A DNA stretch of 64,000 nt from Candidatus Moraniibacteriota bacterium (GTDB taxonomy: Bacteria; Patescibacteriota; Minisyncoccia; Moranbacterales; DUUL01), in the NCBI GenBank assembly GCA_034522495.1, contig JAXHLG010000002.1, forward strand, positions 165,583 to 229,582, read 5' to 3'. A program made the translations under genes and the position numbers. The notes beneath the pieces were generated by a model. It ran no database searches, was not told where the DNA came from, and saw only the letters and a program-made list of their open reading frames with translations. This document shows, piece by piece, positions 1 through 64,000 of the stretch (position 1 is the stretch's first letter; every line of letters starts with the position of its first letter).

Positions 1-819
1 GAAGAAACCAACGCCTGGACCTGGACTTGCCAAGCTCCGGAAGAAGGAGGAGAAGACGCTTCCTGCTACGCCGCTAAAGAAGATGTCCCCCAAAACGGCA
101 GGTGCGGCAGCGCCGACCAAAAGACTCTCATCAAAGAACCGGAAAAGTCCGATCTCTGCGACAGAGGAACTCCCTCCCAAGTCCAAGAAGAATCCGGCCA
201 ATGGACTTGGGACTGCCAAGGCATTAATGAAGGAGAAGACCGAAGCTGCTCGGCGGAGAAGAGGGAAGAAGAAAGCAATCCATCCGACCCCCAAGACACC
301 TTCGAAGACCTCGACATCGGCAAAGAGGAGATTTGCGAGAGGTTTGATAACATAGACACCTACAGCGGACTACGCAGCGTTAATTTTACCATCAGGCATG
401 ATGATTCAGAGTATAGGAATGATCATGAAATAAACGTTTTGATTCCTCCAGCAATTTCCGAAAATAATCGCCATTCGTTCGCTTATAACATCAAGGCGCC
501 AATGCGCATTGATCCGCCGGGAAAAATATTATTTGCCGGGCGCTTGGGTCAGCAACCGAAATATTATAAAGTGGATGAATATTTTAATTATAATAACAAC
601 CCGGATGCTCCAATAAAAGATGCGGGAATAATGGAAAACGACACCCTGATCTCTGTCAAAAACGGCAATCCCAATCGATTAGTCGATTTTAAGGCGGGTG
701 AAGCCGACGGAAGGCCCTTGTATACTAGACTTAATACTAACGAGGTCGGCAGCGCCTTCGCCGTAACCATAAACATGCCGCTAAAAGAACAAGAAACCCA
801 AGAGTGGTGTTCCAACTGA
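1..819 (+). CDS. Partial (5' end outside the window) Cys-rich surface/pilin-like protein, paralogue of 889..2211 with a different C-terminal domain
   Basis: Frame 1 is open from base 1 (EETNAWTWTC...) to TGA at 817-819. Bases 1-267 are identical to 1444-1710. The ORF-track call 439..819 is its 3' part. Confidence 0.8.
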   Translation, partial: EETNAWTWTCQAPEEGGEDASCYAAKEDVPQNGRCGSADQKTLIKEPEKSDLCDRGTPSQVQEESGQWTWDCQGINEGEDRSCSAEKREEESNPSDPQDTFEDLDIGKEEICERFDNIDTYSGLRSVNFTIRHDDSEYRNDHEINVLIPPAISENNRHSFAYNIKAPMRIDPPGKILFAGRLGQQPKYYKVDEYFNYNNNPDAPIKDAGIMENDTLISVKNGNPNRLVDFKAGEADGRPLYTRLNTNEVGSAFAVTINMPLKEQETQEWCSN

Positions 820-888
820 AGCCGGTTGCAGGAAAAATCATTTTTAGCCAAGTCTTCCCGGAAGAAAAATAACAACTAAACCCACCTC

Positions 889-2211
889 ATGAAATTTGCC
901 CCCAAAAACAGAAAAGTCTTCACCCTCCTCTTATCTCAGGCTCTCTTCTTTCTGCCCTTCCTCTCCGCCCAAGCCCAAACCCTCTCCCGAATCCCCGGCC
1001 AGGAAAGCACCGCCGACGACTTAATAGAATACCTCAACAACTTCTACAAATTCGGCCTCTCCTCCATCGCCATCCTGGCGGTTTTCATGATAGCGGTAGG
1101 AGCTTTCACTTACCTGGTCTTGGCCGTAGGCAATCCCTCCAAAATGCAATCGGCCAAAGAAAAAATCACCAACGCCCTCTTCGGCCTGGCCCTGGCCTTC
1201 CTGGCTTATCTAATGCTCTTTGTCATCAACCCCGACCTGGTTTCCGGAACCATTGCCGGCCTCTCGGAAAAAACCCAAGAGATCCAAAACAACACCAAGG
1301 GAAATTACTGGAACAACAGCTCGGCTTCTCAAAAAAATAATCAATCCTCAAACAAAGCCCAATGCGGAGACGCTGACGGGGAATCTTTTGAAAACAAACC
1401 CTCCCAAGACCTCTGTTCCCAGGGAGAACCAACAAACGTGAAAGAAGAAACCAACGCCTGGACCTGGACTTGCCAAGCTCCGGAAGAAGGAGGAGAAGAC
1501 GCTTCCTGCTACGCCGCTAAAGAAGATGTCCCCCAAAACGGCAGGTGCGGCAGCGCCGACCAAAAGACTCTCATCAAAGAACCGGAAAAGTCCGATCTCT
1601 GCGACAGAGGAACTCCCTCCCAAGTCCAAGAAGAATCCGGCCAATGGACTTGGGACTGCCAAGGCATTAATGAAGGAGAAGACCGAAGCTGCTCGGCGGA
1701 GAAGAGGGAATCAACTTCCGAGCCCTCTTCTAATCAAGAAGTCGCTTCCCCTTATACTCCTTTGCAAAGTCGCCATAACGAATTCCCCGAAAAGAATTCC
1801 GGAACAGTTAGGGTAATACCCTATTACTTAGAGCTTGGATCCAGCATCGTAGACGGTTCTAAGTTTAGTATGTATGTTCCCGCCGGAACTGAAAAGATTG
1901 AAATGGAAATGAGTTCAAATCTTGCAGATTCTACATTATATTTTTCCATAGATGATAAGCCGATAAAAAGCGAAAGTAAGTTTTCTGGAGATGGGACCAT
2001 AGAAAGTCTTATTACAAGTGACAGAAAAACCTATTACTCTCAAGGAGGAGGCCAATCAAGCTTTATCATAATGGATTACAGTATTAATACTGAGGGCTGG
2101 ACCAGAGGTAGATGGATAAACTTTGAGTTTAATAACGGCTCCAGACCCAATGCTTATACGGCGATATATCGCATAAACACGGACCACCCTTATTATTATA
2201 AAATTGATTAG
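889..2211 (+). CDS. CPR-type pilin (T4SS_pilin/VirB2-like N-terminus) with two Cys-rich repeats and a C-terminal domain of unknown function
   Basis: Signal peptide, then two TM helices around GNPSKMQSAKEKITNALFGL and ending INPDL. Two CG.AD....P...LC..G......WTW.C.....SC.A repeats follow. Confidence 0.75.
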   Translation: MKFAPKNRKVFTLLLSQALFFLPFLSAQAQTLSRIPGQESTADDLIEYLNNFYKFGLSSIAILAVFMIAVGAFTYLVLAVGNPSKMQSAKEKITNALFGLALAFLAYLMLFVINPDLVSGTIAGLSEKTQEIQNNTKGNYWNNSSASQKNNQSSNKAQCGDADGESFENKPSQDLCSQGEPTNVKEETNAWTWTCQAPEEGGEDASCYAAKEDVPQNGRCGSADQKTLIKEPEKSDLCDRGTPSQVQEESGQWTWDCQGINEGEDRSCSAEKRESTSEPSSNQEVASPYTPLQSRHNEFPEKNSGTVRVIPYYLELGSSIVDGSKFSMYVPAGTEKIEMEMSSNLADSTLYFSIDDKPIKSESKFSGDGTIESLITSDRKTYYSQGGGQSSFIIMDYSINTEGWTRGRWINFEFNNGSRPNAYTAIYRINTDHPYYYKID

Positions 2212-2292
2212 AGACTGCTGATTTTTGAAAAAAATCTATTGCCCCGTCTTGTGAAAAAAAAATATTTAAGCTAAAATTCAATAGACAAAATA

Positions 2293-2494
2293 GAAACCAT
2301 CGAAGAATGTTATTGTGAACTTGTTTGCCCGGCTTTAACGAACCTGTCACGCTTGGGCGGGAATAAGAATCTAATGATTACCAAAAAAGGCTTTATCAAA
2401 AGACTCTGATCTTTTTCGCTGTAGCGGCACTCTGCTGTGGCGGTGGCAGTTGGGATGACAAAAATTTTGAATTAATCAATTCTCTGGTGGTTTC
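2293..2494 (+). mobile_element. MITE family B copy (TIR consensus GAAACCACTGAAGAAT)
   Basis: Degenerate TIRs. AAAATA on both flanks. Homologous to copies at 4188, 11265, 13492, 15855, 18714, 37294 and 53235. Confidence 0.65.
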
Positions 2495-2611
2495 AAAATA
2501 AATAATTCCCGTTCGGAGAATTTTGGCTTGGCGGTCTTTTTTAAAAATATGAATAATTTACATATTTTGCTCCGCAGAGCGGGGCAGGTCCTAATTATTG
2601 TTTGCTAATAT

Positions 2612-3382
2612 ATGATAATTTCAAAAAAATCAGAGTTGGAGGTTCTTAAAGAAGGAGGGAAGATCTTGAGGGAGGCTTTGAATAGAGGGAAGGAAACTGC
2701 TAAGAGAGCTAAAAAAGAGGAGATATCCACTTTCAAGGTTAATCGGGAAGTGGAAAAAGTTATTGCCAAACATGGAGCCGAAGCGTCTTTCAAAAATTAT
2801 AAGACCGACGGGGTGACACCGTTTCCCGGATCGGCGTGTATTTCCATTAATAATGAAATTGTTCACGGAGTGCCCAGAAAGGACAAGCTTATTCAGGAAG
2901 GAGATATAGTGAAAATCGATATCGGAGTTAAGCACAAAGGGCTTTACACCGATGCGGCTATTAGTTTTGGAGTGGGCAGGCTTTCCGAGAAGGCCAGAAA
3001 AATCATTGAGGTAACCAGGGAATCCCTGCAAATCGGATTAAGGCAAATTAAACCCGGCAATCGCTTAGGCGATTTCGGGTGGGCGGTGGAAAACTTTGTC
3101 CAATCTAAGGGGCTATTCGTGGTGACGGACTTGGTCGGCCACGGAGTAGGGAGAGATGTTCATGAGCCTCCCCAGGTTCCCAATTATGGGGAAAGAGGGA
3201 CGGGAGAGATTTTCAAAAAGGGGATGGTTTTGGCGCTGGAGCCGATGGTCAATGAAAAGGATTCAGGGATTAAGCTGGCTTCGGACCGGCTGACCTATCT
3301 TACCAGAAAAGGCGGCTTGTCAGGACATTTCGAGCAAACTATAGTAGTAACCGAGGATGGATGCAAGATTTTGACGGAATAG
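2612..3382 (+). CDS. map: Methionine aminopeptidase type I
   Basis: Motifs CISINNEIVHGVP, DIG, DAA, GHGVG..VHE.P, ALEPM and HFEQT. Confidence 0.95.
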   Translation: MIISKKSELEVLKEGGKILREALNRGKETAKRAKKEEISTFKVNREVEKVIAKHGAEASFKNYKTDGVTPFPGSACISINNEIVHGVPRKDKLIQEGDIVKIDIGVKHKGLYTDAAISFGVGRLSEKARKIIEVTRESLQIGLRQIKPGNRLGDFGWAVENFVQSKGLFVVTDLVGHGVGRDVHEPPQVPNYGERGTGEIFKKGMVLALEPMVNEKDSGIKLASDRLTYLTRKGGLSGHFEQTIVVTEDGCKILTE

Positions 3383-3620
3383 AAAATAAGATACAAGAAA
3401 CAAGAAACAAGGATACCCCGTAAAGTCGCTCCGCTCCAACGGGGCAGGCAAACAAATTCAAAATTCAAAATTCAAACGTTTGTTTCTTGGAATTTGATTA
3501 ATTGTTTCTTTTTTGGTAATTGTATCTTGTATCCTTGTGTCTTTAAAAATATCTTCTTAATTTTCACTTTTTATTTCACACTTTCAACTTTCACACTTTC
3601 AACTTTTAACTTTCAACTAG
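3383..3620. repeat. Heptamer-repeat hairpin (ACAAGAA... / ...TTGTATC) plus a TTTCAAC-type tandem repeat
   Basis: A/C-rich 5' arm and T/G-rich 3' arm. Resembles 23S insertion 7. Confidence 0.65.
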
Positions 3621-3621
3621 T

Positions 3622-3993
3622 ATGTATTACATCGGTATTGATTGGGGCGCCAAAGATTGCGGCATCGCTTGGGCGGATGAGGAAACCAGGATAGCGACCG
3701 CTTACAAGCAGGTTCCCAGAAAGGACTTGTTAAAGGAGTTGAAGCAACTCAATGACAGTTTCGGCATTGCGAAAATAGTTCTTGGCGTAAATTATGATAT
3801 TGATAAAGAAAAAAGAGCTAAGCTTTTGGAGTCTTTCAAGGAAATGGAGCTGGAGACGGAATTTGAAAACGAGTCCTTTTCCACTCTTCTTGCCCAGAGC
3901 AATTTGGCGGAAACCAAGGGCAGGAATATTTCCAAATACGACGATGCAGAGGCGGCCAGGATCATTTTGCAAAGCTGGTTGGACAAGCGCTAG
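3622..3993 (+). CDS. yqgF: YqgF/RuvX family RNase H-like nuclease
   Basis: IGIDWGAKDCGIA, NESFST and DAEAARIILQSWL motifs. Confidence 0.85.
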   Translation: MYYIGIDWGAKDCGIAWADEETRIATAYKQVPRKDLLKELKQLNDSFGIAKIVLGVNYDIDKEKRAKLLESFKEMELETEFENESFSTLLAQSNLAETKGRNISKYDDAEAARIILQSWLDKR

Positions 3994-4187
3994 AAAAAGT
4001 GGTAAAATTATGATAAGCTTTTTCAATAGCTGGCCTTGCGCGCTCTGACTCAACATTGAAATTTAGGCTAGCTTCCCAGTATTTAGAAGAGCGTATCATG
4101 AATCAAGTATTATGTATCATGCTTTTTAGAAAATTGAATAAAGAGCAAAGAGACGCAAATAATACAGCCCGCTTGAAAAAAATAGAC

Positions 4188-4545
4188 GAAACTGCTGCAA
4201 AATGTCATTCGGAACTTGATTGTCTGTTTCTGGCGGGATTCAGAATCTAATGAATGATTGCCAAAAAGGCCTTGTAAAGAGATTCTGATTTTCATCAGAA
4301 TGACAAATTTAGGAATTACGCGCTTGTCTCTTTATTGCCTAAAAAGAGAGAGCAAAGCAAGGTTTGGTGTTTGCATTCGATCGAAAAAATATTTTAGAAG
4401 CAAAAAGGATTTTCTATTAAAAATATCTTAACAAGCCTGAAAGGCAAGTGCGCATAAAACCAAGCCTTGCTTTGCTCTCGGCATTACCAGAGAGTAATCG
4501 CGTAATTCCTAAAATTATCAAAATAAGCAATTCTTCAGTGGTTTC
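4188..4545 (+). mobile_element. MITE family B copy with a nested MITE family A copy (4312..4509)
   Basis: B is flanked by an AATAGAC direct repeat. A has GGAATTACGCG...CGCGTAATTCC TIRs flanked by TA. Confidence 0.8.
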
Positions 4546-4580
4546 AATAGACCTAAACTCGTAACTTATAAATAATCAAA

Positions 4581-5372
4581 ATGGAACAAAAGAATCAGCC
4601 GAATTTTTCGGTGGTTATTCCGGCTTATAACGAAGCTTCCCGGGAAGATCAGATGAGGGATCATTTGGTTTCTATTCAAGAATATTTTGAGAAAAAAGGA
4701 ATGAACTATGAAATGATAGTGGTTTTGGACGGGCCTACGGATGAAACTCCGGGACTGGTAAAGAAGCATACCAAAGACATCAAAAATGTTCGGATAATTG
4801 ATAGAAAAAAGAATAAAGGAAAGGGATACAGCGTTCGAGAGGGGTTGCTGGCAGCCGAGGGCAAGTTCAGGCTTTTTACCGATATGGACGGAGCAACTCC
4901 CATCACTATGCTGGACAGGTTTTTTCCAAAATTTGAAGAAGGATCGGATATCGTGATTGGCTCGAGAGATTTGGAAGAGTCTGATGTGAAGGTCCATCAA
5001 CCCAAATGGAAAGAGCTTATGGGGGACGCCGGCAATCTGCTGATACAGTTCGTGGGAGGGCTCTACGGCACGAAAGACACCCAGTGCGGATTCAAGGCTT
5101 TTACACAGGAGGCGGTTAAAGATATTATTCCGCGGACAACAGTACAGAGGTGGGGTTTGGATTTTGAAATTCTTATCTTGGGAAAAAAGCTGGGTTATGA
5201 TATAAAGCAGGTTCCCGTGGAGTGGATCGACAGCGGAGACAGCACTGTCGGCATAAGCGGCTACATCAGCACTTTCAAGGATTTGTTCAAAGTCAGATGG
5301 AATTTGATGAAAGGGGTGTATCAGCTCAACAGGAAAGCGGAGAATATTGAAAAGACGGTAGAGGATAAATAA
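4581..5372 (+). CDS. GT2 glycosyltransferase (dolichyl-phosphate beta-glucosyltransferase-like)
   Basis: SVVIPAYNE, NKGKGYSVREG, FTDMD and DTQCGFK motifs. Confidence 0.9.
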   Translation: MEQKNQPNFSVVIPAYNEASREDQMRDHLVSIQEYFEKKGMNYEMIVVLDGPTDETPGLVKKHTKDIKNVRIIDRKKNKGKGYSVREGLLAAEGKFRLFTDMDGATPITMLDRFFPKFEEGSDIVIGSRDLEESDVKVHQPKWKELMGDAGNLLIQFVGGLYGTKDTQCGFKAFTQEAVKDIIPRTTVQRWGLDFEILILGKKLGYDIKQVPVEWIDSGDSTVGISGYISTFKDLFKVRWNLMKGVYQLNRKAENIEKTVEDK

Positions 5373-5744
5373 GAGCGTGCTATTTCCAAGATGTTGAATT
5401 TTTTTGGAAATTAAGTAATTGCATTCCTGCAATGTCGAGAGTAAAGCAAGTTTTGGTTTTATGCGCACACGCTTTTTGGGCTTATTAAATGATATTACGC
5501 ACCCTTTGCTAAAGCTATAATTGCTTCGATTAGAGGTTCAGCCTCTTTAAGAGGCTGAACCTCTTTGGCAAGAATTGATAAATATATCCAAATTAAGCTG
5601 GATAGAAAGTAAGTGCGTAACATCATTTAGGTAATAGAGAAAGCCAAAAGCGCGATTACTATTTTTAATGAAATTTAATGTTTCAATTCAAATTTCGAAT
5701 TATAAATTTAAAATTGATTCAATATAATATATAAACAAAAAATT

Positions 5745-6779
5745 ATGGGGACCTCTAAAAAAACAAAAGATCAAAAAGAAAAAATTTCTCAGCTGAGGCA
5801 GGACTTGGTGACCGGCGACTGGGTGGTGATTGCCAACAGCCGCGGGAAAAGGCCGGATGATTTCAAAAAAGAAAAAAACAGCGTGGAACAGGAAGAGACG
5901 CCCGAGGAGTGCCTTTTTTGCAAGCCGGAAGCTTCCGGGCAAGAGGGGGATGTGTTGATTTACAATACTTCCGACGGAGATTGGACGCTGAGAGTTTTCC
6001 CCAATAAGTATCCGGCTTTTTCCAGGCCTTCCGGAGGGAGAATCAACCACCAGGAAGAAGGGCCGTATTTTTGGATGGACGGAGTGGGCTATCATGAGGT
6101 GATTGTAACCAGAGATCATTATGACAGAATCGGCTCTATGGACAATGTCAAGGTAGCTGAGATTCTGGACTCTTTCCAGACACGCTACATTGATTTGATG
6201 AACAAAAAATCCGTCCGCTATATTGAAATATTTCACAATCAGGGATCGGAAGCCGGCGCATCTATTTTTCATCCTCATTCTCAGCTAGCGGCCGTTCCGG
6301 TGGTTTCTCCTTATGTGAGACTGGAGCTGGACGGGTCGGAAGAATATCACAGGGCTAATAAAAAATGTGTTTTTTGCGATATGATTGAATGGGAAACGGA
6401 ACACCGGCAAAGAATTGTTTTTGAAAACGACAATTTTATCGCTTTCTGTCCATTTTCTTCCCGAAGGGCGTTTGAAGTTTGGGTTTTACCCAAGAAGCAC
6501 AGCCCTTATTTTGAGCGGATAGACCTTCAAGGAAAACTGGAAGGAGCGGAAGTTCTGAATGAAGCTATTAGAAAAATTAACAAAGTTTTGGATAACCCGG
6601 ATTATAATTTCTATCTCCACACGGCGCCTTGCGACGGCAGGGATTACCCGCACTACCACTGGCATATAGAAATTTTACCCAAGACTTCCATCTGGGCCGG
6701 GTTTGAGCTCTCCACCGGAGTGGAAATTTCGGCTATGGAGCCGGAGAAGGCGGCGAAGGCGTTGCGGGAGGAGAAGTGA
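5745..6779 (+). CDS. galT: Galactose-1-phosphate uridylyltransferase family protein
   Basis: R.KRP, CLFC, NKYPAF, GASIFHPHSQ (HxHxQ) and HWHIEILP motifs. Confidence 0.92.
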   Translation: MGTSKKTKDQKEKISQLRQDLVTGDWVVIANSRGKRPDDFKKEKNSVEQEETPEECLFCKPEASGQEGDVLIYNTSDGDWTLRVFPNKYPAFSRPSGGRINHQEEGPYFWMDGVGYHEVIVTRDHYDRIGSMDNVKVAEILDSFQTRYIDLMNKKSVRYIEIFHNQGSEAGASIFHPHSQLAAVPVVSPYVRLELDGSEEYHRANKKCVFCDMIEWETEHRQRIVFENDNFIAFCPFSSRRAFEVWVLPKKHSPYFERIDLQGKLEGAEVLNEAIRKINKVLDNPDYNFYLHTAPCDGRDYPHYHWHIEILPKTSIWAGFELSTGVEISAMEPEKAAKALREEK

Positions 6780-7074
6780 GATGTAGGAGATGTGAAAATT
6801 ATTCTAATTATTCTAATTGCTCTAATTATTCTAAAGTTGAAAGCGAGTTATTTTTTGGAATAAAAAGATATTTGTTGTATGTAAATGGAAAATAATTTGA
6901 AATTTGTAGAAACATTTCGAGATTAAGATGTTAAGAAATTCAGAAATTGATTCAAAAAAAATTAAAAATTTCCTTAGTGACAAGTGACCAGTGACAAGTG
7001 ACTGTGAATAAATAAGAGTTAACTTTCAGTTTGCCTAGGCATGCGCTATATTTAATTAAATCGCTTCCAACTTT

Positions 7075-7572
7075 ATGATAATCGAAACACAGCAGGCGGT
7101 GGAGCTCTTGAAGGGCGTGCCGGCCGAGATTTCCATGTTTATTATAAGCATGACGCCTGTCTTTGAACTGAGAGGAGCCATTCCGGTTGGGATAGGCGCC
7201 TACAAGATGGGAATTTGGGAAACCTATTTCTGGGCGGTTTTGGGGAATTTTGTTCCGGTGGTTCTGCTGGTATTCTTTTTGGAGGCGGTGGCGAATTTTC
7301 TGTCCAAGCATTTTTCATTTTGGAGAAAATTTTTCGACTGGCTTTTCGAGAGGACCCGCCGGAGAGCGAAAGACAAGATTGAGAAATATGGCGACTGGGG
7401 ATTGTTCTTTTTGGTGGCTGTTCCCCTGCCGGTAACCGGAGGGTGGACGGGATCGTTGGCCGCTTTTCTTTTCGGCATCAAAAGGAAAAAAGCCATTCCC
7501 ATTATATTTTTAGGCATTATGGCGGCCGGAGTCATAGTGACCGTTTTAACCGTAGGCATTGGAAAATTATGA
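7075..7572 (+). CDS. Small multidrug export family membrane protein (COG2426-like)
   Basis: PVFELRGAIP and VPLPVTGGWTG motifs; several TM helices. Confidence 0.85.
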   Translation: MIIETQQAVELLKGVPAEISMFIISMTPVFELRGAIPVGIGAYKMGIWETYFWAVLGNFVPVVLLVFFLEAVANFLSKHFSFWRKFFDWLFERTRRRAKDKIEKYGDWGLFFLVAVPLPVTGGWTGSLAAFLFGIKRKKAIPIIFLGIMAAGVIVTVLTVGIGKL

Positions 7573-8360
7573 GAATAAAAGAAAAGCATTTGATCATAGC
7601 TAACTTCAAAATGTACCTTTCCGGGAAAGGGCAAGTCAGCCAGTGGCTGAGGAATTTCGATAGAGACTCGAAAAATCTTGAGCTTATTGAAAGCCGCTTG
7701 GTTTTGTGCCCGCCGGCTGTTTCTTTGGCGGATTTTGCGAGCAATATAGAGCTGGACTGCGTTAGCTTCGGCGCGCAGGACTGTTTTTGGCAGGACGAGG
7801 GGGCCTATACAAGCGGACTGGGGTCGAAGATGGTGTCCAGCTACGGAGGGAAGTTTGTTATTCTCGGCCACAGCGAGAGGAGAAAATATTTCGGGGAAAC
7901 CGATGAAGCGGTGTCGCACAAAACATCTTTAGCGGTTAAAAACCGCCTTCATCCCATTCTTTGCGTAGGCGAAAACGCCGACGAGAAGAGACGGGAGGAG
8001 ACCAAAGAAGTGCTTCTCAATAAGCTGGAAAAAAATTTGCAGTTTATTGGCAAGGGGACAATTGAGGAAGTTGTGATCTGCTATGAGCCTATTTGGGCAA
8101 TCAGCGCTAATAATCCGGACCACTTGCCGACGGCTAACGAGCTGATGGAGGCCAGGGTTTTGATAAAAAAATTTTTGGTTGGAAAATACGGACAAAGCGC
8201 GGCCGAGAGGGTAAGAATTATTTATGGCGGAAGCGTGGACAGCAAGAACTACAGGGAAGTTTGTGTGGAGTCCGGAATGGAAGGCGCCTTAATCGGCGGC
8301 GCGAGCAAAATGCCTTATGAGTTGGTGAAGATTGCTAAAATAGCGGAGGAAGGAAAGTGA
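7569..8360 (+). CDS. tpiA: Triosephosphate isomerase
   Basis: ANFKM, GHSERR, YEPIWAI, YGGSV and LIGGAS motifs. ATG at 7569 overlaps the upstream stop. Confidence 0.95.
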   Translation: MRIKEKHLIIANFKMYLSGKGQVSQWLRNFDRDSKNLELIESRLVLCPPAVSLADFASNIELDCVSFGAQDCFWQDEGAYTSGLGSKMVSSYGGKFVILGHSERRKYFGETDEAVSHKTSLAVKNRLHPILCVGENADEKRREETKEVLLNKLEKNLQFIGKGTIEEVVICYEPIWAISANNPDHLPTANELMEARVLIKKFLVGKYGQSAAERVRIIYGGSVDSKNYREVCVESGMEGALIGGASKMPYELVKIAKIAEEGK

Positions 8361-8816
8361 GAATCAAGGTGTTTTAATATCGCTTGGGTATCTTTTATTC
8401 AGTCTGGAGTGTCTGGCGTTGTATTATGAATCATGTGTCATGAGTTATGTATCATGTATTATGAATCGAGTATCATGAATTTTGGGAAGTGGGAAATATG
8501 TTGCTAAACAGATTGCGTTTTTGTTGCGGTTAATCTCGTTAGGGGGGGGTATAGTTTAAATATTTGAATCATGTATTGAGTATCATATATCATGAATCGA
8601 GTATCATGAATTTTGGGAAGCGGGAAATACGTTGCTAAACAGATTGCTTTGTTGTTGCGGTTAGCTTGAAGTTCGACTTCTGCTGACGCAGAATTCAAAC
8701 TTCAGATTCTTATCCGGGTTCTCTCTCAAGAGGTAATTTATATGAATTACATAATATCAGTTAATAAAAACGATTAATTCTTGATTTCTATTAATTAAAT
8801 AATAAAATTAAAACAA

Positions 8817-9665
8817 ATGAGAACAAAAAGTATTGAAATTTTGAAGAAGGCTTTGAAGGAAAATACGGCCGTGGGGGCTTTTAACACGGCTAATTTGGAA
8901 ATTTCCCAAAGCATTATCCGGGCGGCGGACAATTTATGCAAGCCGTGCATTATCCAAGCCACCACCACCACGATGGATTATACCAATAATTCTATCGGTG
9001 AAATTGTGAAGTCGGTTATTGACAAAGAGTCCAACGGAGCCAGCATAGGATTTCACCTTGACCACGGACACAATCTTCACGATGTGATCAAGGCTATTGA
9101 ACTGGGGGTGGATTCGGCTATGATCGACGCTTCCAAGATGAGCTTTCAGGAGAATAAAGAGATAACCAAAAAAGTGGTAGAGCATGCCCACCCCAAGGGC
9201 ATTGCCGTTCAAGCAGAGTTGGGAAGAGTGCCCTATCTGGGGAGGGAAAAGATGAGCGTTAACTGGGAAGAAATAATGACGGATCCCAAGCAAGCCAAGG
9301 AGCTTGTAGAGGAGACGGGAGTGGATGCCTTGGCTATTGCCATTGGAAACGCTCACGGGTTTTTCCGGGAGAGAAATGAGCCGGACTGGGATAGGCTGAA
9401 AGAGATCAGGAAACTGTTGCCGGAAACGCCGCTTATATTGCACGGAGCATCGGACTGGGAGGGGAAAAAGGCTAGAAAAGCCGTCAAGCTGGGCATCAAT
9501 TGCTTCAATATTGATACGGATATCCGAATCGCTTTCTGTACCGCCCTTTGCAAAATGGCCGGCGGCAAGCATTGCGAAGTGAGCGATCCCCGAAAGATAC
9601 TAAAAGTAGCCAGGGATGAAGTCCAGAGCAAGGTGGAAGAGAAGATCAAGCTGTTTGCTGGTTGA
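8817..9665 (+). CDS. fba: Class II fructose-bisphosphate aldolase
   Basis: HLDHG, MIDAS, GNAHG, LHGAS and NIDTD motifs. Confidence 0.92.
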   Translation: MRTKSIEILKKALKENTAVGAFNTANLEISQSIIRAADNLCKPCIIQATTTTMDYTNNSIGEIVKSVIDKESNGASIGFHLDHGHNLHDVIKAIELGVDSAMIDASKMSFQENKEITKKVVEHAHPKGIAVQAELGRVPYLGREKMSVNWEEIMTDPKQAKELVEETGVDALAIAIGNAHGFFRERNEPDWDRLKEIRKLLPETPLILHGASDWEGKKARKAVKLGINCFNIDTDIRIAFCTALCKMAGGKHCEVSDPRKILKVARDEVQSKVEEKIKLFAG

Positions 9666-9918
9666 AGGGTGAGAAATATTGCTCCATTGTTAAATTGCTC
9701 CATTGTTAATTGATAGTGGCAGAAATGTTATAGATATAGATAGATAAATTGATATAAAGTGGAAATTTATGGAAATTAGCGCTTCGCGCGAAACTTGTAG
9801 AAACTATTCGAAATTGCCTCTCAGAGGGTGATCGATTAAAATTGTTAAAATATTAAAATAATCCGCTCCATGTTAGAGATAGCGAATTTGAGGCGTTAAA
9901 GTGTTAATATGTTTAAAT

Positions 9919-11246
9919 CACTCGTGTCCGGTTCACAAATCCCACAAACAAGCCTGTTTTCTGCCGCTTCTTTTAAAATTTTGCAATTCAAGATCACTAA
10001 ACAGCTCAACCATGGGAGTTTTAGTTAGGACTGACACGTTCAAAATTTGTAATATTTCGTAGAGGTTTTTTTCAATCCTCCATTGTTTTTTGAAAATGGC
10101 TACTACAAGATAAGCGCAGATGGCAATGCAGATTTGGGTTTTTACCGCGTTCTCTGAGCGGCCCCAGAAGGCTTTGATCTTGAGATGCTGCTTGATCCAT
10201 TTGAAAAACAATTCAATTTGCCAGCGGTGCTTGTACAGGGCGGCTATTTTCTCAGCAGAAAGATTAAAATCGTTGCTCAAGTAAGTGAAATACTTTTTGC
10301 TTTCTTGGTCAAAGAATTTAATCCTCCTTAATTTCTCCGGATACCTCTTGGAGCTTTTCCAATTGCTAAGCCTGATTATCTGATCGCAGCAAATCCCTGT
10401 TCCTTTTTCCTTCCTGTTGGAATAAATTCTTTCAAATCCCAGACACTCCTTGGCTCTGATAACAAAGAAGGCTCCTTTTCGGTGAATTTTGTAAAGCCTG
10501 CCGTAATCTATGTAGCCCCGGTCCAGAATGTAATGCGCTTCCGGCTCAATTTCGATCGAATCCAGGAATTCCAGATCGTGCCTTTTGGCGCTAGTGATTT
10601 CAAACATGGCGGGAATATTGCCGTCAAGGTCCATTTGCAGATTCAGCTTTACCCCGGCCCTTACAGTCTTGAGCTTGGCCCAGGAGAAAAGAGAAAGGCA
10701 GAGTTCGATCACCGATGAATCTATAATGTAGCAAGCCCCGTTCAGTTCCAAATTAAAATTGTCATCGCCTGCATACAGCTTCCTGGCTTTATCAATCAAT
10801 ATTCCCGCCAGGTCCCTGTAAATCCTCCAATCCCTTTTTTCGCTGGCATCGGAAAGAGTTGATCTTGAAATAATGCTGGAAAAACCCAGGTTGCGGATTT
10901 TTCCCTGCTGGGAGCTCAAGCAGTTGACAACGTCCCGGAGGCTTTCCCGATGAGAAATCTGCCCGAAAAAGAGAGCTAGGAATTGATTCCAGCAAGTAAG
11001 TTTTTTTACTGCCGAATTGCCCCGGTATCTATCCACGCAGCGGTTGAATTCATAACGGGGGATGTGATCTGCAAGCTGAGAAAGAACATATTTTCCATGA
11101 TACATTTGAGTAATTGATAATTGCTTAAAAAACAATATCAATTATCCCATTATTTCCGTTCAAGCCAAAAAAAATTCTTGTCCCTTGATTTTGGCTCTGG
11201 AAAGCCAAAATCAGGAGATGAGAAAAAAATTAACCGGACACGAGTG
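9919..11246 (-). mobile_element. IS4-family insertion sequence, 1328 bp
   Basis: Perfect 15-bp TIR CACTCGTGTCCGGTT (9919-9933 / 11232-11246). 10-bp TSD ATGTTTAAAT (9909-9918 / 11247-11256). Confidence 0.92.
9933..11105 (-). CDS. IS4-family DDE transposase (DUF4372-type N-terminus)
   Basis: IIDSS, DRGY and Y..RWQIELFFKWIKQ (YREK) motifs. Confidence 0.92.
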   Translation of the reverse strand: MYHGKYVLSQLADHIPRYEFNRCVDRYRGNSAVKKLTCWNQFLALFFGQISHRESLRDVVNCLSSQQGKIRNLGFSSIISRSTLSDASEKRDWRIYRDLAGILIDKARKLYAGDDNFNLELNGACYIIDSSVIELCLSLFSWAKLKTVRAGVKLNLQMDLDGNIPAMFEITSAKRHDLEFLDSIEIEPEAHYILDRGYIDYGRLYKIHRKGAFFVIRAKECLGFERIYSNRKEKGTGICCDQIIRLSNWKSSKRYPEKLRRIKFFDQESKKYFTYLSNDFNLSAEKIAALYKHRWQIELFFKWIKQHLKIKAFWGRSENAVKTQICIAICAYLVVAIFKKQWRIEKNLYEILQILNVSVLTKTPMVELFSDLELQNFKRSGRKQACLWDL

Positions 11247-11264
11247 ATGTTTAAATGTTAACAT

Positions 11265-11599
11265 GAACTTGCTTATCCGCCTCTGGCGGGATTCAGAATC
11301 TAATGAATGATTGCCAAAAAGGCTTTGTAAAGAGATTCTGATTTTCATCAGAATGACAAAATTAGGAATTACGCGCTTACCTCTTTATTGCCTAAAAAAG
11401 AGAGAGCAAAGCAAGGCTTGGTTTTTGCATTCGATCGAAAAAATATTTTAGAAGCAAAAAGGGTTTTCTATTAAAAATATCTTAACAAGCCTGAAAGGCA
11501 AGTGCGCATAAAACCAAGCCTTGCTTTGCTCTCGGCGTTGCCAGGGAGTAATCGCGTAATTCCTAAAAATATCAAAATAAGCAATTCTTCAGCGGTTTC
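11265..11599 (+). mobile_element. 5'-truncated MITE B with nested MITE A (11365..11563)
   Basis: Near-identical to the composite at 4188..4545, with A at the same internal site. Confidence 0.8.
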
Positions 11600-11634
11600 A
11601 TGTTAATATGTTTAAATGTTAACATGATTTCGCT

Positions 11635-11663
11635 TTGACAATTTTTAAAAATGCGAGTAAAGT
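11635..11663 (+). promoter_or_regulatory. Putative sigma70 promoter for rny
   Basis: TTGACA-17 nt-TAAAGT. Confidence 0.45.
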
Positions 11664-11864
11664 GAGAAAGGACGCATTGATAGAAAGTTGCTATTGTTTG
11701 CGTATGAATTAGATATTAATAAACCGACTGTTAAGATTTAAAAAAGCCGGTAGTTGCAAAAAAGAAATCCAAATGACTTCATATAGTAGAAAAAATAGAA
11801 AATGGAAAAAATGTTCATAGCGATATGGATGTGATCTTTTTTGCATTGCTAGGCAATCAAAAAA

Positions 11865-13385
11865 ATGGATCCGATAACAATGAGCGTTTTGGCTTTGCTG
11901 GCCGGAGGCGGAGTTGGCTTTGTGGGACGTAAATTTTATGCCAAATACCGTCTGGGAACAGCTGAATCCAAAGCGGAAAAAATTCTGGAAGACGCGAAAG
12001 TGAAAGCCAGAGAAAAGGTTTTGAATGCCAAGGACGAGTCAGTGAAGGTCTTGGAAGACGCCAAGAAAGATGAAAAACAAAGGATAGAGGACATCAGATC
12101 CCGGGAGAGGAAGCTGGAGAATAAGGAAAATGAGATGGACAGGAAAGACAAGAACCTGGACAAAGAGAGAAAAGACGTTCAACAGAAAGCCCAGGAGATA
12201 AAAAAAATCAGGGAAGAGGTCAACAGGGTGAAAGAGGATAAAGAGAAGGAGCTGGAGAAAGTGGCTAAAATGAAAAAAGAAGATGCCAAAAAAGAACTTC
12301 TTCAAATGGCGGAAAAGGAAAATAAGGACGAAATCGTCAAGGCGGTTTCCAAGCTGGAGGGAGAAAAAAGGGACAAAGTCGAGTCCAAGGCTATGGATAT
12401 TATGGCGGTTGCCATGCAGAGATATGCCGGCTCCCAAGTGGCCGAAACAACGGCTAGTACTATTACTATTCCCAACGACGAGGTGAAAGGGAGAATTATC
12501 GGCCGGGAAGGAAGAAATATCAAAGCTCTGGAAAATTTGACGGGAGCGGAGATTATCGTGGACGACACTCCGGAAGCCATTGTGGTTTCCAGTTTTGACC
12601 CGATGAGAAGGGAAATTGCCAAGAACTCCATCGAAAAACTGATCGAAGACGGACGCATCCACCCCACTAAAATAGAAGAAGCGGTGCAGAAGGCCAAAGA
12701 GGAAATTAACAAGAGAATCAAAGAAAGCGGGGAAGCTACCGTTTACGACGTGGGATTGACCGGCGTGGATCCCAGTCTCACCCATCTTTTGGGAAAATTG
12801 AGATACAGGACCAGCTACGGGCAAAACGTGCTGTTGCATTCTCTTGAAGTCGCTCATCTTTCCGGAGCCTTGGCGGCGGAATTGGGACTGGATGTTTCTT
12901 TGGCCAAAAGAGCCGGATTGTTTCATGACATTGGAAAAGCCATTGATCATGAGATACAGGGAACTCACGTGGAGCTGGGAATAAACATATTAAAGAAATT
13001 TAATCAGCCCCAGGAAGTGATAGATGCTATGAAGTCCCATCACGAAGATTATCCCTTCAAGGACAACATCGGCTTGGTGGTGGCCGCCGCGGACGCTTTG
13101 AGCGCTTCCAGGCCCGGCGCAAGAAAAGACACCCTGGAGAAGTACTTAAAAAGGCTGGAGGAATTGGAGCAGCTGGTCCTTTCTTTTAATGAAGCGGAAA
13201 AGTGCTACGCCCTGCAGGCCGGCAGAGAAGTCAGAGTGTTTGTCAACGCGGAAAAGATTGATGACCTCAAGTCAATCAAATTAGCCAAAAACATTGCCCA
13301 AAAAATAGAGCAAGAACTTAACTATCCCGGCGAAATCAAGGTAAATGTCCTCAGGGAACTGCGATCGGTTGAATACGCAAGATAG
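11865..13385 (+). CDS. rny: Ribonuclease Y
   Basis: N-terminal TM helix, coiled coil, KH domain (KGRIIGREGRNI), HD domain (HDIGK) and SASRPGAR. Confidence 0.97.
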   Translation: MDPITMSVLALLAGGGVGFVGRKFYAKYRLGTAESKAEKILEDAKVKAREKVLNAKDESVKVLEDAKKDEKQRIEDIRSRERKLENKENEMDRKDKNLDKERKDVQQKAQEIKKIREEVNRVKEDKEKELEKVAKMKKEDAKKELLQMAEKENKDEIVKAVSKLEGEKRDKVESKAMDIMAVAMQRYAGSQVAETTASTITIPNDEVKGRIIGREGRNIKALENLTGAEIIVDDTPEAIVVSSFDPMRREIAKNSIEKLIEDGRIHPTKIEEAVQKAKEEINKRIKESGEATVYDVGLTGVDPSLTHLLGKLRYRTSYGQNVLLHSLEVAHLSGALAAELGLDVSLAKRAGLFHDIGKAIDHEIQGTHVELGINILKKFNQPQEVIDAMKSHHEDYPFKDNIGLVVAAADALSASRPGARKDTLEKYLKRLEELEQLVLSFNEAEKCYALQAGREVRVFVNAEKIDDLKSIKLAKNIAQKIEQELNYPGEIKVNVLRELRSVEYAR

Positions 13386-13491
13386 GCTCAACAGAGCCAA
13401 AAATGAGGATTAGGCAAAAACAAAATGCCTAGAAAATGCAAAAAACTCTTGCATAATTTGTAAAAAATGTATTAGAATAGGGGAAAAGTAA

Positions 13492-13640
13492 GAAACTGCT
13501 GAAGAATGAATTATTTTAAGATTTTGTCATCCTGATGAAAATCAGAATCTCCCTGAATAAGCCATTTTGCAAATTTATAGATTCTGAATCCCGCCAGAGG
13601 CAGACACGGCAAGTTCAGAATGACATTCTTTGGTGGTTTC
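13492..13640 (-). mobile_element. MITE family B copy (reverse orientation)
   Basis: TIRs GAAACTGCTGAAGAAT / ATTCTTTGGTGGTTTC. AAGTAA on both flanks. Confidence 0.75.
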
Positions 13641-13706
13641 AAGTAATATTTAGGAATATAAAACCGTGAAACAAATTAAGCTTAGTACTAGATGGGAGGT
13701 GAAATC

Positions 13707-13982
13707 ATGAACAAAAAACAAGTAATCGATGCAGTAGCATCCAAAACCGGTCTTAGCAAGAAAGATTCCGAAGCAGCTTTGGAAGCAGTGCTTGACACTG
13801 TAACCGAGGCTTTGCAAAAAGGCGAGCAAGTTACCTTTACCGGATTCGGATCTTTCTCAGCTTCAGAAAGAGCTGCCAGGGACGGAGTTAATCCTTTGAC
13901 CAAGGAAAAAATTAAGATCCCTGCTACTACAGTTCCCAAGTTCAAAGCCGGAAAAGCTTTGAAGGAAGCTGTCAAAAAATAA
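13707..13982 (+). CDS. hup: HU family DNA-binding protein
   Basis: GFGSF, R.GVNP.T and P.FKAGK.LK motifs. GGAGGTG RBS before ATG 13707. Confidence 0.95.
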   Translation: MNKKQVIDAVASKTGLSKKDSEAALEAVLDTVTEALQKGEQVTFTGFGSFSASERAARDGVNPLTKEKIKIPATTVPKFKAGKALKEAVKK

Positions 13983-14001
13983 AGACCTTATCTGACTTTA
14001 C

Positions 14002-14033
14002 AAAGAAAACCCCCAAGAGGGGTTTTCTTTTTT
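14002..14033 (+). terminator. Rho-independent terminator after hup
   Basis: AAAGAAAACCCC-caaga-GGGGTTTTCTTT followed by a T-run. Confidence 0.85.
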
Positions 14034-14063
14034 ATTGACAAATAGGCAATTAGTTATTTTAGG

Positions 14064-14280
14064 TGTAAGATTCGCCAGCGTTATTTACAGTTTTACTTCG
14101 CTCGGGAATATAAAATTTGAAAGAAAAATCTAGCTCGCTTTCTGATTTTCTAGCTAAATTTTCTTCCAAGGCTTCAGAAAATTTAGAGAAAATTCCGAAC
14201 CGCTCATACAGACGATTTTGTCTTCAAATTTTATATCCCCTCGCTCTTGTGATGTGTAAACAACGCTCTGGATTCTAACA
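14064..14280. mobile_element. Non-autonomous MITE sharing its ends with the IS481 at 58185..59078
   Basis: The right end (reverse complement TGTTAGAATCCAGAGCGTTGTTTACA) matches the IS end at 58185 at 25/26 nt. The left end resembles the other IS end. The interior is palindromic. Confidence 0.8.
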
Positions 14281-14286
14281 TTTTTA

Positions 14287-14484
14287 GGAATTACGCGCTT
14301 GCCTCTTTATTGCCTAAAAAAAGAGAGCAAAGCAAGGTTTGGTTTTTGCATTCGATCGAAAAAATATTTTAGAAGCAAAAAGGTTTTTCTATTAAAAATA
14401 TCTTAACAAGCCTGAAAGGCAAGTGCGCATAAAACCAAGTCTTGCTTTGCTCTCGGCATTGCCAGAGAGTAATCGCGTAATTCC
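14287..14484 (+). mobile_element. MITE family A copy
   Basis: TA-GGAATTACGCG...CGCGTAATTCC-TA. Near-identical to 4312..4509. A diverged copy follows at 14574..14679. Confidence 0.85.
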
Positions 14485-14859
14485 TATATTTGTTATTGGC
14501 AATTGGCTTATCTACCAAAAAGTTTTCATTTCTCATTTCTCATTTCTCAATTTTCGTTGAATTTTCAATTTCAGGAATTACACGCTCAGATTTCTTCCTT
14601 GTCAACTAATTTGATTCGTGTATATAAAACCAAGCCTTGCTTTGCTCTCGCCATTGCCGGAATGCATTCGCGTAATTCCTGAATTTACTAATTTTAAAGG
14701 TTCTAATCAGATAGTCAGAAGTTTAACTTCTGCTGAATCAGAATCCAAACTTCTATTTATCTTAGGAATTTGATGAGCTGTTACGTAGCATGCTACGTAA
14801 CAACACTATTAAAAAATCAATCTAGACAAATCTGAAAAACCAAGCAATAAAAACACTTA

Positions 14860-15034
14860 GGGCCTGCCCCCGCAGTGCGGGGCAAATAAGGTAGAATGTT
14901 TATATTTTTAAAGCGGTGCGAAACCCGAAATCCTCCGGGCAAGAATTATTTTCTTTTATAAATGGGATTTTGGTTAAAATAATTTTTTCCCGCAGAGCGG
15001 GAGCAGCAGATTTTTTTCAAAAATCAGCCGCCCC
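14860..15034 (+). mobile_element. MITE-like family C copy
   Basis: TA-GGGCCTGCC...GCCCC-TA. Homologous to 42301..42454, with a partial reverse copy near 2500..2592. Confidence 0.7.
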
Positions 15035-15280
15035 TACTTATGATTTGCGGTTTTTAAATTAAGAGATTGAATGGAAAGGAGAGGAGAAAAAAGGGTGTCC
15101 AAATTTAAAATTAGCTCAATGAAAATTGAATTAAAATTAAAAATTATAAAATTAAAAATTGCTGCCAAGCTAGCTTGTGGATAACTTTTCTTGGCAAGAT
15201 TTGTATTGTGTTATACAATGGAATTAAGTTGAGTTTTTCCCCTTAAAATAAATAATTAAATAGAAATTAATATCAAAAAA

Positions 15281-15721
15281 ATGAAAATCAAAAATGAAAA
15301 AGTTTCCATCTCTACCCAGAAACAAGTGGAATTTGTCGATATCACCGAACAAGTGGAGGAGATAGTTCAAGAAAGCGGAGTCAAGAGCGGGCAGGCTTTG
15401 GTTTTTTCCCCTCATTCCACGGCCTCGGTAGCTATTAACCACAAGGAGGATATGCTCTTGCAGGACATGTCAAGGATACTTTATCGATTAGCTCCGGTGG
15501 ATGAGCGCTACGATCATGATGTTTTTGAATTGACCAAGAAAAATAAATCCGACGGCAGGAGCAACGGCCACAGCCATTGCAAAAACTTTCTCTTGGGAAC
15601 CAGCGAAACTATCCCGGTGCAAGACGGCAAGCTGATGCTCGGAGACCGCCAGAACATCTTTTTAGTGGAGTTTGATGGCGGCAGGGAGAGGGATTATATT
15701 GTTCAGGTTTTGGGAGAGTAG
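15281..15721 (+). CDS. yjbQ: YjbQ/UPF0047 family protein (paralogue 1)
   Basis: DITEQV, HSTAS, NGHSH and LG..Q.IFLVEFDG.R.R motifs. Confidence 0.9.
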   Translation: MKIKNEKVSISTQKQVEFVDITEQVEEIVQESGVKSGQALVFSPHSTASVAINHKEDMLLQDMSRILYRLAPVDERYDHDVFELTKKNKSDGRSNGHSHCKNFLLGTSETIPVQDGKLMLGDRQNIFLVEFDGGRERDYIVQVLGE

Positions 15722-15854
15722 GGGGGAAATTATTCTAATTATTCTAATTGCTCTAATTAAAAAAAATTGCTCAATTGTGTATTGGTGTATTTGTTTAATG
15801 GTATATTGGGGGGGTCATTGTTCCATTGTTCCATTGCTAAATTGTTAAGAGAAA

Positions 15855-16004
15855 GAAACCACTGAAGAATGTCATTCTGAGCTTGCTGTGTCCGCCTCTG
15901 GCGGGATTCAGAATCTAGGAATTTACAAAAATGGCTTGTTCAGGGAGATCCTGATTTTCATCAGGATGACAAAATCCTAAAATAATTCATTCTTCAGTGG
16001 CTTC
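15855..16004 (+). mobile_element. MITE family B copy
   Basis: GAAACCACTGAAGAAT...ATTCTTCAGTGGCTTC, with AAGAGAA on both sides. Confidence 0.8.
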
Positions 16005-16273
16005 AAGAGAAGTGGTTTAATGAGTGACTAGTGACGGGTGACAAGCGACTAGATTACTATGATATATATAGAAATTTATTGAAATTCATAGAAATTGCGA
16101 AATTGCCGCCCGGGGGGCGATCACCCTTTGGGTGGCCTCCTGGGGGGGGGGAATCTCTCTTTTGGGGAGGGATTTAAACCCGCCAAACACGGTTTGTCGT
16201 GTTTAAAAGGCTTAGTTTTGGGGAATAAATTGTTGAAAAAAATAGATTTTATTATAAATAAAAATTGAAAGTT

Positions 16274-18706
16274 ATGAGTCAGGAGGCCATGAGGGTTGAC
16301 GCTTCAACTGAAAATGCAATTGAAGCCGTTGCCGATGAAGACAAAAAAAAGCCTGAAAATAAAGCGGAAACAAGGGAGATTTATTTAGAAGATCTTGTTG
16401 AGCCCTATCTTAATGAAGAGGTCAGGGATTTATATGCCCTGGACTACGTTTCCGGAAGCAAAAGCGTTTGGGACTTACGGCGGGGAAATGAAGAAAAACT
16501 AGAAAACAAGAGGAACACTGAAAAATACAAAAAATATGCTAAGAAGTTTGAAGAAGAGATGTTTGGAGAAAGGGGGCTTCCTGATTATTTAGAAAAAAAG
16601 ATACGATCAAAAAAGCTGGACCCGGAAAACAAAAAGGAAATCGAGAAAGAAATTATAGGATATTTACATACCAAAAATCTAAAGAAGCCTCTTCGGTTTA
16701 TGGTTTATGATATTTTGGCAAAAGAAAACTTGGATGAGGACCAAAAAAAAGATATAGAGGAAGTTTTTAGAGATTACAAATATAGCTCCGGGAATGCCTC
16801 TAAGAAGAAACTGGAAGAATTTTTAAAGAAGTTTTTGAACAGGCACGAAAGAAAGGGCGCGGAAGCCAGCGGGGAGGATAAAGAAGAGGCTATTGAAAAT
16901 GTTTCTGTTGAACAAACGAGGGATAGCAAAGGCGGGGGTGAAAGTGAAGGCGAAGGTGTTATTTCGGGTGCAAGCCAGGATGATGAGGGCAACCAGACCT
17001 CAGCAACCAGGAGTGTAGCTTCTGGTCAAGGAGCTGGCAACGGCTCAGAAAAGGATTCAAGAATGACTGGAAATGGTCGAGAAGAAATAAGCCCTGCGGA
17101 GTTGAAAAAACTTCAGGAAAGATTTGATAAATATGAATGGAACAGAGTTTATAGCAATCCCGATGGAGAGGAGATGAAAATTGTTGATTTTAAACCGGAA
17201 GATATGAAAATTGTGGTGGTGGAATTTTCAGACCCTTTTGAATCTTTGGGGAAAGAAGAAAATGGAGACGGAGAATCGGTACCCAATTGGGGCTTTAGCG
17301 GGAAGTCAAAAAATGAAGGAGTGGAGAAAGAAATGGATTTGGATGAGTTTGAGGATTGGTTTAAGAAAAAAGGATTTTATTTGGAGTCGGAGGAGGTTGT
17401 CGGAGGCAAAGAAAGCGGAGAAGACAAAGATGAAGAAGAAGATGAAGAAACTGAAAATCAAGAACCAATAGTGGAAGAAGAAGCTAATGATTCTTTAAGC
17501 GGAACTCAGTCGGAAGGAAACGAACAACAAGGGGAATCGTCGAAAATGGATGAAGAGAAGGGCGCTGGAGAAAAGACGGAGAAGGAATTGGAAGAAAGAA
17601 TGGAGAAAATTAAAGGGATGTATGTTTATGGCAATGGGGAGGTTATTAATATTATCTCCGGGAGCGAAAAAGGCAAAGTTAAATTTGTAGAAGGTGGTAA
17701 AGAAGTTGACATTGATGATGTTGAGAGAGTTTTGATAAGAAAACAAAACAATGGCGAGCTTCAGAAAATTGAAAGTGTGGATAATTATATAAATTATTTG
17801 GAAAAAAATATTTTAGCTACATATACAGACATAGGCATAGATAGGGATACCTTTAGGGTCATGAAATATTTTTTTGATGATGAAACGAAGAGATTTAAAG
17901 CGAAAATTGAAGAGAATGGCAAAACGAGAGAAAAGGGGATAAGCTTAAATTTATTGAGAAACAAAATTTCGGAACTTGAGAAAAAACACATTGAAATAAT
18001 GAAAGCTGAGCTTGGAGCTCCGGGCGAAAAGGTTTATCAAAAGAAGGACAAGGGCACATTATTCACGATAAAGGATTATAAAATCGATAGGCGGACAGGC
18101 AACAGAAGAATTGTGATGGAAACTCAACAGGGTGGTAAAAGAGCAACTTTTAATTATAGAGATTTCTGGAGCAGTTTTGCGGAAATCGAAGATGAAAAAG
18201 AAGATCAAGAAAGAGGTGCAGTCCAAGGGCAAAATGATAGAGGTGCAAGCGGAAGCCAGCCGGTGTCCGGTTCTTCCCAGGCAGGGCGGCCAGAAGGTGA
18301 GAAAGGCGGGCAACCGGAAGATCAATTGGAGCAAGTAAGCGTGGATGCGGAAGAGTATTTGAAGAATTATGCCGAAAGCGATCAGGATTATATAAATACG
18401 GAGCTAGAGAAAAACAAAAAAGATAAAATTGAATTGGAAGGTTTAGATTTAACAGAAAAGGAAAAGATTTTTGTTCGGGAGGGTCTGATTCCTTATGTAA
18501 AAAGGTTTATGGATATGCTTGAAGAGGATAGATTTGATTCAAAAGAGAGAGGGGCTTCAGAGGATGAGATTTCAAGAGAAATTGAAGATGAGAAAAAACA
18601 TTATTGGGAAAAGGAGTTGCCCGGGATCTTACTGGGCTATCAAAAGTATCTTCCACGGGAAAAATGGGGGAAGGTAATTGAGTATTTAAAAGGTTTGGAA
18701 TATTGA
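16274..18706 (+). CDS. Large acidic/Lys-rich hypothetical protein
   Basis: ~810-codon ORF with low-complexity linkers; no motif recognised. Confidence 0.75.
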   Translation: MSQEAMRVDASTENAIEAVADEDKKKPENKAETREIYLEDLVEPYLNEEVRDLYALDYVSGSKSVWDLRRGNEEKLENKRNTEKYKKYAKKFEEEMFGERGLPDYLEKKIRSKKLDPENKKEIEKEIIGYLHTKNLKKPLRFMVYDILAKENLDEDQKKDIEEVFRDYKYSSGNASKKKLEEFLKKFLNRHERKGAEASGEDKEEAIENVSVEQTRDSKGGGESEGEGVISGASQDDEGNQTSATRSVASGQGAGNGSEKDSRMTGNGREEISPAELKKLQERFDKYEWNRVYSNPDGEEMKIVDFKPEDMKIVVVEFSDPFESLGKEENGDGESVPNWGFSGKSKNEGVEKEMDLDEFEDWFKKKGFYLESEEVVGGKESGEDKDEEEDEETENQEPIVEEEANDSLSGTQSEGNEQQGESSKMDEEKGAGEKTEKELEERMEKIKGMYVYGNGEVINIISGSEKGKVKFVEGGKEVDIDDVERVLIRKQNNGELQKIESVDNYINYLEKNILATYTDIGIDRDTFRVMKYFFDDETKRFKAKIEENGKTREKGISLNLLRNKISELEKKHIEIMKAELGAPGEKVYQKKDKGTLFTIKDYKIDRRTGNRRIVMETQQGGKRATFNYRDFWSSFAEIEDEKEDQERGAVQGQNDRGASGSQPVSGSSQAGRPEGEKGGQPEDQLEQVSVDAEEYLKNYAESDQDYINTELEKNKKDKIELEGLDLTEKEKIFVREGLIPYVKRFMDMLEEDRFDSKERGASEDEISREIEDEKKHYWEKELPGILLGYQKYLPREKWGKVIEYLKGLEY

Positions 18707-18803
18707 TTGTTCTGAAACTACTAAAGAATGTCATTCTGAACTTGTTTACCCGGCCTTGAAGGGCTTGTCCGTCTCTGGCGGGATTCAGAATCTAATGATT
18801 AGC

Positions 18804-20138
18804 GGCTAGGTTTGAAATAAAAGCGTACCCCCCTAGCCTTGATTTTTCAGGGTACTGATATTACACTAATCGGATTCGCTATGAATCTATTTTTAAGCAA
18901 TTAATGTAATTTCAGTACTATGAAAAAGAATGAGGCTAAAAAAAATTTCAGCAAGCCCATAAGATGTCCCGGGAAGGAAAAAGCAAGATTCAAATAAGCA
19001 AAGAACTGGGAATAAGAAAAGCAACAATTATAGAATGGCTCAAGCAGGACAAGTATCAAGACAAGAGAGGTTGGAAAAAGGACAAAGCAAGGAAATACAC
19101 GGACAAGCGAGTCGGGGAAAAAATCTGCCAGCTCAGGGAAGATAGAATATTGGAAAAGAGTTACTTCATCGGCAGCGAATACCTGCAAATGGATTATGCC
19201 AATAATTATCCCTGCGAAGAGCTGCCATCGGATTGGTTTATCAAAGAAACAATCAGGAGAAATAATCTTCAAACCAGGAAGCCGAAAAAGAGAAAAAGGG
19301 CGGAGCGGAATATTTGCTTTTTCCGTCAAGATCGATCAAGAGTTTGGGACATATCCACCAATCCGGAGATTTTATCGGAAAGAAATATATTAGCGGGAGA
19401 TCCGAGCCTGTGAACATACTTTCTACCAGCTACTACTTTCCCTTCAAGCTGTATGAAATAGCCAGACTGCCGGCGGAAAAGGCTGTATATGCGATAGAAA
19501 AGCTTTATCTGCAATGGCAGATTTATCCCATCCCCGATGTATTCCGTATGGATAACGGGCTGCAATTCAGAGGAACAGCGAGTGGCAAGAGATCATTGGG
19601 AAAATTTGTGATCTTCCTCTTGAACCTCGGTGTTACTCCGTTGTTTGGAGCTCCGTCAAAACCTTGGAATAATCCTCACGTTGAAGGCCACAACAGAGTT
19701 TTCAATGAAAAAGTCTGGAAAAGAAACCATTTCAAAGATTTAAATCAGATTGACAATGAATGCGATAGATTTAATGCTGAAGGAAAAGAACTGTTCCGAT
19801 TCAAGTATTCCAATTTTATCATAAACAATTATCAATTATGCAATTTTCTTGAAAAGAAGCATCAAATTAAAATCAACAGATTAGAGACAGTTAAAAACAA
19901 GAAAATCTGTTTTGTCCGTTTCGCTGAATCTTTTGAAGAAAAAGGCAATGCATTTTTTACTATTATGAATGAACAAGTTGCCGTTCCGGAAAAATATACC
20001 CATCAATTTGTATTCGCTGAATGGTATCTTGATAAAGAGGAATTGATAATTTATTCAGAATACAAGAAAGAACGAACAATGATCAGGAAAATGAAATTTG
20101 AAATAAATTGCTAGTACGGTTTTATATCAAATTAAGCA
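18804..20138 (+). mobile_element. IS481-like element inserted into a MITE B copy (B halves at 18714..18803 and 20139..20229)
   Basis: Imperfect 24-bp TIRs at 18805-18828 / 20114-20137 (19/24 match). ATTAGC direct repeat at 18798-18803 / 20139-20144. Confidence 0.75.
18964..20114 (+). pseudogene. Transposase (HTH plus integrase core) split by a -1 frameshift near 19284-19300
   Basis: ORF1 has an HTH (KSKIQISKELGI). The overlapping ORF2 carries RMDNGLQF and P...PWNNPHVEGHNR. The junction is an A-rich tract. Confidence 0.75.
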
Positions 20139-20279
20139 ATTAGCCATTAACGAAAAAGGCTTTGTAAAGAGATTCTGATTTTCATCAGAATGACAAAATT
20201 TTCAAAACAATCAATTCTTTAGTGGTTTCTTGTTTTATTTCTTTCTTACAATTTATTTCTAGATATAAAGTTTATTATA

Positions 20280-23183
20280 ATGGAAAAAATGCCCACTTAT
20301 CACAATCCGTTGGACGAAGCGACAAAAAAGGTCGATGAGTATGATGAAAATTTGACAAATAATCTTTCTCAAGCAGGAAGCGATTTTGATGTTGGAGAAG
20401 AAGAGGGCGGCAAGGCGGAGAAGTTTACAGCAAGAAGCGAGGCAGAGGCGCGGGAGTATAGCGAGGACGAGGTTCATGGTGAGCAACCGGTGGCGGATCT
20501 TAATCAAATTGTTTCAAAGCCGGGAACTAAAGAGCAGAAGAGTGAAAGCAAGTTTCAAAGCGGAGAAAGTGTAGATGAAGATGATGATGAATCCGGGACG
20601 GAGGCTTCGGAAGCCTCGGTCGGGACAGGCGTTGGACGTGAAAGCGCAGAAGAGGCAGAGCGGGGTGAGACCGAGAGAGCTGTTCAGGGTTCAACCGAGC
20701 AAGGAGACAAAAAAGTCGATGAGAAAACTGAGAAAGATGTTGATATAAATGATTATTCCAATGAAGATATTGGAAGGTACGTTTTTGATAAAAAAGAGGA
20801 GAATAAGAGGAAGAGGGAAATTGAAAGAGAAGAATTAAAAAAGAAAGAAAAAGAAGAAGAGCCGGCTATCGAAGAAGGAATAATTGCGGAAAATAAAGAT
20901 GAAAAAGATGCAAGGAGCGAAGAAGCGAGGCTAAAAGAGGAGGTCGATGAATCTTTCCAGGGGCTGGTTGAGGTTCACAAGCAGATGAAGGAGAAGGAAA
21001 AGGATGTGGCCAAATTTGAACTTCTTCAAGGTCGATTCAGGCAGAGCTTTGAAGCCAAGAAGGCAAAGGTTAAAAAAAAGAAAACCGAAAATTCAAATAA
21101 AAAAGAGGAGTTTGAAGACACAGAACAGGAAAGCGAAGAGCAGAGAGAGAGCGGGGCAATGCAAGATTACAAATTTTATAAGGAAAAATATCAGCAGGCA
21201 AGAAGAGAATATGAAAATAAATTTCAAGATTATACTCAGGCGGTTTTTAACAAGGAGATGGAGAAACTAGAAGCGGAGCAGAAAAAAAATCCCAAGAGCA
21301 GGGAATTGCACGAGTTGAGAAAAAAAGAACTGCTTTTTTCTAAAAGAGTCGTTCCCTTGGGAGAACAAGAGAAGGAATTTCTTGCCAAAATGAAAGAGAA
21401 AGAAGATGAGGGCGGAGGCGATAAAAGTGAGAGAAAAGAAGAGAAAGAGCAAGAAAAAATAGAAAAATTATCGGTCCATGATTATTTTGACTTAAAGCAG
21501 CAGCAGTTGGTTTTTACTGAAGGGGAAAATTTAAATAAAAGCAAAGCGAGAAAAATTTGGGAACGGATTCAAAAACAGCCCAGATATAAAAAGGTTTTGG
21601 CCTTATCCTTGTTAGGCGGCGGAGCTTTGGCCACTGTTGGAGGCGCTCCATTTGCGGCTTTGGGTTATACCGCTTCAAGAATCACTAGGGGCGCGGTCGG
21701 CGCTAGTCTTTCCAAGGGAGTAGGGGCGATGATGGATCGGAGTCAGAAAAGAGGCAGAAACGAAGACAAGCATGCTTTCAATATGGATTTTTATAAAAGC
21801 TACGAAGGTGGCAAATCGGAAGCTTTCAAGGCATTGAATGAATTCAACAAAAAGGAAAGGGAGAGAAAGAAAGAAAAGCGTTTGGCCATGATAGTGTCCG
21901 CCGGGGCGTTGGGGGCCGGGTTCTATAATCTGGATGAATTATTTTCCGGCAATGCTTCGGAGGCTGTTGATTCGGGGTCCATGAAGAATAGAGGGGGAGT
22001 TGAAAAGGCGGCGGCTAATGCGACTGAGAGCGGGGAGAGCGGGGCGGAAAACAAATATTCAAAAACTGTTAAGCAGGATATAGTTTCTCATGTTAAACAA
22101 AAAGAGCCCGGGGTGGGAGAGGCTATTGATCATTCAAAGGAATATAAAGATGAAACGGCGAGGCTTCTGGATGAGTTCAATAAAAAAGTCAGTTCTGATA
22201 TTGAGAATTTTTCCAATGTAAGCGAGGAGGAGTTGTATAATTCTCTAAGCGAGCAAGAGGTTTCTTCCGTTGAAGGTTTTGACAGCAACAGCCAGTGGCC
22301 GGAAAATTACAGGACACCTTATGCGGAAGAGGATTCGGATGTTTCACCTTATGCTGAAGAGGGTCCTAGCGGAGAAAATGCTGCTGAGGGGGAGGCCGGG
22401 CTTGAAGCGAACCCCGAGGTGCTGGAAAGTTATCAACTAGCCAAAGATGAGGCAGTTTGGGATAAATTGGAGGAGTATTATGACGGGGAGCCGAATCAGC
22501 AGAACAAGGTGGGCAATGCGGTATTGAAATTTAGGAACGGGGTTAAAGATAATCTTTTGGGTCAAGGCGTTTTTGACAATGAAGCTCAAGCGGAGCAGTT
22601 TTTAAACTGGAGATTCAGGCATATGGATGTGGGATCGGAAGTGAATATGACTAAAGAGGGGTTGAATATTCCCGGGTTTGCCAATGACGAGAATATTAGC
22701 AGATTTAAAGAAGAAGAGCTGGGCGTCGCCGGGGAGGCAGGTTCAGGAGCAGAGGCGGAAACCGGCGGAGCCGAGCAGTCGGCCGGGGAAGAAGAAGCGG
22801 CTGAGGCCGGCGCTATTGACAAGGAGGCGCTGGAAAAAGAGATTGCTCAAATTCCGGAAGAACAAAGAGACAAGGCGCGCGCATTTATTCAGGATATTCC
22901 AGAAATGGAAGAAAGCAATCAAAGCGGACCTCAATTAAGACTGGCTATAGATGATCAATTTTTCAAATTTGCCGGAGAAGTTCTTGATAAAGATAGAATC
23001 GGCATAAATGACCAATTAAAAGCGGCAGAAATTTTGGATAAGATGATTATGGATTATGCTGATGAGCACTATAGCGGAATTGAGGGAATGAATCAAGCAG
23101 AGTATTCTCAGCTTTTGGAGAACAACAATGCTAATATGAAACATATGGCTGACAAGGCAAGAACAATTTTGAATAGTTATTAA
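20280..23183 (+). CDS. Large acidic coiled-coil protein with central Gly-rich hydrophobic segments
   Basis: 967-aa ORF with segments LALSLLGGGALATVGGAPFAALG and AMIVSAGALGAGF. Confidence 0.75.
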   Translation: MEKMPTYHNPLDEATKKVDEYDENLTNNLSQAGSDFDVGEEEGGKAEKFTARSEAEAREYSEDEVHGEQPVADLNQIVSKPGTKEQKSESKFQSGESVDEDDDESGTEASEASVGTGVGRESAEEAERGETERAVQGSTEQGDKKVDEKTEKDVDINDYSNEDIGRYVFDKKEENKRKREIEREELKKKEKEEEPAIEEGIIAENKDEKDARSEEARLKEEVDESFQGLVEVHKQMKEKEKDVAKFELLQGRFRQSFEAKKAKVKKKKTENSNKKEEFEDTEQESEEQRESGAMQDYKFYKEKYQQARREYENKFQDYTQAVFNKEMEKLEAEQKKNPKSRELHELRKKELLFSKRVVPLGEQEKEFLAKMKEKEDEGGGDKSERKEEKEQEKIEKLSVHDYFDLKQQQLVFTEGENLNKSKARKIWERIQKQPRYKKVLALSLLGGGALATVGGAPFAALGYTASRITRGAVGASLSKGVGAMMDRSQKRGRNEDKHAFNMDFYKSYEGGKSEAFKALNEFNKKERERKKEKRLAMIVSAGALGAGFYNLDELFSGNASEAVDSGSMKNRGGVEKAAANATESGESGAENKYSKTVKQDIVSHVKQKEPGVGEAIDHSKEYKDETARLLDEFNKKVSSDIENFSNVSEEELYNSLSEQEVSSVEGFDSNSQWPENYRTPYAEEDSDVSPYAEEGPSGENAAEGEAGLEANPEVLESYQLAKDEAVWDKLEEYYDGEPNQQNKVGNAVLKFRNGVKDNLLGQGVFDNEAQAEQFLNWRFRHMDVGSEVNMTKEGLNIPGFANDENISRFKEEELGVAGEAGSGAEAETGGAEQSAGEEEAAEAGAIDKEALEKEIAQIPEEQRDKARAFIQDIPEMEESNQSGPQLRLAIDDQFFKFAGEVLDKDRIGINDQLKAAEILDKMIMDYADEHYSGIEGMNQAEYSQLLENNNANMKHMADKARTILNSY

Positions 23184-23202
23184 TAAAAATTAAAAACATC
23201 TA

Positions 23203-24480
23203 ATGGCAAACATTAAACAAAAAATTCAGGACGCTCAGATTGATTTGATTCAAGAGCTGGGCATTGACAAGCTTTCCAAAGAAGAGCAGGAAAAAATTCT
23301 GCCTCAAATCGGGGAGGTAATTCAGCAGAAGGTGACGTTGAGAATTGTGGAAGAACTGCCGGAGGAGAAGCAGGAAGAATTTTCCAAGATTCTGGATGAG
23401 GCTCAGGAAAGCCCGGAAAAACTTGATAATTTTCTGGAGGAGAATATCCCTAATGTGAATGATATTGTTTTGGAGGAGATCGGCGATTACAAGAGGCAGG
23501 CGAAGGATTTTTTGGGGAAGAATATGGAAGAAAGGGATGAAAAGGGAGGAGATCAAGAAAGTCATCAGTCATCAGTCATCGGAGATCAGGAGAGGGAGAA
23601 AGAAGATAGTCACTCGTCACTCGTCACTGGTCACCGGGAGGGGGACGAAGGGGATAGTCATCAGTCATCGGTCATCGGGGATCGGGAAGAGGTTGAAGAT
23701 GGTGAAGGAGGGGTGCAAGTGAAGGCAAGTAAAGAAAGTAAAGAAAGTGAAGAAAGTGAAGAATCATCTAAACAGGAGAGTCATCGGTCATCAGTCACCG
23801 GGGATCGGGAGGAGGATAGTCACTCGTCACCGGTCACTGGTCACCAGAAAGAGGAGGAAGGGGTAGAAATGGGAGAAGAGCAGGAGAGTCATCCGTCACC
23901 GGTTGGCGGTCACCAGGAGGAGTCTAAAGATGAAGAAATGCAAGAGAAAAAACAGCCAGACGTTGAGTCAGATAAAAATGAGGAGCAAACTGATGCTGAA
24001 ACTGAGTCGGAGAGGATTAGGAAGGAGGCTTTGGAGGAGATTAAAAATAACGCCTCTAAAAAGAATCCTTTTGATAAGGCGGGCGAAGCAGGCGGTGCTG
24101 GACAAGAAGAGAAGGAAGAAGATGATCAGAGTGAAGGCGAGGAAGGAAGCCACTCGTCACCGGTTGCCGGTCGTCAAGGAGAGGATGAAGATGGCGGAGA
24201 AGGTGCGCAAGTGAAGGCAAGTGAAGAAAGTGAAGAATTATCTAAGCAGGAGAGTCATCAGTCATCAGTCACCGGGGATCAGGGAGAATCTGGAGAAGAG
24301 GAGGAAGAAGGAAAAAAAACTGATTCTCAAGAGCGGCCGGATACAAGCGATTTTACTAAAAGATTGAATGAATTAGAGGACAAAGGAAAAGAGGAAGGAG
24401 ATGAAGACTTGATCAAAAAGCATCAAGTGACTGATGATTCGGATAACGAGGTGGATATATCGGGAGAGCTTGGCAAGTAA
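23203..24480 (+). CDS. DUF5663-like N-terminal helical domain plus an acidic tail with repeat-derived SH(Q/S)S(S/P)V.G motifs
   Basis: The N-terminus ELGIDKLSKEEQEKIL...TLRIVEEL resembles a CPR family (from recall). About 8 in-frame 21-nt repeats follow. Confidence 0.7.
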   Translation: MANIKQKIQDAQIDLIQELGIDKLSKEEQEKILPQIGEVIQQKVTLRIVEELPEEKQEEFSKILDEAQESPEKLDNFLEENIPNVNDIVLEEIGDYKRQAKDFLGKNMEERDEKGGDQESHQSSVIGDQEREKEDSHSSLVTGHREGDEGDSHQSSVIGDREEVEDGEGGVQVKASKESKESEESEESSKQESHRSSVTGDREEDSHSSPVTGHQKEEEGVEMGEEQESHPSPVGGHQEESKDEEMQEKKQPDVESDKNEEQTDAETESERIRKEALEEIKNNASKKNPFDKAGEAGGAGQEEKEEDDQSEGEEGSHSSPVAGRQGEDEDGGEGAQVKASEESEELSKQESHQSSVTGDQGESGEEEEEGKKTDSQERPDTSDFTKRLNELEDKGKEEGDEDLIKKHQVTDDSDNEVDISGELGK

Positions 24481-24641
24481 TTGTTCTAATTAACCTAATT
24501 ACTCTAATTATTCTAAAAAGAGTAGGTGGAATTCATTTATTTGGTTGTTTTGGGATAAGTTTCTATTAATTTCTGGAAATTTCAACTAGCTTCAGGGACT
24601 TCTTTTATTTGTAATTTGGTTTTTGTAATTTGTAATTTTAT

Positions 24642-25103
24642 ATGTTTATGCCTGATGAATTAAACAGAAGAGAGAGGGAAGGAGAGAAAAAATTTGAAGG
24701 TGCGGGGGGAGCGCCGGAAAGGCGTCCGGAGCAGGAAAATGAGGAACAAATCGGAGAAGAACAGCCGGAGGAAGAGCGGCAAGAGCAAGCCTCCAGGGAA
24801 GCTTTGGAAAAAGCTCAAGAGAAAGCCGGATCGGTCGGCTCAAGTCAAGCGCAATCCGATAGCGATGATAAAGGAGATATAGAGAAAAAAGATTCTTTTG
24901 CGGAGCTTCAGAAACTGGAAAGCGCCGAGGACAAAATTGAGAAGCTGACCCAGATCGCCGGTCAAGAAGGTCCGGAAACGGCGATTAAGATGGCCAGAAA
25001 ATTGAATGAAAACTACGTGATGGACATGCTTCACGATGAGATGGTGGATGAGGGCAAGCTCAGGGAGGAGTTGGTTAAGAAGGGGTTTATTGAGGAAGAA
25101 TAG
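24642..25103 (+). CDS. Hypothetical protein upstream of the T4SS-like ATPase
   Basis: 153-aa ORF with an acidic N-terminus and a helical C-terminus (AIKMARKLNENYVMDMLHD). Confidence 0.7.
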   Translation: MFMPDELNRREREGEKKFEGAGGAPERRPEQENEEQIGEEQPEEERQEQASREALEKAQEKAGSVGSSQAQSDSDDKGDIEKKDSFAELQKLESAEDKIEKLTQIAGQEGPETAIKMARKLNENYVMDMLHDEMVDEGKLREELVKKGFIEEE

Positions 25104-25456
25104 AAATTGCATTGTTAAATGGCTATTTCATATTAACATGTTATCATTTTAACATTTTAGCATGCAAGCAGTTGATATGGATTGATATATGGTAGAAATT
25201 GATTGAAATATGATTGATAAATGCTGATGTATGTTTGCTTTGGCAAGTTGGTTAAACTGGTAAATTACGTGTTTGTTTTAATCTTGTCGTATAGGAATTT
25301 CAAAAAATCCTATACACCGCTGATTTCACGCGAATTATCACGCAGATTTACGCGGGATGCTAAATGTGTGAAGCTTAATTTAATGTTAGAACGCAACACA
25401 AGTGCGTAATTCCTATAAATTATTAAGGTGGAGAAATATAAAAGTAAAAAAAAGAA

Positions 25457-27985
25457 ATGTTAAGTACTGATGCGATTATATTAATATTGATGGGGGTGAG
25501 CGGGTTTGTGGCCTTGGTTAGCGGTGTTTGGTTTTTCTTGGAAGTTGCTGTTTTTGCCAGAGCCAGGCTTAATAGATCCTTGAATTCCACTTTGGATGTA
25601 ATCAAGGTGGCTAAATCCAGAAAGCCGGAGAACTATCAGGATTCGGAAAAGAAAACTCAGGGAGAGAAAGAGGAAATTTCCGTGATGGAGCAGCTTTTTT
25701 CCACTTTGGCCAATGTTCAGATGAGGGGAGGCTTTTTGAAGAAGTTTATTTACGGTCCGCCCCAGATAACTTTGGAAATGGCGGTTCCCTCTGATGAGGA
25801 GCAGATTTCTTTTTATGTTTCCATGCCGAGAAAGCTGAAGGAGCTGGTGGAAAAGCAGATTCATAGTTTTTATCCCAGCGCCCACATTGAGAGAGTGGAG
25901 GACTATACTATTTTCCGCCCCGGTTCTCATACGGTGGGAAGTTATTTGAAGCTTAATAAGAACGCGGCTTTTCCTATTAGAACTTATCAAAGGCTGGAGT
26001 CGGATCCTTTACATAATTTAACCAACGCGTTTTCCAAACTGGAAGATCCGGAAGAAGGGGCTTGCCTGCAAGTGGTTTTCAAAAAATCAAGCAACAATTC
26101 CGTCAAAAGCAAGGGAGAGAAAATCAGCCGGGAAATGCAGCAGGGCAAAAGGCTCGATAAAGCGGCCGGAGCTAACAAGATTGCGGACGCCTTGTCCAGT
26201 CTTTTGGATGTTTTTACCAAAAAAGACGAAAATTCCAGGGATGACGCGCCGGTGAATTTGACTCCGGAAGAAAATGACATAATCAAACAGATTGAAAACA
26301 AAGTTAACAAGTCCAGACTGGACGCCAACATCAGAATTCTGGCTTCGGCCAAATCCCAAGAGAGGGCGGAAGCCGTGCTGGCTCAGCTGGAGAATGCCTT
26401 CAGCCAATTTGAAGACAGCAATTTGAATAACTTTAAAGCGATTAGGGACAAATCCCGGAATGCTCACAGGCTTTCTTATGACTACATTTTTCGCCATTTC
26501 AAGAAATCGACAAAAGTTACTTTGGATACGGAAGAGCTGGCCAGCGTTTTCCATTTGCCTATTTCTACCACCGAGACTCCCAAGCTGAATTGGCTGAGAG
26601 CCAAAGCTGCTCCGCCGCCGGTGAATATTCCCAAGGAAGGGTTGTTGCTTGGCTACAGCGATTTCCGGGGGACTAAAACGGATATTCGCTTAAGCCCGGA
26701 TGACAGGAGGAGGCATCTTTATATTGTCGGGCAAACCGGTACCGGTAAGTCGGGATTTATAGAAGAACTTACCAAGCAGGATGCGGTCAACAAGGAAGGG
26801 ATGTGCATTATTGATCCGCACGGAGACTTGATTGACAATGTGCTGGCCAATATTCCCAAAGAACGGGCTGAAGATGTTATTTTTTTCGATCCCTCCGACA
26901 CGGAGAGGCCGTTTGGATTCAATATGCTGGAGTATGATGAAAATTATCCCGAACAGAGGACTTTCGTGGTTAATGAGATTATTAATATTTTCGACAAGCT
27001 GTACGACCTCAGCCAAACGGGAGGTCCGATGTTTGAGCAATACATGAGAAACGCCTTATTGCTGGTAATGGACAGCCCGGAAACCGGGTCGACCTTAATG
27101 GAAGTGCCCAGGGTTTTCCGCGATCCGGAATTCAGGAAAGAGAAATTGAAGCTTTGCAAGGATGAGACTGTGATTGACTTTTGGCAGAAAGAAGCGGAGA
27201 AGGCCGGCGGGGACGCGGCGCTGGAAAACATCGCGCCTTATATCAATTCCAAGCTGACCAGTTTTATTTCCAATGACATGATGCGCCCCATTATTTCCCA
27301 GCAGGAGAGCACAATTAACTTCCGCAAGGCCATGGATGAAGGCAAGATTCTCTTGGTAAGCCTTTCCAAGGGAAGGGTGGGGGAAGTCAACAGCCATTTG
27401 CTGGGAATGATCGTGGTTGGCAAGATCTTGATGGCGGCTTTTTCCAGGACAGACATTCCCGAGGATCAGAGAAAAGATTTTTATCTCTATATTGATGAGT
27501 TTCAAAATTTCACCACTGATTCCATTTCCACCATTCTCTCCGAGGCCAGGAAGTATAAATTGGGGCTGACTATCGCCCACCAATTCATCGGGCAGCTTTC
27601 GGAAAATATTTCCAAGGCGGTTTTCGGCAATGTCGGCTCTATGTGTTCCTTCCGGGTGGGCTCGGAGGACGCGGAATTTTTACAGAAACAGTTTTCCCCG
27701 GTTTTTGACGCTGATGACTTGATCAACATCAACAATTTCCAATGCTTTACCAAGCTTCTTATAAATAATGAATCGACGGATCCGTTCAATATGAAAACTT
27801 ATCCTCCGACGGAAGGCAACGATGAAGTTAAGCAAGCGTTGAAGGAGTATTCGCGCTATAAGTACGGCCGTAGTCGGGATATTGTGGAGTCGGAAATCAA
27901 AGGAAGGTATAAGAAGATGATGTCGTCGCAGAAAGAGGAGGATTTGAAAAAAGAGCGAGGTGAGAAAGGAGAGATGAGAGGTTAG
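25457..27985 (+). CDS. Type IV secretion coupling-protein-like (VirD4/TraD/DUF87) P-loop ATPase
   Basis: N-terminal TM helix, RRRHLYIVGQTGTGKS (Walker A), IDPHGDL, LYIDEFQNF (Walker B) and LSEARKY. Confidence 0.88.
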   Translation: MLSTDAIILILMGVSGFVALVSGVWFFLEVAVFARARLNRSLNSTLDVIKVAKSRKPENYQDSEKKTQGEKEEISVMEQLFSTLANVQMRGGFLKKFIYGPPQITLEMAVPSDEEQISFYVSMPRKLKELVEKQIHSFYPSAHIERVEDYTIFRPGSHTVGSYLKLNKNAAFPIRTYQRLESDPLHNLTNAFSKLEDPEEGACLQVVFKKSSNNSVKSKGEKISREMQQGKRLDKAAGANKIADALSSLLDVFTKKDENSRDDAPVNLTPEENDIIKQIENKVNKSRLDANIRILASAKSQERAEAVLAQLENAFSQFEDSNLNNFKAIRDKSRNAHRLSYDYIFRHFKKSTKVTLDTEELASVFHLPISTTETPKLNWLRAKAAPPPVNIPKEGLLLGYSDFRGTKTDIRLSPDDRRRHLYIVGQTGTGKSGFIEELTKQDAVNKEGMCIIDPHGDLIDNVLANIPKERAEDVIFFDPSDTERPFGFNMLEYDENYPEQRTFVVNEIINIFDKLYDLSQTGGPMFEQYMRNALLLVMDSPETGSTLMEVPRVFRDPEFRKEKLKLCKDETVIDFWQKEAEKAGGDAALENIAPYINSKLTSFISNDMMRPIISQQESTINFRKAMDEGKILLVSLSKGRVGEVNSHLLGMIVVGKILMAAFSRTDIPEDQRKDFYLYIDEFQNFTTDSISTILSEARKYKLGLTIAHQFIGQLSENISKAVFGNVGSMCSFRVGSEDAEFLQKQFSPVFDADDLININNFQCFTKLLINNESTDPFNMKTYPPTEGNDEVKQALKEYSRYKYGRSRDIVESEIKGRYKKMMSSQKEEDLKKERGEKGEMRG

Positions 27986-28416
27986 ATGTGGAATTGGTAT
28001 ATGATAGATAAAAATTGATATAAGGTAGATATACAATAGAAATTGATTGAAACTTATTGAAATACCATAGATATAAGGTTGATATACAATAGAAATGTAT
28101 GGAAATTACGAAATTTATTGATTAGTGAATTAACTAAAAAATTTATAAATCGGGTCGGATACATAAAGCCAAGCCACACGCAAAAGGAGGTCCGCTCCAG
28201 AGAAAAAGTTTGTTTAAAAAAGAATTCTTTGAAATAATAATATTGGGTTTCGGGTATGAATATATAGATTAGAATTGTTCCATTGTTAAATTGTTCCATT
28301 GCTGCCTGGGGGGGGGTGATTTGTATTCGGAGAATTGTGCTGCTGATTGGAAACAGTCCCTGATTAATTTGAAAGGGTATATTTTAAAAAGCTAAAATAG
28401 AATGGAGGTGGTACAT

Positions 28417-28623
28417 ATGAAAGGTTTAAGTTCGTTGGATTGGCTGGCAATCGCGTTAGTGATTGTGGGCGGGCTCAACTGGGGTTTGGTTGGCGCGTTT
28501 GATTTTGATTTAGTGGAAACCGTTTTTGGCGGGTTTAATGTTTTATCGAGAATCATATATGTCGTGGTGGGATTGGCTGCCGTGTATTTGGCTTTTCTTT
28601 CTCCGGCATTGGCGAAAAAATAG
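28417..28623 (+). CDS. DUF378 family membrane protein
   Basis: LVIVGGLNWGLVG and RIIYVVVGLAA motifs; GGAGGTG RBS. Confidence 0.9.
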   Translation: MKGLSSLDWLAIALVIVGGLNWGLVGAFDFDLVETVFGGFNVLSRIIYVVVGLAAVYLAFLSPALAKK

Positions 28624-28813
28624 TAGATGTAGAATAGTTCTAAGTTTATAAAGTCTTGGGTTCTAAATTGGAGGTTGGCGGTGGGGTTATTGTATAATTG
28701 TGTATTGGTATATTTGTTTAATGGTATACTGAAGAATTTTTACATTACTTAATTGTTCCATTGCTCCATTGTTTAGTTTTTGGTGCGGGATGCTAAATGT
28801 GTGAGGTTTAATT

Positions 28814-29407
28814 TTGAGAAAAAAAGTACAAAAAAAGATATTCGTTTTGGATGGGGGATCGGATGAGGGAAGTTTGATCGCGGCTTTAGCTGAGAGTTAT
28901 AAGAAAGGCGCTACTGAAAAGGGATTTGAGGTGGTTTTTTCTAAGGTGAGAGATTTGTCTTTTGATCCGATTTTGCACAAGGGATACAAGGAAATCCAAG
29001 AGCTGGAGAAAGATTTGGTTGAGCAGCAGAAAAATCTCCAGTGGTGCGATCATTTTGTTTTGGTAACGTCGGTTTGGTGGATGTCCTTTCCGGCTAAGCT
29101 GAAAGGTTTTTTCGATAGGGCGTTATTGCCGGGATTTGCTTTCAAGTATGAGGAAGGAGCGCTTCTGCCGAAGGGACACATGAAGGGCAAGTCCGCCAGG
29201 GTGATTTACACTCAAGGAGCGCCTCTGTGGATGACAGGGAGCTTTCTTTTGGATGGTTTTTATAGGAATGTTAAACACGGTGTCTTAGGTTTTTGCGGTT
29301 TCGGGCTGATTAAAAGAACCGCTTTCGGCAAGGCAGACAAGGCGGATGAGGAAACTAGAGAGAATTGGAAGAGGAAAGTGTATGAATTGGGGAGGAAAGG
29401 GGAGTGA
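28814..29407 (+). CDS. NAD(P)H-dependent oxidoreductase (flavodoxin-like fold)
   Basis: FDPIL, WW.SFPAKLKGFFDR and GFAFKY motifs. Confidence 0.88.
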   Translation: MRKKVQKKIFVLDGGSDEGSLIAALAESYKKGATEKGFEVVFSKVRDLSFDPILHKGYKEIQELEKDLVEQQKNLQWCDHFVLVTSVWWMSFPAKLKGFFDRALLPGFAFKYEEGALLPKGHMKGKSARVIYTQGAPLWMTGSFLLDGFYRNVKHGVLGFCGFGLIKRTAFGKADKADEETRENWKRKVYELGRKGE

Positions 29408-29973
29408 TTTCCGATTTTCGACCTGTCGCTTCGCGACATAGTCGCAGGCGATTTACGATTTGTGAATAAAATGAATGGATATATATTGATGTAATTTGTG
29501 TATTGGTATATTTGTTTAATAGTGTAATGGGATTTTTTATTATTGGTTAATTAGTGACTAGTGATGGGTGATAAGTGACTAGACTAAATGGATATATGTA
29601 GATATCACAGAAATTAATCGAAGTTTGTAGAAACTTATTGAAATTTAGTATGGAAATTGCGAAATTAAGAAATTAAGAAATTGGAACTGGTAGGCAATTT
29701 TGACTTCTATTTAACCCTTTTCTTATTTAATTATAAACTGTGTTAACAGTTTGCAAGGCTTAGCCTTGGAAAAATTAGGAAATGTGAAGTTGTTTGAAAT
29801 CTAAGAATCGGGCCAGAGGCTCTCTCTTACAGAATAAAAATGTTTGTGTTTTGTGTTTTTATTTTTGTGATTTGTTTGGGCTTTGTGGTCTGTGCTTTGG
29901 ATTTTTAAATATCTTTTTCTGGTGATTATATGTTAAACTTAGAGAATAAAAGAAATTTAATTGCGAAATTTTT

Positions 29974-30618
29974 ATGTTTGGCATTTTTGCGGTTTATAAG
30001 CCGGCGGGGCCGACTTCCAATGATGTGGTGATGAGGCTAAAAAAGGCTTTTGGTGAGAAAAAGGTGGGTCATGCCGGGACTTTGGATCCTCTTGCCGAGG
30101 GTGTTTTGGTGGTGGGTGTTGGGAGGGAGGCTACCAAAAAACTGGGGGAAGTTTCCAAGCTTGGCAAAGAATACGAAGCTGTTATCAAATTAGGGGAGGA
30201 AAGTGAAACGGATGATGAGCAGGGCGAGAAAACGAAGATAGAAGTGGAAAAGATTCCCGAGGAGCATGAGATAAAAGAAGTCCTGAAGAGTTTTGAGGGA
30301 AATATAAAACAGAAGCCTCCTCTTTACAGCGCGGTGAAGGTTAACGGGAAAGAGGCTTACAAGAGAGTGAGAAAGGGGGAGGAGTTTCAACTGAAGCCGC
30401 GCGAGGCGCTTGTGGAAAAAATTGAATCAACCGGATATGATTGGCCGGAACTGAAAATAAGAACTGTTACCGGTTCGGGTGTGTATATTCGTTCACTGGC
30501 CAGGGATATCGGCAGAGCTTTAAAGACCGGCGGATATTTGAAAAAATTAAAGAGGATAAGGGTGGGGGAGTTTGGGGAAGAGGAGTGTTATAGTTTGGAT
30601 GAATTGTTAAATTGTTAA
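29974..30618 (+). CDS. truB: tRNA pseudouridine(55) synthase
   Basis: KVGHAGTLDPLAEGVL, PPLYSAVKVNG and GVYIRSLARDIG motifs. Confidence 0.96.
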   Translation: MFGIFAVYKPAGPTSNDVVMRLKKAFGEKKVGHAGTLDPLAEGVLVVGVGREATKKLGEVSKLGKEYEAVIKLGEESETDDEQGEKTKIEVEKIPEEHEIKEVLKSFEGNIKQKPPLYSAVKVNGKEAYKRVRKGEEFQLKPREALVEKIESTGYDWPELKIRTVTGSGVYIRSLARDIGRALKTGGYLKKLKRIRVGEFGEEECYSLDELLNC

Positions 30619-30738
30619 ATTGTTACATTGTTGAGAAACATTTATCTTTTTAATCTTGTTGACAAATTTAAAGACAAATAAAGCTACACTACTATATTAC
30701 GTTATATGGTAGTATCTTAAAAATTTAATTGAAAATTT

Positions 30739-31029
30739 ATGGAGAAAGATGAACTGCGTTCGCTTAGGAATAAGAACAGGGAGCTGGAGGGGCAGAAGAC
30801 TGTTTTAAGCGCTAAGCTGAGAAAACTGGAGAATAAAAAAGAGGAAGTGGAAATTGAAAAAAGAAGAATAAACAAGAAAAAAGAGAGGCTGGACTTGGAA
30901 TTGGAGGAGCTGGAAGATAAGCTGGAAAAAATGGAGAAAGACAAGTTTCAGCAGGAAAAAGAACTGAAAAGAATTGAAAAGAACCTCAAAGAAACACAGT
31001 CTCGGTTGCGGAGCGAGAGCGGGTATTAG
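30739..31029 (+). CDS. Small coiled-coil hypothetical protein
   Basis: 96-aa Glu/Lys-rich ORF with heptad pattern. Confidence 0.6.
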   Translation: MEKDELRSLRNKNRELEGQKTVLSAKLRKLENKKEEVEIEKRRINKKKERLDLELEELEDKLEKMEKDKFQQEKELKRIEKNLKETQSRLRSESGY

Positions 31030-31785
31030 TTGGCAGCGAGGGAAAAACACAAAACAAAAAACACAAAGCCCAAACAAAACACAAAGCAGAAAACACAAAA
31101 CACAATACTGCTGGAGCGAGCTTCCAGTCCGGCACAGAGGTTTCGAAAAACCAAAGGACCGGGCCAGAGGCCCGCTCCAGCAAAAATTAAATGGCTATTT
31201 CATATTAAAATGTTATCATTTTAACATTTTAGCATGCAAGCAGTTGATATGGATTGATATATAATAGATATAAGGTTGATATTTATTGATAAAATAGTTC
31301 TAAGTTTATAAAGTTCTGAGTTGAAAGGTGGGGAAACCTATTGAAATACAATGGATATATGGTTGATATATGGTAGAAATTGATGGAAACTTATGGAAAT
31401 TGGAATTGGGAAATATATATTTAAATCAGGATTTTAATATATATTTTTCTGAAGAGAGGATGCTTTTGGCAAAAAAACAAGGCTAAACCTTTTTTAATCA
31501 AGGTTTAGCCTTTAGCCTTTTGGATTGTTGCTTCCATTTTTAATTAATAACTGGTGTTGCGCAGTTATGTTGAATTAGCTTTTTCGAGGAAGAGCCTGAA
31601 GTTCGACTTCTGCGGATGCAGAAGTCTAACTTCAGGGCTAACCTTGCATATTCATATTGAACTCAAAAGAAGATATGTGCGCAACATCAGTTAATGGATT
31701 TCTCAATTTTCATTTTTGTCCGATTTTTCAATCAACGAATTCACGAATTTCTGTAATAAATTTTAGATCAATTAGATCAATTAGA

Positions 31786-32331
31786 TCAATCAGAATAATT
31801 AGAATAATTCATTTTCTTCCATCCCTTTATTCCTCCAACAAAAGCCAATCCTCCTGCCAGGGCGGTGGCAAGCTGGGGCCAGCTGAACATGTAGAGCAGT
31901 TGGCTGTTAAGGGAGCCGGCCAAGAGCAAGGAAGCTCCGTAAAGAAGGGCGAACTTGGCGATGCTGGCGGCTAAAGCGCCTTGCAGGACATTATTTTTCA
32001 GAAATTTAAAAGCGGTTATCAAGACTATATTGGAGAAAATTATGTAGGGGATCATAAGCGCCATGGGCGGAGGCAAGAGGCCTCTGGTCAAGGCGATGGA
32101 GGACGGGAGCGCTCCCACCAAAAAGGCGTTGGCAAGAGGGAGGCGATAGGCGGCGGCGAAGAGCGTCAGGTTGACGAGCGTTCCGGTTATCCATTGATTG
32201 CCCGGACTGTGGGCAAGCAACGCAGGGGCGATGATGGCAGCCAAGGTTAGGCCGACGGTCCAGGTTAGCTCCGAGGTTTGCCAGCCGGCCAGCGGCATAG
32301 ACTTAATCTGGGTGACGACTTTGTTTTTCAT
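31786..32331 (-). CDS. Integral membrane protein (ECF S-component-like), hydrogenase-associated
   Basis: Five to six TM helices; NQWITGTLVN and WPQLATALAGG. Co-oriented with the TM1266-type gene. Confidence 0.7.
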   Translation of the reverse strand: MKNKVVTQIKSMPLAGWQTSELTWTVGLTLAAIIAPALLAHSPGNQWITGTLVNLTLFAAAYRLPLANAFLVGALPSSIALTRGLLPPPMALMIPYIIFSNIVLITAFKFLKNNVLQGALAASIAKFALLYGASLLLAGSLNSQLLYMFSWPQLATALAGGLAFVGGIKGWKKMNYSNYSD

Positions 32332-32610
32332 GAGTTTATTTTATTAAATATTAATTGTTGCATTGTTTTTAAAATAGCTCTTTAGATAATTTTATGGGTA
32401 TTTTTTTCTAGACCATTCTCGAGCAACTGATGTTACGCCGCTTGACACGCCTGCCACTCAACACACCTTGAAGGTGTGTTGAGCTGACCAAACGGATATA
32501 GGGTTGGTGTGCGATAGAAATTGGTGGGAACTCAACTGGTCGAAAATTATGGAAATTAGGAGATGCAAAACTATTCAAGATACAAGACACTAGATACAAG
32601 ATTCTCATTA

Positions 32611-32874
32611 TTAATCTGTCACTATCGATTTTTTGGCTACTATGCCGTAGAGGGAGTCGATTTTTTCGGTTAATTCTTTGATTTCTTTGGAGGTGCCTTC
32701 GATGGTGACGACTACCAGGGCGGTGCAATGCTCAAAGCATCTTCGTTCCAAGTTGGTTCCCAGTCTGGAGAGGATCATGTGGCCATGTTCGGTTAGAATC
32801 CGGTTGACTTCCGGAGAATTGGTTTGCCTGTCTTTGACTAGGATGGTTATGGTACCTAAATGTTTTTTTGGCAT
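32611..32874 (-). CDS. TM1266-family iron-only hydrogenase system putative regulator (ACT-like)
   Basis: 87 aa, ITILV.DR....EVNRIL..HG..ILSRLG. Divergent from hydC. Confidence 0.75.
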   Translation of the reverse strand: MPKKHLGTITILVKDRQTNSPEVNRILTEHGHMILSRLGTNLERRCFEHCTALVVVTIEGTSKEIKELTEKIDSLYGIVAKKSIVTD

Positions 32875-32945
32875 AATTATTTTGTTATTTAATTTTCTAT
32901 GATAAAATAATAACATAAAAGTTTGAATTTAAAAACAAAATAGTG

Positions 32946-33383
32946 ATGATACAGAAAATTTTGCTTAGATATGAGCCTAAAAAAGAGAATTTGTTGCGGG
33001 CGATTAAAGACATAAATAAAAATTTCGGTTGGTTTGGAAAGGAAGCCTTGGACGAGGCGGCCAGTCATTTCGGGATGACCGCGGCGGAAGTTTATAGCGC
33101 GGCCAGTTTTTATGATGAGATAAATTTGGAGGAGCCGCCTCAGCTGACGGTTCAGATTTGCAATAGCGCCAACTGCCAAAGCAAAGGCGTTGATAGCATG
33201 ATCAGTGAACTGGAGGCTTTTTTCAATGGACGAGCCGGGCATGGCGGCAAGTTGAAGTTTGAAAAAATCAGCTGTCTGGGGCGATGTCTGGAAGGACCGG
33301 TGATGAGAGTTAACGGAACTTTTTATACCAAGATGAATAAGGCTAAAGCGATGGAGGTGATTGGGCAATGGATGTCATTTTAA
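32946..33383 (+). CDS. hydC: [FeFe]-hydrogenase gamma subunit (NuoE-like, 2Fe-2S)
   Basis: ASFYD, CNSANC and CLGRC..GP motifs. Confidence 0.85.
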   Translation: MIQKILLRYEPKKENLLRAIKDINKNFGWFGKEALDEAASHFGMTAAEVYSAASFYDEINLEEPPQLTVQICNSANCQSKGVDSMISELEAFFNGRAGHGGKLKFEKISCLGRCLEGPVMRVNGTFYTKMNKAKAMEVIGQWMSF

Positions 33384-33415
33384 CATTTTATCATATTAAC
33401 TTTTTATCATGTTTA

Positions 33416-33476
33416 GGAATTACGCGCTTGCCTCTTTATTGCTCTCGGCATTGCCAGAGAGTAATCGCGTAATTCC
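33416..33476 (+). mobile_element. Internally deleted MITE family A copy (61 bp)
   Basis: Both TIRs and the TA flanks are retained; the interior is missing. Confidence 0.75.
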
Positions 33477-33576
33477 TATTGTTATAAGAAATGCGTTAAT
33501 GAACGACTAGTGATGGGGTGGGAGTGGCCAAAATAGCTGTCAATTGCCAATTGCTAATAATCAATTACTTTTTTCA

Positions 33577-34803
33577 ATGAAAATTATTACCAAAAACTGG
33601 GGCGAGGTTGATGCTTGGAAGATCGGGAGCTATCTTGATGCCGGGGGCTACGAGGCCTTGGGGGAGGCGCTTGGAAAGAAGCCGGCTCAAGAGGTGGTGG
33701 AAGAGATGGAAAAATCGGGGCTTCAAGGAAGAGGCGGCGCCGGGTTTCCGACGGGGAAGAAGTGGTCGATTGCCGCCGGGGCTTCTTCGGAGGAGAAATA
33801 CGTTATTTGCAATTTGGACGAGTCGGAGCCGGGCAATTTCAAGGACAAAAGCATAGCGGAAAATGATCCTCATCGGATAATCGAGGGGCTGGTTTTGGCG
33901 GCTTATGCCATCGGCGCTAACAAGGGATTTATTTATCTCAACGGAAATTTTTATGAGGCGGGAAAAATTTTGGAGAAGGCTATTGCTGATGCGTATGAGA
34001 AAAATTTTTTGGGTCAAAAGATCACAGGAAGCGATTTTGGCTTTGATTTGGAGATATTTTATGGCGCCGGGGCTTACATTTGCGGAGAAGAGTCGGCTTT
34101 GATCAATTCCATAGAAGGGAAAAGAGGCGAGCCGAGGAATAAACCGCCTTTTCCCTGCGAATGCGGGCTGTTTGGCAAACCGACTTTGGTAAACAACGCT
34201 GAAACATTGGCCAATGCTGCTTGGATTATGAAAAACGGACCAAAAGAATTTGCAAAATTAGGGGTAAAAGATTCGCCGGGAACCAAGCTTTTTTGCATCG
34301 ACGGGGCGGTGAAGTATCCGGGGTTGTATGAGGCGGAGATCGGCGCGAGTGTTGAAGATCTGGTGGAGTTAGCCGGGGGCGCCAGAGTCGGATGCGAGAT
34401 CGGATTGGTTCAAGTCGGCGGCAGTTCCGGGAGGGTTTTGGACGGCGCTTCGCTTGGCAAGGCGCCCGGTTATGGCAAGCAAGCCGAGCTGGCTATGGGG
34501 TCCGGGTCGCTTTTGGTAATCGACAAGCATCAGAGCGTTAAGAAGCTTCTGCAAAGCTGGATAGATTTTTTCCAGAGGGAGTCCTGCGGAAAATGCGTTC
34601 CTTGCCGGGAAGGAACCTTCCGGCTGAAGGGCATTATTGAAAGGCTTAATAATGGAAATTTTGATAAAAATGACAAGGAGGACTTGAAGAAGCTGGTTTG
34701 GGTTTTGGACAATACCACTTTTTGTCCGCTGGGGAAGTTTTCGGTGACGGGGTTGAAGGATGTGATGGAGTTGGGGTTGGTAAGGGAGTTAAAGTATGAT
34801 TGA
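33577..34803 (+). CDS. hydB: [FeFe]-hydrogenase beta subunit (NuoF-like, FMN/NADH-binding, one 4Fe-4S)
   Basis: GRGGAGFPTGKKW, DESEPG, GAGAYICGEESAL and SCGKCVPCREG...C motifs. Confidence 0.88.
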   Translation: MKIITKNWGEVDAWKIGSYLDAGGYEALGEALGKKPAQEVVEEMEKSGLQGRGGAGFPTGKKWSIAAGASSEEKYVICNLDESEPGNFKDKSIAENDPHRIIEGLVLAAYAIGANKGFIYLNGNFYEAGKILEKAIADAYEKNFLGQKITGSDFGFDLEIFYGAGAYICGEESALINSIEGKRGEPRNKPPFPCECGLFGKPTLVNNAETLANAAWIMKNGPKEFAKLGVKDSPGTKLFCIDGAVKYPGLYEAEIGASVEDLVELAGGARVGCEIGLVQVGGSSGRVLDGASLGKAPGYGKQAELAMGSGSLLVIDKHQSVKKLLQSWIDFFQRESCGKCVPCREGTFRLKGIIERLNNGNFDKNDKEDLKKLVWVLDNTTFCPLGKFSVTGLKDVMELGLVRELKYD

Positions 34804-35029
34804 TAAAAATAGTTCTAAGTTTATAAAGTTCTAAGTTCTGAGTTGAAAGGTAGGGAAACTTATTGAAATACCATAGATATATGGTTGATATATAATAGAA
34901 ACTGGTGGAAATTCATAGAAATTAAGAAATTACGAAATTGATTAGATGGTGACAAGTGACTAGTGACAAGTGACAAGTGACCAAGCTAGCTGTCAATTAC
35001 TAATATTTAATAACAAGTTGCTTTTTTAA

Positions 35030-36814
35030 ATGAAAATATTTATTGATAAAAAAGAATATTTTGCTAAGGAGGGGCAGACGGTGCTGGAGGTTTGCCGGGA
35101 GAATGATATCTTCATTCCTTCTTTGTGTTTTCATAAGGACTTGCTGCCGGTTGAGGGAGTTTGCAGGCTTTGTTTGGTGAAAACCAATAAACACAACGGC
35201 TTATTGTCTTCTTGCGGGCTGAAAGTCCAGGAAGGCCTGGAGGTTTTTACTCAGGATGAGGATATCAATAAAGCCAGGAAGTATAATTTGGAGCTTCTTT
35301 GGGCCGATCACGCTGGCAAGTGCGCCCAGTGTTCGCGCAACGGAAATTGCGAGCTGCAGGAATTGGCCAAGGAGGTGGGCATAGATACCAATGATTTTGT
35401 TCCGGAGTTTGGCGATTTCGAGAAAGAAGAGCAGCTAAAGATCCTCAAGAACAGCCTCAAAAATAGAGTAGTGGATGATAAGAATCCTTCTGTTTACCGG
35501 GATAATCAGTACTGCGTGGAGTGCCGGAGGTGTATCCGGGCTTGTAAAAATATTCAGGCGCTGGGATTGTATGAGATGAATCATCGCAGTATCGAGTCCA
35601 ATGTCGGCACGGCGGGAGAGGAGCCGCTGGATTGCATTTATTGCGGGCAGTGCTCAGTCTATTGCCCGACGGCGGCGATTAACGAGAAAGAGAATATAGA
35701 AGATCTGAAAAGAGTTCTTCAGGATTCCAAAAAACTGAAGGTATTTCAAATTGCTCCTTCGTCGAGATTTACGCTGGGGGAGGAGTTCGGCATGGAGCCT
35801 GGAACGCCGGTGGAGGGCAAGATAATCACCGCTTTGAGGAAAATGGGGGCGGATTTGATTTTTGACACTACCTTTGCGGCCGATTTGACTATTGTGGAGG
35901 AAGCTAACGAGCTTTTGGGGCGGTTGCGGAAAAAGTCCAAGGGAGAGGAAGCGCGCCTGCCGATGTTTACCAGTTGCTGTCCTTCCTGGGTACTCTATGT
36001 GGAGAAGTATCGACCGGATTTTATCCCTTATTTGTCCAGCTGTAAGTCTCCCCAGCAGATGATGGGGGCGATGGTCAAGAATTATTACGCGCAAAAAGAA
36101 AAAATCAACAGGGAAAATATTATGGCGATTTCCGTGATGCCGTGCACTTCCAAGAAATATGAAGCGCGAAGAGAGGAAATGGGCAAAGACGGAAATCCGG
36201 ATGTTGATTTGGTTATCACTACCCGCGAGTTGGCCCGCTTGATCAAGGATCAAAAATTCGCTTTTCCGGATTTGGAAGACGGAGAGTTTGACAAGGCTAT
36301 GGGAATTTATTCCGGGGCGGGGATTATTTTCGGTTCTACCGGAGGTGTAATGGAAGCCGGGCTGAGAACGGCGTATGAGAAGTTGACTTGCCGGGAGATG
36401 GAGAAACTGGATTATGAGCAAGTCAGGGGAGACGCGGGAATCCGGGAGGCGGAATTGACCATACCCAAAACGGGGTGTCTTTCCAGAGAGTTGACTGTCC
36501 GGGTGGCGGTGGCGCATGAAATCAATAACGCTAAGAAAATTTTGGATAATATTGAAAGCGGGAAATCCAAGTATGATTTTGTTGAAGTGATGGCCTGTCC
36601 GAGCGGCTGTTTGGGAGGAGGCGGGCAGCCCCGGCCGGTGGACTCCGAGATTCGAAGGAAAAGAAGGGAGGCGATTTACAAAAAGGATGCGGGATTGCCG
36701 GTCAGGAAGTCTCACGAAAATCCGGCAATTGAAAAAGTTTACCAAGATTATTTGGGCAGTCCCGGAAGCGAGTTGGCGGAGGAGCTGTTGCATACGAACT
36801 ATAACAAGAGGTAA
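35030..36814 (+). CDS. hydA: Group A [FeFe]-hydrogenase catalytic subunit
   Basis: H-cluster motifs TSCCPSW, MPCTSKKYE and EVMACPSGCLGGGGQP. N-terminal 2Fe-2S, His-ligated 4Fe-4S and 2x4Fe-4S motifs. Confidence 0.95.
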   Translation: MKIFIDKKEYFAKEGQTVLEVCRENDIFIPSLCFHKDLLPVEGVCRLCLVKTNKHNGLLSSCGLKVQEGLEVFTQDEDINKARKYNLELLWADHAGKCAQCSRNGNCELQELAKEVGIDTNDFVPEFGDFEKEEQLKILKNSLKNRVVDDKNPSVYRDNQYCVECRRCIRACKNIQALGLYEMNHRSIESNVGTAGEEPLDCIYCGQCSVYCPTAAINEKENIEDLKRVLQDSKKLKVFQIAPSSRFTLGEEFGMEPGTPVEGKIITALRKMGADLIFDTTFAADLTIVEEANELLGRLRKKSKGEEARLPMFTSCCPSWVLYVEKYRPDFIPYLSSCKSPQQMMGAMVKNYYAQKEKINRENIMAISVMPCTSKKYEARREEMGKDGNPDVDLVITTRELARLIKDQKFAFPDLEDGEFDKAMGIYSGAGIIFGSTGGVMEAGLRTAYEKLTCREMEKLDYEQVRGDAGIREAELTIPKTGCLSRELTVRVAVAHEINNAKKILDNIESGKSKYDFVEVMACPSGCLGGGGQPRPVDSEIRRKRREAIYKKDAGLPVRKSHENPAIEKVYQDYLGSPGSELAEELLHTNYNKR

Positions 36815-36879
36815 AAGTTCTAAGTTAAAAGTTCATAAAGTTCCGAGTTGAAAATCGGAGAAGCTTATTGAAATAAAAT

Positions 36880-37041
36880 GGGACTGTTTCCAAGCACCGT
36901 TTTAGTACGAAATTTCTCGTTTTTTAGATAAATTTTTCAAACAATTTTTGCAGCTTTAGCCTTAGCTAAGGCAAAAAAATTTTTGGAAAATTTAGCAAAA
37001 AAGGTGGGATTGCAGTAAAAACGGTGCTTGGAAACAGTCCC
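36880..37041. mobile_element. MITE-like element D with perfect 26-bp terminal inverted repeats
   Basis: GGGACTGTTTCCAAGCACCGTTTTTA / TAAAAACGGTGCTTGGAAACAGTCCC. Palindromic interior. An isolated end fragment lies near 28347-28360. Confidence 0.7.
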
Positions 37042-37293
37042 AAAATAAAAATTTATTGAAATTGGGATATTTGTTGATGTCGTTCAAATCTGGCAAATTG
37101 ACCCCGGCGGAAGTGAGTTTGAAGTTCGAGTTCTGCGGACACAGAAGTCGAACTTCTGGATAGTATGAGATTTGAAGGGAGGGTAGTTACCACGATCGTG
37201 GCCACGATGATGGCCACGATTTTTTATAAACCTTATTGAGCTGTCCGATTGTTAAGCTTTTATTTATTTGTTAAGATTATATAAACCTAAACT

Positions 37294-37479
37294 GAAACCA
37301 CTGGAGAATGTCATTCTGAACTTGCTTGTCCGGCTTTGACGGGATTCAGAATCTATAAATTTGCAGAATGGCTTATCCATGGAGATCCTGATTTTTGCCC
37401 CGCAGAGCGGGGCACCCCGCTATAGCGGTGGCATTCAGGATGACATTTTAAGGGGATTTCTATATTCTTCAGTGGTTTC
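37294..37479 (+). mobile_element. MITE family B copy
   Basis: TIRs present; 6-bp TAAACT direct repeat on both flanks. Confidence 0.8.
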
Positions 37480-37490
37480 TAAACTAATTT

Positions 37491-38189
37491 ATGAATATAT
37501 TTGAACATTCGGAGGTGTTAACATTTTTATCCGAAAGAGCTGATGGAAACATGCGGCTTTTTGGGGGTGACAGCTCTGCGAATCGGGATAATTTTCTCCA
37601 GAAGAATAATTTAGGGGGATGTAAACTTGTTTCTGCTCGGCTTGTGCATGATTCGCGAGTGGAGGTGGTTGGCAAAGATAGTCAAATAATTATTGAAAAA
37701 GCAGATGGCTTGGTAGCGCGTCAAAAAGAGATAGTTTTGGCTGTAACGGTGGCGGATTGTTTGCCTATTTATTTATTTGACCCCAAAACCAAGGTTTGCG
37801 GTGTTTTGCATGCCGGATGGAGGAGTTTGAAAAAAGGAGTTATTCGGGAGGCGATGAGTCAAATGAAAAAAGCTTTCGGCGCTGAAGCAGATGATTTTTT
37901 GGCGGGTGTCGGAGTCGGCATTGGGGCTTGCCACTTTGAGGTAAAGGAAGATTTTCAGCAGAAGTTTGCCGAATTTCCTCAGTTCTTTGTTCGCAAGGAA
38001 GACAAAGTCTTTTTTGATCTTAAGGCCTTGGCAAGGTTTTTGCTAATCAAGCAAGGGGTCTTGGAAGAAAATATTGCCATTAAGCCAGAATGCACTTATT
38101 GCCTCGAAGATAATTATTTTTCATTTCGAAGAGACGGGGAAAAAGAAGGAGAGATTCAGGCGATGATGGCGGGGATAACGGTCATTTAA
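37491..38189 (+). CDS. pgeF: Peptidoglycan editing factor / purine nucleoside phosphorylase (YfiH/laccase domain)
   Basis: ADGL, VADCLPI, HAGWR and FSFRR motifs. Confidence 0.9.
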   Translation: MNIFEHSEVLTFLSERADGNMRLFGGDSSANRDNFLQKNNLGGCKLVSARLVHDSRVEVVGKDSQIIIEKADGLVARQKEIVLAVTVADCLPIYLFDPKTKVCGVLHAGWRSLKKGVIREAMSQMKKAFGAEADDFLAGVGVGIGACHFEVKEDFQQKFAEFPQFFVRKEDKVFFDLKALARFLLIKQGVLEENIAIKPECTYCLEDNYFSFRRDGEKEGEIQAMMAGITVI

Positions 38190-38630
38190 ACATACAAACA
38201 TTTAAACATTTAAACATGTAAACATCTAAGCATACAAACATTTAAACCCCGTAAATTCTCCCGCAAAGCGGGATCACACGGGGCAAGGCATCTAAGCATA
38301 CGAGCATCTAAGCATGCAAACATTTAAACACTCAGTATATTAGTTTATTTGTATAATGGGAGACGGGGGATTTTCGATTGCAGATTTTCGAATTGTGGTG
38401 AATTGCTTCCTTGCTTCATTGTTCAATTGTTAGATACTTATTGAAATTGATGGAAATTTATAGAAACTTATGGAAGCTGAAATTAGGAAATTGCGAAATT
38501 AGGAAATTCTGTTTTATTATTAAGAGAAATTGTTTGATTAGTGACCAGTGACAGATGACCAGTGACTAAGCTAATTGCCAACAACAAATGACTTTCTAAA
38601 CTTTCCACTTTATAACTTTAAAGCTTTGCT

Positions 38631-38966
38631 ATGCAAATCAAGATTCCGCAGGATGATTATAAGTATCTTTGGACTCGGCACGTGGTGGGGAAGATTTTTC
38701 AGTATGGGATTACACCCAATCGAGTTAAGAGGATTATCAATAATCCTCAAAGACGCGAGGAGGGAATTGCGCCCAGCACGGTGGCGGTGATGCAGAAAAA
38801 GTCCAAGAAAGAGGACAAGGGAGAGCTTTGGGTGATGTATCAGACGGTTGGCGGGAAAAAGAGGGTAATTTCCACTTGGGTGTATCCGGGGGTGACGCCT
38901 AAAGGCAAGGAAATTTTCGTGCCGGATGAGGTGTGGATGGAGATTGAGAAATATAAGAAGAATTAA
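38631..38966 (+). CDS. Hypothetical protein (DUF4258-like)
   Basis: WTRH...RVKRIINNPQRREEGIAP...ELWVMYQ...VISTWVYPG. Confidence 0.6.
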   Translation: MQIKIPQDDYKYLWTRHVVGKIFQYGITPNRVKRIINNPQRREEGIAPSTVAVMQKKSKKEDKGELWVMYQTVGGKKRVISTWVYPGVTPKGKEIFVPDEVWMEIEKYKKN

Positions 38967-39177
38967 TCCAGAGGAATTACAGTTCAATAGAGCTTATCCA
39001 AAGCAATATTCTTTTTGGCTAAAGAGTTTGAGATAAAATTATTCTAATTATTCTAATTGATCTAATTATTCTAAAAAGTTTATTTTATGGATATTGGTTG
39101 AAACCTTTAAACATTAGTGAATTAAAAATCTTTTGGGGGCGTAGAAGAGATTACGTGCTTAAAAATTAAAAATAAGG

Positions 39178-39618
39178 ATGGCGAAAAGCATTTTGGACGT
39201 ATTTGAGGAAAATGAGCGGATGGTGGGGAGGCTGTATGAGATTTATGCGGATAAATTTCCTCAGAGAAAAGATTTGTGGCTTCAGCTGGTCCGGGAGGAG
39301 GACGAACATGTCAAAGAGGTGCGGAGAATCAAAAAGATTAGCAAGGAAAGAGATTTTGCCGAAAGCGTTTTTCACAGGACGGTGGTGCATCAAGTGATGG
39401 AGTTTGTCCAGGAGTGCATCGAAAAGGCTCGCGAGGAGAAAATGAGTTACAAGGAGGCGGTGGAGACGGCCTTGAGAATTGAGCAGTCGGTTTTGGAGAA
39501 GAAGTGTTTTGATCTTTTCGCGACAACTAACAAGACCGTGAAAGAAATTTTGGACAAAATGGAGAAGGAGACTTGGGAACACTTGGAGAGGCTGGAGAAA
39601 GAGTATGGCAGGATTTAG
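39178..39618 (+). CDS. Ferritin/rubrerythrin-like four-helix protein
   Basis: E......Y, EEDEH, E and ETWEH di-iron-type pattern. Confidence 0.75.
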   Translation: MAKSILDVFEENERMVGRLYEIYADKFPQRKDLWLQLVREEDEHVKEVRRIKKISKERDFAESVFHRTVVHQVMEFVQECIEKAREEKMSYKEAVETALRIEQSVLEKKCFDLFATTNKTVKEILDKMEKETWEHLERLEKEYGRI

Positions 39619-39954
39619 GTCATTCGAACATTTAAACATTTAAACATACAAACATTTAAGCATACGAATATTTAAACATTTGGTGTATTAGTTTATTTGT
39701 ATAATGGGGGATTGGGTATTTTCGATTGCAGATTTTCGAATTGTGGTGAATTGCTTCATTGCTTCATTGTTCAATTGTTGGATACTTATTGAAATTGATG
39801 GAAATTTATAGATATTAAGAAATCACGAAATTGAGAAATTAGAAAATGGTTGAATTTTTTGGCTTGGGCGGAAGCAAAAGGGATAAAAGGAAAAAATTTT
39901 GCATTAAAAAAGAGCGTGTGCCGGTTGGCAGCGCTCTTTTTGGGCTTGATTTAT

Positions 39955-40842
39955 TTATCCGTATGTTTCGATTGTATGCATAATACTGTCTGCTATTCCG
40001 CGGATCCTTCTATGGCTTACTTGATTTGTTGATAATAGCTCTTGACGCTCCTGTTTTATTATTTGCACCAAGGCGGCTTTTTTCCGGGCTTCTTTGCTTA
40101 GCTTTTCTATTTTCTCTTCGTCAATCGGGGGGTCGGCCGGAAATAGGTTTTCTAAGTTGTCGCCAAGACCGTGTTTTTCCGCAATTTTTTCTAAATTTTT
40201 CCAATTGTCAAGCTGTTTCATCTCCTGGATCTCTTCCAGGGCAAACAGCTTTAGGGCTATCTCTCTGAGCATGTTGTGATAATGATCTAGGTAAATCTCG
40301 GTCGCTTCGTTTGTGTAATAGGCAAGATTTTCAAAATTTATCCGATAATCCGTGAGATTAAGCACACATTCCAATATAAAGTGAGGATTTTTTTGTTCGC
40401 ACTTGGCTATTTCTTTCTTGATTTTATCCTCCAATTCGGCTATCTTTATTTCCTCCAAGGTGTTTTCGGCTTGCCTGAAGACGGCTTGCGCTCGGGGGTT
40501 CATGAAGATTTTTTTGCCGAAGAAGGGTAAAGACAAGATTTCTTTTCTGGCCTTTTTGGGAAGTTCTTTGTACCTTAATTTCGAGATTGGTCGACTGTTG
40601 AGATTTGTTTTACTTAGCATTTTCATTTCCCAAAAGGAGTAGAAATAAGTGAAAAAGCAAAGCATCATCGCACCCGGAATAAGCATAATAAAGAGTATTG
40701 TATCAAAGACGGAAATTTTATTTAGTTCAATTGTTGATAGAACATAAATGATCCAACAGGAAAAAATTAACATAAGCAGTGTTTCAAATCTCCGTTGCGA
40801 TCTGCCAATTTCTTCTTTTGCGGGTATAGCTGAATAACTCAT
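39955..40842 (-). CDS. Hypothetical membrane protein (two N-terminal TM helices)
   Basis: 295-aa ORF with an upstream GGAGG RBS on the minus strand. Confidence 0.7.
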   Translation of the reverse strand: MSYSAIPAKEEIGRSQRRFETLLMLIFSCWIIYVLSTIELNKISVFDTILFIMLIPGAMMLCFFTYFYSFWEMKMLSKTNLNSRPISKLRYKELPKKARKEILSLPFFGKKIFMNPRAQAVFRQAENTLEEIKIAELEDKIKKEIAKCEQKNPHFILECVLNLTDYRINFENLAYYTNEATEIYLDHYHNMLREIALKLFALEEIQEMKQLDNWKNLEKIAEKHGLGDNLENLFPADPPIDEEKIEKLSKEARKKAALVQIIKQERQELLSTNQVSHRRIRGIADSIMHTIETYG

Positions 40843-41247
40843 AAATACCTCCGGGGTTTGTTGTTGTCAAGGTTCTTCTTTGGGATGCTGAAGTCTAGCA
40901 TGGGAAGGGGGTTTGGTCAATGGGAGGATTTCGTTTATTAGTGTATTTGTGTAATAGGAGAATGGGAATTTTCGATTGCAGATTTTTGAATTGTGGTGAA
41001 TTGTTTCATTGCTTTATTGTTCAATTGTTGGGAAGTTGAATGATTGGTGAATTTGGGTAATTTGATGAAATTGTAGTCCATGGATCGGGCTGGAATCCCG
41101 TTCCAGCGTAAAAAAGAAAGGTGAGTTGAACGAGAAACTATTTGGTGGTATTATTTAATTTGTGCTCTTAAATACTCATGATGCTTGATTCATACTTCAT
41201 GATACAAAATACTTGATACATAACACATAACGCATTAATTTTTCATT

Positions 41248-41706
41248 ATGGCTAAAACCAAGGTTTTTGAGGTTGAGTTTAAAAGCGAGGGGGTTTATGA
41301 TTTTATGGATTTGACCGATGAGGTGAAGAAGTTTGTTGAGAAAAGCGGGGTTAAGAACGGCATAGTCAATATCCAAACCTTTCACACAACAACCGCCATT
41401 TTGCTTAATGAGAAGGAGACGGGCCTTTTGGAAGATATCAAAAAGAGTTTGGACAGGCTGGCTCCCGGCGATATTTATTATCAGCATGATGATTTTGAGG
41501 TGAGGACGGAGAATATCTGCGATGATGAATGCCGCAACGGGCACAGCCACTGCAAGGCTATCCGTTTGCCGGCTTCCCATTCTTTGAATGTGGTAGGCGG
41601 AGAACTGCAGCTGGGGACTTGGCAGAGGCTGTTGTTTTTCGAGCTTGACAGAGCTCGGACGAGGAAGGCGCAAGTGTTGGTTTTGGGGGATAAGAAGGGA
41701 AGGTAA
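41248..41706 (+). CDS. yjbQ: YjbQ/UPF0047 family protein (paralogue 2)
   Basis: HTTTAILLNE, NGHSHCKA and LGTWQR...ELD..R.R motifs. Confidence 0.9.
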   Translation: MAKTKVFEVEFKSEGVYDFMDLTDEVKKFVEKSGVKNGIVNIQTFHTTTAILLNEKETGLLEDIKKSLDRLAPGDIYYQHDDFEVRTENICDDECRNGHSHCKAIRLPASHSLNVVGGELQLGTWQRLLFFELDRARTRKAQVLVLGDKKGR

Positions 41707-41837
41707 TTGTGTATTGGTGTAATAGTATATTAGGAGATTAAATTTATTGCTTCATTGTTCCATTGCTAAATTGTTGGGAAATTTCTATGTTTTCGCACAG
41801 CGGTTAATCTCTCTTTAGGTAGATATTTTTGTATTGA

Positions 41838-41865
41838 AAAAGCCTTCCGGTTGGGGAAGGCTTTT
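41838..41865. terminator. Bidirectional terminator between convergent genes
   Basis: AAAAGCCTTCC-loop-GGAAGGCTTTT. Confidence 0.7.
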
Positions 41866-41886
41866 GTTTATATTTTTTTGCTGGAT

Positions 41887-42279
41887 TTAGAGAAATCCGA
41901 AATGTTCTAGGGCGGGGCGGATGTTGGGGCCGAGGTCTTCGGGGAGGTTTTTGGTCTCCAGCCAGTTCCACTCCCGGATGTCTTTGCCGGGGTTGATTTT
42001 GCCGATCCTTTCGGCTAGATAATGGACCAAGATGACGTCGATTTTGCCTTCTGGGGTTTCTTTTTGGGCGTGGGTTATGAAAGGCTCTAGATTTTGAATT
42101 TCTATCTCAATGCCCATTTCTTCTTTGGCTTTCCGGCGGGCGTTTTCGATTAAGTCCTGGCTGAAGTCTTCCACTCTGCCGCCGCAGAATTTCCAGAAAG
42201 CGGTGTCGCCGTGCTTGTTGAGCAGAACTTTTTCATCTTCTACTATGAGCGGCCCGGATGCGATGATGATTTTTTGCAT
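41887..42279 (-). CDS. NUDIX hydrolase
   Basis: Variant NUDIX box GGRVE.......NARRKAKEEMG. Confidence 0.8.
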   Translation of the reverse strand: MQKIIIASGPLIVEDEKVLLNKHGDTAFWKFCGGRVEDFSQDLIENARRKAKEEMGIEIEIQNLEPFITHAQKETPEGKIDVILVHYLAERIGKINPGKDIREWNWLETKNLPEDLGPNIRPALEHFGFL

Positions 42280-42300
42280 AAATCCTCCTTTCTTTAATTA

Positions 42301-42454
42301 GGGCCTGCCCCGCAATGCGGGGCAAATAAGGTAAAATATTTATATTTTTAAAGCGGTGCGAAAAATTATTTTACCTTATTTGTTAGATTTTAGTTAAAAT
42401 AATTTTTTCCCGCAGAACGGGAGCAACAGATTTTTTTCAAAAATCAGCAGCCCC
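42301..42454 (+). mobile_element. MITE-like family C copy
   Basis: Homologous to 14860..15034; TA flanks. Confidence 0.7.
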
Positions 42455-42649
42455 TAATTAAAGAAACAAAAGAGATTGAAGGGAGAAAGGGAGTGCTTCG
42501 AGTTTTGATTTTAGATTTATGGGGAAGTGAAAAAGGACTTTGCCGGTTGGGGTGAAGTACTTTTTTATTTGAATATAAAAAAACAGGGGTTTAGCGATTG
42601 ATTGCTGAACCCCTGAGGGTTGTGATGAGGCTATTTCATTGCCTCATCT

Positions 42650-43024
42650 TTATTGACTTGCGGCCATCTCGGTGATGGCCCTCCTGAGGGCCACTGTCGT
42701 GGCCTTGAAAAAGTCGAAAATTTTCGGCTTCCTCAAACAATTTCCATTGAAGTGTTCGACCTTGTCGCCCTTGCGGACGAACAACCATAGATCGACTTCT
42801 TGCATAGGGAGCGCAAGCTCCCGCACATAGACGGTGGGGCGGGTTTCCCGCACCTCGACGGTAGCTCCAGAGAGGCCGGCCTTTTCTAGCTCGAGCTCGA
42901 CGGCCCGTTTCTGGACCGGGGTGAGTTGGAGGCTGCTTTCGCTGTAGTACAATACTTCAGCGGCTGCGGTGGTTGGAATGGCTAGGGCGATTAGGGCAAT
43001 GATGGTAAAAATGTGCTTGTGCAT
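42650..43024 (-). CDS. Secreted hypothetical protein
   Basis: Signal peptide MHKHIFTIIALIALAIPTTAAA; AGGAGG RBS. Confidence 0.75.
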   Translation of the reverse strand: MHKHIFTIIALIALAIPTTAAAEVLYYSESSLQLTPVQKRAVELELEKAGLSGATVEVRETRPTVYVRELALPMQEVDLWLFVRKGDKVEHFNGNCLRKPKIFDFFKATTVALRRAITEMAASQ

Positions 43025-43327
43025 ACTTCCTCCTTATGGAAGCTAGAGGTTTTGATGGCCGATATGGACATCTTGGTTTGCTCTTGGTGAATAAATTAAG
43101 ATGGCCACGTCGCTAATTTTTTAGAAAGCGCATATTATCATATTATTGTGGTATTGTCAATATTTCGAGGGGGGGGCATTTCGGGGTTAATTCAAGGGGA
43201 GTGTTTTTGCCTGTTTAATTGACAGAAAGGTATTTTTGTAGTAGTATTTAAACTTCTCAGTTATTTGACAATACAATACGTATTAGGAATAGATTAAAAA
43301 AGGGTTTTATCAAAAGGAGGAGGCCTG

Positions 43328-44449
43328 ATGAAAAAGTCAATGTTTTCCGATTGGCAGTTTGAAAGTTTGCGGGAAGTCTTTCAGCAAAACAATCCGAGAT
43401 TGGCTGGTGACCGGTTGGGTTGTGAAAGACAGATCAAGAAATTTGATGATGAGATTAACAAACTTCTGGAAGAGAAAGAAGAAGGTTTTGAAGGAGGGGT
43501 AAATATCTTGCTGCAGGGGCGGAATTTAATTGCCAGGCATATCGGCGCAGAAGAAGTTGAAATGCCTGAATTTTCTTTGCCTTCAACTGAGAAAAGTTTC
43601 TATGAATCTGCTATTGGGGATAAGCACGTAGCTGTTTTTGTTCCCGGTAGAAAGGAGGGTGAATTTTTTGCCTTGGCGATCGATAAAGCTTTGTCTTTGT
43701 TTGATCGGCATATTCAATTTGTATGTTACACAGATGTGAAGTGCTTAATTGATCAAATTCTGGCAAGTGAAATTTGCGGTGTAGTTGCCTTCCATTTGGA
43801 GCGACGTGGAGATGTCGAAGCCTATATAAGGCATGAAATTAAGAATTTGCCGGGGTGGAATTCTTCTAAAGCGGAAAAATATTTTTTGCCGCCCTGCAAA
43901 GATTATTTTCCAGTTCATCCACTTGGGAAAATTTTGCAAGAAATGATTTCTATGCAAAGTGGGTTTTTCCAAGAAGGAGAACAGTTTGAATTGGACAAAG
44001 CGATGAAAAGCCTGGTTTCTCATATGTATATTCCTCAAAATGATCCCATCGTTTTGCTGGTTGATGATCGGCAAAACGAAGTGGATGGGCTGATCCGAAT
44101 CCTGAAAGCCTGGCCTGCTATTGGTTTAGAGATTATCATCGGTTCTATTTGTAATGTGGACCAAGTTGCTTTGCCTGAAAAGGAATTTGATATCTTACTC
44201 TTGGACGAAGGCATTGGGCAAATATCGGGTACGGAATTGGTTGAAGATTTTTTCAACCAAAAGCCTAATTTTCCAGGTATAATATGTTCAATATCAGGAG
44301 GTGATAAGCCAGGTTTCACTCAATATCATTTTCAAAGCAAGTTACAAGTGAAGAAAGGATTTGAGCAAGCCTTGGGGTTTGTCAAATTCATGAATGGAGT
44401 ATTGAGAAGGTTTGATAGATCTGTTCAAAGAAACAGATCTGTCTATTAG
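43328..44449 (+). CDS. Hypothetical protein with a C-terminal receiver-like domain
   Basis: VLLVDD...FDILLLD..IGQISGTEL; AGGAGG RBS; candidate promoter TTGACA-17-TAGTAT at 43219-43247. Confidence 0.7.
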   Translation: MKKSMFSDWQFESLREVFQQNNPRLAGDRLGCERQIKKFDDEINKLLEEKEEGFEGGVNILLQGRNLIARHIGAEEVEMPEFSLPSTEKSFYESAIGDKHVAVFVPGRKEGEFFALAIDKALSLFDRHIQFVCYTDVKCLIDQILASEICGVVAFHLERRGDVEAYIRHEIKNLPGWNSSKAEKYFLPPCKDYFPVHPLGKILQEMISMQSGFFQEGEQFELDKAMKSLVSHMYIPQNDPIVLLVDDRQNEVDGLIRILKAWPAIGLEIIIGSICNVDQVALPEKEFDILLLDEGIGQISGTELVEDFFNQKPNFPGIICSISGGDKPGFTQYHFQSKLQVKKGFEQALGFVKFMNGVLRRFDRSVQRNRSVY

Positions 44450-44580
44450 ATATAATTTTAAAATTGACCGGGTTTGGCGATTGTGGTTAAACCCGGTTTT
44501 TGTATTGGTTGTTGGTTTATTTGTTAAAATGTTAAAATGATGTGTCTGACATGATGTGTCTGACACAAATGATACTTCTC

Positions 44581-44609
44581 TTGACAAGAGTTGAAATGAT
44601 TGCTAGATT
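44581..44609 (+). promoter_or_regulatory. Putative promoter of the 23S-5S rRNA unit
   Basis: TTGACA-17 nt-TAGATT about 440 nt upstream of the 23S gene. Confidence 0.55.
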
Positions 44610-45199
44610 TGATATTGACGTTTCGATGATTTGAAAATTTCAACTTTGCGGATTGGTTACGGACTAATATTTCCGCAGAATTAAAATGTTAATTTTTAGC
44701 CCTCAGGGGGTATTTGTTAAATGACGGAAACCAAAAAAGCCATAAGTAAAAATTCAAGTTAAGACGGTTTTGCAGTTTTCGTGCTGTCAAAACCGCATCA
44801 AGCGGTTTTTTTGTTGGGATTAATAGGTCTGACTTTGTAAAGTTCTAATTTTTTAAATTTTTGAAGGGTTCAGGAAGAAGGAGTTAACAGCTTAACTTTT
44901 TCTTCTTGGATCTTTGCTTGGGCGGCGGGTCTGAATAGCGCCAAGCGGAGAGGAACATTGAAAACAGAATAAAGTAGGTAAAATAAATTAAACTTAAGCT
45001 TTTGATAATAATAACAAATTCAATCTTTGTTATTTGCCAGTCAAAAGCAGCGGTGCTCAATCAAGGCATATGGTGGATACCTTGACTGAAGCAAGCGATG
45101 AAGGACGCGGCAGTCTGCGATATGCCTCGGGGAGGTGACAAGCAACCTTTGATCCGGGGATTTCCGAATGCGGCAACGCAGCGTTGTAAACCAGCGCTA

Positions 45200-45355
45200 C
45201 GCGCTGTTTCACAACGAATTCAAAAGTCAAAACTCAAAAGTCAAAACTATGGTGTCCCTGTGGGACGATTATTATATAAATCATCCCGAGAATTCGGGAT
45301 ACCATTAGCTTTGCGCTTTGAGTTCTAAGCTTTGAGTTCGCTGCGAAGCAGCGCG
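45200..45355 (+). other. 23S insertion 1 (about helix 10)
   Basis: Long hairpin; core shared with insertions 4, 5 and 6. Confidence 0.85.
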
Positions 45356-45410
45356 GGCTTACCCGAGGAACTGAAACATCTTAGTACTCGGAGGAAAAGA
45401 AAACAATATA

Positions 45411-45571
45411 TGCCGGTGCTTCGCACCGGAATGTCTAATTCCTAATTCCTAATTCCTAATAAAATTTCAAATGTTCAATGTCCAAATATTTGGATATTGT
45501 TAATTTCGTGTTTGTCATTTGTTTGGAAATTGGAAATTGGAAATTGGAAATTCCGGCGCGGAGCGCCGGTG
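45411..45571 (+). other. 23S insertion 2 (about E. coli position 228-230)
   Basis: Hairpin with (AATTCCT)n and (TTGGAAA)n arms. Confidence 0.85.
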
Positions 45572-45613
45572 TGATTCCCTAAGTAGTGGCGAGCGAAAGG
45601 GGAAGAGCCTAAA

Positions 45614-45776
45614 CCGATGCGCAGCATCGGAAATTCTAAGCTCTAATCTCTAAACTCTAAACAAGTTCAAATTTTACAAATTCAAAACTCAAAACAGCAT
45701 TGTTTTGTTATTTGGATTTTGGAAATTGTTTAGGATTTAGGATTTAGGATTTAGAGTTTCCGCTGCTGCGCAGCGG
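45614..45776 (+). other. 23S insertion 3 (about helix 15/16)
   Basis: Hairpin with TCTAA-type and (TTTAGGA)n arms; related to insertions 8 and 10. Confidence 0.85.
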
Positions 45777-46084
45777 GGTTGCGAGGCAATCATTCTTATT
45801 TATTTAGGGTGGAGTTATAAAATTTGTTAATAGTTGAATACCTTTGGAAAGAGGAACCATAGAGGGTAACAGTCCCGTAAACGAAATTAGCAAATCTCCA
45901 TGATGATTGTTCTCAAGTAGGATGGAGCCGGTGAAACTCTGTCTGAATCCGGGAGCCCTATACTTCCAAGGCTAAATATTGCTTCAGATCGATAGCGAAC
46001 CAGTACTGTGAAGGAAAGGTGAAAAGAACCCCTACAAGGGGAGTGAAATAGAACTTGAAACCATATGCTTACAAAGAGTAGGAG

Positions 46085-46261
46085 CTCGTGTCTCACTAGC
46101 GTTCGACACGATTAAAACTCAAAACTCAAAACTCAAAACGTTGGTGTCCCTGCGGGACGATTATTATATAAATCATCCCGAGAATTCGGGATACTGATGG
46201 ATTTGCACTTTGAGTTCTAAACTTTGAGTTTTATCAGTGGCGAGCGGCAGCGAGACACGGG
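46085..46261 (+). other. 23S insertion 4 (helix 25)
   Basis: Lies between GGAGC and GTGACTGCGT; (CTCAAAA)n arm. Confidence 0.85.
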
Positions 46262-46363
46262 TGACTGCGTGCTTTTTGCAGAACGAGCCAACGAGTTAAT
46301 TTATACGGCTGGCCTAAATCATTTTATGATGAAGGCAGAGTGAAAGCGAGGCTTAACCGCCGT

Positions 46364-46584
46364 TCGTTCGTATCTCATTGCATTCGATACAAACTCAATC
46401 TCAAAAGTCAAAACTCAAAAGTCTCAGCCCAAGGCTGATCCGCCTTTGGCGGAAAAACTATGGTGTCCCTGCGGGACGATTATTATATAAATCATCCCGA
46501 GAATTCGGGATACCGATGGATTTGCGCTTTGAGTTCTAAGCTTTGAGTTTGAGCGAAGTATCGAGTGAAGCGAGATACGAGCGA
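46364..46584 (+). other. 23S insertion 5 (about E. coli position 654)
   Basis: 151-bp core (46400-46550) identical to 47146-47296. Confidence 0.85.
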
Positions 46585-47108
46585 TTGTCGTATAAATTAG
46601 ACCCGAATCCGGGCGAGCTATATATGAGCAGGGTGAATGCTGAGTAAAATCAGCAGGAGGCCCGCACCCACGCGTCGTTCAACTCGCGGGGATGACTTGT
46701 GTATAGAGGAGAAATTCCAATCGAGCTCGGCGATAGCTGGTTCTTCTCGAAATAGCTCTAGGGCTAGCGTCAGGTTAGGGACTTTATGTCCCGCTTACTA
46801 ACAGGAGGTAGAGCTACTGAATGAGTAGTCGGGCTTTGCCTAGGCTATTCAATTAAACTCCGAATGCCTGTTAGCCAATCCTGGCAGTCAGAACCTGGGC
46901 TCTAAGGTTCAGGCTCAAAAGGGAAACAGCCCAGACCGCCACCTAAGGCCCCCAAATCTATACTAAGTGGAAAAGAAGGTGAAACTACTGAGACAACTAG
47001 AAGGTTGGCTTAGAAGCAGCCATCCTTAAAAGAGTGCGTAATAGCTCACTAGTTCAGTGGTTTTGCGTCGAAGATGTAACGGGGCTAAGTATAGTGCCGA
47101 AGGTGCGG

Positions 47109-47330
47109 ACGCGTTCATATCTCATTGCATTCGATATGAACTAAACTCAAAAGTCAAAACTCAAAAGTCTCAGCCCAAGGCTGATCCGCCTTTGGCGGAA
47201 AAACTATGGTGTCCCTGCGGGACGATTATTATATAAATCATCCCGAGAATTCGGGATACCGATGGATTTGCGCTTTGAGTTCTAAGCTTTGAGTTTAGCG
47301 AATATCGAGCGTAGCGAGATATGAGCGCGT
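47109..47330 (+). other. 23S insertion 6 (helix 45)
   Basis: Lies between GAAGGTGCGG and GGTAGAGAAGCGTTC. Confidence 0.85.
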
Positions 47331-47504
47331 GGTAGAGAAGCGTTCTGTTTGTTATGAAGCTCACGGCGCGAGCCGGGGTGGAACGAACAGAAGTGAGAAT
47401 GTTGGCATGAGTAACCGCAATACGGGTAAGATCCCCGTACGCCGAAAGTCCAAGGTTTCCTGGGCGATGACAATCATCCCAGGGTTAGTCGGTCCTAAGG
47501 CAAG

Positions 47505-47685
47505 CCCCTGGCGTTTGCTGCGCAAACGCAATGATCAAGGAAACAAGAAACAAGGGTACAAACAATATATCAATAACCAATGTATAAATTTCAAACTGTT
47601 TGGGATTTGTTAATTGTAATTTTGAATTTGTTTGTTATTTGTCTCTTGTATCTTGTAATTTGCGTTTGTGTAACGAACGCTGGGG
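47505..47685 (+). other. 23S insertion 7 (about helix 52)
   Basis: (ACAAGAA)n and (TCTTGT)-type arms; resembles intergenic 3383..3545. Confidence 0.85.
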
Positions 47686-48024
47686 GGTAGTCGATGGACA
47701 GCAGGTTAATATTCCTGCACTGCTATGTTATTCGATGGAGTGACGCATCCTAGTAGCTCTTGCCGGTTATTGGATTCCGGTAGGCATTTTGAGGTGGTCG
47801 GATAGGTAAATCCGTCCGGCAATACACCAAGAAATGTCTCGACGCTTGCGCTTGCGCAAGTTAAGTGGAGTGAGCAGGGTGCCGGGAAAAACTTCTAAGG
47901 CTAGTAGCGTAGCAACCGTACCGCAAACCGACACAGGTAGACAGGGCGAGTAGCCCAAGGCGAACGGGAGAACCTTCGTTAAGGAACTCGGCAAAATAGC
48001 GTCCGTAACTTCGGGATAAGGACC

Positions 48025-48184
48025 GCCGGCCAATGCTTCGCATTGGAAATCCTAAACTCTAGTCTCTAAATTCTAAACAAATTAAAATTCCAAAGTTCAA
48101 GACTTTATTGTTTTGTGCTTTTCGGTGATTGTTTAGGATTTAGGATTTTGAAATTAGGGCTTCCGATGCGGAGCGGCGGTCGGC
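48025..48184 (+). other. 23S insertion 8 (helix 63)
   Basis: Follows TTCGGGATAAGG; hairpin related to insertions 3 and 10. Confidence 0.85.
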
Positions 48185-48623
48185 CGCAGCTAAAGATGCC
48201 TGGCGACTGTTTACCAAAAACACAGGTCTCTGCAAACCCGCAAGGGGATGTATAGGGGCTGACGCCTGACCAGTGCCGGAACGTTAACGGGAGAGGTGCA
48301 AGCCAATCCCCGAAGCGCCGGTGAACGTCAGCGATAACTATAATCGTTCTAAGGTAGCGAAATTCCTTGTCAGCTAATTACTGACCCGCATGAAAGGCGT
48401 AACGACTAGGCAACTGTCTCAACGAAGGACCCGGTGAAATTGCAATGGGGGTAAAGATGCCCTCTACCTACGGCAAGACGAAAAGACCCCGTGGAGCTTT
48501 ACTATAACTTGGCATTGCGTTCGAGATTATGCTGCCGAGCATAGGTGGGAGGCTTTGAAGTCCCGATTCCGGTCGGGATGGAGCCAACAGTGGAATACCA
48601 CCCTGCATGATTTTGAACGCTAA

Positions 48624-48736
48624 CCTTGGTCTGTTATTTGCGCTTTTTAGTGCATGATAATTAGATTAAGTAAATTTCACGATTAAAATCTAATTGTCTG
48701 CACAAGATCAAAAAGAGCTCAGATACCAGACCAGGG
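48624..48736 (+). other. 23S insertion 9 (about helix 79)
   Basis: Extended hairpin before GGACAGTGCCTGGTGGGTAGTTT; lacks clear tandem repeats. Confidence 0.75.
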
Positions 48737-49247
48737 ACAGTGCCTGGTGGGTAGTTTATCTGGGGCGGATACCTCCTAAAAAGTAACGGAGGTGCTCACC
48801 AAGGTCGGCTAGCTCCGGATGGAAATCGGAGCGATAGGACAAAACCAAAAGCCGGCTTTACTGAAAGACTCATCCGTCGATCAGTTGCGAAAGCAGGATT
48901 TAGTGAACCGACTGTCGCTTATAGTAGCGCAGAAGATCAGCAGACAAAAGTTACCCCGGGGATAACAGGCTAATAGCGCCCAATAGTTCACATAGACGGC
49001 GCTGTTTGGCACCTCGATGTCGGCTCATCTCATCCTGGGGCTGCAGCAGGTCCCAAGGGTTTGGCTGTTCGCCAATTAAAGAGGTACGCGAGCTGGGTTC
49101 AAACCGTCGTAAGACAGGTTGGTCTCTATCTGCCGTAGGCGTTGTTGCTTGAGAGGATTCATTCTTAGTACGAGAGGACCGGAATGAGTGCAACCTCTGG
49201 TGTACCAGTTGTTCCTGCCAAGGGCACGGCTGGGTAGCTATGTTCAT

Positions 49248-49286
<39 letters not shown>

Positions 49287-49305
49287 CTCAAGATAAGGCA
49301 ACCAA

Positions 49306-49472
49306 CCGTGCATAGCACGGAAAATCTAAATTCTAATCTCTAAATTCTAAAATAAATTCCAATTTTTAAATTCAAAATTAAAAACTGTCTAGTTTGTAAT
49401 TTTGTTATTAGAATTTTGGTAATTGTTTAGGATTTAGGATTTTGAAATTTGGAAATTCCGTGCTATGCGCGG
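49306..49472 (+). other. 23S insertion 10 (helix 98)
   Basis: CCGTGCATAGCACGGAA...TTCCGTGCTATGCGCGG hairpin. Confidence 0.85.
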
Positions 49473-49760
49473 CTATAGTTTCCTGGAAGAAGACCAGGTT
49501 GATAGGCTTCAGGTGTAAGTGTGGTAACGCATTTAGCCGAGAAGTACTAATAAACTAAGGAGCATCACTGCTTTTGTTCTCAGGAATCTCCATATTTTAT
49601 GTGGCGATTACGGAGAACTGTGACTGGCAATCAAGAAAGATTGAAAGAATTATTGACTCCAATGCATTCCCATAATATATTTAAAGTGCATTAATAATAA
49701 GATATTGAAGGAGGGTGTACTTTTTATGCAAAACCCTCCTCGTTAACCGGAAATAGACTT

Positions 49761-49865
49761 ATGACAAAAATTAACGCATTTGAATTGATTTTGATGATAG
49801 TTGGAATTTTAGCTTTTTGCACATTGATATTTGTTCTATCTTCTCCGGTGATCCAAGCTTTCTGA
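49761..49865 (+). CDS. Putative 34-aa hydrophobic peptide in the 23S-5S spacer
   Basis: MTKINAFELILMIVGILAFCTLIFVLSSPVIQAF*, one TM-like segment; below the ORF-track size cutoff. Confidence 0.35.
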   Translation: MTKINAFELILMIVGILAFCTLIFVLSSPVIQAF

Positions 49866-49885
49866 TTAAGTTTTGAATTTACAAT

Positions 49886-50000
49886 TCCCGGTGCTTATGG
49901 CGGCGGGGCCACACCTGATTCCATCCCGAATTCAGAAGTTAAGCCCGCTTGCGCCGATGGTAGTCCCGCACTGCGGGATTAGAGTAGGACGGTGCCGGGA
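49886..50000 (+). rRNA. rrf: 5S rRNA
   Basis: CACCTGATTCCATCCCGAATTCAGAAGTTAAG, GCCGATGGTAGT and GAGTAGG; terminal stem. Confidence 0.95.
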
Positions 50001-50117
50001 ATTGTGAATTCAAATTTATAAACGGAGCTTTTTATGTTAAAATCCTATTACGATAGGATTTTTTTTATGGACGCGCCAATAAGGCAATCAATTTATTTAA
50101 TCAAAAACAGATTATTT

Positions 50118-50870
50118 ATGATTCACAAAGAAGAAGTCATAATTTTAAGATCATACGATTGCAAAGAGTACGACCGGCTGTATGAAATTTTTTCTATGCA
50201 ATCCGGCAAGAGAACCATAGCGGCAAAAGGCGTGAGAAAACCCAAAGCCAAACTGGCCAGCGGACTGGAGCCGATCACAAACTCCGAGATCTTTCTAGCC
50301 AAAGGACGAAATTTTGACAAGGCCACCGGCGTTATAATAAGAAACCAATACCCCTCGATAAAAAAAGATTTAGCCAAAATCAATAGCGTTAAAAATTTTT
50401 TTAACGCTATCAAAAAGATGCTAACAGACAAGTCGCCGGAAAACGAGATCAACGAAAAAATCTACCACTTAATACTTTTTTATCTCGATCAAATCGAAAA
50501 TAACAGCTATCAAGAAACCAAAAGCTTAAAGATCAAGCTGGCCATTCTGTGGAAGATTATTTACTGGATGGGCTATCAGCCGGGAGTTTTCAGATGCTTC
50601 AATTGCAGCGAGAAAATCACCGAAGAAGAATCTTATTCCTTTTTTGTTCCTTATGGAGTTTCTTGCAAAGCCTGTTTGAAGACAAAAAAAGACATCCACG
50701 CTCAGGAAATAAAAATTGATAAGAACTCCCTCAAGATGCTTCGACTTTTTTTAAAACAAAGCGTCAATCAAACCTCAAAAATTTCCCTCTCCATTGAATC
50801 CTTGAAAAGAATCGAAAGAACAGTAAAGCTGACGCTAGAGCAAATCACGGAAAAACGAATTGATATCTAA
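50118..50870 (+). CDS. recO: DNA repair protein RecO
   Basis: IILR..D..EYDR, AKGVRKPKAKL and CxxC...CxxC zinc site. Confidence 0.9.
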   Translation: MIHKEEVIILRSYDCKEYDRLYEIFSMQSGKRTIAAKGVRKPKAKLASGLEPITNSEIFLAKGRNFDKATGVIIRNQYPSIKKDLAKINSVKNFFNAIKKMLTDKSPENEINEKIYHLILFYLDQIENNSYQETKSLKIKLAILWKIIYWMGYQPGVFRCFNCSEKITEEESYSFFVPYGVSCKACLKTKKDIHAQEIKIDKNSLKMLRLFLKQSVNQTSKISLSIESLKRIERTVKLTLEQITEKRIDI

Positions 50871-50972
50871 TCAACCCAAAGGCCTCGCGCCAAGCCGCCA
50901 TGAGAAAAATCTATTGGCAAGCTGCCTTTTTTGAGCTATTATTAAAGTAGCTTAAACATTAATAAAAATAGT

Positions 50973-51527
50973 ATGAGCGTAGTATTAATAATTATAGGAG
51001 TACTGGCAGCGGTAGTTTTGATTTGGCTGATGCTTATTTACAACGGCCTGGTCAAACTGAGAAACCGCACCGAAGAAGCCTGGTCGGACATCGACGTCCA
51101 ACTCAAAAGGCGCTATGACCTAATCCCGAATTTAATCAACACTGTCAAAGGCTATGCCGCGCACGAAAAAGAAACCCTGGAGAAAGTAACCGAAATGAGA
51201 GCCAAAGCCATGGGCGCCAAAGACACCAAGGAACAAGCCGAAGCAGAAAACATGCTGTCGGAAACATTGAAATCATTGTTTGCGGTATCGGAAAACTACC
51301 CCGACCTCAAAGCCAACCAAAACTTCTTAGAACTGCAAAGAGAACTCTCTGACACAGAAAACAAAATCCAAGCCTCCCGCAGGTTCTACAACGGCAACGT
51401 CCGCGACTTCAACACCAAGATCCAAACCTTCCCCAACAGTCTTGTCGCCGGAATGCTCGGCTTCAAGGAAAAAGAATTCTTCGAAGCCGAAGGCGAAGAA
51501 AAAGAAAACGTGGAAGTAAAATTCTGA
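50973..51527 (+). CDS. lemA: LemA family protein
   Basis: [28 protein letters not shown] and RRFYN motifs. Confidence 0.96.
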
Positions 51528-51604
51528 GATCGAATTTTGTATCTAGTATCTAGAATCTAGAATAAATTGACTACTTCAGTCCTAATCTTCAGTCAACTTG
51601 TTTT

Positions 51605-52003
51605 ATGGTGGAGGAAAATCGAAGCTATTCCAAGATAAGTAAATTCACCGATTTAATAGCCTGGCAAGAAGGCCATAAGCTGGTCTTAATGGTATACAAG
51701 ATGACCGATGGTTTTCCAAGAGATGAAAAATACAATTTAATAGATCAGATGAGACGGTCATCCGTTTCAGTAACTTCAAATATAGCAGAAGGTTTTGCCA
51801 AAGTGTCTTCTAAAGATAAAAATCGCTTTTACAATATAGCGCAGACTTCTTTGATAGAACTTCAAAATCAACTAATTATTTGCAAAGATCTTAAATATTT
51901 AAGCAATGCCGATTTTGAAAAACTGGCCAATCAATCAATAAATTGCCACAAATTAATAAATGCTTTAATAAGATCGACTAGATTAAATAAATACAAAAAT
52001 TAA
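51605..52003 (+). CDS. Four-helix-bundle protein (23S rRNA intervening-sequence protein family)
   Basis: F.DL.AWQ, FP.DEKY.L.DQMRRSSVSVTSNIAEG and S..EL..QL motifs. Confidence 0.92.
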   Translation: MVEENRSYSKISKFTDLIAWQEGHKLVLMVYKMTDGFPRDEKYNLIDQMRRSSVSVTSNIAEGFAKVSSKDKNRFYNIAQTSLIELQNQLIICKDLKYLSNADFEKLANQSINCHKLINALIRSTRLNKYKN

Positions 52004-52101
52004 TTTTCTCAAAAGTATTCAAGATTTCCCGTCAACTTTTAAATTTTTATAGAATCGGGATCCCGCAAAGCGGTGACAAGATTCATAATTCAAAATTCAA
52101 T

Positions 52102-53028
52102 ATGCCAACTCTCTACAACGAAAAAGACAGAAACGTCCGCTTGACCTGGGCCTACCTGGTCGGCTTTTTGGTGTTTATCATCGGTATCGGCTGGATTTTT
52201 TCCCAAGCCATGGGCAATTCCTATATCCTCTATGGAGCCGTCATTTTCGCCGTCCTTATGAATTTCTTCAGCTACTGGTTCAGCGACAAAATCGTCCTGG
52301 CCATGAACGGCGCCAAAGAAGTCAGCCGGGAAAACGCCCGGGAAATCTACAACCTGGTGGAAAATCTCTGCATCACCGCCGGCCTCCCGGTCCCCAAAAT
52401 CTACATCATTGAAGACTCCTCTCCCAACGCTTTCGCCACCGGCCGCAACCCGGAACACGCAGTCGTCGCCCTTACCACCGGCCTGATAGACAAACTGGAC
52501 AAAACCGAGCTGGAAGGCGTCATAGCCCATGAGCTTTCCCACATCGGTAACCGCGACATCCTTCTCGGCACGGTGGTAACCGTCTTAGTCGGATTCGTTG
52601 CCCTTCTCTCGGACTTCTTCCTCCGCTGGAGCATCTTCGGCGGCCTTTCCGGAGGCGACAGTGACAACAAAGGCGGCCAAGCCCAGCTCATCATAACCAT
52701 AGCCGCGCTGGTCTTAGCCATCCTCGCCCCCATCGCCGCCATCGTCATGCAACTGGCCATTTCCCGAAAAAGGGAATACCTGGCCGACGCTGACGGCGCC
52801 CTTCTCACCCGCTACCCCGACGGCTTGGCTAGCGCCCTGGAGAAAATCTCCCAAGACACCGCCGGCCTCAAAAAAGCCAACAAAGCCACCGCCCACATGT
52901 ACATCGCCAACCCACTCAAAGGCAAACGCGCCAAAGGCTTCACCGCCAAACTCTTCATGACCCACCCACCCGTCGAAGAACGCATCAAAAAACTCCGCGG
53001 AATGGCCTCTTCAGACAGCAATTCTTAA
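52102..53028 (+). CDS. htpX: M48 zinc metalloprotease HtpX
   Basis: PNAFATG, HELSH, SRKREYLAD and THPP motifs. Confidence 0.95.
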   Translation: MPTLYNEKDRNVRLTWAYLVGFLVFIIGIGWIFSQAMGNSYILYGAVIFAVLMNFFSYWFSDKIVLAMNGAKEVSRENAREIYNLVENLCITAGLPVPKIYIIEDSSPNAFATGRNPEHAVVALTTGLIDKLDKTELEGVIAHELSHIGNRDILLGTVVTVLVGFVALLSDFFLRWSIFGGLSGGDSDNKGGQAQLIITIAALVLAILAPIAAIVMQLAISRKREYLADADGALLTRYPDGLASALEKISQDTAGLKKANKATAHMYIANPLKGKRAKGFTAKLFMTHPPVEERIKKLRGMASSDSNS

Positions 53029-53234
53029 TTTGCAACTGATTTTATTTAAGTAGCCAGTATGCCCAAGGTTCAACCTTCGGCTAGCCGAAGGTTGAACCTT
53101 GACTTTCCTTTTATCATATTCTGTGAAATTATTTATCCCCCAAACAATAAAACAATTTGGCAATGGAACAATGGGATAACAAAAACTACTATTTTCAATC
53201 ATCCTTATATATGTTTAAATAAAAACAAGGGGAT

Positions 53235-53363
53235 GAAATCACTGAAGAATTGATTATTTTGATATTTTGTCATTCTGATGAAAATCAGAATCTCTTTATA
53301 AAGCCCTTTTTGGCAATCATCAGACTCTGAACCAATTTCAGAATGACATTCTTCAGTGGTTTC
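53235..53363 (-). mobile_element. MITE family B copy (reverse orientation)
   Basis: GAAATCACTGAAGAAT...ATTCTTCAGTGGTTTC; GGGAT on both flanks. Confidence 0.75.
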
Positions 53364-53434
53364 AGGGATACAAAAATTACCAATTACCAATTACAAATTA
53401 CTAACACCATAACTCTAGAAAGGCAGGTGAAAAT

Positions 53435-53848
53435 ATGAACGAAAAAAATCAAAATCCTCAAGAGCCGAAAAAAGAAGAGCAGGCTCAGCCGGAACAACAG
53501 CAGCAAGCCCAAGAGCAAAAAGCTCCGGAAGGCAATGTCTCCAGCAACGCCAAGACTTGGAGCATCGTGGGATACATTTTCCCCATCCTGTTTTTCATTC
53601 CTTTGGTAATGGAAGACTTGAAGAACAACAAATATGCCAAGTTCCACGCCAACCAACAGCTGGTATTATTGCTAGTTGCCATAGCGGTTAACATTGTCGG
53701 CGGTATTATACCTATCTTGGGATGGTTTATCATTCTCCCCCTCGGATCGTTGGCCATAATCGTGCTTGCTGTCATGGGCATCATCAACGGAGTTAAAGAA
53801 AAAGCCAAACCGCTTCCGCTCATCGGCGGTATCGAGATAATCAAATAG
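53435..53848 (+). CDS. DUF4870-like membrane protein
   Basis: KFHANQ.L, IPILGW and GIING....KPLPLIG motifs. Confidence 0.8.
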   Translation: MNEKNQNPQEPKKEEQAQPEQQQQAQEQKAPEGNVSSNAKTWSIVGYIFPILFFIPLVMEDLKNNKYAKFHANQQLVLLLVAIAVNIVGGIIPILGWFIILPLGSLAIIVLAVMGIINGVKEKAKPLPLIGGIEIIK

Positions 53849-54063
53849 CCGCCTCCAACTTTTTCAAACTTTTACTTCTTGAAACAGAACAGATGTTTGT
53901 TTTTGTTTAAATACCCAACTTCGCGCAAATGTTGGGTATTAAACAGGAACAAATTATAGTCTCAGCCTGAAGTTCGAATTCTGCCTCAGCAGAAGTCGAA
54001 CTTCAGGCCCTCCTTCAAAAAGCAAATTCGCCAAAATTGCTTATCGTTTATTAAACAAAACCA

Positions 54064-55356
54064 ATGAAAAAAACCAAAATCACCGCCACCATCGGGCCGG
54101 CCTCGGAAAAAACGGCCACCCTCAAAAAGATGATGGAAGCCGGCATGGATGTATGCCGCCTCAACTTCTCCCACGGCGAACAAGCCTGGCACAAAAAGAC
54201 AGTCAAAAACATCCGCAAGGCCTCCAAAGAAGCCGGCAAAAGCGTCGGCATCATAGCCGACATCCAAGGCCCCCGCATCCGAGTAGCCAACAAAAGATCC
54301 CTCAAGCTGGAAAAAAAAGAAAAAGTCTTCGTAACCGACGAAAATTGCCCCCATACCTACGGCTTCAAAAAAGAGCTTATTCTCGACTGGGACAGCTTCT
54401 ACCAATACGCGGAAGTGGGAGAAAAAATATTCATCGAAGACGGTCTCAAAGAACTGGAAACAATCGACAAGAAAAAAGACGGATGCGTGGCCGAAGTCAT
54501 CACCGGAGGAAAAGTCGATCCCCACAAGGGTGTTAACATCCCCAAAGCCTCCTCCCACATGGGATTCCTCACCGACAAAGACATCAAAGACCTGGAATTC
54601 ATCATCCCCCAGGGCGTGGACTTTGTTGCCGCCTCCTTCGTCTCCAACAGAAAACAGCTCCAAGGCCTCAAACAGCACATCAAAAGAATCCTCAAAAAAG
54701 AAAAGAATTTCCACAAGATGGAAAAAGGCTCTCAGCAAACCAAAAACAGCTCTCTGGCTTACCCCTGGATAGTCTCCAAAATTGAAACCAGAAAAGCCAT
54801 CCAAAACCTGGACGCCATCATCGACGAATCCGACGCCATCATGGTCGCCCGCGGGGACTTGGCCATCGAAATGCCTCAGGAAGAAGTGGTGGTCCTGCAA
54901 AAGAAAATCGTCAACAAATGCCTCAAAGCCAAAAAACCCGTCATCGTAGCCACCCAGATGTTCGCTTCCATGGTGGAAAAACCCCGCCCCACCCGCGCCG
55001 AAATCTCCGACGTAACCAACGCCGTTGTTGACTGCGCCGACTCCATCATGTTTAGCAACGAAACCGCCGTCGGCAAATACCCGCTCAAGACAATAGAAAC
55101 CGCCGCCCGCGTTATCCAAAACGCCGAAAAATCTCCCTACAACGACAAGCCATTGAAAAAGCTCGGAAAATTTGCTAAAATCATAACTCGCCTGAGAAAG
55201 CAGAAGAAAAGCGGCAAAGAGAAAACAATCAGCATCGCCGGCCTCGGCGAAGCCAAAGGCTACTCCGCCCTCCGCCAAGAAGACGTTCATTTAAAACTCA
55301 AGACCAAGGACAAGAATATCAAGAGAAAGGGAAGCTTGATTTGGGGAATAGAATGA
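54064..55356 (+). CDS. pyk: Pyruvate kinase (C-terminal domain appears reduced)
   Basis: TKITATIGPAS, RLNFSHG, SKIE, MVARGDL, ATQM, PTRAE.SDV and S.ETA.GKYP motifs. Confidence 0.95.
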   Translation: MKKTKITATIGPASEKTATLKKMMEAGMDVCRLNFSHGEQAWHKKTVKNIRKASKEAGKSVGIIADIQGPRIRVANKRSLKLEKKEKVFVTDENCPHTYGFKKELILDWDSFYQYAEVGEKIFIEDGLKELETIDKKKDGCVAEVITGGKVDPHKGVNIPKASSHMGFLTDKDIKDLEFIIPQGVDFVAASFVSNRKQLQGLKQHIKRILKKEKNFHKMEKGSQQTKNSSLAYPWIVSKIETRKAIQNLDAIIDESDAIMVARGDLAIEMPQEEVVVLQKKIVNKCLKAKKPVIVATQMFASMVEKPRPTRAEISDVTNAVVDCADSIMFSNETAVGKYPLKTIETAARVIQNAEKSPYNDKPLKKLGKFAKIITRLRKQKKSGKEKTISIAGLGEAKGYSALRQEDVHLKLKTKDKNIKRKGSLIWGIE

Positions 55357-55611
55357 CAATTTTCAATTGAAGGAAGCTCAAAACGCAAAACGCAAAAGGC
55401 AAAGCCACAGCTCAAAGCTTAAAGCAAAAACACAAAACACAGATATCACAAAGCCCAAACAAAACACAAAACACAGTTACCAAAACACAAACGTTTTCTC
55501 TAGCTGGAGCGGGCTTCTAGCCCGGTCTATTGGTTTATTTTTTATACTGGTATAAATTAAGGGAAGTTAAGAACTATTCAAAATTTAAAATTTGAAATTC
55601 AAAATTAACTT

Positions 55612-55697
55612 GGTGGGATGGCCGAGCGGTCGAAGGCGCACGCTTGGAAAGCGTGTGTAGTTTCCAACTACCCAGGGTTCGAATCCCTGTCCCACCG
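55612..55697 (+). tRNA. tRNA-Ser(GGA)
   Basis: Cloverleaf with anticodon arm CACGC-TTGGAAA-GCGTG, long variable arm and GGTTCGAATCC. CCA is not encoded. Confidence 0.93.
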
Positions 55698-55787
55698 CCC
55701 AGAACCAGAACGAAGTTCGGTTCTGGGCTGGCCCGAATCGAATTTGAAAAATTCTGGTTCGGACCGCCCAGACCTTGCAAAATATGT

Positions 55788-56054
55788 ATGTATTACGTTT
55801 ATTATCTTCAAAGCAAACAAAAGAAAAATCAGTTTTATGTTGGCTATACCACTGATTTGAAAAGTCGTTTAGAAAAACACAACAATGGAGTTGTGAGCTC
55901 TACAAAACCTTATTTACCTTGGAAAATAGTTTTTTATGAAGCATTTATCAACAAGGCAGACGCCAAGAGAAGGGAGAAATATTTAAAGACTACAAAAGGC
56001 AGAAAAGCCCTAAAATTAATGCTAAGAGAATTTTTATCCTCAATTTATTATTAA
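55788..56054 (+). CDS. Small GIY-YIG nuclease family protein
   Basis: YYVYYL...FYVGYTTDL..RL..HN and A..RE.YLK motifs. Confidence 0.9.
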   Translation: MYYVYYLQSKQKKNQFYVGYTTDLKSRLEKHNNGVVSSTKPYLPWKIVFYEAFINKADAKRREKYLKTTKGRKALKLMLREFLSSIYY

Positions 56055-56063
56055 AAACAAAAC

Positions 56064-56396
56064 ATGACCGAAAAATTTCCAAACAATCTCGAGAAACCCG
56101 AAGAAGAAAAAATGCCGGACTTGGAAGAAGTGCGGTGGGTTTTCAAAGAACTCCTCAAAGGAGAAAAGCCGAAAGAAACAGCAGTAGAAGGAGATGAAAA
56201 AGGTTTGTTGCTGGTGCGCGCCGAAAGCCAAGATGCTGATGGCGATAAAATAGAATTGGAATACACCAGGGAAGGACAAAAACCCTCGGGAGCAATCGAT
56301 TATCCCGTTGTTTCCAAAGTAACTTTTGCGGAAGACGGAATGCCAATCGACGGTTTTTCCATTAGAAAAATTGACGGGGCTTGGCAGGGAATTTAA
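56064..56396 (+). CDS. Hypothetical protein
   Basis: 110-aa ORF immediately after the GIY-YIG gene. Confidence 0.6.
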   Translation: MTEKFPNNLEKPEEEKMPDLEEVRWVFKELLKGEKPKETAVEGDEKGLLLVRAESQDADGDKIELEYTREGQKPSGAIDYPVVSKVTFAEDGMPIDGFSIRKIDGAWQGI

Positions 56397-56790
56397 GCTT
56401 CTTTAGCCGGTTCTCATATTCTCTTTTTTTCTGGAGCGAGCTTCCCAGCTCGGTCCATTAGTTTCAACAGAAATTTCATCCATTTCAAAACAGGCCTAAC
56501 CGGCCTGTTTTTTGACACTGCCGATGTTATCGGCAATCTATTTTACATGTTTTGTCTCAGGCTTCCAACCCTCGCCAAATCCCAGCAAAAGACAAAAACT
56601 CTGTTTGCATGTATGCAAACACGCAAACAAAACCATTTGTTTTCCCAATCGCGAAAAACCTGCTCGACATTAAACACCGAAACTCATTGCCAAAAAACCC
56701 CAAATAAATTAAAATCAAAATATAAAAACTGAATATTATTATTTGAATTGGAATCGGTGGGTTTTTTAATGAAAAAAAGGAGTGTGTCTT

Positions 56791-57003
56791 ATGCCTGAGA
56801 CAAAAAAGGAACCCCGCTGTTCGTTTTGTGGAAATTTGCAACAACGAGAAGTTCTGGGCACAGGTTTTGTGCTCGCCGTGATTTCCTGCAACCTGGATCC
56901 GGAAGATGGTGACATCTTCAAAAAACCATCTCAAGCGGATTTCAGTGAAATTCTTCCTCCCGAATACATCAATTGGGAGGCCACCAAACATAGAAGGAGA
57001 TGA
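56791..57003 (+). CDS. Small hypothetical protein with CxxC
   Basis: AAGGAG RBS; CSFC; a hairpin with T-run follows near 57028-57060. Confidence 0.5.
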   Translation: MPETKKEPRCSFCGNLQQREVLGTGFVLAVISCNLDPEDGDIFKKPSQADFSEILPPEYINWEATKHRRR

Positions 57004-57258
57004 GCAGCTCTTTTTTCTTTTTTTACTACAGTCGGACGTCGCGCGTCCGACTGTTTTTTATTTTGTGTTATGTCCTTTTGTCAAAAGATTTGTTATCTTA
57101 CCATGTTCTTCCTCGGTAATACGTTTATAACTCATTGCCAAAAAACTCCAAATAAATTAAAATCAAAATACACCCCAGATCTATTAAACTGAAGTTCGAC
57201 TTCAGCGGACGCTGAAGTCGAACTTCAGGGAAATTAAACACCTCAAAACCCAAAACAA

Positions 57259-57897
57259 ATGATCTACCTCATCGGCGGGCCGCCCAAATGCGGCAAAACC
57301 ACTTTAGCTAAACAGCTTTCCAGAAAGAAAAGCATTCCTTGGCTTTCCACGGACACCCTCCAATCCGTCATCAAGCCTTATCTCGATCCAGAAAGCCTCC
57401 CCGAGAAATTTCCCGTCAGCTACCAAAGAGGAAAAAGCAACGATGAAAAATACGTCAAATACTCAACTCAAGAAATCATTTCTGCCTACCGCGGGCAGGC
57501 CAAAACGGTCTTCCGGGCCATGGAAATGTTTGCCCTCTGCGAGTTAACAGACGGCAACGACTATATCCTTGAAGGCTACCACCTAGAACCGGAAGTTGCC
57601 CATAAGCTTCTCTCTAAGCACCCGGGAAAAATCAAAAGCATATTCCTACTTAAAACCGACACCAAAAAATTCATCCAAGACATCAAAAAAAGTTCCACCC
57701 CCAACGACTGGATAATCCAAAGAACTCAAAAAGAAGAAACCTACCAAAAAATAGCTGAGATGATCTGCGCTTACAGCCAATCCATTGAAAAAGAAGCAGG
57801 GAAACACAGCCTCGAATCCATCAACATGGACCAAGACTTCAATAAAAAAATCAAAACAGCCCTTCAAACACTGACCCGCCCAAAGGTTCAACCTTAA
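57259..57897 (+). CDS. P-loop kinase (2-phosphoglycerate kinase-like)
   Basis: IYLIGGPPKCGKTT and ILEG motifs. Confidence 0.75.
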   Translation: MIYLIGGPPKCGKTTLAKQLSRKKSIPWLSTDTLQSVIKPYLDPESLPEKFPVSYQRGKSNDEKYVKYSTQEIISAYRGQAKTVFRAMEMFALCELTDGNDYILEGYHLEPEVAHKLLSKHPGKIKSIFLLKTDTKKFIQDIKKSSTPNDWIIQRTQKEETYQKIAEMICAYSQSIEKEAGKHSLESINMDQDFNKKIKTALQTLTRPKVQP

Positions 57898-57951
57898 CCA
57901 AAAAAGGTTGAACCTTGGACTTCTATATATTTAAAATTTAATAACAAATAC

Positions 57952-58149
57952 ATGGATCCCGAAACCAAAAAAAGCCTGGACGACCAGGACGAAATGCTCC
58001 AAAAAATTTATGCCTCAGTAGAAAAAACCCGCAAATACTTCCTCTGGACCCTCATCATCTCTATCGCCACCGTTGTCCTCCCGCTCATCGGCCTGGCCAT
58101 CCTCATCCCCTACGTCTTCAGCGCCTACTCTTCGGCGCTGGGGATTTAA
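57952..58149 (+). CDS. Small membrane protein, copy 1
   Basis: 60/65 aa identical to 59840..60037. Confidence 0.8.
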   Translation: MDPETKKSLDDQDEMLQKIYASVEKTRKYFLWTLIISIATVVLPLIGLAILIPYVFSAYSSALGI

Positions 58150-58184
58150 AAAAATTGTTTTTTCACCTTTATTTATTTTTAAAA

Positions 58185-59078
58185 TGTTAGAATTCAGAGC
58201 GTTGTTTACATTTCCTTAGGAAAAAAATATTCTAAAAGTTTTTCCATGGGAGTATAATTGTTAATTCCTTTGTGAGGTTTGACATTATTATAATAATTCA
58301 CAAATCTGATAAGTTCAACTTTTCTGTGGTTCCTGTTTTTGAAAACATGCTTGTCATGCCACATTTCCATAATAGTTCTAATAACTCTTTCGGCTTTCCC
58401 GTTTGTTCTTGGACATTTCGCTTTGGTGAATCTTTGCTCAATCTTGTTTTCTCGGCAAAGGTTTGCAAAAGCGTGGTGTTCATTGCCTCGGTATTCCAAT
58501 CCATTGTCTGTGTAGATTTGTTCAATAGTATAGGGACATTCTTCTAAGACTTGCTCCAAGAATTTCTCAGCAGAGTATTGGGTCTTATCCGGCATTATTG
58601 CTACGAATAGTTCTCTTGAAAAATCGTCTATTCCCACAAAGAGATACTGATGGTTTTCTTTGGGTGATTCTCCTTTTAAGAGAGGCAGTCTCTTGGTATC
58701 CATGTGGAACATTTCTCCCGGATATTTCTTGTTGTATCTTTTGGCTTGCTTTTTCTTTTTCTCCTCTATGCGTTTCTCTATCTTGGCAAGCCTTTTGATT
58801 CCGTATTGCAGGCATCTATACTTCTTGTTGATGCTTTTGTGGATACTGTAATCATTGTTTTTAGCCCGGTGGATTATCTTGTAAACCGTAGGAGCAGAGA
58901 CCTGGTATTTTCTGCAGAGATCGCATACCCTTACGTGCTTTTTGTAGTAATCATCTGCCAGAGCCTCTCTTTGAATGGGTGTCAGACGAGTTTTCTTGTG
59001 GATGACCATAGTTGTTTACATTTAATTGTTATTAATAAATTCTAACAATTTTTGTAAACAACGCTAGAAAATCTTACA
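58185..59078 (-). mobile_element. IS481-family insertion sequence (894 bp)
   Basis: TGT...ACA ends with an imperfect 26-bp TIR. TTTAAAA direct repeat at 58178-58184 / 59079-59085. Confidence 0.9.
58206..59009 (-). CDS. IS481-family transposase
   Basis: PGEMFHMDTK, IDDFSR, TDNGLEY and PRTNGKAER motifs. Confidence 0.92.
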   Translation of the reverse strand: MVIHKKTRLTPIQREALADDYYKKHVRVCDLCRKYQVSAPTVYKIIHRAKNNDYSIHKSINKKYRCLQYGIKRLAKIEKRIEEKKKKQAKRYNKKYPGEMFHMDTKRLPLLKGESPKENHQYLFVGIDDFSRELFVAIMPDKTQYSAEKFLEQVLEECPYTIEQIYTDNGLEYRGNEHHAFANLCRENKIEQRFTKAKCPRTNGKAERVIRTIMEMWHDKHVFKNRNHRKVELIRFVNYYNNVKPHKGINNYTPMEKLLEYFFPKEM

Positions 59079-59128
59079 TTTAAAAATATTATACAATAAC
59101 AAAAAACTTAAAAATTAATAATAGAAAA

Positions 59129-59410
59129 ATGTCAAATTATATGATTTTAGCAATTGTTTTCATCGTCTTAGCCTTTGTCTCTGATGTTCTTTTTCTTACG
59201 ACAGCAGGCTCGGGAAACAATATTACGCCACTATTTTTTCCGATAGCTACTGTCTTGTTCATAATTGGTAGTGCGTTGTATGCCAAAGCAAGAGGCTTTG
59301 GAGCTTTAATTGGAATTTTTGGAGTACTTAATCTATTAGGCTTTATTATTGTTGCAGCAATAATAAGTCATTTTAAATATCACGAGAAAAAAAATCAATC
59401 TAATAATTAA
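59129..59410 (+). CDS. Small AT-rich membrane protein
   Basis: Three TM helices; G..LYAKARG. Confidence 0.7.
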   Translation: MSNYMILAIVFIVLAFVSDVLFLTTAGSGNNITPLFFPIATVLFIIGSALYAKARGFGALIGIFGVLNLLGFIIVAAIISHFKYHEKKNQSNN

Positions 59411-59420
59411 TAAATGTCTT

Positions 59421-59696
59421 ATGTTAAAAGAATATAAGAAAAAAACTAATATCTTTGTCGGTCTTGGCTTAGTTTTGCAATTTTCGTCATTATTTCTAAG
59501 GCAAGATGGGGATGTGATGTCTGCCTTGGGTTCATTGGTATCGCTGGGTGGTATTATTTTATTTACTATAGGGTGCTGGCACTATGCAAAAGGAAAAGGT
59601 TACCATGGTGCTTACGGTCTTCTTGGTCTATTATTTAGTATCCTGGGCCTCATCATTCTAATCGCAATGCCGGATAAGAATAAAGAACAAAAATAA
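59421..59696 (+). CDS. Small AT-rich membrane protein, related to the upstream gene
   Basis: Three TM helices; GC..YAKGKGY...G. Confidence 0.75.
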   Translation: MLKEYKKKTNIFVGLGLVLQFSSLFLRQDGDVMSALGSLVSLGGIILFTIGCWHYAKGKGYHGAYGLLGLLFSILGLIILIAMPDKNKEQK

Positions 59697-59839
59697 AAAT
59701 AAGAAAAAATCAATATCCAATAATAAGCTAGCTGAGTTATTGTAATATATTAATTAGTTATTCTTTTCAGCTGTTCCAACCTTAACCAAAAAAGGTTGAA
59801 CCTTGGATTTTCATATACTTACTTTTAACATCAACCCTC

Positions 59840-60037
59840 ATGGACCCCGAAACCAAAAAACGCCTGGACGACCAGGATGCAATGCTTCAAAAAATCTACG
59901 CCTCCGTGGAGAAAACCCGCAAATACTTCCTCTGGACCCTCATCATCTCCATCGCCGCCATCGTCCTCCCGCTCATCGGCCTGGCCATCCTCATCCCCTT
60001 TGTCTTCAGCGCCTACTCCTCAGCGCTGGGGATTTAA
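59840..60037 (+). CDS. Small membrane protein, copy 2
   Basis: Duplicate of 57952..58149. Confidence 0.8.
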   Translation: MDPETKKRLDDQDAMLQKIYASVEKTRKYFLWTLIISIAAIVLPLIGLAILIPFVFSAYSSALGI

Positions 60038-60193
60038 TATTCCTCTTAGAAGAGACTGTGTTTCGCTGGAGTGGGCCTCTTTCGCTGGAGCGGGCCTCCG
60101 GCCCGGTCCATTAATTGTGTGTGAAAAACCAATTTCGACAATCACTAAGATGGAATAACCTGCCATTTATAATCAACACTAAATCAAAATTAC

Positions 60194-60262
60194 ATGCTCA
60201 ACCTCAAAAAATCCGAGTGGGGAATTCTCATCTTCACCCTCCTCTACATCATCGGCTTCAGC
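60194..60262 (+). pseudogene. Truncated duplicate of the 5' end of 60968..61570
   Basis: 66/69 nt identical to 60968-61036. Confidence 0.75.
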
Positions 60263-60302
60263 AAATATATACGGTTTAAGTTTTTAAAATTAAAAATAAG
60301 CA

Positions 60303-60944
60303 ATGAGAAAATTTAAAAAAATCATCAAAGCCTTGCTTATGATTTTTCTTTTCCTTGGCGGACTTTTTTGTCTTAATATGCCGGCGCTAAAATATGTGAT
60401 TATAGGTGAATCAATATTAATTAGTTCTTTTGTGATTATCAGAGATATTGCTTTCATAATATTATTTTTGTTTTTCTTTTATAATAGTTATCCTTTATTT
60501 ATCAAAAAAACTCTTCTAATCTTGACGCCTTTAGTTACGACTTCTATGATTATTTTAACTTTATTTATGTTTTTTAAATATTCAAATGTTTCATCAGACG
60601 GCTGGAAATATGCACAATTTCACTTATCCCCGCTTTTTGTTAAAGATTTTACCGAATTTCCTTCGATGGTTTGTAATTCACAGGATGGTTATTTAAGATC
60701 CAGGACCAATATGGAAAATCCCGGAATTGTTGTCAAGTGTTTCTTGCCTTTGACGGATTATGGTCAGTCTTGTATCACATCTAGCCAATGTCAAGGAAAA
60801 TGCCTAATAAAAGAGGAAAAAGAATGTAAAAATAATTGCGTAGGTTATTGTTCAAAGTATGATTTAACATGCTTTCCGGGTAACCCCATGGTGATTATGG
60901 ATGGAGAAGTGTTTTCTTCTATTTTTTTATGTTCAATGCCTTAA
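60303..60944 (+). CDS. AT-rich membrane protein with a Cys-rich C-terminus
   Basis: About three TM helices, then C...D.G.SC..SSQCQGKC...C...C.GYC....C. Confidence 0.75.
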   Translation: MRKFKKIIKALLMIFLFLGGLFCLNMPALKYVIIGESILISSFVIIRDIAFIILFLFFFYNSYPLFIKKTLLILTPLVTTSMIILTLFMFFKYSNVSSDGWKYAQFHLSPLFVKDFTEFPSMVCNSQDGYLRSRTNMENPGIVVKCFLPLTDYGQSCITSSQCQGKCLIKEEKECKNNCVGYCSKYDLTCFPGNPMVIMDGEVFSSIFLCSMP

Positions 60945-60967
60945 TTTAACTTACTTAACTTCAAACC

Positions 60968-61570
60968 ATGCTCAACCTCAAAAAATCCGAGTGGGGAATT
61001 CTCATCTTCACTCTCTTCTACATCATCGGTTTCAGCGTTTATTATCTAAGCATTCGAAACTACGAATTTCTCTGGTACGTGGCGGTTTTGCTAGTGTTTT
61101 TCATCCTGATCGCCGCCACGCTCCATCGCTCCAAATTCGACGGAATCATTCTGGGCGGCCTTTCTTTCTGGGGCTTGCTCCACATGGCCGGCGGGGGAAT
61201 CAAGGCCGGCTCAGACGTGCTCTACTCGCTCAACCTCATCCCCATATTCCAAATCCAAAACACCTCGGTCCTGAAATTCGACCAAGCCGTCCATCTCTTC
61301 GGCTTCGCTGTTGCCACTCTGGTGGTTTATCATCTCCTAAAACCCTACCTCAACCGCCAAACCAACTGGAAAGTGGTCTATCCTATCATCGCCGTGGCCG
61401 GCATGGGCCTGGGTGCGGTCAACGAAATTGTAGAATTCATAGCCGTCGCCGCCTTCCCGGAAACCAATGTCGGAGGCTACGCCAACACCGCCCTGGACTT
61501 GGTCTTCAACTTCCTGGGCGCCCTCGCGGCTATTTTCTTCATCCACTTTTTCTATCGCAAAAAGAGATAA
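60968..61570 (+). CDS. DUF2238-like membrane protein
   Basis: LHMAGG, FDQAVHLFGF, NEIVEF and Y.NT.LDL motifs. Confidence 0.75.
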   Translation: MLNLKKSEWGILIFTLFYIIGFSVYYLSIRNYEFLWYVAVLLVFFILIAATLHRSKFDGIILGGLSFWGLLHMAGGGIKAGSDVLYSLNLIPIFQIQNTSVLKFDQAVHLFGFAVATLVVYHLLKPYLNRQTNWKVVYPIIAVAGMGLGAVNEIVEFIAVAAFPETNVGGYANTALDLVFNFLGALAAIFFIHFFYRKKR

Positions 61571-61594
61571 GAATACATATATCTAACCAACACA

Positions 61595-61794
61595 GGAATT
61601 ACGCGCTTGCCTCGTTATTGTTTAAATAAAAAGAGAGCAAAGCAAGGTTTGGTTTTTGCATTCGATCGAAAAAATATTTTAGAAGCAAAAAGGGTTTTCT
61701 ATTAAAAATATCTTAACAAGCCTGAAAGGCAAGTGCGCATAAAACCAAGCCTTGCTTTGCTCTCGGCATTGCCGGAGAGTAATAGTATAATTCC
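61595..61794 (+). mobile_element. MITE family A copy
   Basis: Near-identical to 14287..14484. Confidence 0.85.
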
Positions 61795-61801
61795 TACAAC
61801 A

Positions 61802-64000
61802 ATGAAAACAACCAATTATTACAACAAAAAAAAGCTTGAGGTTTTCGGGCTTCTCAAAACTCGGGAGGAAGGGTTGAGCCAAGAGGAATTTGAGAAAAGA
61901 TTGTCCAAGCACGGCCCCAACAAGCTCCCGGAAGTCAAAGCCGACGGCATCACAGCCATTTTTCTCCGGCAGTTCCAAAGCTCGCTGATTTTCATACTTC
62001 TTTTGGCGGCCTCGGCGGTTTTTTTAATGGGAGACAAAATCGACGGCTTCATCATAATCTTTGTCCTCATTTTCAACGCCGTCATCGGCACTATTCAAGA
62101 AAAGAAGGCCCAAAATATATTTGCCTCGCTGAGCAATCTGATCAAAACCAACGCCTCGGTGATCCGCGCGGGAAAAGAATACATAATTTCCGACGAAGAG
62201 CTGGTTCCCGGCGACATAATTTCCCTCAGGGAAGGAGAAAAGGTGCCTGCCGACGCCAGGGTGATCTCCGCCCGGTCCCTGCAGATAAACGAATCCGCTC
62301 TGACGGGCGAATCCAGCTCCAAATTTAAGTCCGCTTCAGCCATAAACAAGTCCAAAGTCCAAATATCGGATCAAAAAAATATGGTCTTCAAAGGAACCAA
62401 CGTGGTGGCCGGAAGCGGGAAAGCGGTAGTGGTCAAAACCGGCGAGAAAACCTTGATCGGAGATATCGCCAAACAGATGGCGGTAGTGGAAGAAGAACTG
62501 CCCCTCAAAAAAGACATCAGAAAACTGTCCCGCTTCATCATCTCAGTTGTGGCTTTGGTCAGCTTGCTCCTGCTGGGAGCCGGCTGGGCAAGAGGCGACG
62601 CTTTGGCCGAAACGCTCTCCGTCATCGTTGCTGTGGCCGTTTCGGTGGTGCCGGAGGGGCTGCCGGTGGTGGTGACGCTGGCGCTGGCTGTTAGCGTTTG
62701 GGAAATGGGAAGAAGGAATGTTTTGATCAAGAAACTGCAGGCCGTCGAGGCCTTGGGGCAAGTCAACGTTATCGCCGTGGACAAAACCGGAACAATCACC
62801 AAGAACGAATTGACAGTAAAAGAAGTTTACGCCGGCGGGAAGTTTTTCTCCGTCGACGGAGTCGGCTACTCTTCCAAAGGCGAAGTCAAACACGAGGGGC
62901 AAACAGTAAAAAAATCCGATCACAAGGAACTTTCTACGATTGGAAAAATCGCAAGCCTATGCAGCAGCGCCCGCATTGTTTATGACAAGGAAACTTCCGC
63001 CTGGAAAGTCTCGGGCGACCCCACCGAAGCGGCCACGCTTGTTTTCTCCAAAAAGCTGGGATTCCGAAAAGAAAAATTGAGAGAAAAATACCAAATGATA
63101 TCGGAAAGGCCTTTTGACTACAAGCTCAAATACCACTCCACCCTTCATGAAAGCCGAGGCCGCTTCTTGCTGTCAGTCGTGGGAGCGCCGGAAGAAATAT
63201 TGAACATCTCTGAAAAAAGGCGGACCTCTTCAGGCGTGAAAAAGATGACCAAGCAAGACAGGGAAGAATTAGCCGAAATTTTCACCCGGATGTCCCAAAG
63301 AGGCTTGCGGGTTATCGCGGCTGCCAAAAAAGATCTGCAGCAAAAAGAGACCATCGGCCGCAAGCTTTCCGGATTGGAATTCGTCGGCTTTTTGGCCATC
63401 GAAGACCCGCCGAAGCCGGAAGTCAAAAGCGCCATCAAAAGAGTAAAATCCGCCAAGATCAGCCTGGTTATGATCACCGGCGACCACAAAGCGACAGCCA
63501 AAGCCATAGCCGAAAAGGTGGGAATCCTCAAGGAGGGCGAAAAAGTTTTGGAAGGAAAGGAGATCGACCGAATAACCAAAGAAAAATTGGCCGGACTTTT
63601 GGACAAAACCAGCGTGTTCGCCAGGGTCACCCCCTTTCACAAGCTAAAAATTATTGAAGCCTACAAAAAAAGAGGAGACGTGGTGGCGATGACCGGAGAC
63701 GGCGTCAATGACGCTCTGTCTCTGAATTCGGCCAACGTCGGCGTGGCTATGGGCAAAATTGGAACAGAAGTGGCCAAAGAGTCCTCGGATGTTGTTCTTT
63801 TGGATGACAACTTCGGCAGCATTGTCTCCGGCGTGGAAGAAGGCCGGAACGTCTTCAAAACTATCAAGAGAGTTATCCTGTACTTATTTTCCACCAGCCT
63901 CGGAGAGGTGCTGACCATTGTAGGAGCCATCTTCCTGGGAATGCCCCTGCCCATTTTGGCTCCCCAGATATTGTGGATCAACTTGGTCACCGACGGATTT
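61802..64000 (+). CDS. Cation-transporting P-type ATPase (type II, Ca2+-like); runs off the window end
   Basis: Translated by eye from ATG 61802: GPNKLPE, LTGES, VPEGLP, DKTGT, GDPTE, MITGD, MTGDGVND and ILWINLVTDG. Missing from the ORF track because no stop lies in the window. Confidence 0.93.
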   Translation, partial: MKTTNYYNKKKLEVFGLLKTREEGLSQEEFEKRLSKHGPNKLPEVKADGITAIFLRQFQSSLIFILLLAASAVFLMGDKIDGFIIIFVLIFNAVIGTIQEKKAQNIFASLSNLIKTNASVIRAGKEYIISDEELVPGDIISLREGEKVPADARVISARSLQINESALTGESSSKFKSASAINKSKVQISDQKNMVFKGTNVVAGSGKAVVVKTGEKTLIGDIAKQMAVVEEELPLKKDIRKLSRFIISVVALVSLLLLGAGWARGDALAETLSVIVAVAVSVVPEGLPVVVTLALAVSVWEMGRRNVLIKKLQAVEALGQVNVIAVDKTGTITKNELTVKEVYAGGKFFSVDGVGYSSKGEVKHEGQTVKKSDHKELSTIGKIASLCSSARIVYDKETSAWKVSGDPTEAATLVFSKKLGFRKEKLREKYQMISERPFDYKLKYHSTLHESRGRFLLSVVGAPEEILNISEKRRTSSGVKKMTKQDREELAEIFTRMSQRGLRVIAAAKKDLQQKETIGRKLSGLEFVGFLAIEDPPKPEVKSAIKRVKSAKISLVMITGDHKATAKAIAEKVGILKEGEKVLEGKEIDRITKEKLAGLLDKTSVFARVTPFHKLKIIEAYKKRGDVVAMTGDGVNDALSLNSANVGVAMGKIGTEVAKESSDVVLLDDNFGSIVSGVEEGRNVFKTIKRVILYLFSTSLGEVLTIVGAIFLGMPLPILAPQILWINLVTDGF

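Follow-up and report, generated by a model that had tools for sequence, protein, structure and literature searches.

A described counterpart of the elements considered here is the 23S rRNA intervening sequence of Coxiella, in which three tandem GACAGAT heptamers lie upstream of the S23p ORF, their number differs between strains, and the intervening sequence is cleaved by RNase III (PMC4990558). This heptamer array beside an S23p ORF parallels the cassettes described below. Two further reports concern heptamer repeats that lie near stop and start codons with a preference for four units (PMC4692102), and TAACTGA repeats for which a regulatory role was suggested (PMC4679880). We found no paper that ties a PF05635 cassette design to genome-wide arrays.

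[quoted passage not shown] The window analysed here is a stretch of 64,000 nt from the 1.33-Mb genome of a Candidatus Moraniibacteriota bacterium, for which the original prediction proposed that a single dispersal process places 7-, 8- and 9-mer modules in spacers, rRNA helices and a coding sequence. This interpretation is partly supported. The modules of the spacers, the 23S gene and one coding sequence do belong to one system, which, as predicted, is neither CRISPR nor REP nor a classic IS; the dispersal itself, with a mobilising enzyme and a target rule, is hypothetical. The modules are probably the terminal inverted arms of small insertable PF05635 cassettes, together with the debris of such cassettes.

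The presence of recurrent short tandem modules far above chance is confirmed. Tandem Repeats Finder (TRF) returned 2373 rows for the genome (603, 435 and 229 of periods 7, 8 and 9), against 373 (45, 65 and 51) for a third-order Markov copy and 407 (53, 51 and 55) after a 100-nt local shuffle. After merging, 428 of 524 period-7 and 311 of 386 period-8 arrays (>80%) are intergenic by a crude longest-ORF scheme of gene calling; arrays are found in 391 of 799 spacers and cover 12.3% of intergenic as against 1.8% of coding bases. The arrays comprise 670 distinct canonical units, and four copies is the modal length for both period 7 (114/275) and period 8 (110/232). The recurrence of 14 units (three copies, ≤2 mismatches) was compared with that of 20 shuffled units each: AAACATTT occurs at 38 loci, ACTTTTG at 25, AGTTTTG at 21, AAACAATG, ATTGTTCC and AGGATTT at 13 each, AAGGATAC at 11, and AATTATTCT and AGTGACA at 10 each, with composition-matched controls averaging 0-0.5 loci. 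Four of the 14, namely AATTTTG (control maximum 11), ATCTTGT, TCATGAA and AAGTTCT, did no better than their controls. The 10 AATTATTCT arrays have no flanks in common, but they share a single internal position for a variant unit, the penultimate one in eight of them (GCT in four, GAT in two, AAC in two). Such shared internal variants, along with identical cores at four 23S sites, show that the arrays were copied by descent and did not arise by independent slippage.

In a complete cassette, a PF05635 gene lies between two inverted arrays that are reverse complements of each other; each arm spans ~28-35 nt and usually comprises four to five 7- or 8-nt units, sometimes in nested layers. The genome has 19 PF05635 matches, of which 18 exceed the Pfam cut-off, and their flanks can be read as inverted arms of a family common to related genes. 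A PF05635 flank has on average 0.78 period-7/8 arrays within 200 nt, versus 0.34 for all genes, and such arrays stand on both sides of 8 of 18 PF05635 genes, versus 114 of 1071 in the whole gene set (Fisher p = 3e-4). The full cassette of the window (51528..52101, + strand; Pfam E = 4e-36) lies between lemA and an M48 peptidase gene. Its PF05635 gene (51605-52003) is preceded by (ATCTAGA)3.3 at 51541-51563 and followed by a small hairpin and then by (CAAAATT)3.4 at 52077-52100. Its outermost GAATTTTG and CAAAATTC are inverted; its inner arms are only weakly complementary, which counts against the cassette reading. Hairpins of the form arm-loop-arm without an ORF, as well as single arms, draw on the same unit families as the cassette arms: among 863 arrays away from PF05635 genes, 250 have an exact cassette-arm unit (shuffled-unit control mean 25.8, maximum 33) and 539 lie within one mismatch of one (control mean 237.7). 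The remaining 324 match no extant arm even with one mismatch, which again counts against this reading. No same-family partner, inverted or direct, occurs within 600 nt of 648 of 898 period-7/8 arrays, so that the cassette descent of most arrays would follow from unit family alone. It also weighs against the cassette reading that we saw neither a transposition event nor a target duplication nor an enzyme.

The association extends to other genomes. Around the best 80 of 569 homologous loci, drawn from many phyla, 123 period-7/8 arrays lie ≤125 nt from the PF05635 match (in 19,874 bp; 6.19 per kb), as against 0.24-0.59 per kb at 125-1500 nt; among 72 loci with both flanks, an array occurs within 250 nt on one side in 68 and on both sides in 46, and in many of the latter the units look reverse complementary by eye (uncounted). 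Arm units follow the protein clade, with higher protein identity accompanied by smaller arm-unit distance (Spearman rho -0.30 for the 3655 pairs among 86 loci; none of 500 permutations reached it). Among relatives, in correlations over related genomes made without phylogenetic correction, PF05635 count tracks array density (period-7+8 arrays per 10 kb; rho 0.59 in 29 genomes), the length of the 23S gene (rho 0.73 in 18) and the number of arrays inside that gene (rho 0.63 in 15). Array density follows PF05635 copy number but not that of the Y1 transposase (RAYT), which shows no correlation with array density (rho 0.15, p = 0.45) and a weak one with 23S length (rho 0.51, p = 0.03). Individual genomes depart from the trend: G027 and G040 have 13 PF05635 matches each yet low sampled densities (0.44 and 1.13 per 10 kb), and G037 has three yet the highest density among the relatives (2.88 per 10 kb). 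Compared across relatives, the orthologous lemA-M48 spacer shows full, decayed, arms-only and empty cassette states. The cassette is present with different arms in G000 and G001, and G033 has a PF05635 match between both genes (known from the match alone); G012 retains a 3' ORF remnant with arms, G002 an array-like remnant of ~80 nt, G032 a plain terminator, and eight further relatives have short gaps.

The 23S gene is 4521 nt long against a model of 2925 positions, and nine insertions in it are ORF-less arm-loop-arm hairpins with long folds (z -4.0 to -10.7) that match 10-36 places outside the gene, including the cassette flanks named here; occupancy of the sites varies among 15 relatives. 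Insertions 1 (45185..45334; z = -5.7; 28 outside matches), 4 (46088..46248), 5 (46408..46544) and 6 (47111..47327; extra outer stems; z = -9.0) have a core of ~85 nt in common, which in insertion 1 stands between a (TCAAAAG)n arm and the right arm. The arms are (CTAATTC)3.7 and (TTGGAAA)4.3 in insertion 2 (45408..45569; z = -10.7), (CTAAACT) and (TTTAGGA) in insertion 8 (48034..48175; z = -9.8), and (AAATTCT)n and (TTTAGGA)n in insertion 10 (49311..49475; z = -8.2). Those of insertion 3 (45618..45758), (AAACTCT)4.6 and (TTTAGGA)3.7, correspond to the sequences flanking the PF05635 gene at C2:603367, and those of insertion 7 (47509..47680; z = -8.5), (GAAACAA)n and (TTGTATC)n of the AAGGATAC family, resemble the cassettes at C2:331991 and C2:1016813. 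All nine lie on the + strand. The predicted likeness of insertion 7 to spacer 3383..3545 is borne out (local alignment score 47, 58/64 identical; maximum of 200 shuffles 28). This spacer is itself an ORF-less arm-loop-arm hairpin (fold z = -4.3), with TRF arrays (AAACAAG/AAGGATAC)n on the left and (TTGTATC)n on the right; its interior contains (AAATTCA)3 as well as a short GC-rich hairpin that starts at 3416 (CCCCGTAAAG...CGGGG). The segment 55377-55422, which had been taken for the reverse complement of a 3' insertion arm, scores just 19-22 in that comparison and 30-32 when aligned directly with insertions 1, 4 and 6 at their 5' arm. It belongs to a partnerless single-arm stack (55374..55491, + strand; no fold, z = -1.0) of (CAAAACG)3.6, GCCACAGCTCAAAGC and (AAAACAC)n, resembling the left arms of these insertions and of cassettes C2:303685 and C2:392519.

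Nearly all modules proposed for the spacers of the window were recovered where stated, by TRF and by direct reading. The (AATTATTCT)n module occurs on the + strand at 6797..6834 (four units, the third a variant AATTGCTCT, 17 nt after a stop codon), at 24478..24516 (as (TAATTATTC)4.3, starting at the stop codon of a DUF5663-protein gene) and at 39037..39074 (four units, including the variant AATTGATCT), and also at 15728; the array at 31763..31809 (- strand) carries the AATTGATCT variant in reverse complement. Four units of (AGTGACN)n lie at 6976..7002 (+), 72 nt upstream of a small multidrug-export gene, and the module recurs at 16023, 34949 and 38540, with a weaker imperfect copy at 29555 seen by eye only. 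The (CATTGTTC/ATTGCTCC)n module is present at 9678, 15816, 28274 and 41746, the first being (ATTGCTCCATTGTTAA)2 (9678..9709), which follows the stop codon of an aldolase gene. Two (TCATGAA/TGTATCA)n arrays occupy 8420..8607. The (AGTTCTA)n module stands at 34811, and its proposed copies at 28635, 31295 and 36812 are just 2-3 imperfect units. Solo arrays are (TTTCAAC)6 just upstream of ruvX (3574..3618) and (AATTACC)3.9 adjoining a MITE (53375..53401). Within the DUF5663 gene, eight in-frame copies of a module of ~33 nt (at 23555..24271, +), each (AGTCAYC)3 plus GGNGATC, encode SHxSSVxGD-like repeats in the acidic tail of the protein.

Elsewhere the modules form linear mosaics. The one at 15728..16106 (no significant fold, z = -1.2) reads (AATTATTCT)3.6, (GTGTATTG)4, (CATTGTTC)2.6, an inserted MITE, (AGTGACT)4, (TATAGAAATT)3 and (GAAATTGC)2; the genome holds REP-like palindromes and a MITE of ~70 copies. 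That at 34811..34981 consists of (AGTTCTA)4.6, (AGAAATTA)3 and (GTGACAA)4.7, and the orthologous spacer of the congener is just ~47 nt. The AAACATTT module is found, as proposed, at 38183 and 39627: at 38183..38330 (+) as (CATNTAAA)8, beginning inside the final codons and stop codon of the preceding gene, broken by a GC-rich hairpin (38247-38286) and followed by (GCATCTAA)n, and at 39627..39845 as (AAACATTT)7, 8 nt after a stop codon. Mosaic A (38334..38566; no significant fold, z = +0.8) is a stack of single arms from different cassette families, (ATTGCTTC)3, (TTATGGAAAT)4, (GAAATTAG)4 and (AGTGACC)4; a second copy follows (AAACATTT)7 (38330 and 39686, 95% over 127 nt) and a partial third lies at 40936..41029 (89% over 94 nt). 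Mosaic B, (CATTTTAA)n plus (ATATGATTGAA)n at 25110..25230, recurs at 31187..31262 (98.7% over 76 nt). Whole mosaics therefore recur as claimed, although only at neighbouring places within a few kb; genome-wide, recurrence is confined to single modules of 25-40 nt.

An explanation that we regard as unlikely is that the arrays are host cis-acting elements, such as sites for RNA- or DNA-binding proteins, 3'-end or termination signals or leader elements, in which PF05635 cassettes merely land or which they borrow. Of 36 intergenic (AAACATNT)n arrays, 30 follow a stop codon in the sense direction, 18 at a distance of no more than 32 nt, and they have a conserved TCATNT lead-in; random decay does not predict this placement, which hints at a site rule or function. 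The mode of four copies and the placement at stop and start codons are comparable to those in the report on heptamer repeats (PMC4692102), and the role proposed for TAACTGA repeats (PMC4679880) points the same way. The congener G002 retains the homologous module order, CATTTAAR ... GAAATTAG ... [AT]GTGAC, in its orthologous spacers, so that much of the pattern is old and either maintained or remodelled in place; this persistence fits conservation as well as debris. Against a host role, most of 29 unit families lack orientation bias to transcription or replication (five reach a nominal p < 0.05 for transcription, none of which would survive correction), each of dozens of unrelated units would need its own reader, and the AAACATTT family, which gives 60 pattern matches in this genome, gives only 0-4 in each of 26 family members and none in 22 of these. 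Arrays also occur in rRNA helix tips and in frame in coding DNA, where a host cis-function makes no sense.

We consider it improbable to a still greater degree that another mobile system moved the arrays, be it RAYTs with REP-like palindromes, MITEs with their IS partners, or a single DGR-type reverse transcriptase. The REP-like palindromes and the ~70-copy MITE are accompanied by three Y1-transposase matches, IS transposases lie at 9933-11141 and 58206-59009, one reverse transcriptase adjoins an Avd-like gene, and PF05635 is related to Avd (bAvd match, E = 2e-6). The weak correlation of RAYT count with 23S length is compatible with this proposal; array density, however, does not follow RAYT count. 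The arrays have neither the palindrome-plus-tag form of REPs nor the common ends of MITEs, and of the 19 PF05635-like genes just one, the most divergent, adjoins the reverse transcriptase. Least credible is in-place replication slippage on chance seeds, with unit sharing due to base composition. Homologous arrays do vary in copy number, within the genome and relative to the congener, the arrays are as A+T-rich as the spacers, and the distinct units are many. Yet composition-matched shuffled units form arrays at ~0 loci versus 10-38 for real units, shuffled genomes have a tenth of the arrays, distant loci have internal variant units in common, and the ~85-nt core is identical at four 23S sites. 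The refuting case named with the original prediction, independent slippage products with no enrichment near a candidate mobiliser gene family, does not hold: arrays are enriched, tenfold across phyla, beside the four-helix-bundle (PF05635) genes. As the sole explanation slippage is contradicted by unit recurrence, variants and the 23S core, and it survives only as a source of copy number.

Under the cassette reading, cassettes would be copied to new sites, and deletion between or beside the arms might then remove the gene, leaving hairpins and solo arms that would accumulate as linear mosaics, while replication slippage would tune the number of units at each site. RNase III, which cleaves known rRNA intervening sequences, could also cleave the transcribed arm stem, so that insertions at the tips of rRNA helices or in untranslated regions would do almost no damage; within coding DNA, the survivors would be only in-frame multiples of 21 nt in disordered tails. 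The cassette reading would thus tie intergenic short repeats to 23S insertions, two long-unexplained features of bacterial genomes.

Tandem Repeats Finder returns 161 rows in the window, which carries a 23S rRNA gene (45050-49570), a 5S gene, a tRNA-Ser gene and ordinary housekeeping genes, and together with direct reading it locates nearly all of the short repeat modules at the places named in the original prediction. Plain coordinates are those of the window, whereas those prefixed C1: or C2: are contig coordinates of the whole genome (1.33 Mb, three contigs, 41% G+C), in which the window spans C2:165583-229582; GC skew and gene strand point to a replication origin close to the ends of C2 and a terminus at about 695 kb. 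The genome as a whole yields 2373 rows with peaks at periods 7 (603), 8 (435) and 9 (229), as against 373 rows in a third-order Markov copy and 407 after a 100-nt local shuffle, with about 45-65 rows per period in each control. Judged by gene calls from a crude ORF finder scored on codon usage (1071 genes on C2, 78.5% coding), 428 of 524 merged period-7 arrays (82%) and 311 of 386 period-8 arrays are intergenic; the period-9 arrays differ, being intergenic in just 48 of 201 cases. Arrays cover 12.3% of the intergenic bases versus 1.8% of the coding bases, and at least one period-7-10 array is present in 391 of the 799 spacers of 50 nt or more. They are typically short, with a median length of 24-27 nt and a median of 3.4 copies. 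Among arrays with a score of at least 36 the modal copy number is four (114/275 for period 7 and 110/232 for period 8), three-copy arrays being censored by the score threshold, so that the steep fall above four copies is the one feature of this distribution that can safely be read. A BLAST partner in another spacer exists for 45% of the intergenic bases, in part due to unrelated MITEs and REP-like palindromes, and among the assembled contigs of two DNA runs made from a single sample there are breaks and jumps at shared modules, with no array-length variants among those listed.

The window contains one gene of the PF05635 family of 23S rRNA intervening-sequence proteins, which are Avd-like four-helix bundles (51605-52003; E = 4e-36). 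It lies between lemA and an M48 peptidase gene and has heptamer arrays on both sides, a configuration that we term a cassette, with the flanking arrays as its arms; the inner arms of this particular copy are poorly matched. There are 19 PF05635 matches genome-wide, 18 of them over the Pfam cut-off. Period-7/8 arrays within 200 nt number 0.78 per PF05635 flank compared with 0.34 for all genes (C2), and arrays occur on both sides of 8/18 PF05635 genes versus 114/1071 genes overall (Fisher p = 3e-4). Thus, the association with a four-helix-bundle family suggested in the original prediction is indeed seen. Reading of the flanks reveals inverted arms of the form (CTCAAAA)n...(TTTTGAC)n at C2:392519, (GTTCTAA)n...(CTTAGAA)n at C2:936542, (GTCACTN)n...(AGTGACN)n at C2:941410, 942591 and 945723, (AAACATNT)n...(ANATGTTT)n at C2:756516 and 768082, and (AAGGATAC)n...(GTATCCTT)n at C2:331991, 1016813 and 601649. 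Related PF05635 proteins in the tree have the same arm family, and the unit families of the arms are those that the original prediction had listed from the spacers. As a separate observation, the PF05635 genes at C2:1351, C2:360878 and C1:64-363 are identical to one another, and several spacers of C2:5104-8026 are 100% identical, in inverted orientation, to those of 354569-357491, which indicates a recent large inverted duplication.

The arrays that lie away from PF05635 genes draw on the same vocabulary: 250 of 863 use an exact cassette-arm unit (shuffled-unit control mean 25.8, maximum 33), and 539 of 863 do so within one mismatch (control mean 237.7). The linear mosaics, in which several arrays are stacked in one spacer, can therefore be read as stacked single arms of different cassette families. 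The recurrence of whole mosaics holds locally, one being found three times within 3 kb (38330, 39686 and 40936) and another twice, 6 kb apart (25110 and 31187); genome-wide, recurrence is limited to single modules of 25-40 nt in both orientations. Transposition of whole mosaics was accordingly rejected, their copies lying only 3-6 kb apart. The spacer 3383-3545 and nine element-type insertions in the 23S gene form long hairpins with arrays as their arms (z -4.0 to -10.7), and the five regions of linear mosaic folded with ViennaRNA (38183-38575, 25110-25230, 6780-7010, 15722-16110 and 55357-55500) fold no better than shuffles (z -2.7 to +1.2). Among 898 period-7/8 arrays, a partner of the same family within 600 nt is inverted for 155 and direct for 121, with neither being found for 648.

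Other small modules are embedded in this landscape. The GC-rich hairpin CCCCGTAAA...CGGGGCA has 40 copies genome-wide, 17 of which lie within or beside arrays at fixed junctions and about twenty within a larger conserved repeat. Eight copies of (AGTCAYC)3-GGNGATC lie in frame within the gene 23203-24480 (DUF5663 plus an acidic tail), in agreement with the earlier suggestion that modules enter even a coding sequence. Very small dispersed repeats are reportedly inserted into heptamer arrays in Nostoc (Elhai and colleagues, 2008), and Rickettsia palindromic elements are repeat modules tolerated in frame inside proteins. The GC-rich hairpins at fixed junctions (17/40) recall the former and the in-frame modules recall the latter, with the likeness being one of behavior only, as their sequences are unrelated to the modules here. 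About 20 copies of the GC-rich hairpin CCCCGTAAAACTACTTCG..CAACGGGGCAA are central to a conserved repeat of at least about 100 nt (cctatac.ccgctgatttyacgcggatta...gcgcagatttaygcggga; C2, e.g. 119381, 160203 and 306988), a dispersed element separate from the arrays. Arrays enclose each of two small conserved genes without a Pfam match (38631-38966 and 39178-39618); both genes are also found, in unchanged order, in the congener G002 (nucleotide identity 78% and 74%).

The simplest alternative source of such arrays is independent slippage at each site. There are 670 distinct units genome-wide, and 4 of 14 units tested (AATTTTG, ATCTTGT, TCATGAA and AAGTTCT) occur no more often than their shuffled controls; yet specific units recur. 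Counting three copies with at most two mismatches, AAACATTT is found at 38 loci, ACTTTTG at 25, AGTTTTG at 21, AAACAATG, ATTGTTCC and AGGATTT at 13 each, AAGGATAC at 11, and AATTATTCT and AGTGACA at 10 each, against means of 0-0.5 loci for twenty same-composition shuffles per unit. The ten AATTATTCT arrays, among which no common flanking sequence was found, have one internal position (the penultimate in 8/10) at which a variant unit stands, and this variant defines subfamilies. This common internal architecture implies that whole arrays were copied, and, combined with the recurrence of units relative to shuffles, it rules out independent slippage as the whole story. The pattern (AAACATTT)3 has 60 matches in the source genome (reversed control, 0 matches) versus 0-4 in 26 family members, 22 of which are without any; hence, unit families have been amplified lineage by lineage. 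One family has a distinctive placement: of 36 intergenic (AAACATNT)n arrays, 30 follow a stop codon in the sense orientation, the distance being within 32 nt for 18, and those so placed have a common TCATNT lead-in. This does not fit neatly with random decay of cassettes, from which both arms are expected equally often. For most of the 29 unit families tested there is no orientation bias relative to transcription or replication, and a general strand-specific role in RNA was dropped for this reason.

The 23S rRNA gene itself is 4521 nt long versus a 2925-position model, and its alignment to the nearly insertion-free 23S gene of the relative G036 (2996 nt) places insertions at ten site groups. 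Nine of these are array-armed hairpins, whereas the tenth (48637-48724) is without a copy elsewhere, and its site is filled in all 14 compared relatives. Each of the nine matches 10-36 places outside the 23S gene, and insertions 1, 4, 5 and 6 have a common core of about 85 nt. Several can be related to particular cassettes: insertions 3, 8 and 10 match the flanks of the PF05635 gene C2:603367, insertion 7 matches the arms of C2:331991 and C2:1016813, insertions 1 and 6 match places near C2:303685, and insertion 4 corresponds to the left arm of C2:392519. Across 15 relatives the sites are variably occupied, with site 755 filled only in the source genome (G000) and its congener G001, and site 228 only in G000, G012 and G026. 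Neither of the two ORFs within the 23S gene has a Pfam match. Elsewhere, at C2:1230521-1231174, a 103-nt period is repeated in tandem at least seven times, and each copy includes a 36-nt stretch 89% identical to part of insertions 5/6 (CTCAGCCCAAGGCTGATCCGCC...).

The spacer between lemA and the M48 peptidase gene provides a decay series at a single locus. It contains a cassette in G000 and also in the congener G001, where the gene is divergent and the arms, (TTTGTAA)n...(AATTACN)n, are different; a PF05635 match also falls between the two genes in G033, from another family (as placed by match position rather than by reading of the DNA), and G008 probably has a cassette there too, its contig ending at this point. 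Only the arms and the 3' end of the ORF are present in G012, about 80 nt of array-like sequence in the congener G002, and a plain terminator (GC-hairpin and T-run) in G032, while the gap is short in G003, G004, G007, G009, G013, G025, G026 and G028. At other loci the orthologous spacers of G002 are much shorter than those of G000 and contain fewer copies, but the module types follow one another in the same order.

To place these cassettes in a wider phyletic setting we used a one-genome-per-species scan by alignment of four proteins, which yielded 569 confirmed relatives. The best 80 of the 569 loci, mainly from one PF05635 clade and picked by protein similarity rather than by repeats, span many Patescibacteria lineages, Gammaproteobacteria, Bdellovibrionales, Omnitrophota, Elusimicrobia, Ignavibacteria, Dehalococcoidales, Atribacteria and Kiritimatiellales. 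In these best 80 of 569, 123 period-7/8 arrays occur in the 19,874 bp within 125 nt of the match (6.19 per kb), versus 0.36, 0.24, 0.59, 0.58 and 0.50 per kb in the further bins from 125 to 1500 nt. Where both 250-nt flanks are available, an array lies within 250 nt on one side or more at 68 of 72 loci and on both sides at 46 of 72; the flanking arrays typically have 4-5 copies, and many of the 46 two-sided pairs are, by eye and uncounted, reverse complements. Comparison of 29 same-order relatives of the 8-mer-armed gene C2:768082 showed that the six closest (63-70% identity) have period-8 or -16 arms, whereas more distant ones (54-62%) mostly have period-7, -14 or -21 arms; an ACAT core is retained throughout the arms, and six loci are without an array of the period-7/8 type. 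Across the 86 loci that have an arm upstream, the more alike two proteins are, the smaller is the distance between their arm units (Spearman rho -0.30, 3655 pairs; reached by 0/500 permutations). As judged from the sequences, this co-divergence indicates that the gene and its arms evolve as one unit; co-divergence alone is not equivalent to binding.

A quantitative co-variation is also apparent among 40 relatives of the source genome, which have 0-13 PF05635 matches versus its 19. In samples of 30-80 kb from each of 29 relatives, arrays per 10 kb correlate with PF05635 count (rho 0.59, p = 7e-4), and G000, with 3.9 arrays per 10 kb, tops both measures. PF05635 count likewise correlates with 23S length (rho 0.73, n = 18; 0.67 without G000) and with the arrays inside the 23S gene (rho 0.63, n = 15), kinship being ignored in all these figures. 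G027 and G040, with many PF05635 genes and few sampled arrays, and G037, which is the reverse, are exceptions. RAYT genes, a family also named in the original prediction and counted as matches to the Y1 transposase domain (Y1_Tnp), served as a control: array density does not track their count (rho 0.15, p = 0.45), which is related weakly to 23S length (rho 0.51, p = 0.03, kinship ignored).

Several other repeats and genes share the window with the arrays. A MITE-like high-copy family (4230-4540, 11264-11600, 13490-13640, 53232-53365 and 61590-61732) matches more than 70 other spacers; it forms nested and composite copies, is distinct from the tandem modules, and has one copy inside the mosaic 15722-16110. 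Two families of REP-like perfect palindromes, CTGAAGTTCGA...TCGAACTTCAG and AAGGTTCAACCTT...AAGGTTGAACCTT, occur at 8665-8705, 53965-54005 and 57190-57230, and also at 5520-5570 and 53060-53100, with about 10-20 other spacers containing each. A GIY-YIG domain ORF (55611-56054; E = 1e-15) directly follows the tRNA-Ser gene, which it overlaps as called, its real start probably being further downstream. Genes typical of mobile elements include an IS4-type DDE transposase (9933-11141, - strand), a weak integrase-core fragment (19314-20114) and an rve-type integrase or transposase (58206-59009, - strand). A T4SS-pilin-like protein and a TraG/VirD4/HerA-like ATPase are encoded at 889-2211 and 25457-27985, and two large proteins without a Pfam match (16265-18706 and 20280-23183) lie near them.

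In comparing these elements with established repeat classes we found that, as the original prediction held, the features of CRISPR, REP and classic IS elements are lacking. CRISPR arrays have 24-48-nt repeats and unique spacers of similar size, whereas the units here are 7-10 nt, head to tail, with a median of 3.4 copies and no spacers. REP/BIME elements, imperfect palindromes of 20-40 nt that have a conserved tag and an abundance tied to a RAYT gene, were rejected, as the mosaics have no fold above that of shuffles and array density is unrelated to Y1_Tnp counts. MITE or IS elements, with copies of uniform length, common ends in the form of terminal inverted repeats, and target duplications, were rejected, as arrays of one family are without common flanks. 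The Avd-like nature of the proteins raises the possibility of a diversity-generating retroelement, and the layout of one is seen at C2:1306256-1308196, where the sole reverse-transcriptase match (RVT_1; a 399-aa open frame) adjoins the most divergent PF05635-like gene (C2:1307852). The other 18 lie elsewhere, and therefore a retroelement route for them is unsupported. Ideas that came from reading the sequence, namely that arrays might act as multiple -35-like boxes, Rho-loading sites or all-frame stop traps, were dropped.

Short tandemly repeated repetitive (STRR) heptanucleotide sequences were reportedly described in heterocystous cyanobacteria by Mazel and colleagues in 1990. Like these and other prokaryotic long simple-sequence repeats, the present arrays comprise many intergenic 7-nt arrays in several unit families per genome with no known function, and the 524 period-7 arrays, 82% intergenic, agree with the classic definition, the 386 period-8 arrays being outside it. 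They differ from STRR in their phylum, their A+T-rich units, the near parity of 8-/9-nt with 7-nt units, and their tie to a gene family. The GGGNATC heptamers of Xanthomonas and Nostoc (Rehm et al. 2015; PMC4692102) are similarly genome-wide, over-represented in non-coding DNA, located near stop codons and upstream of ORFs, and biased to four units; they were explained by G-quadruplex formation. In contrast to those G-rich repeats, the units here have no G runs and yet peak at four copies as well, so that quadruplexes cannot be the explanation in this genome, and the idea was rejected. More broadly, a four-unit preference in A+T-rich arrays without G runs means that the preference does not need quadruplexes, and that explanation is thereby questioned. 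The TAACTGA direct repeats of marine Beggiatoaceae, cyanobacteria and Bacteroidetes (MacGregor 2015; PMC4679880) are likewise intergenic heptamer arrays (2-6 copies) near gene ends, with a patchy phylogenetic spread that suggests horizontal transfer by no evident mechanism. They differ in having one dominant unit rather than hundreds, and the available portion of that paper proposes a translational role and draws no link to PF05635.

The closest parallel is with the 23S rRNA intervening sequence (IVS) in helix 45 of Coxiella burnetii, which carries the S23p gene and is cut by RNase III, and with the ORF-bearing IVS of Leptospira and Salmonella cited in the same source (PMC4990558). In both systems terminal inverted repeats pair into a long stem with the PF05635/S23p gene in its loop, and elements occupy the tips of 23S rRNA helices; tandem heptamers adjoin the ORF in Coxiella, where their number varies among strains, and the distribution is sporadic, with a transposon origin being suspected (PMC4990558). 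Here too, 23S helix insertions vary in occupancy among relatives and have terminal inverted repeats that form a long stem. Unlike the IVS, the gene-bearing copies lie between protein genes (18 matches over the cut-off genome-wide), whereas the nine rRNA copies are without an ORF and yield no PF05635 or other Pfam match; the arms are wholly 7-/8-nt arrays, and the 1.3 Mb contain 18-19 copies of the gene together with roughly 900 arrays. Heptamer arrays (PMC4692102, PMC4679880), rRNA intervening sequences with a PF05635 ORF, and CPR rRNA insertions encoding this domain (PMC4990558, PMC11270868) are already in print. A literature search found no paper tying the PF05635 family to genome-wide arrays, the Coxiella IVS paper being, in its available part, the only one among the literature found to note heptamers beside the ORF (PMC4990558). 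New in this genome are the scale reached, arms of 8 nt that go with the protein clade, the tracing to named cassettes of nine copies without an ORF in a single 23S gene, a locus with a decay series, and a quantitative co-variation among relatives for which RAYT genes served as the control.

These features would be accommodated by a scheme in which cassettes are copied to new sites, some of them subsequently lose the gene, and the remaining arrays change by slippage in place. An RNase III gene is present in the genome, and cutting of the stem by this enzyme might render the rRNA insertions harmless. A PF05635-type protein is known to form a pentameric ring. A more speculative and rather improbable extension is that PF05635 proteins are sequence-specific partners of their own arms, directing cassette copying or RNA processing, and that heptamer arrays throughout the bacteria, including STRR, are traces left by a single class of mobile element that is both widespread and undescribed. 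Were they such partners, the ring would read about one unit per subunit, fitting arrays of four to five units, and the protein clade would set the unit length (7 or 8 nt) and the core word, such as ACAT in the C2:768082 clade and AGTRAC in the C2:941410 clade.

Tandem heptamer arrays have been recorded for decades in cyanobacteria, Xanthomonas, Beggiatoaceae and others with no accepted origin, and we know of no function assigned to the PF05635 "intervening-sequence protein" family since its discovery in rRNA inserts. In this genome these two open questions are joined, the arrays and the family being parts of one element. The scale is unusual: the arrays take up about 12% of the intergenic DNA and reach half of all spacers, and one 23S gene has gained 1.5 kb. 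There are testable handles in the cognate protein-arm pairs (7- versus 8-nt units), the one-locus decay series, and relatives with few or no copies. The finding bears on the annotation of Patescibacteria and helps explain low coding density and oversized rRNA genes.
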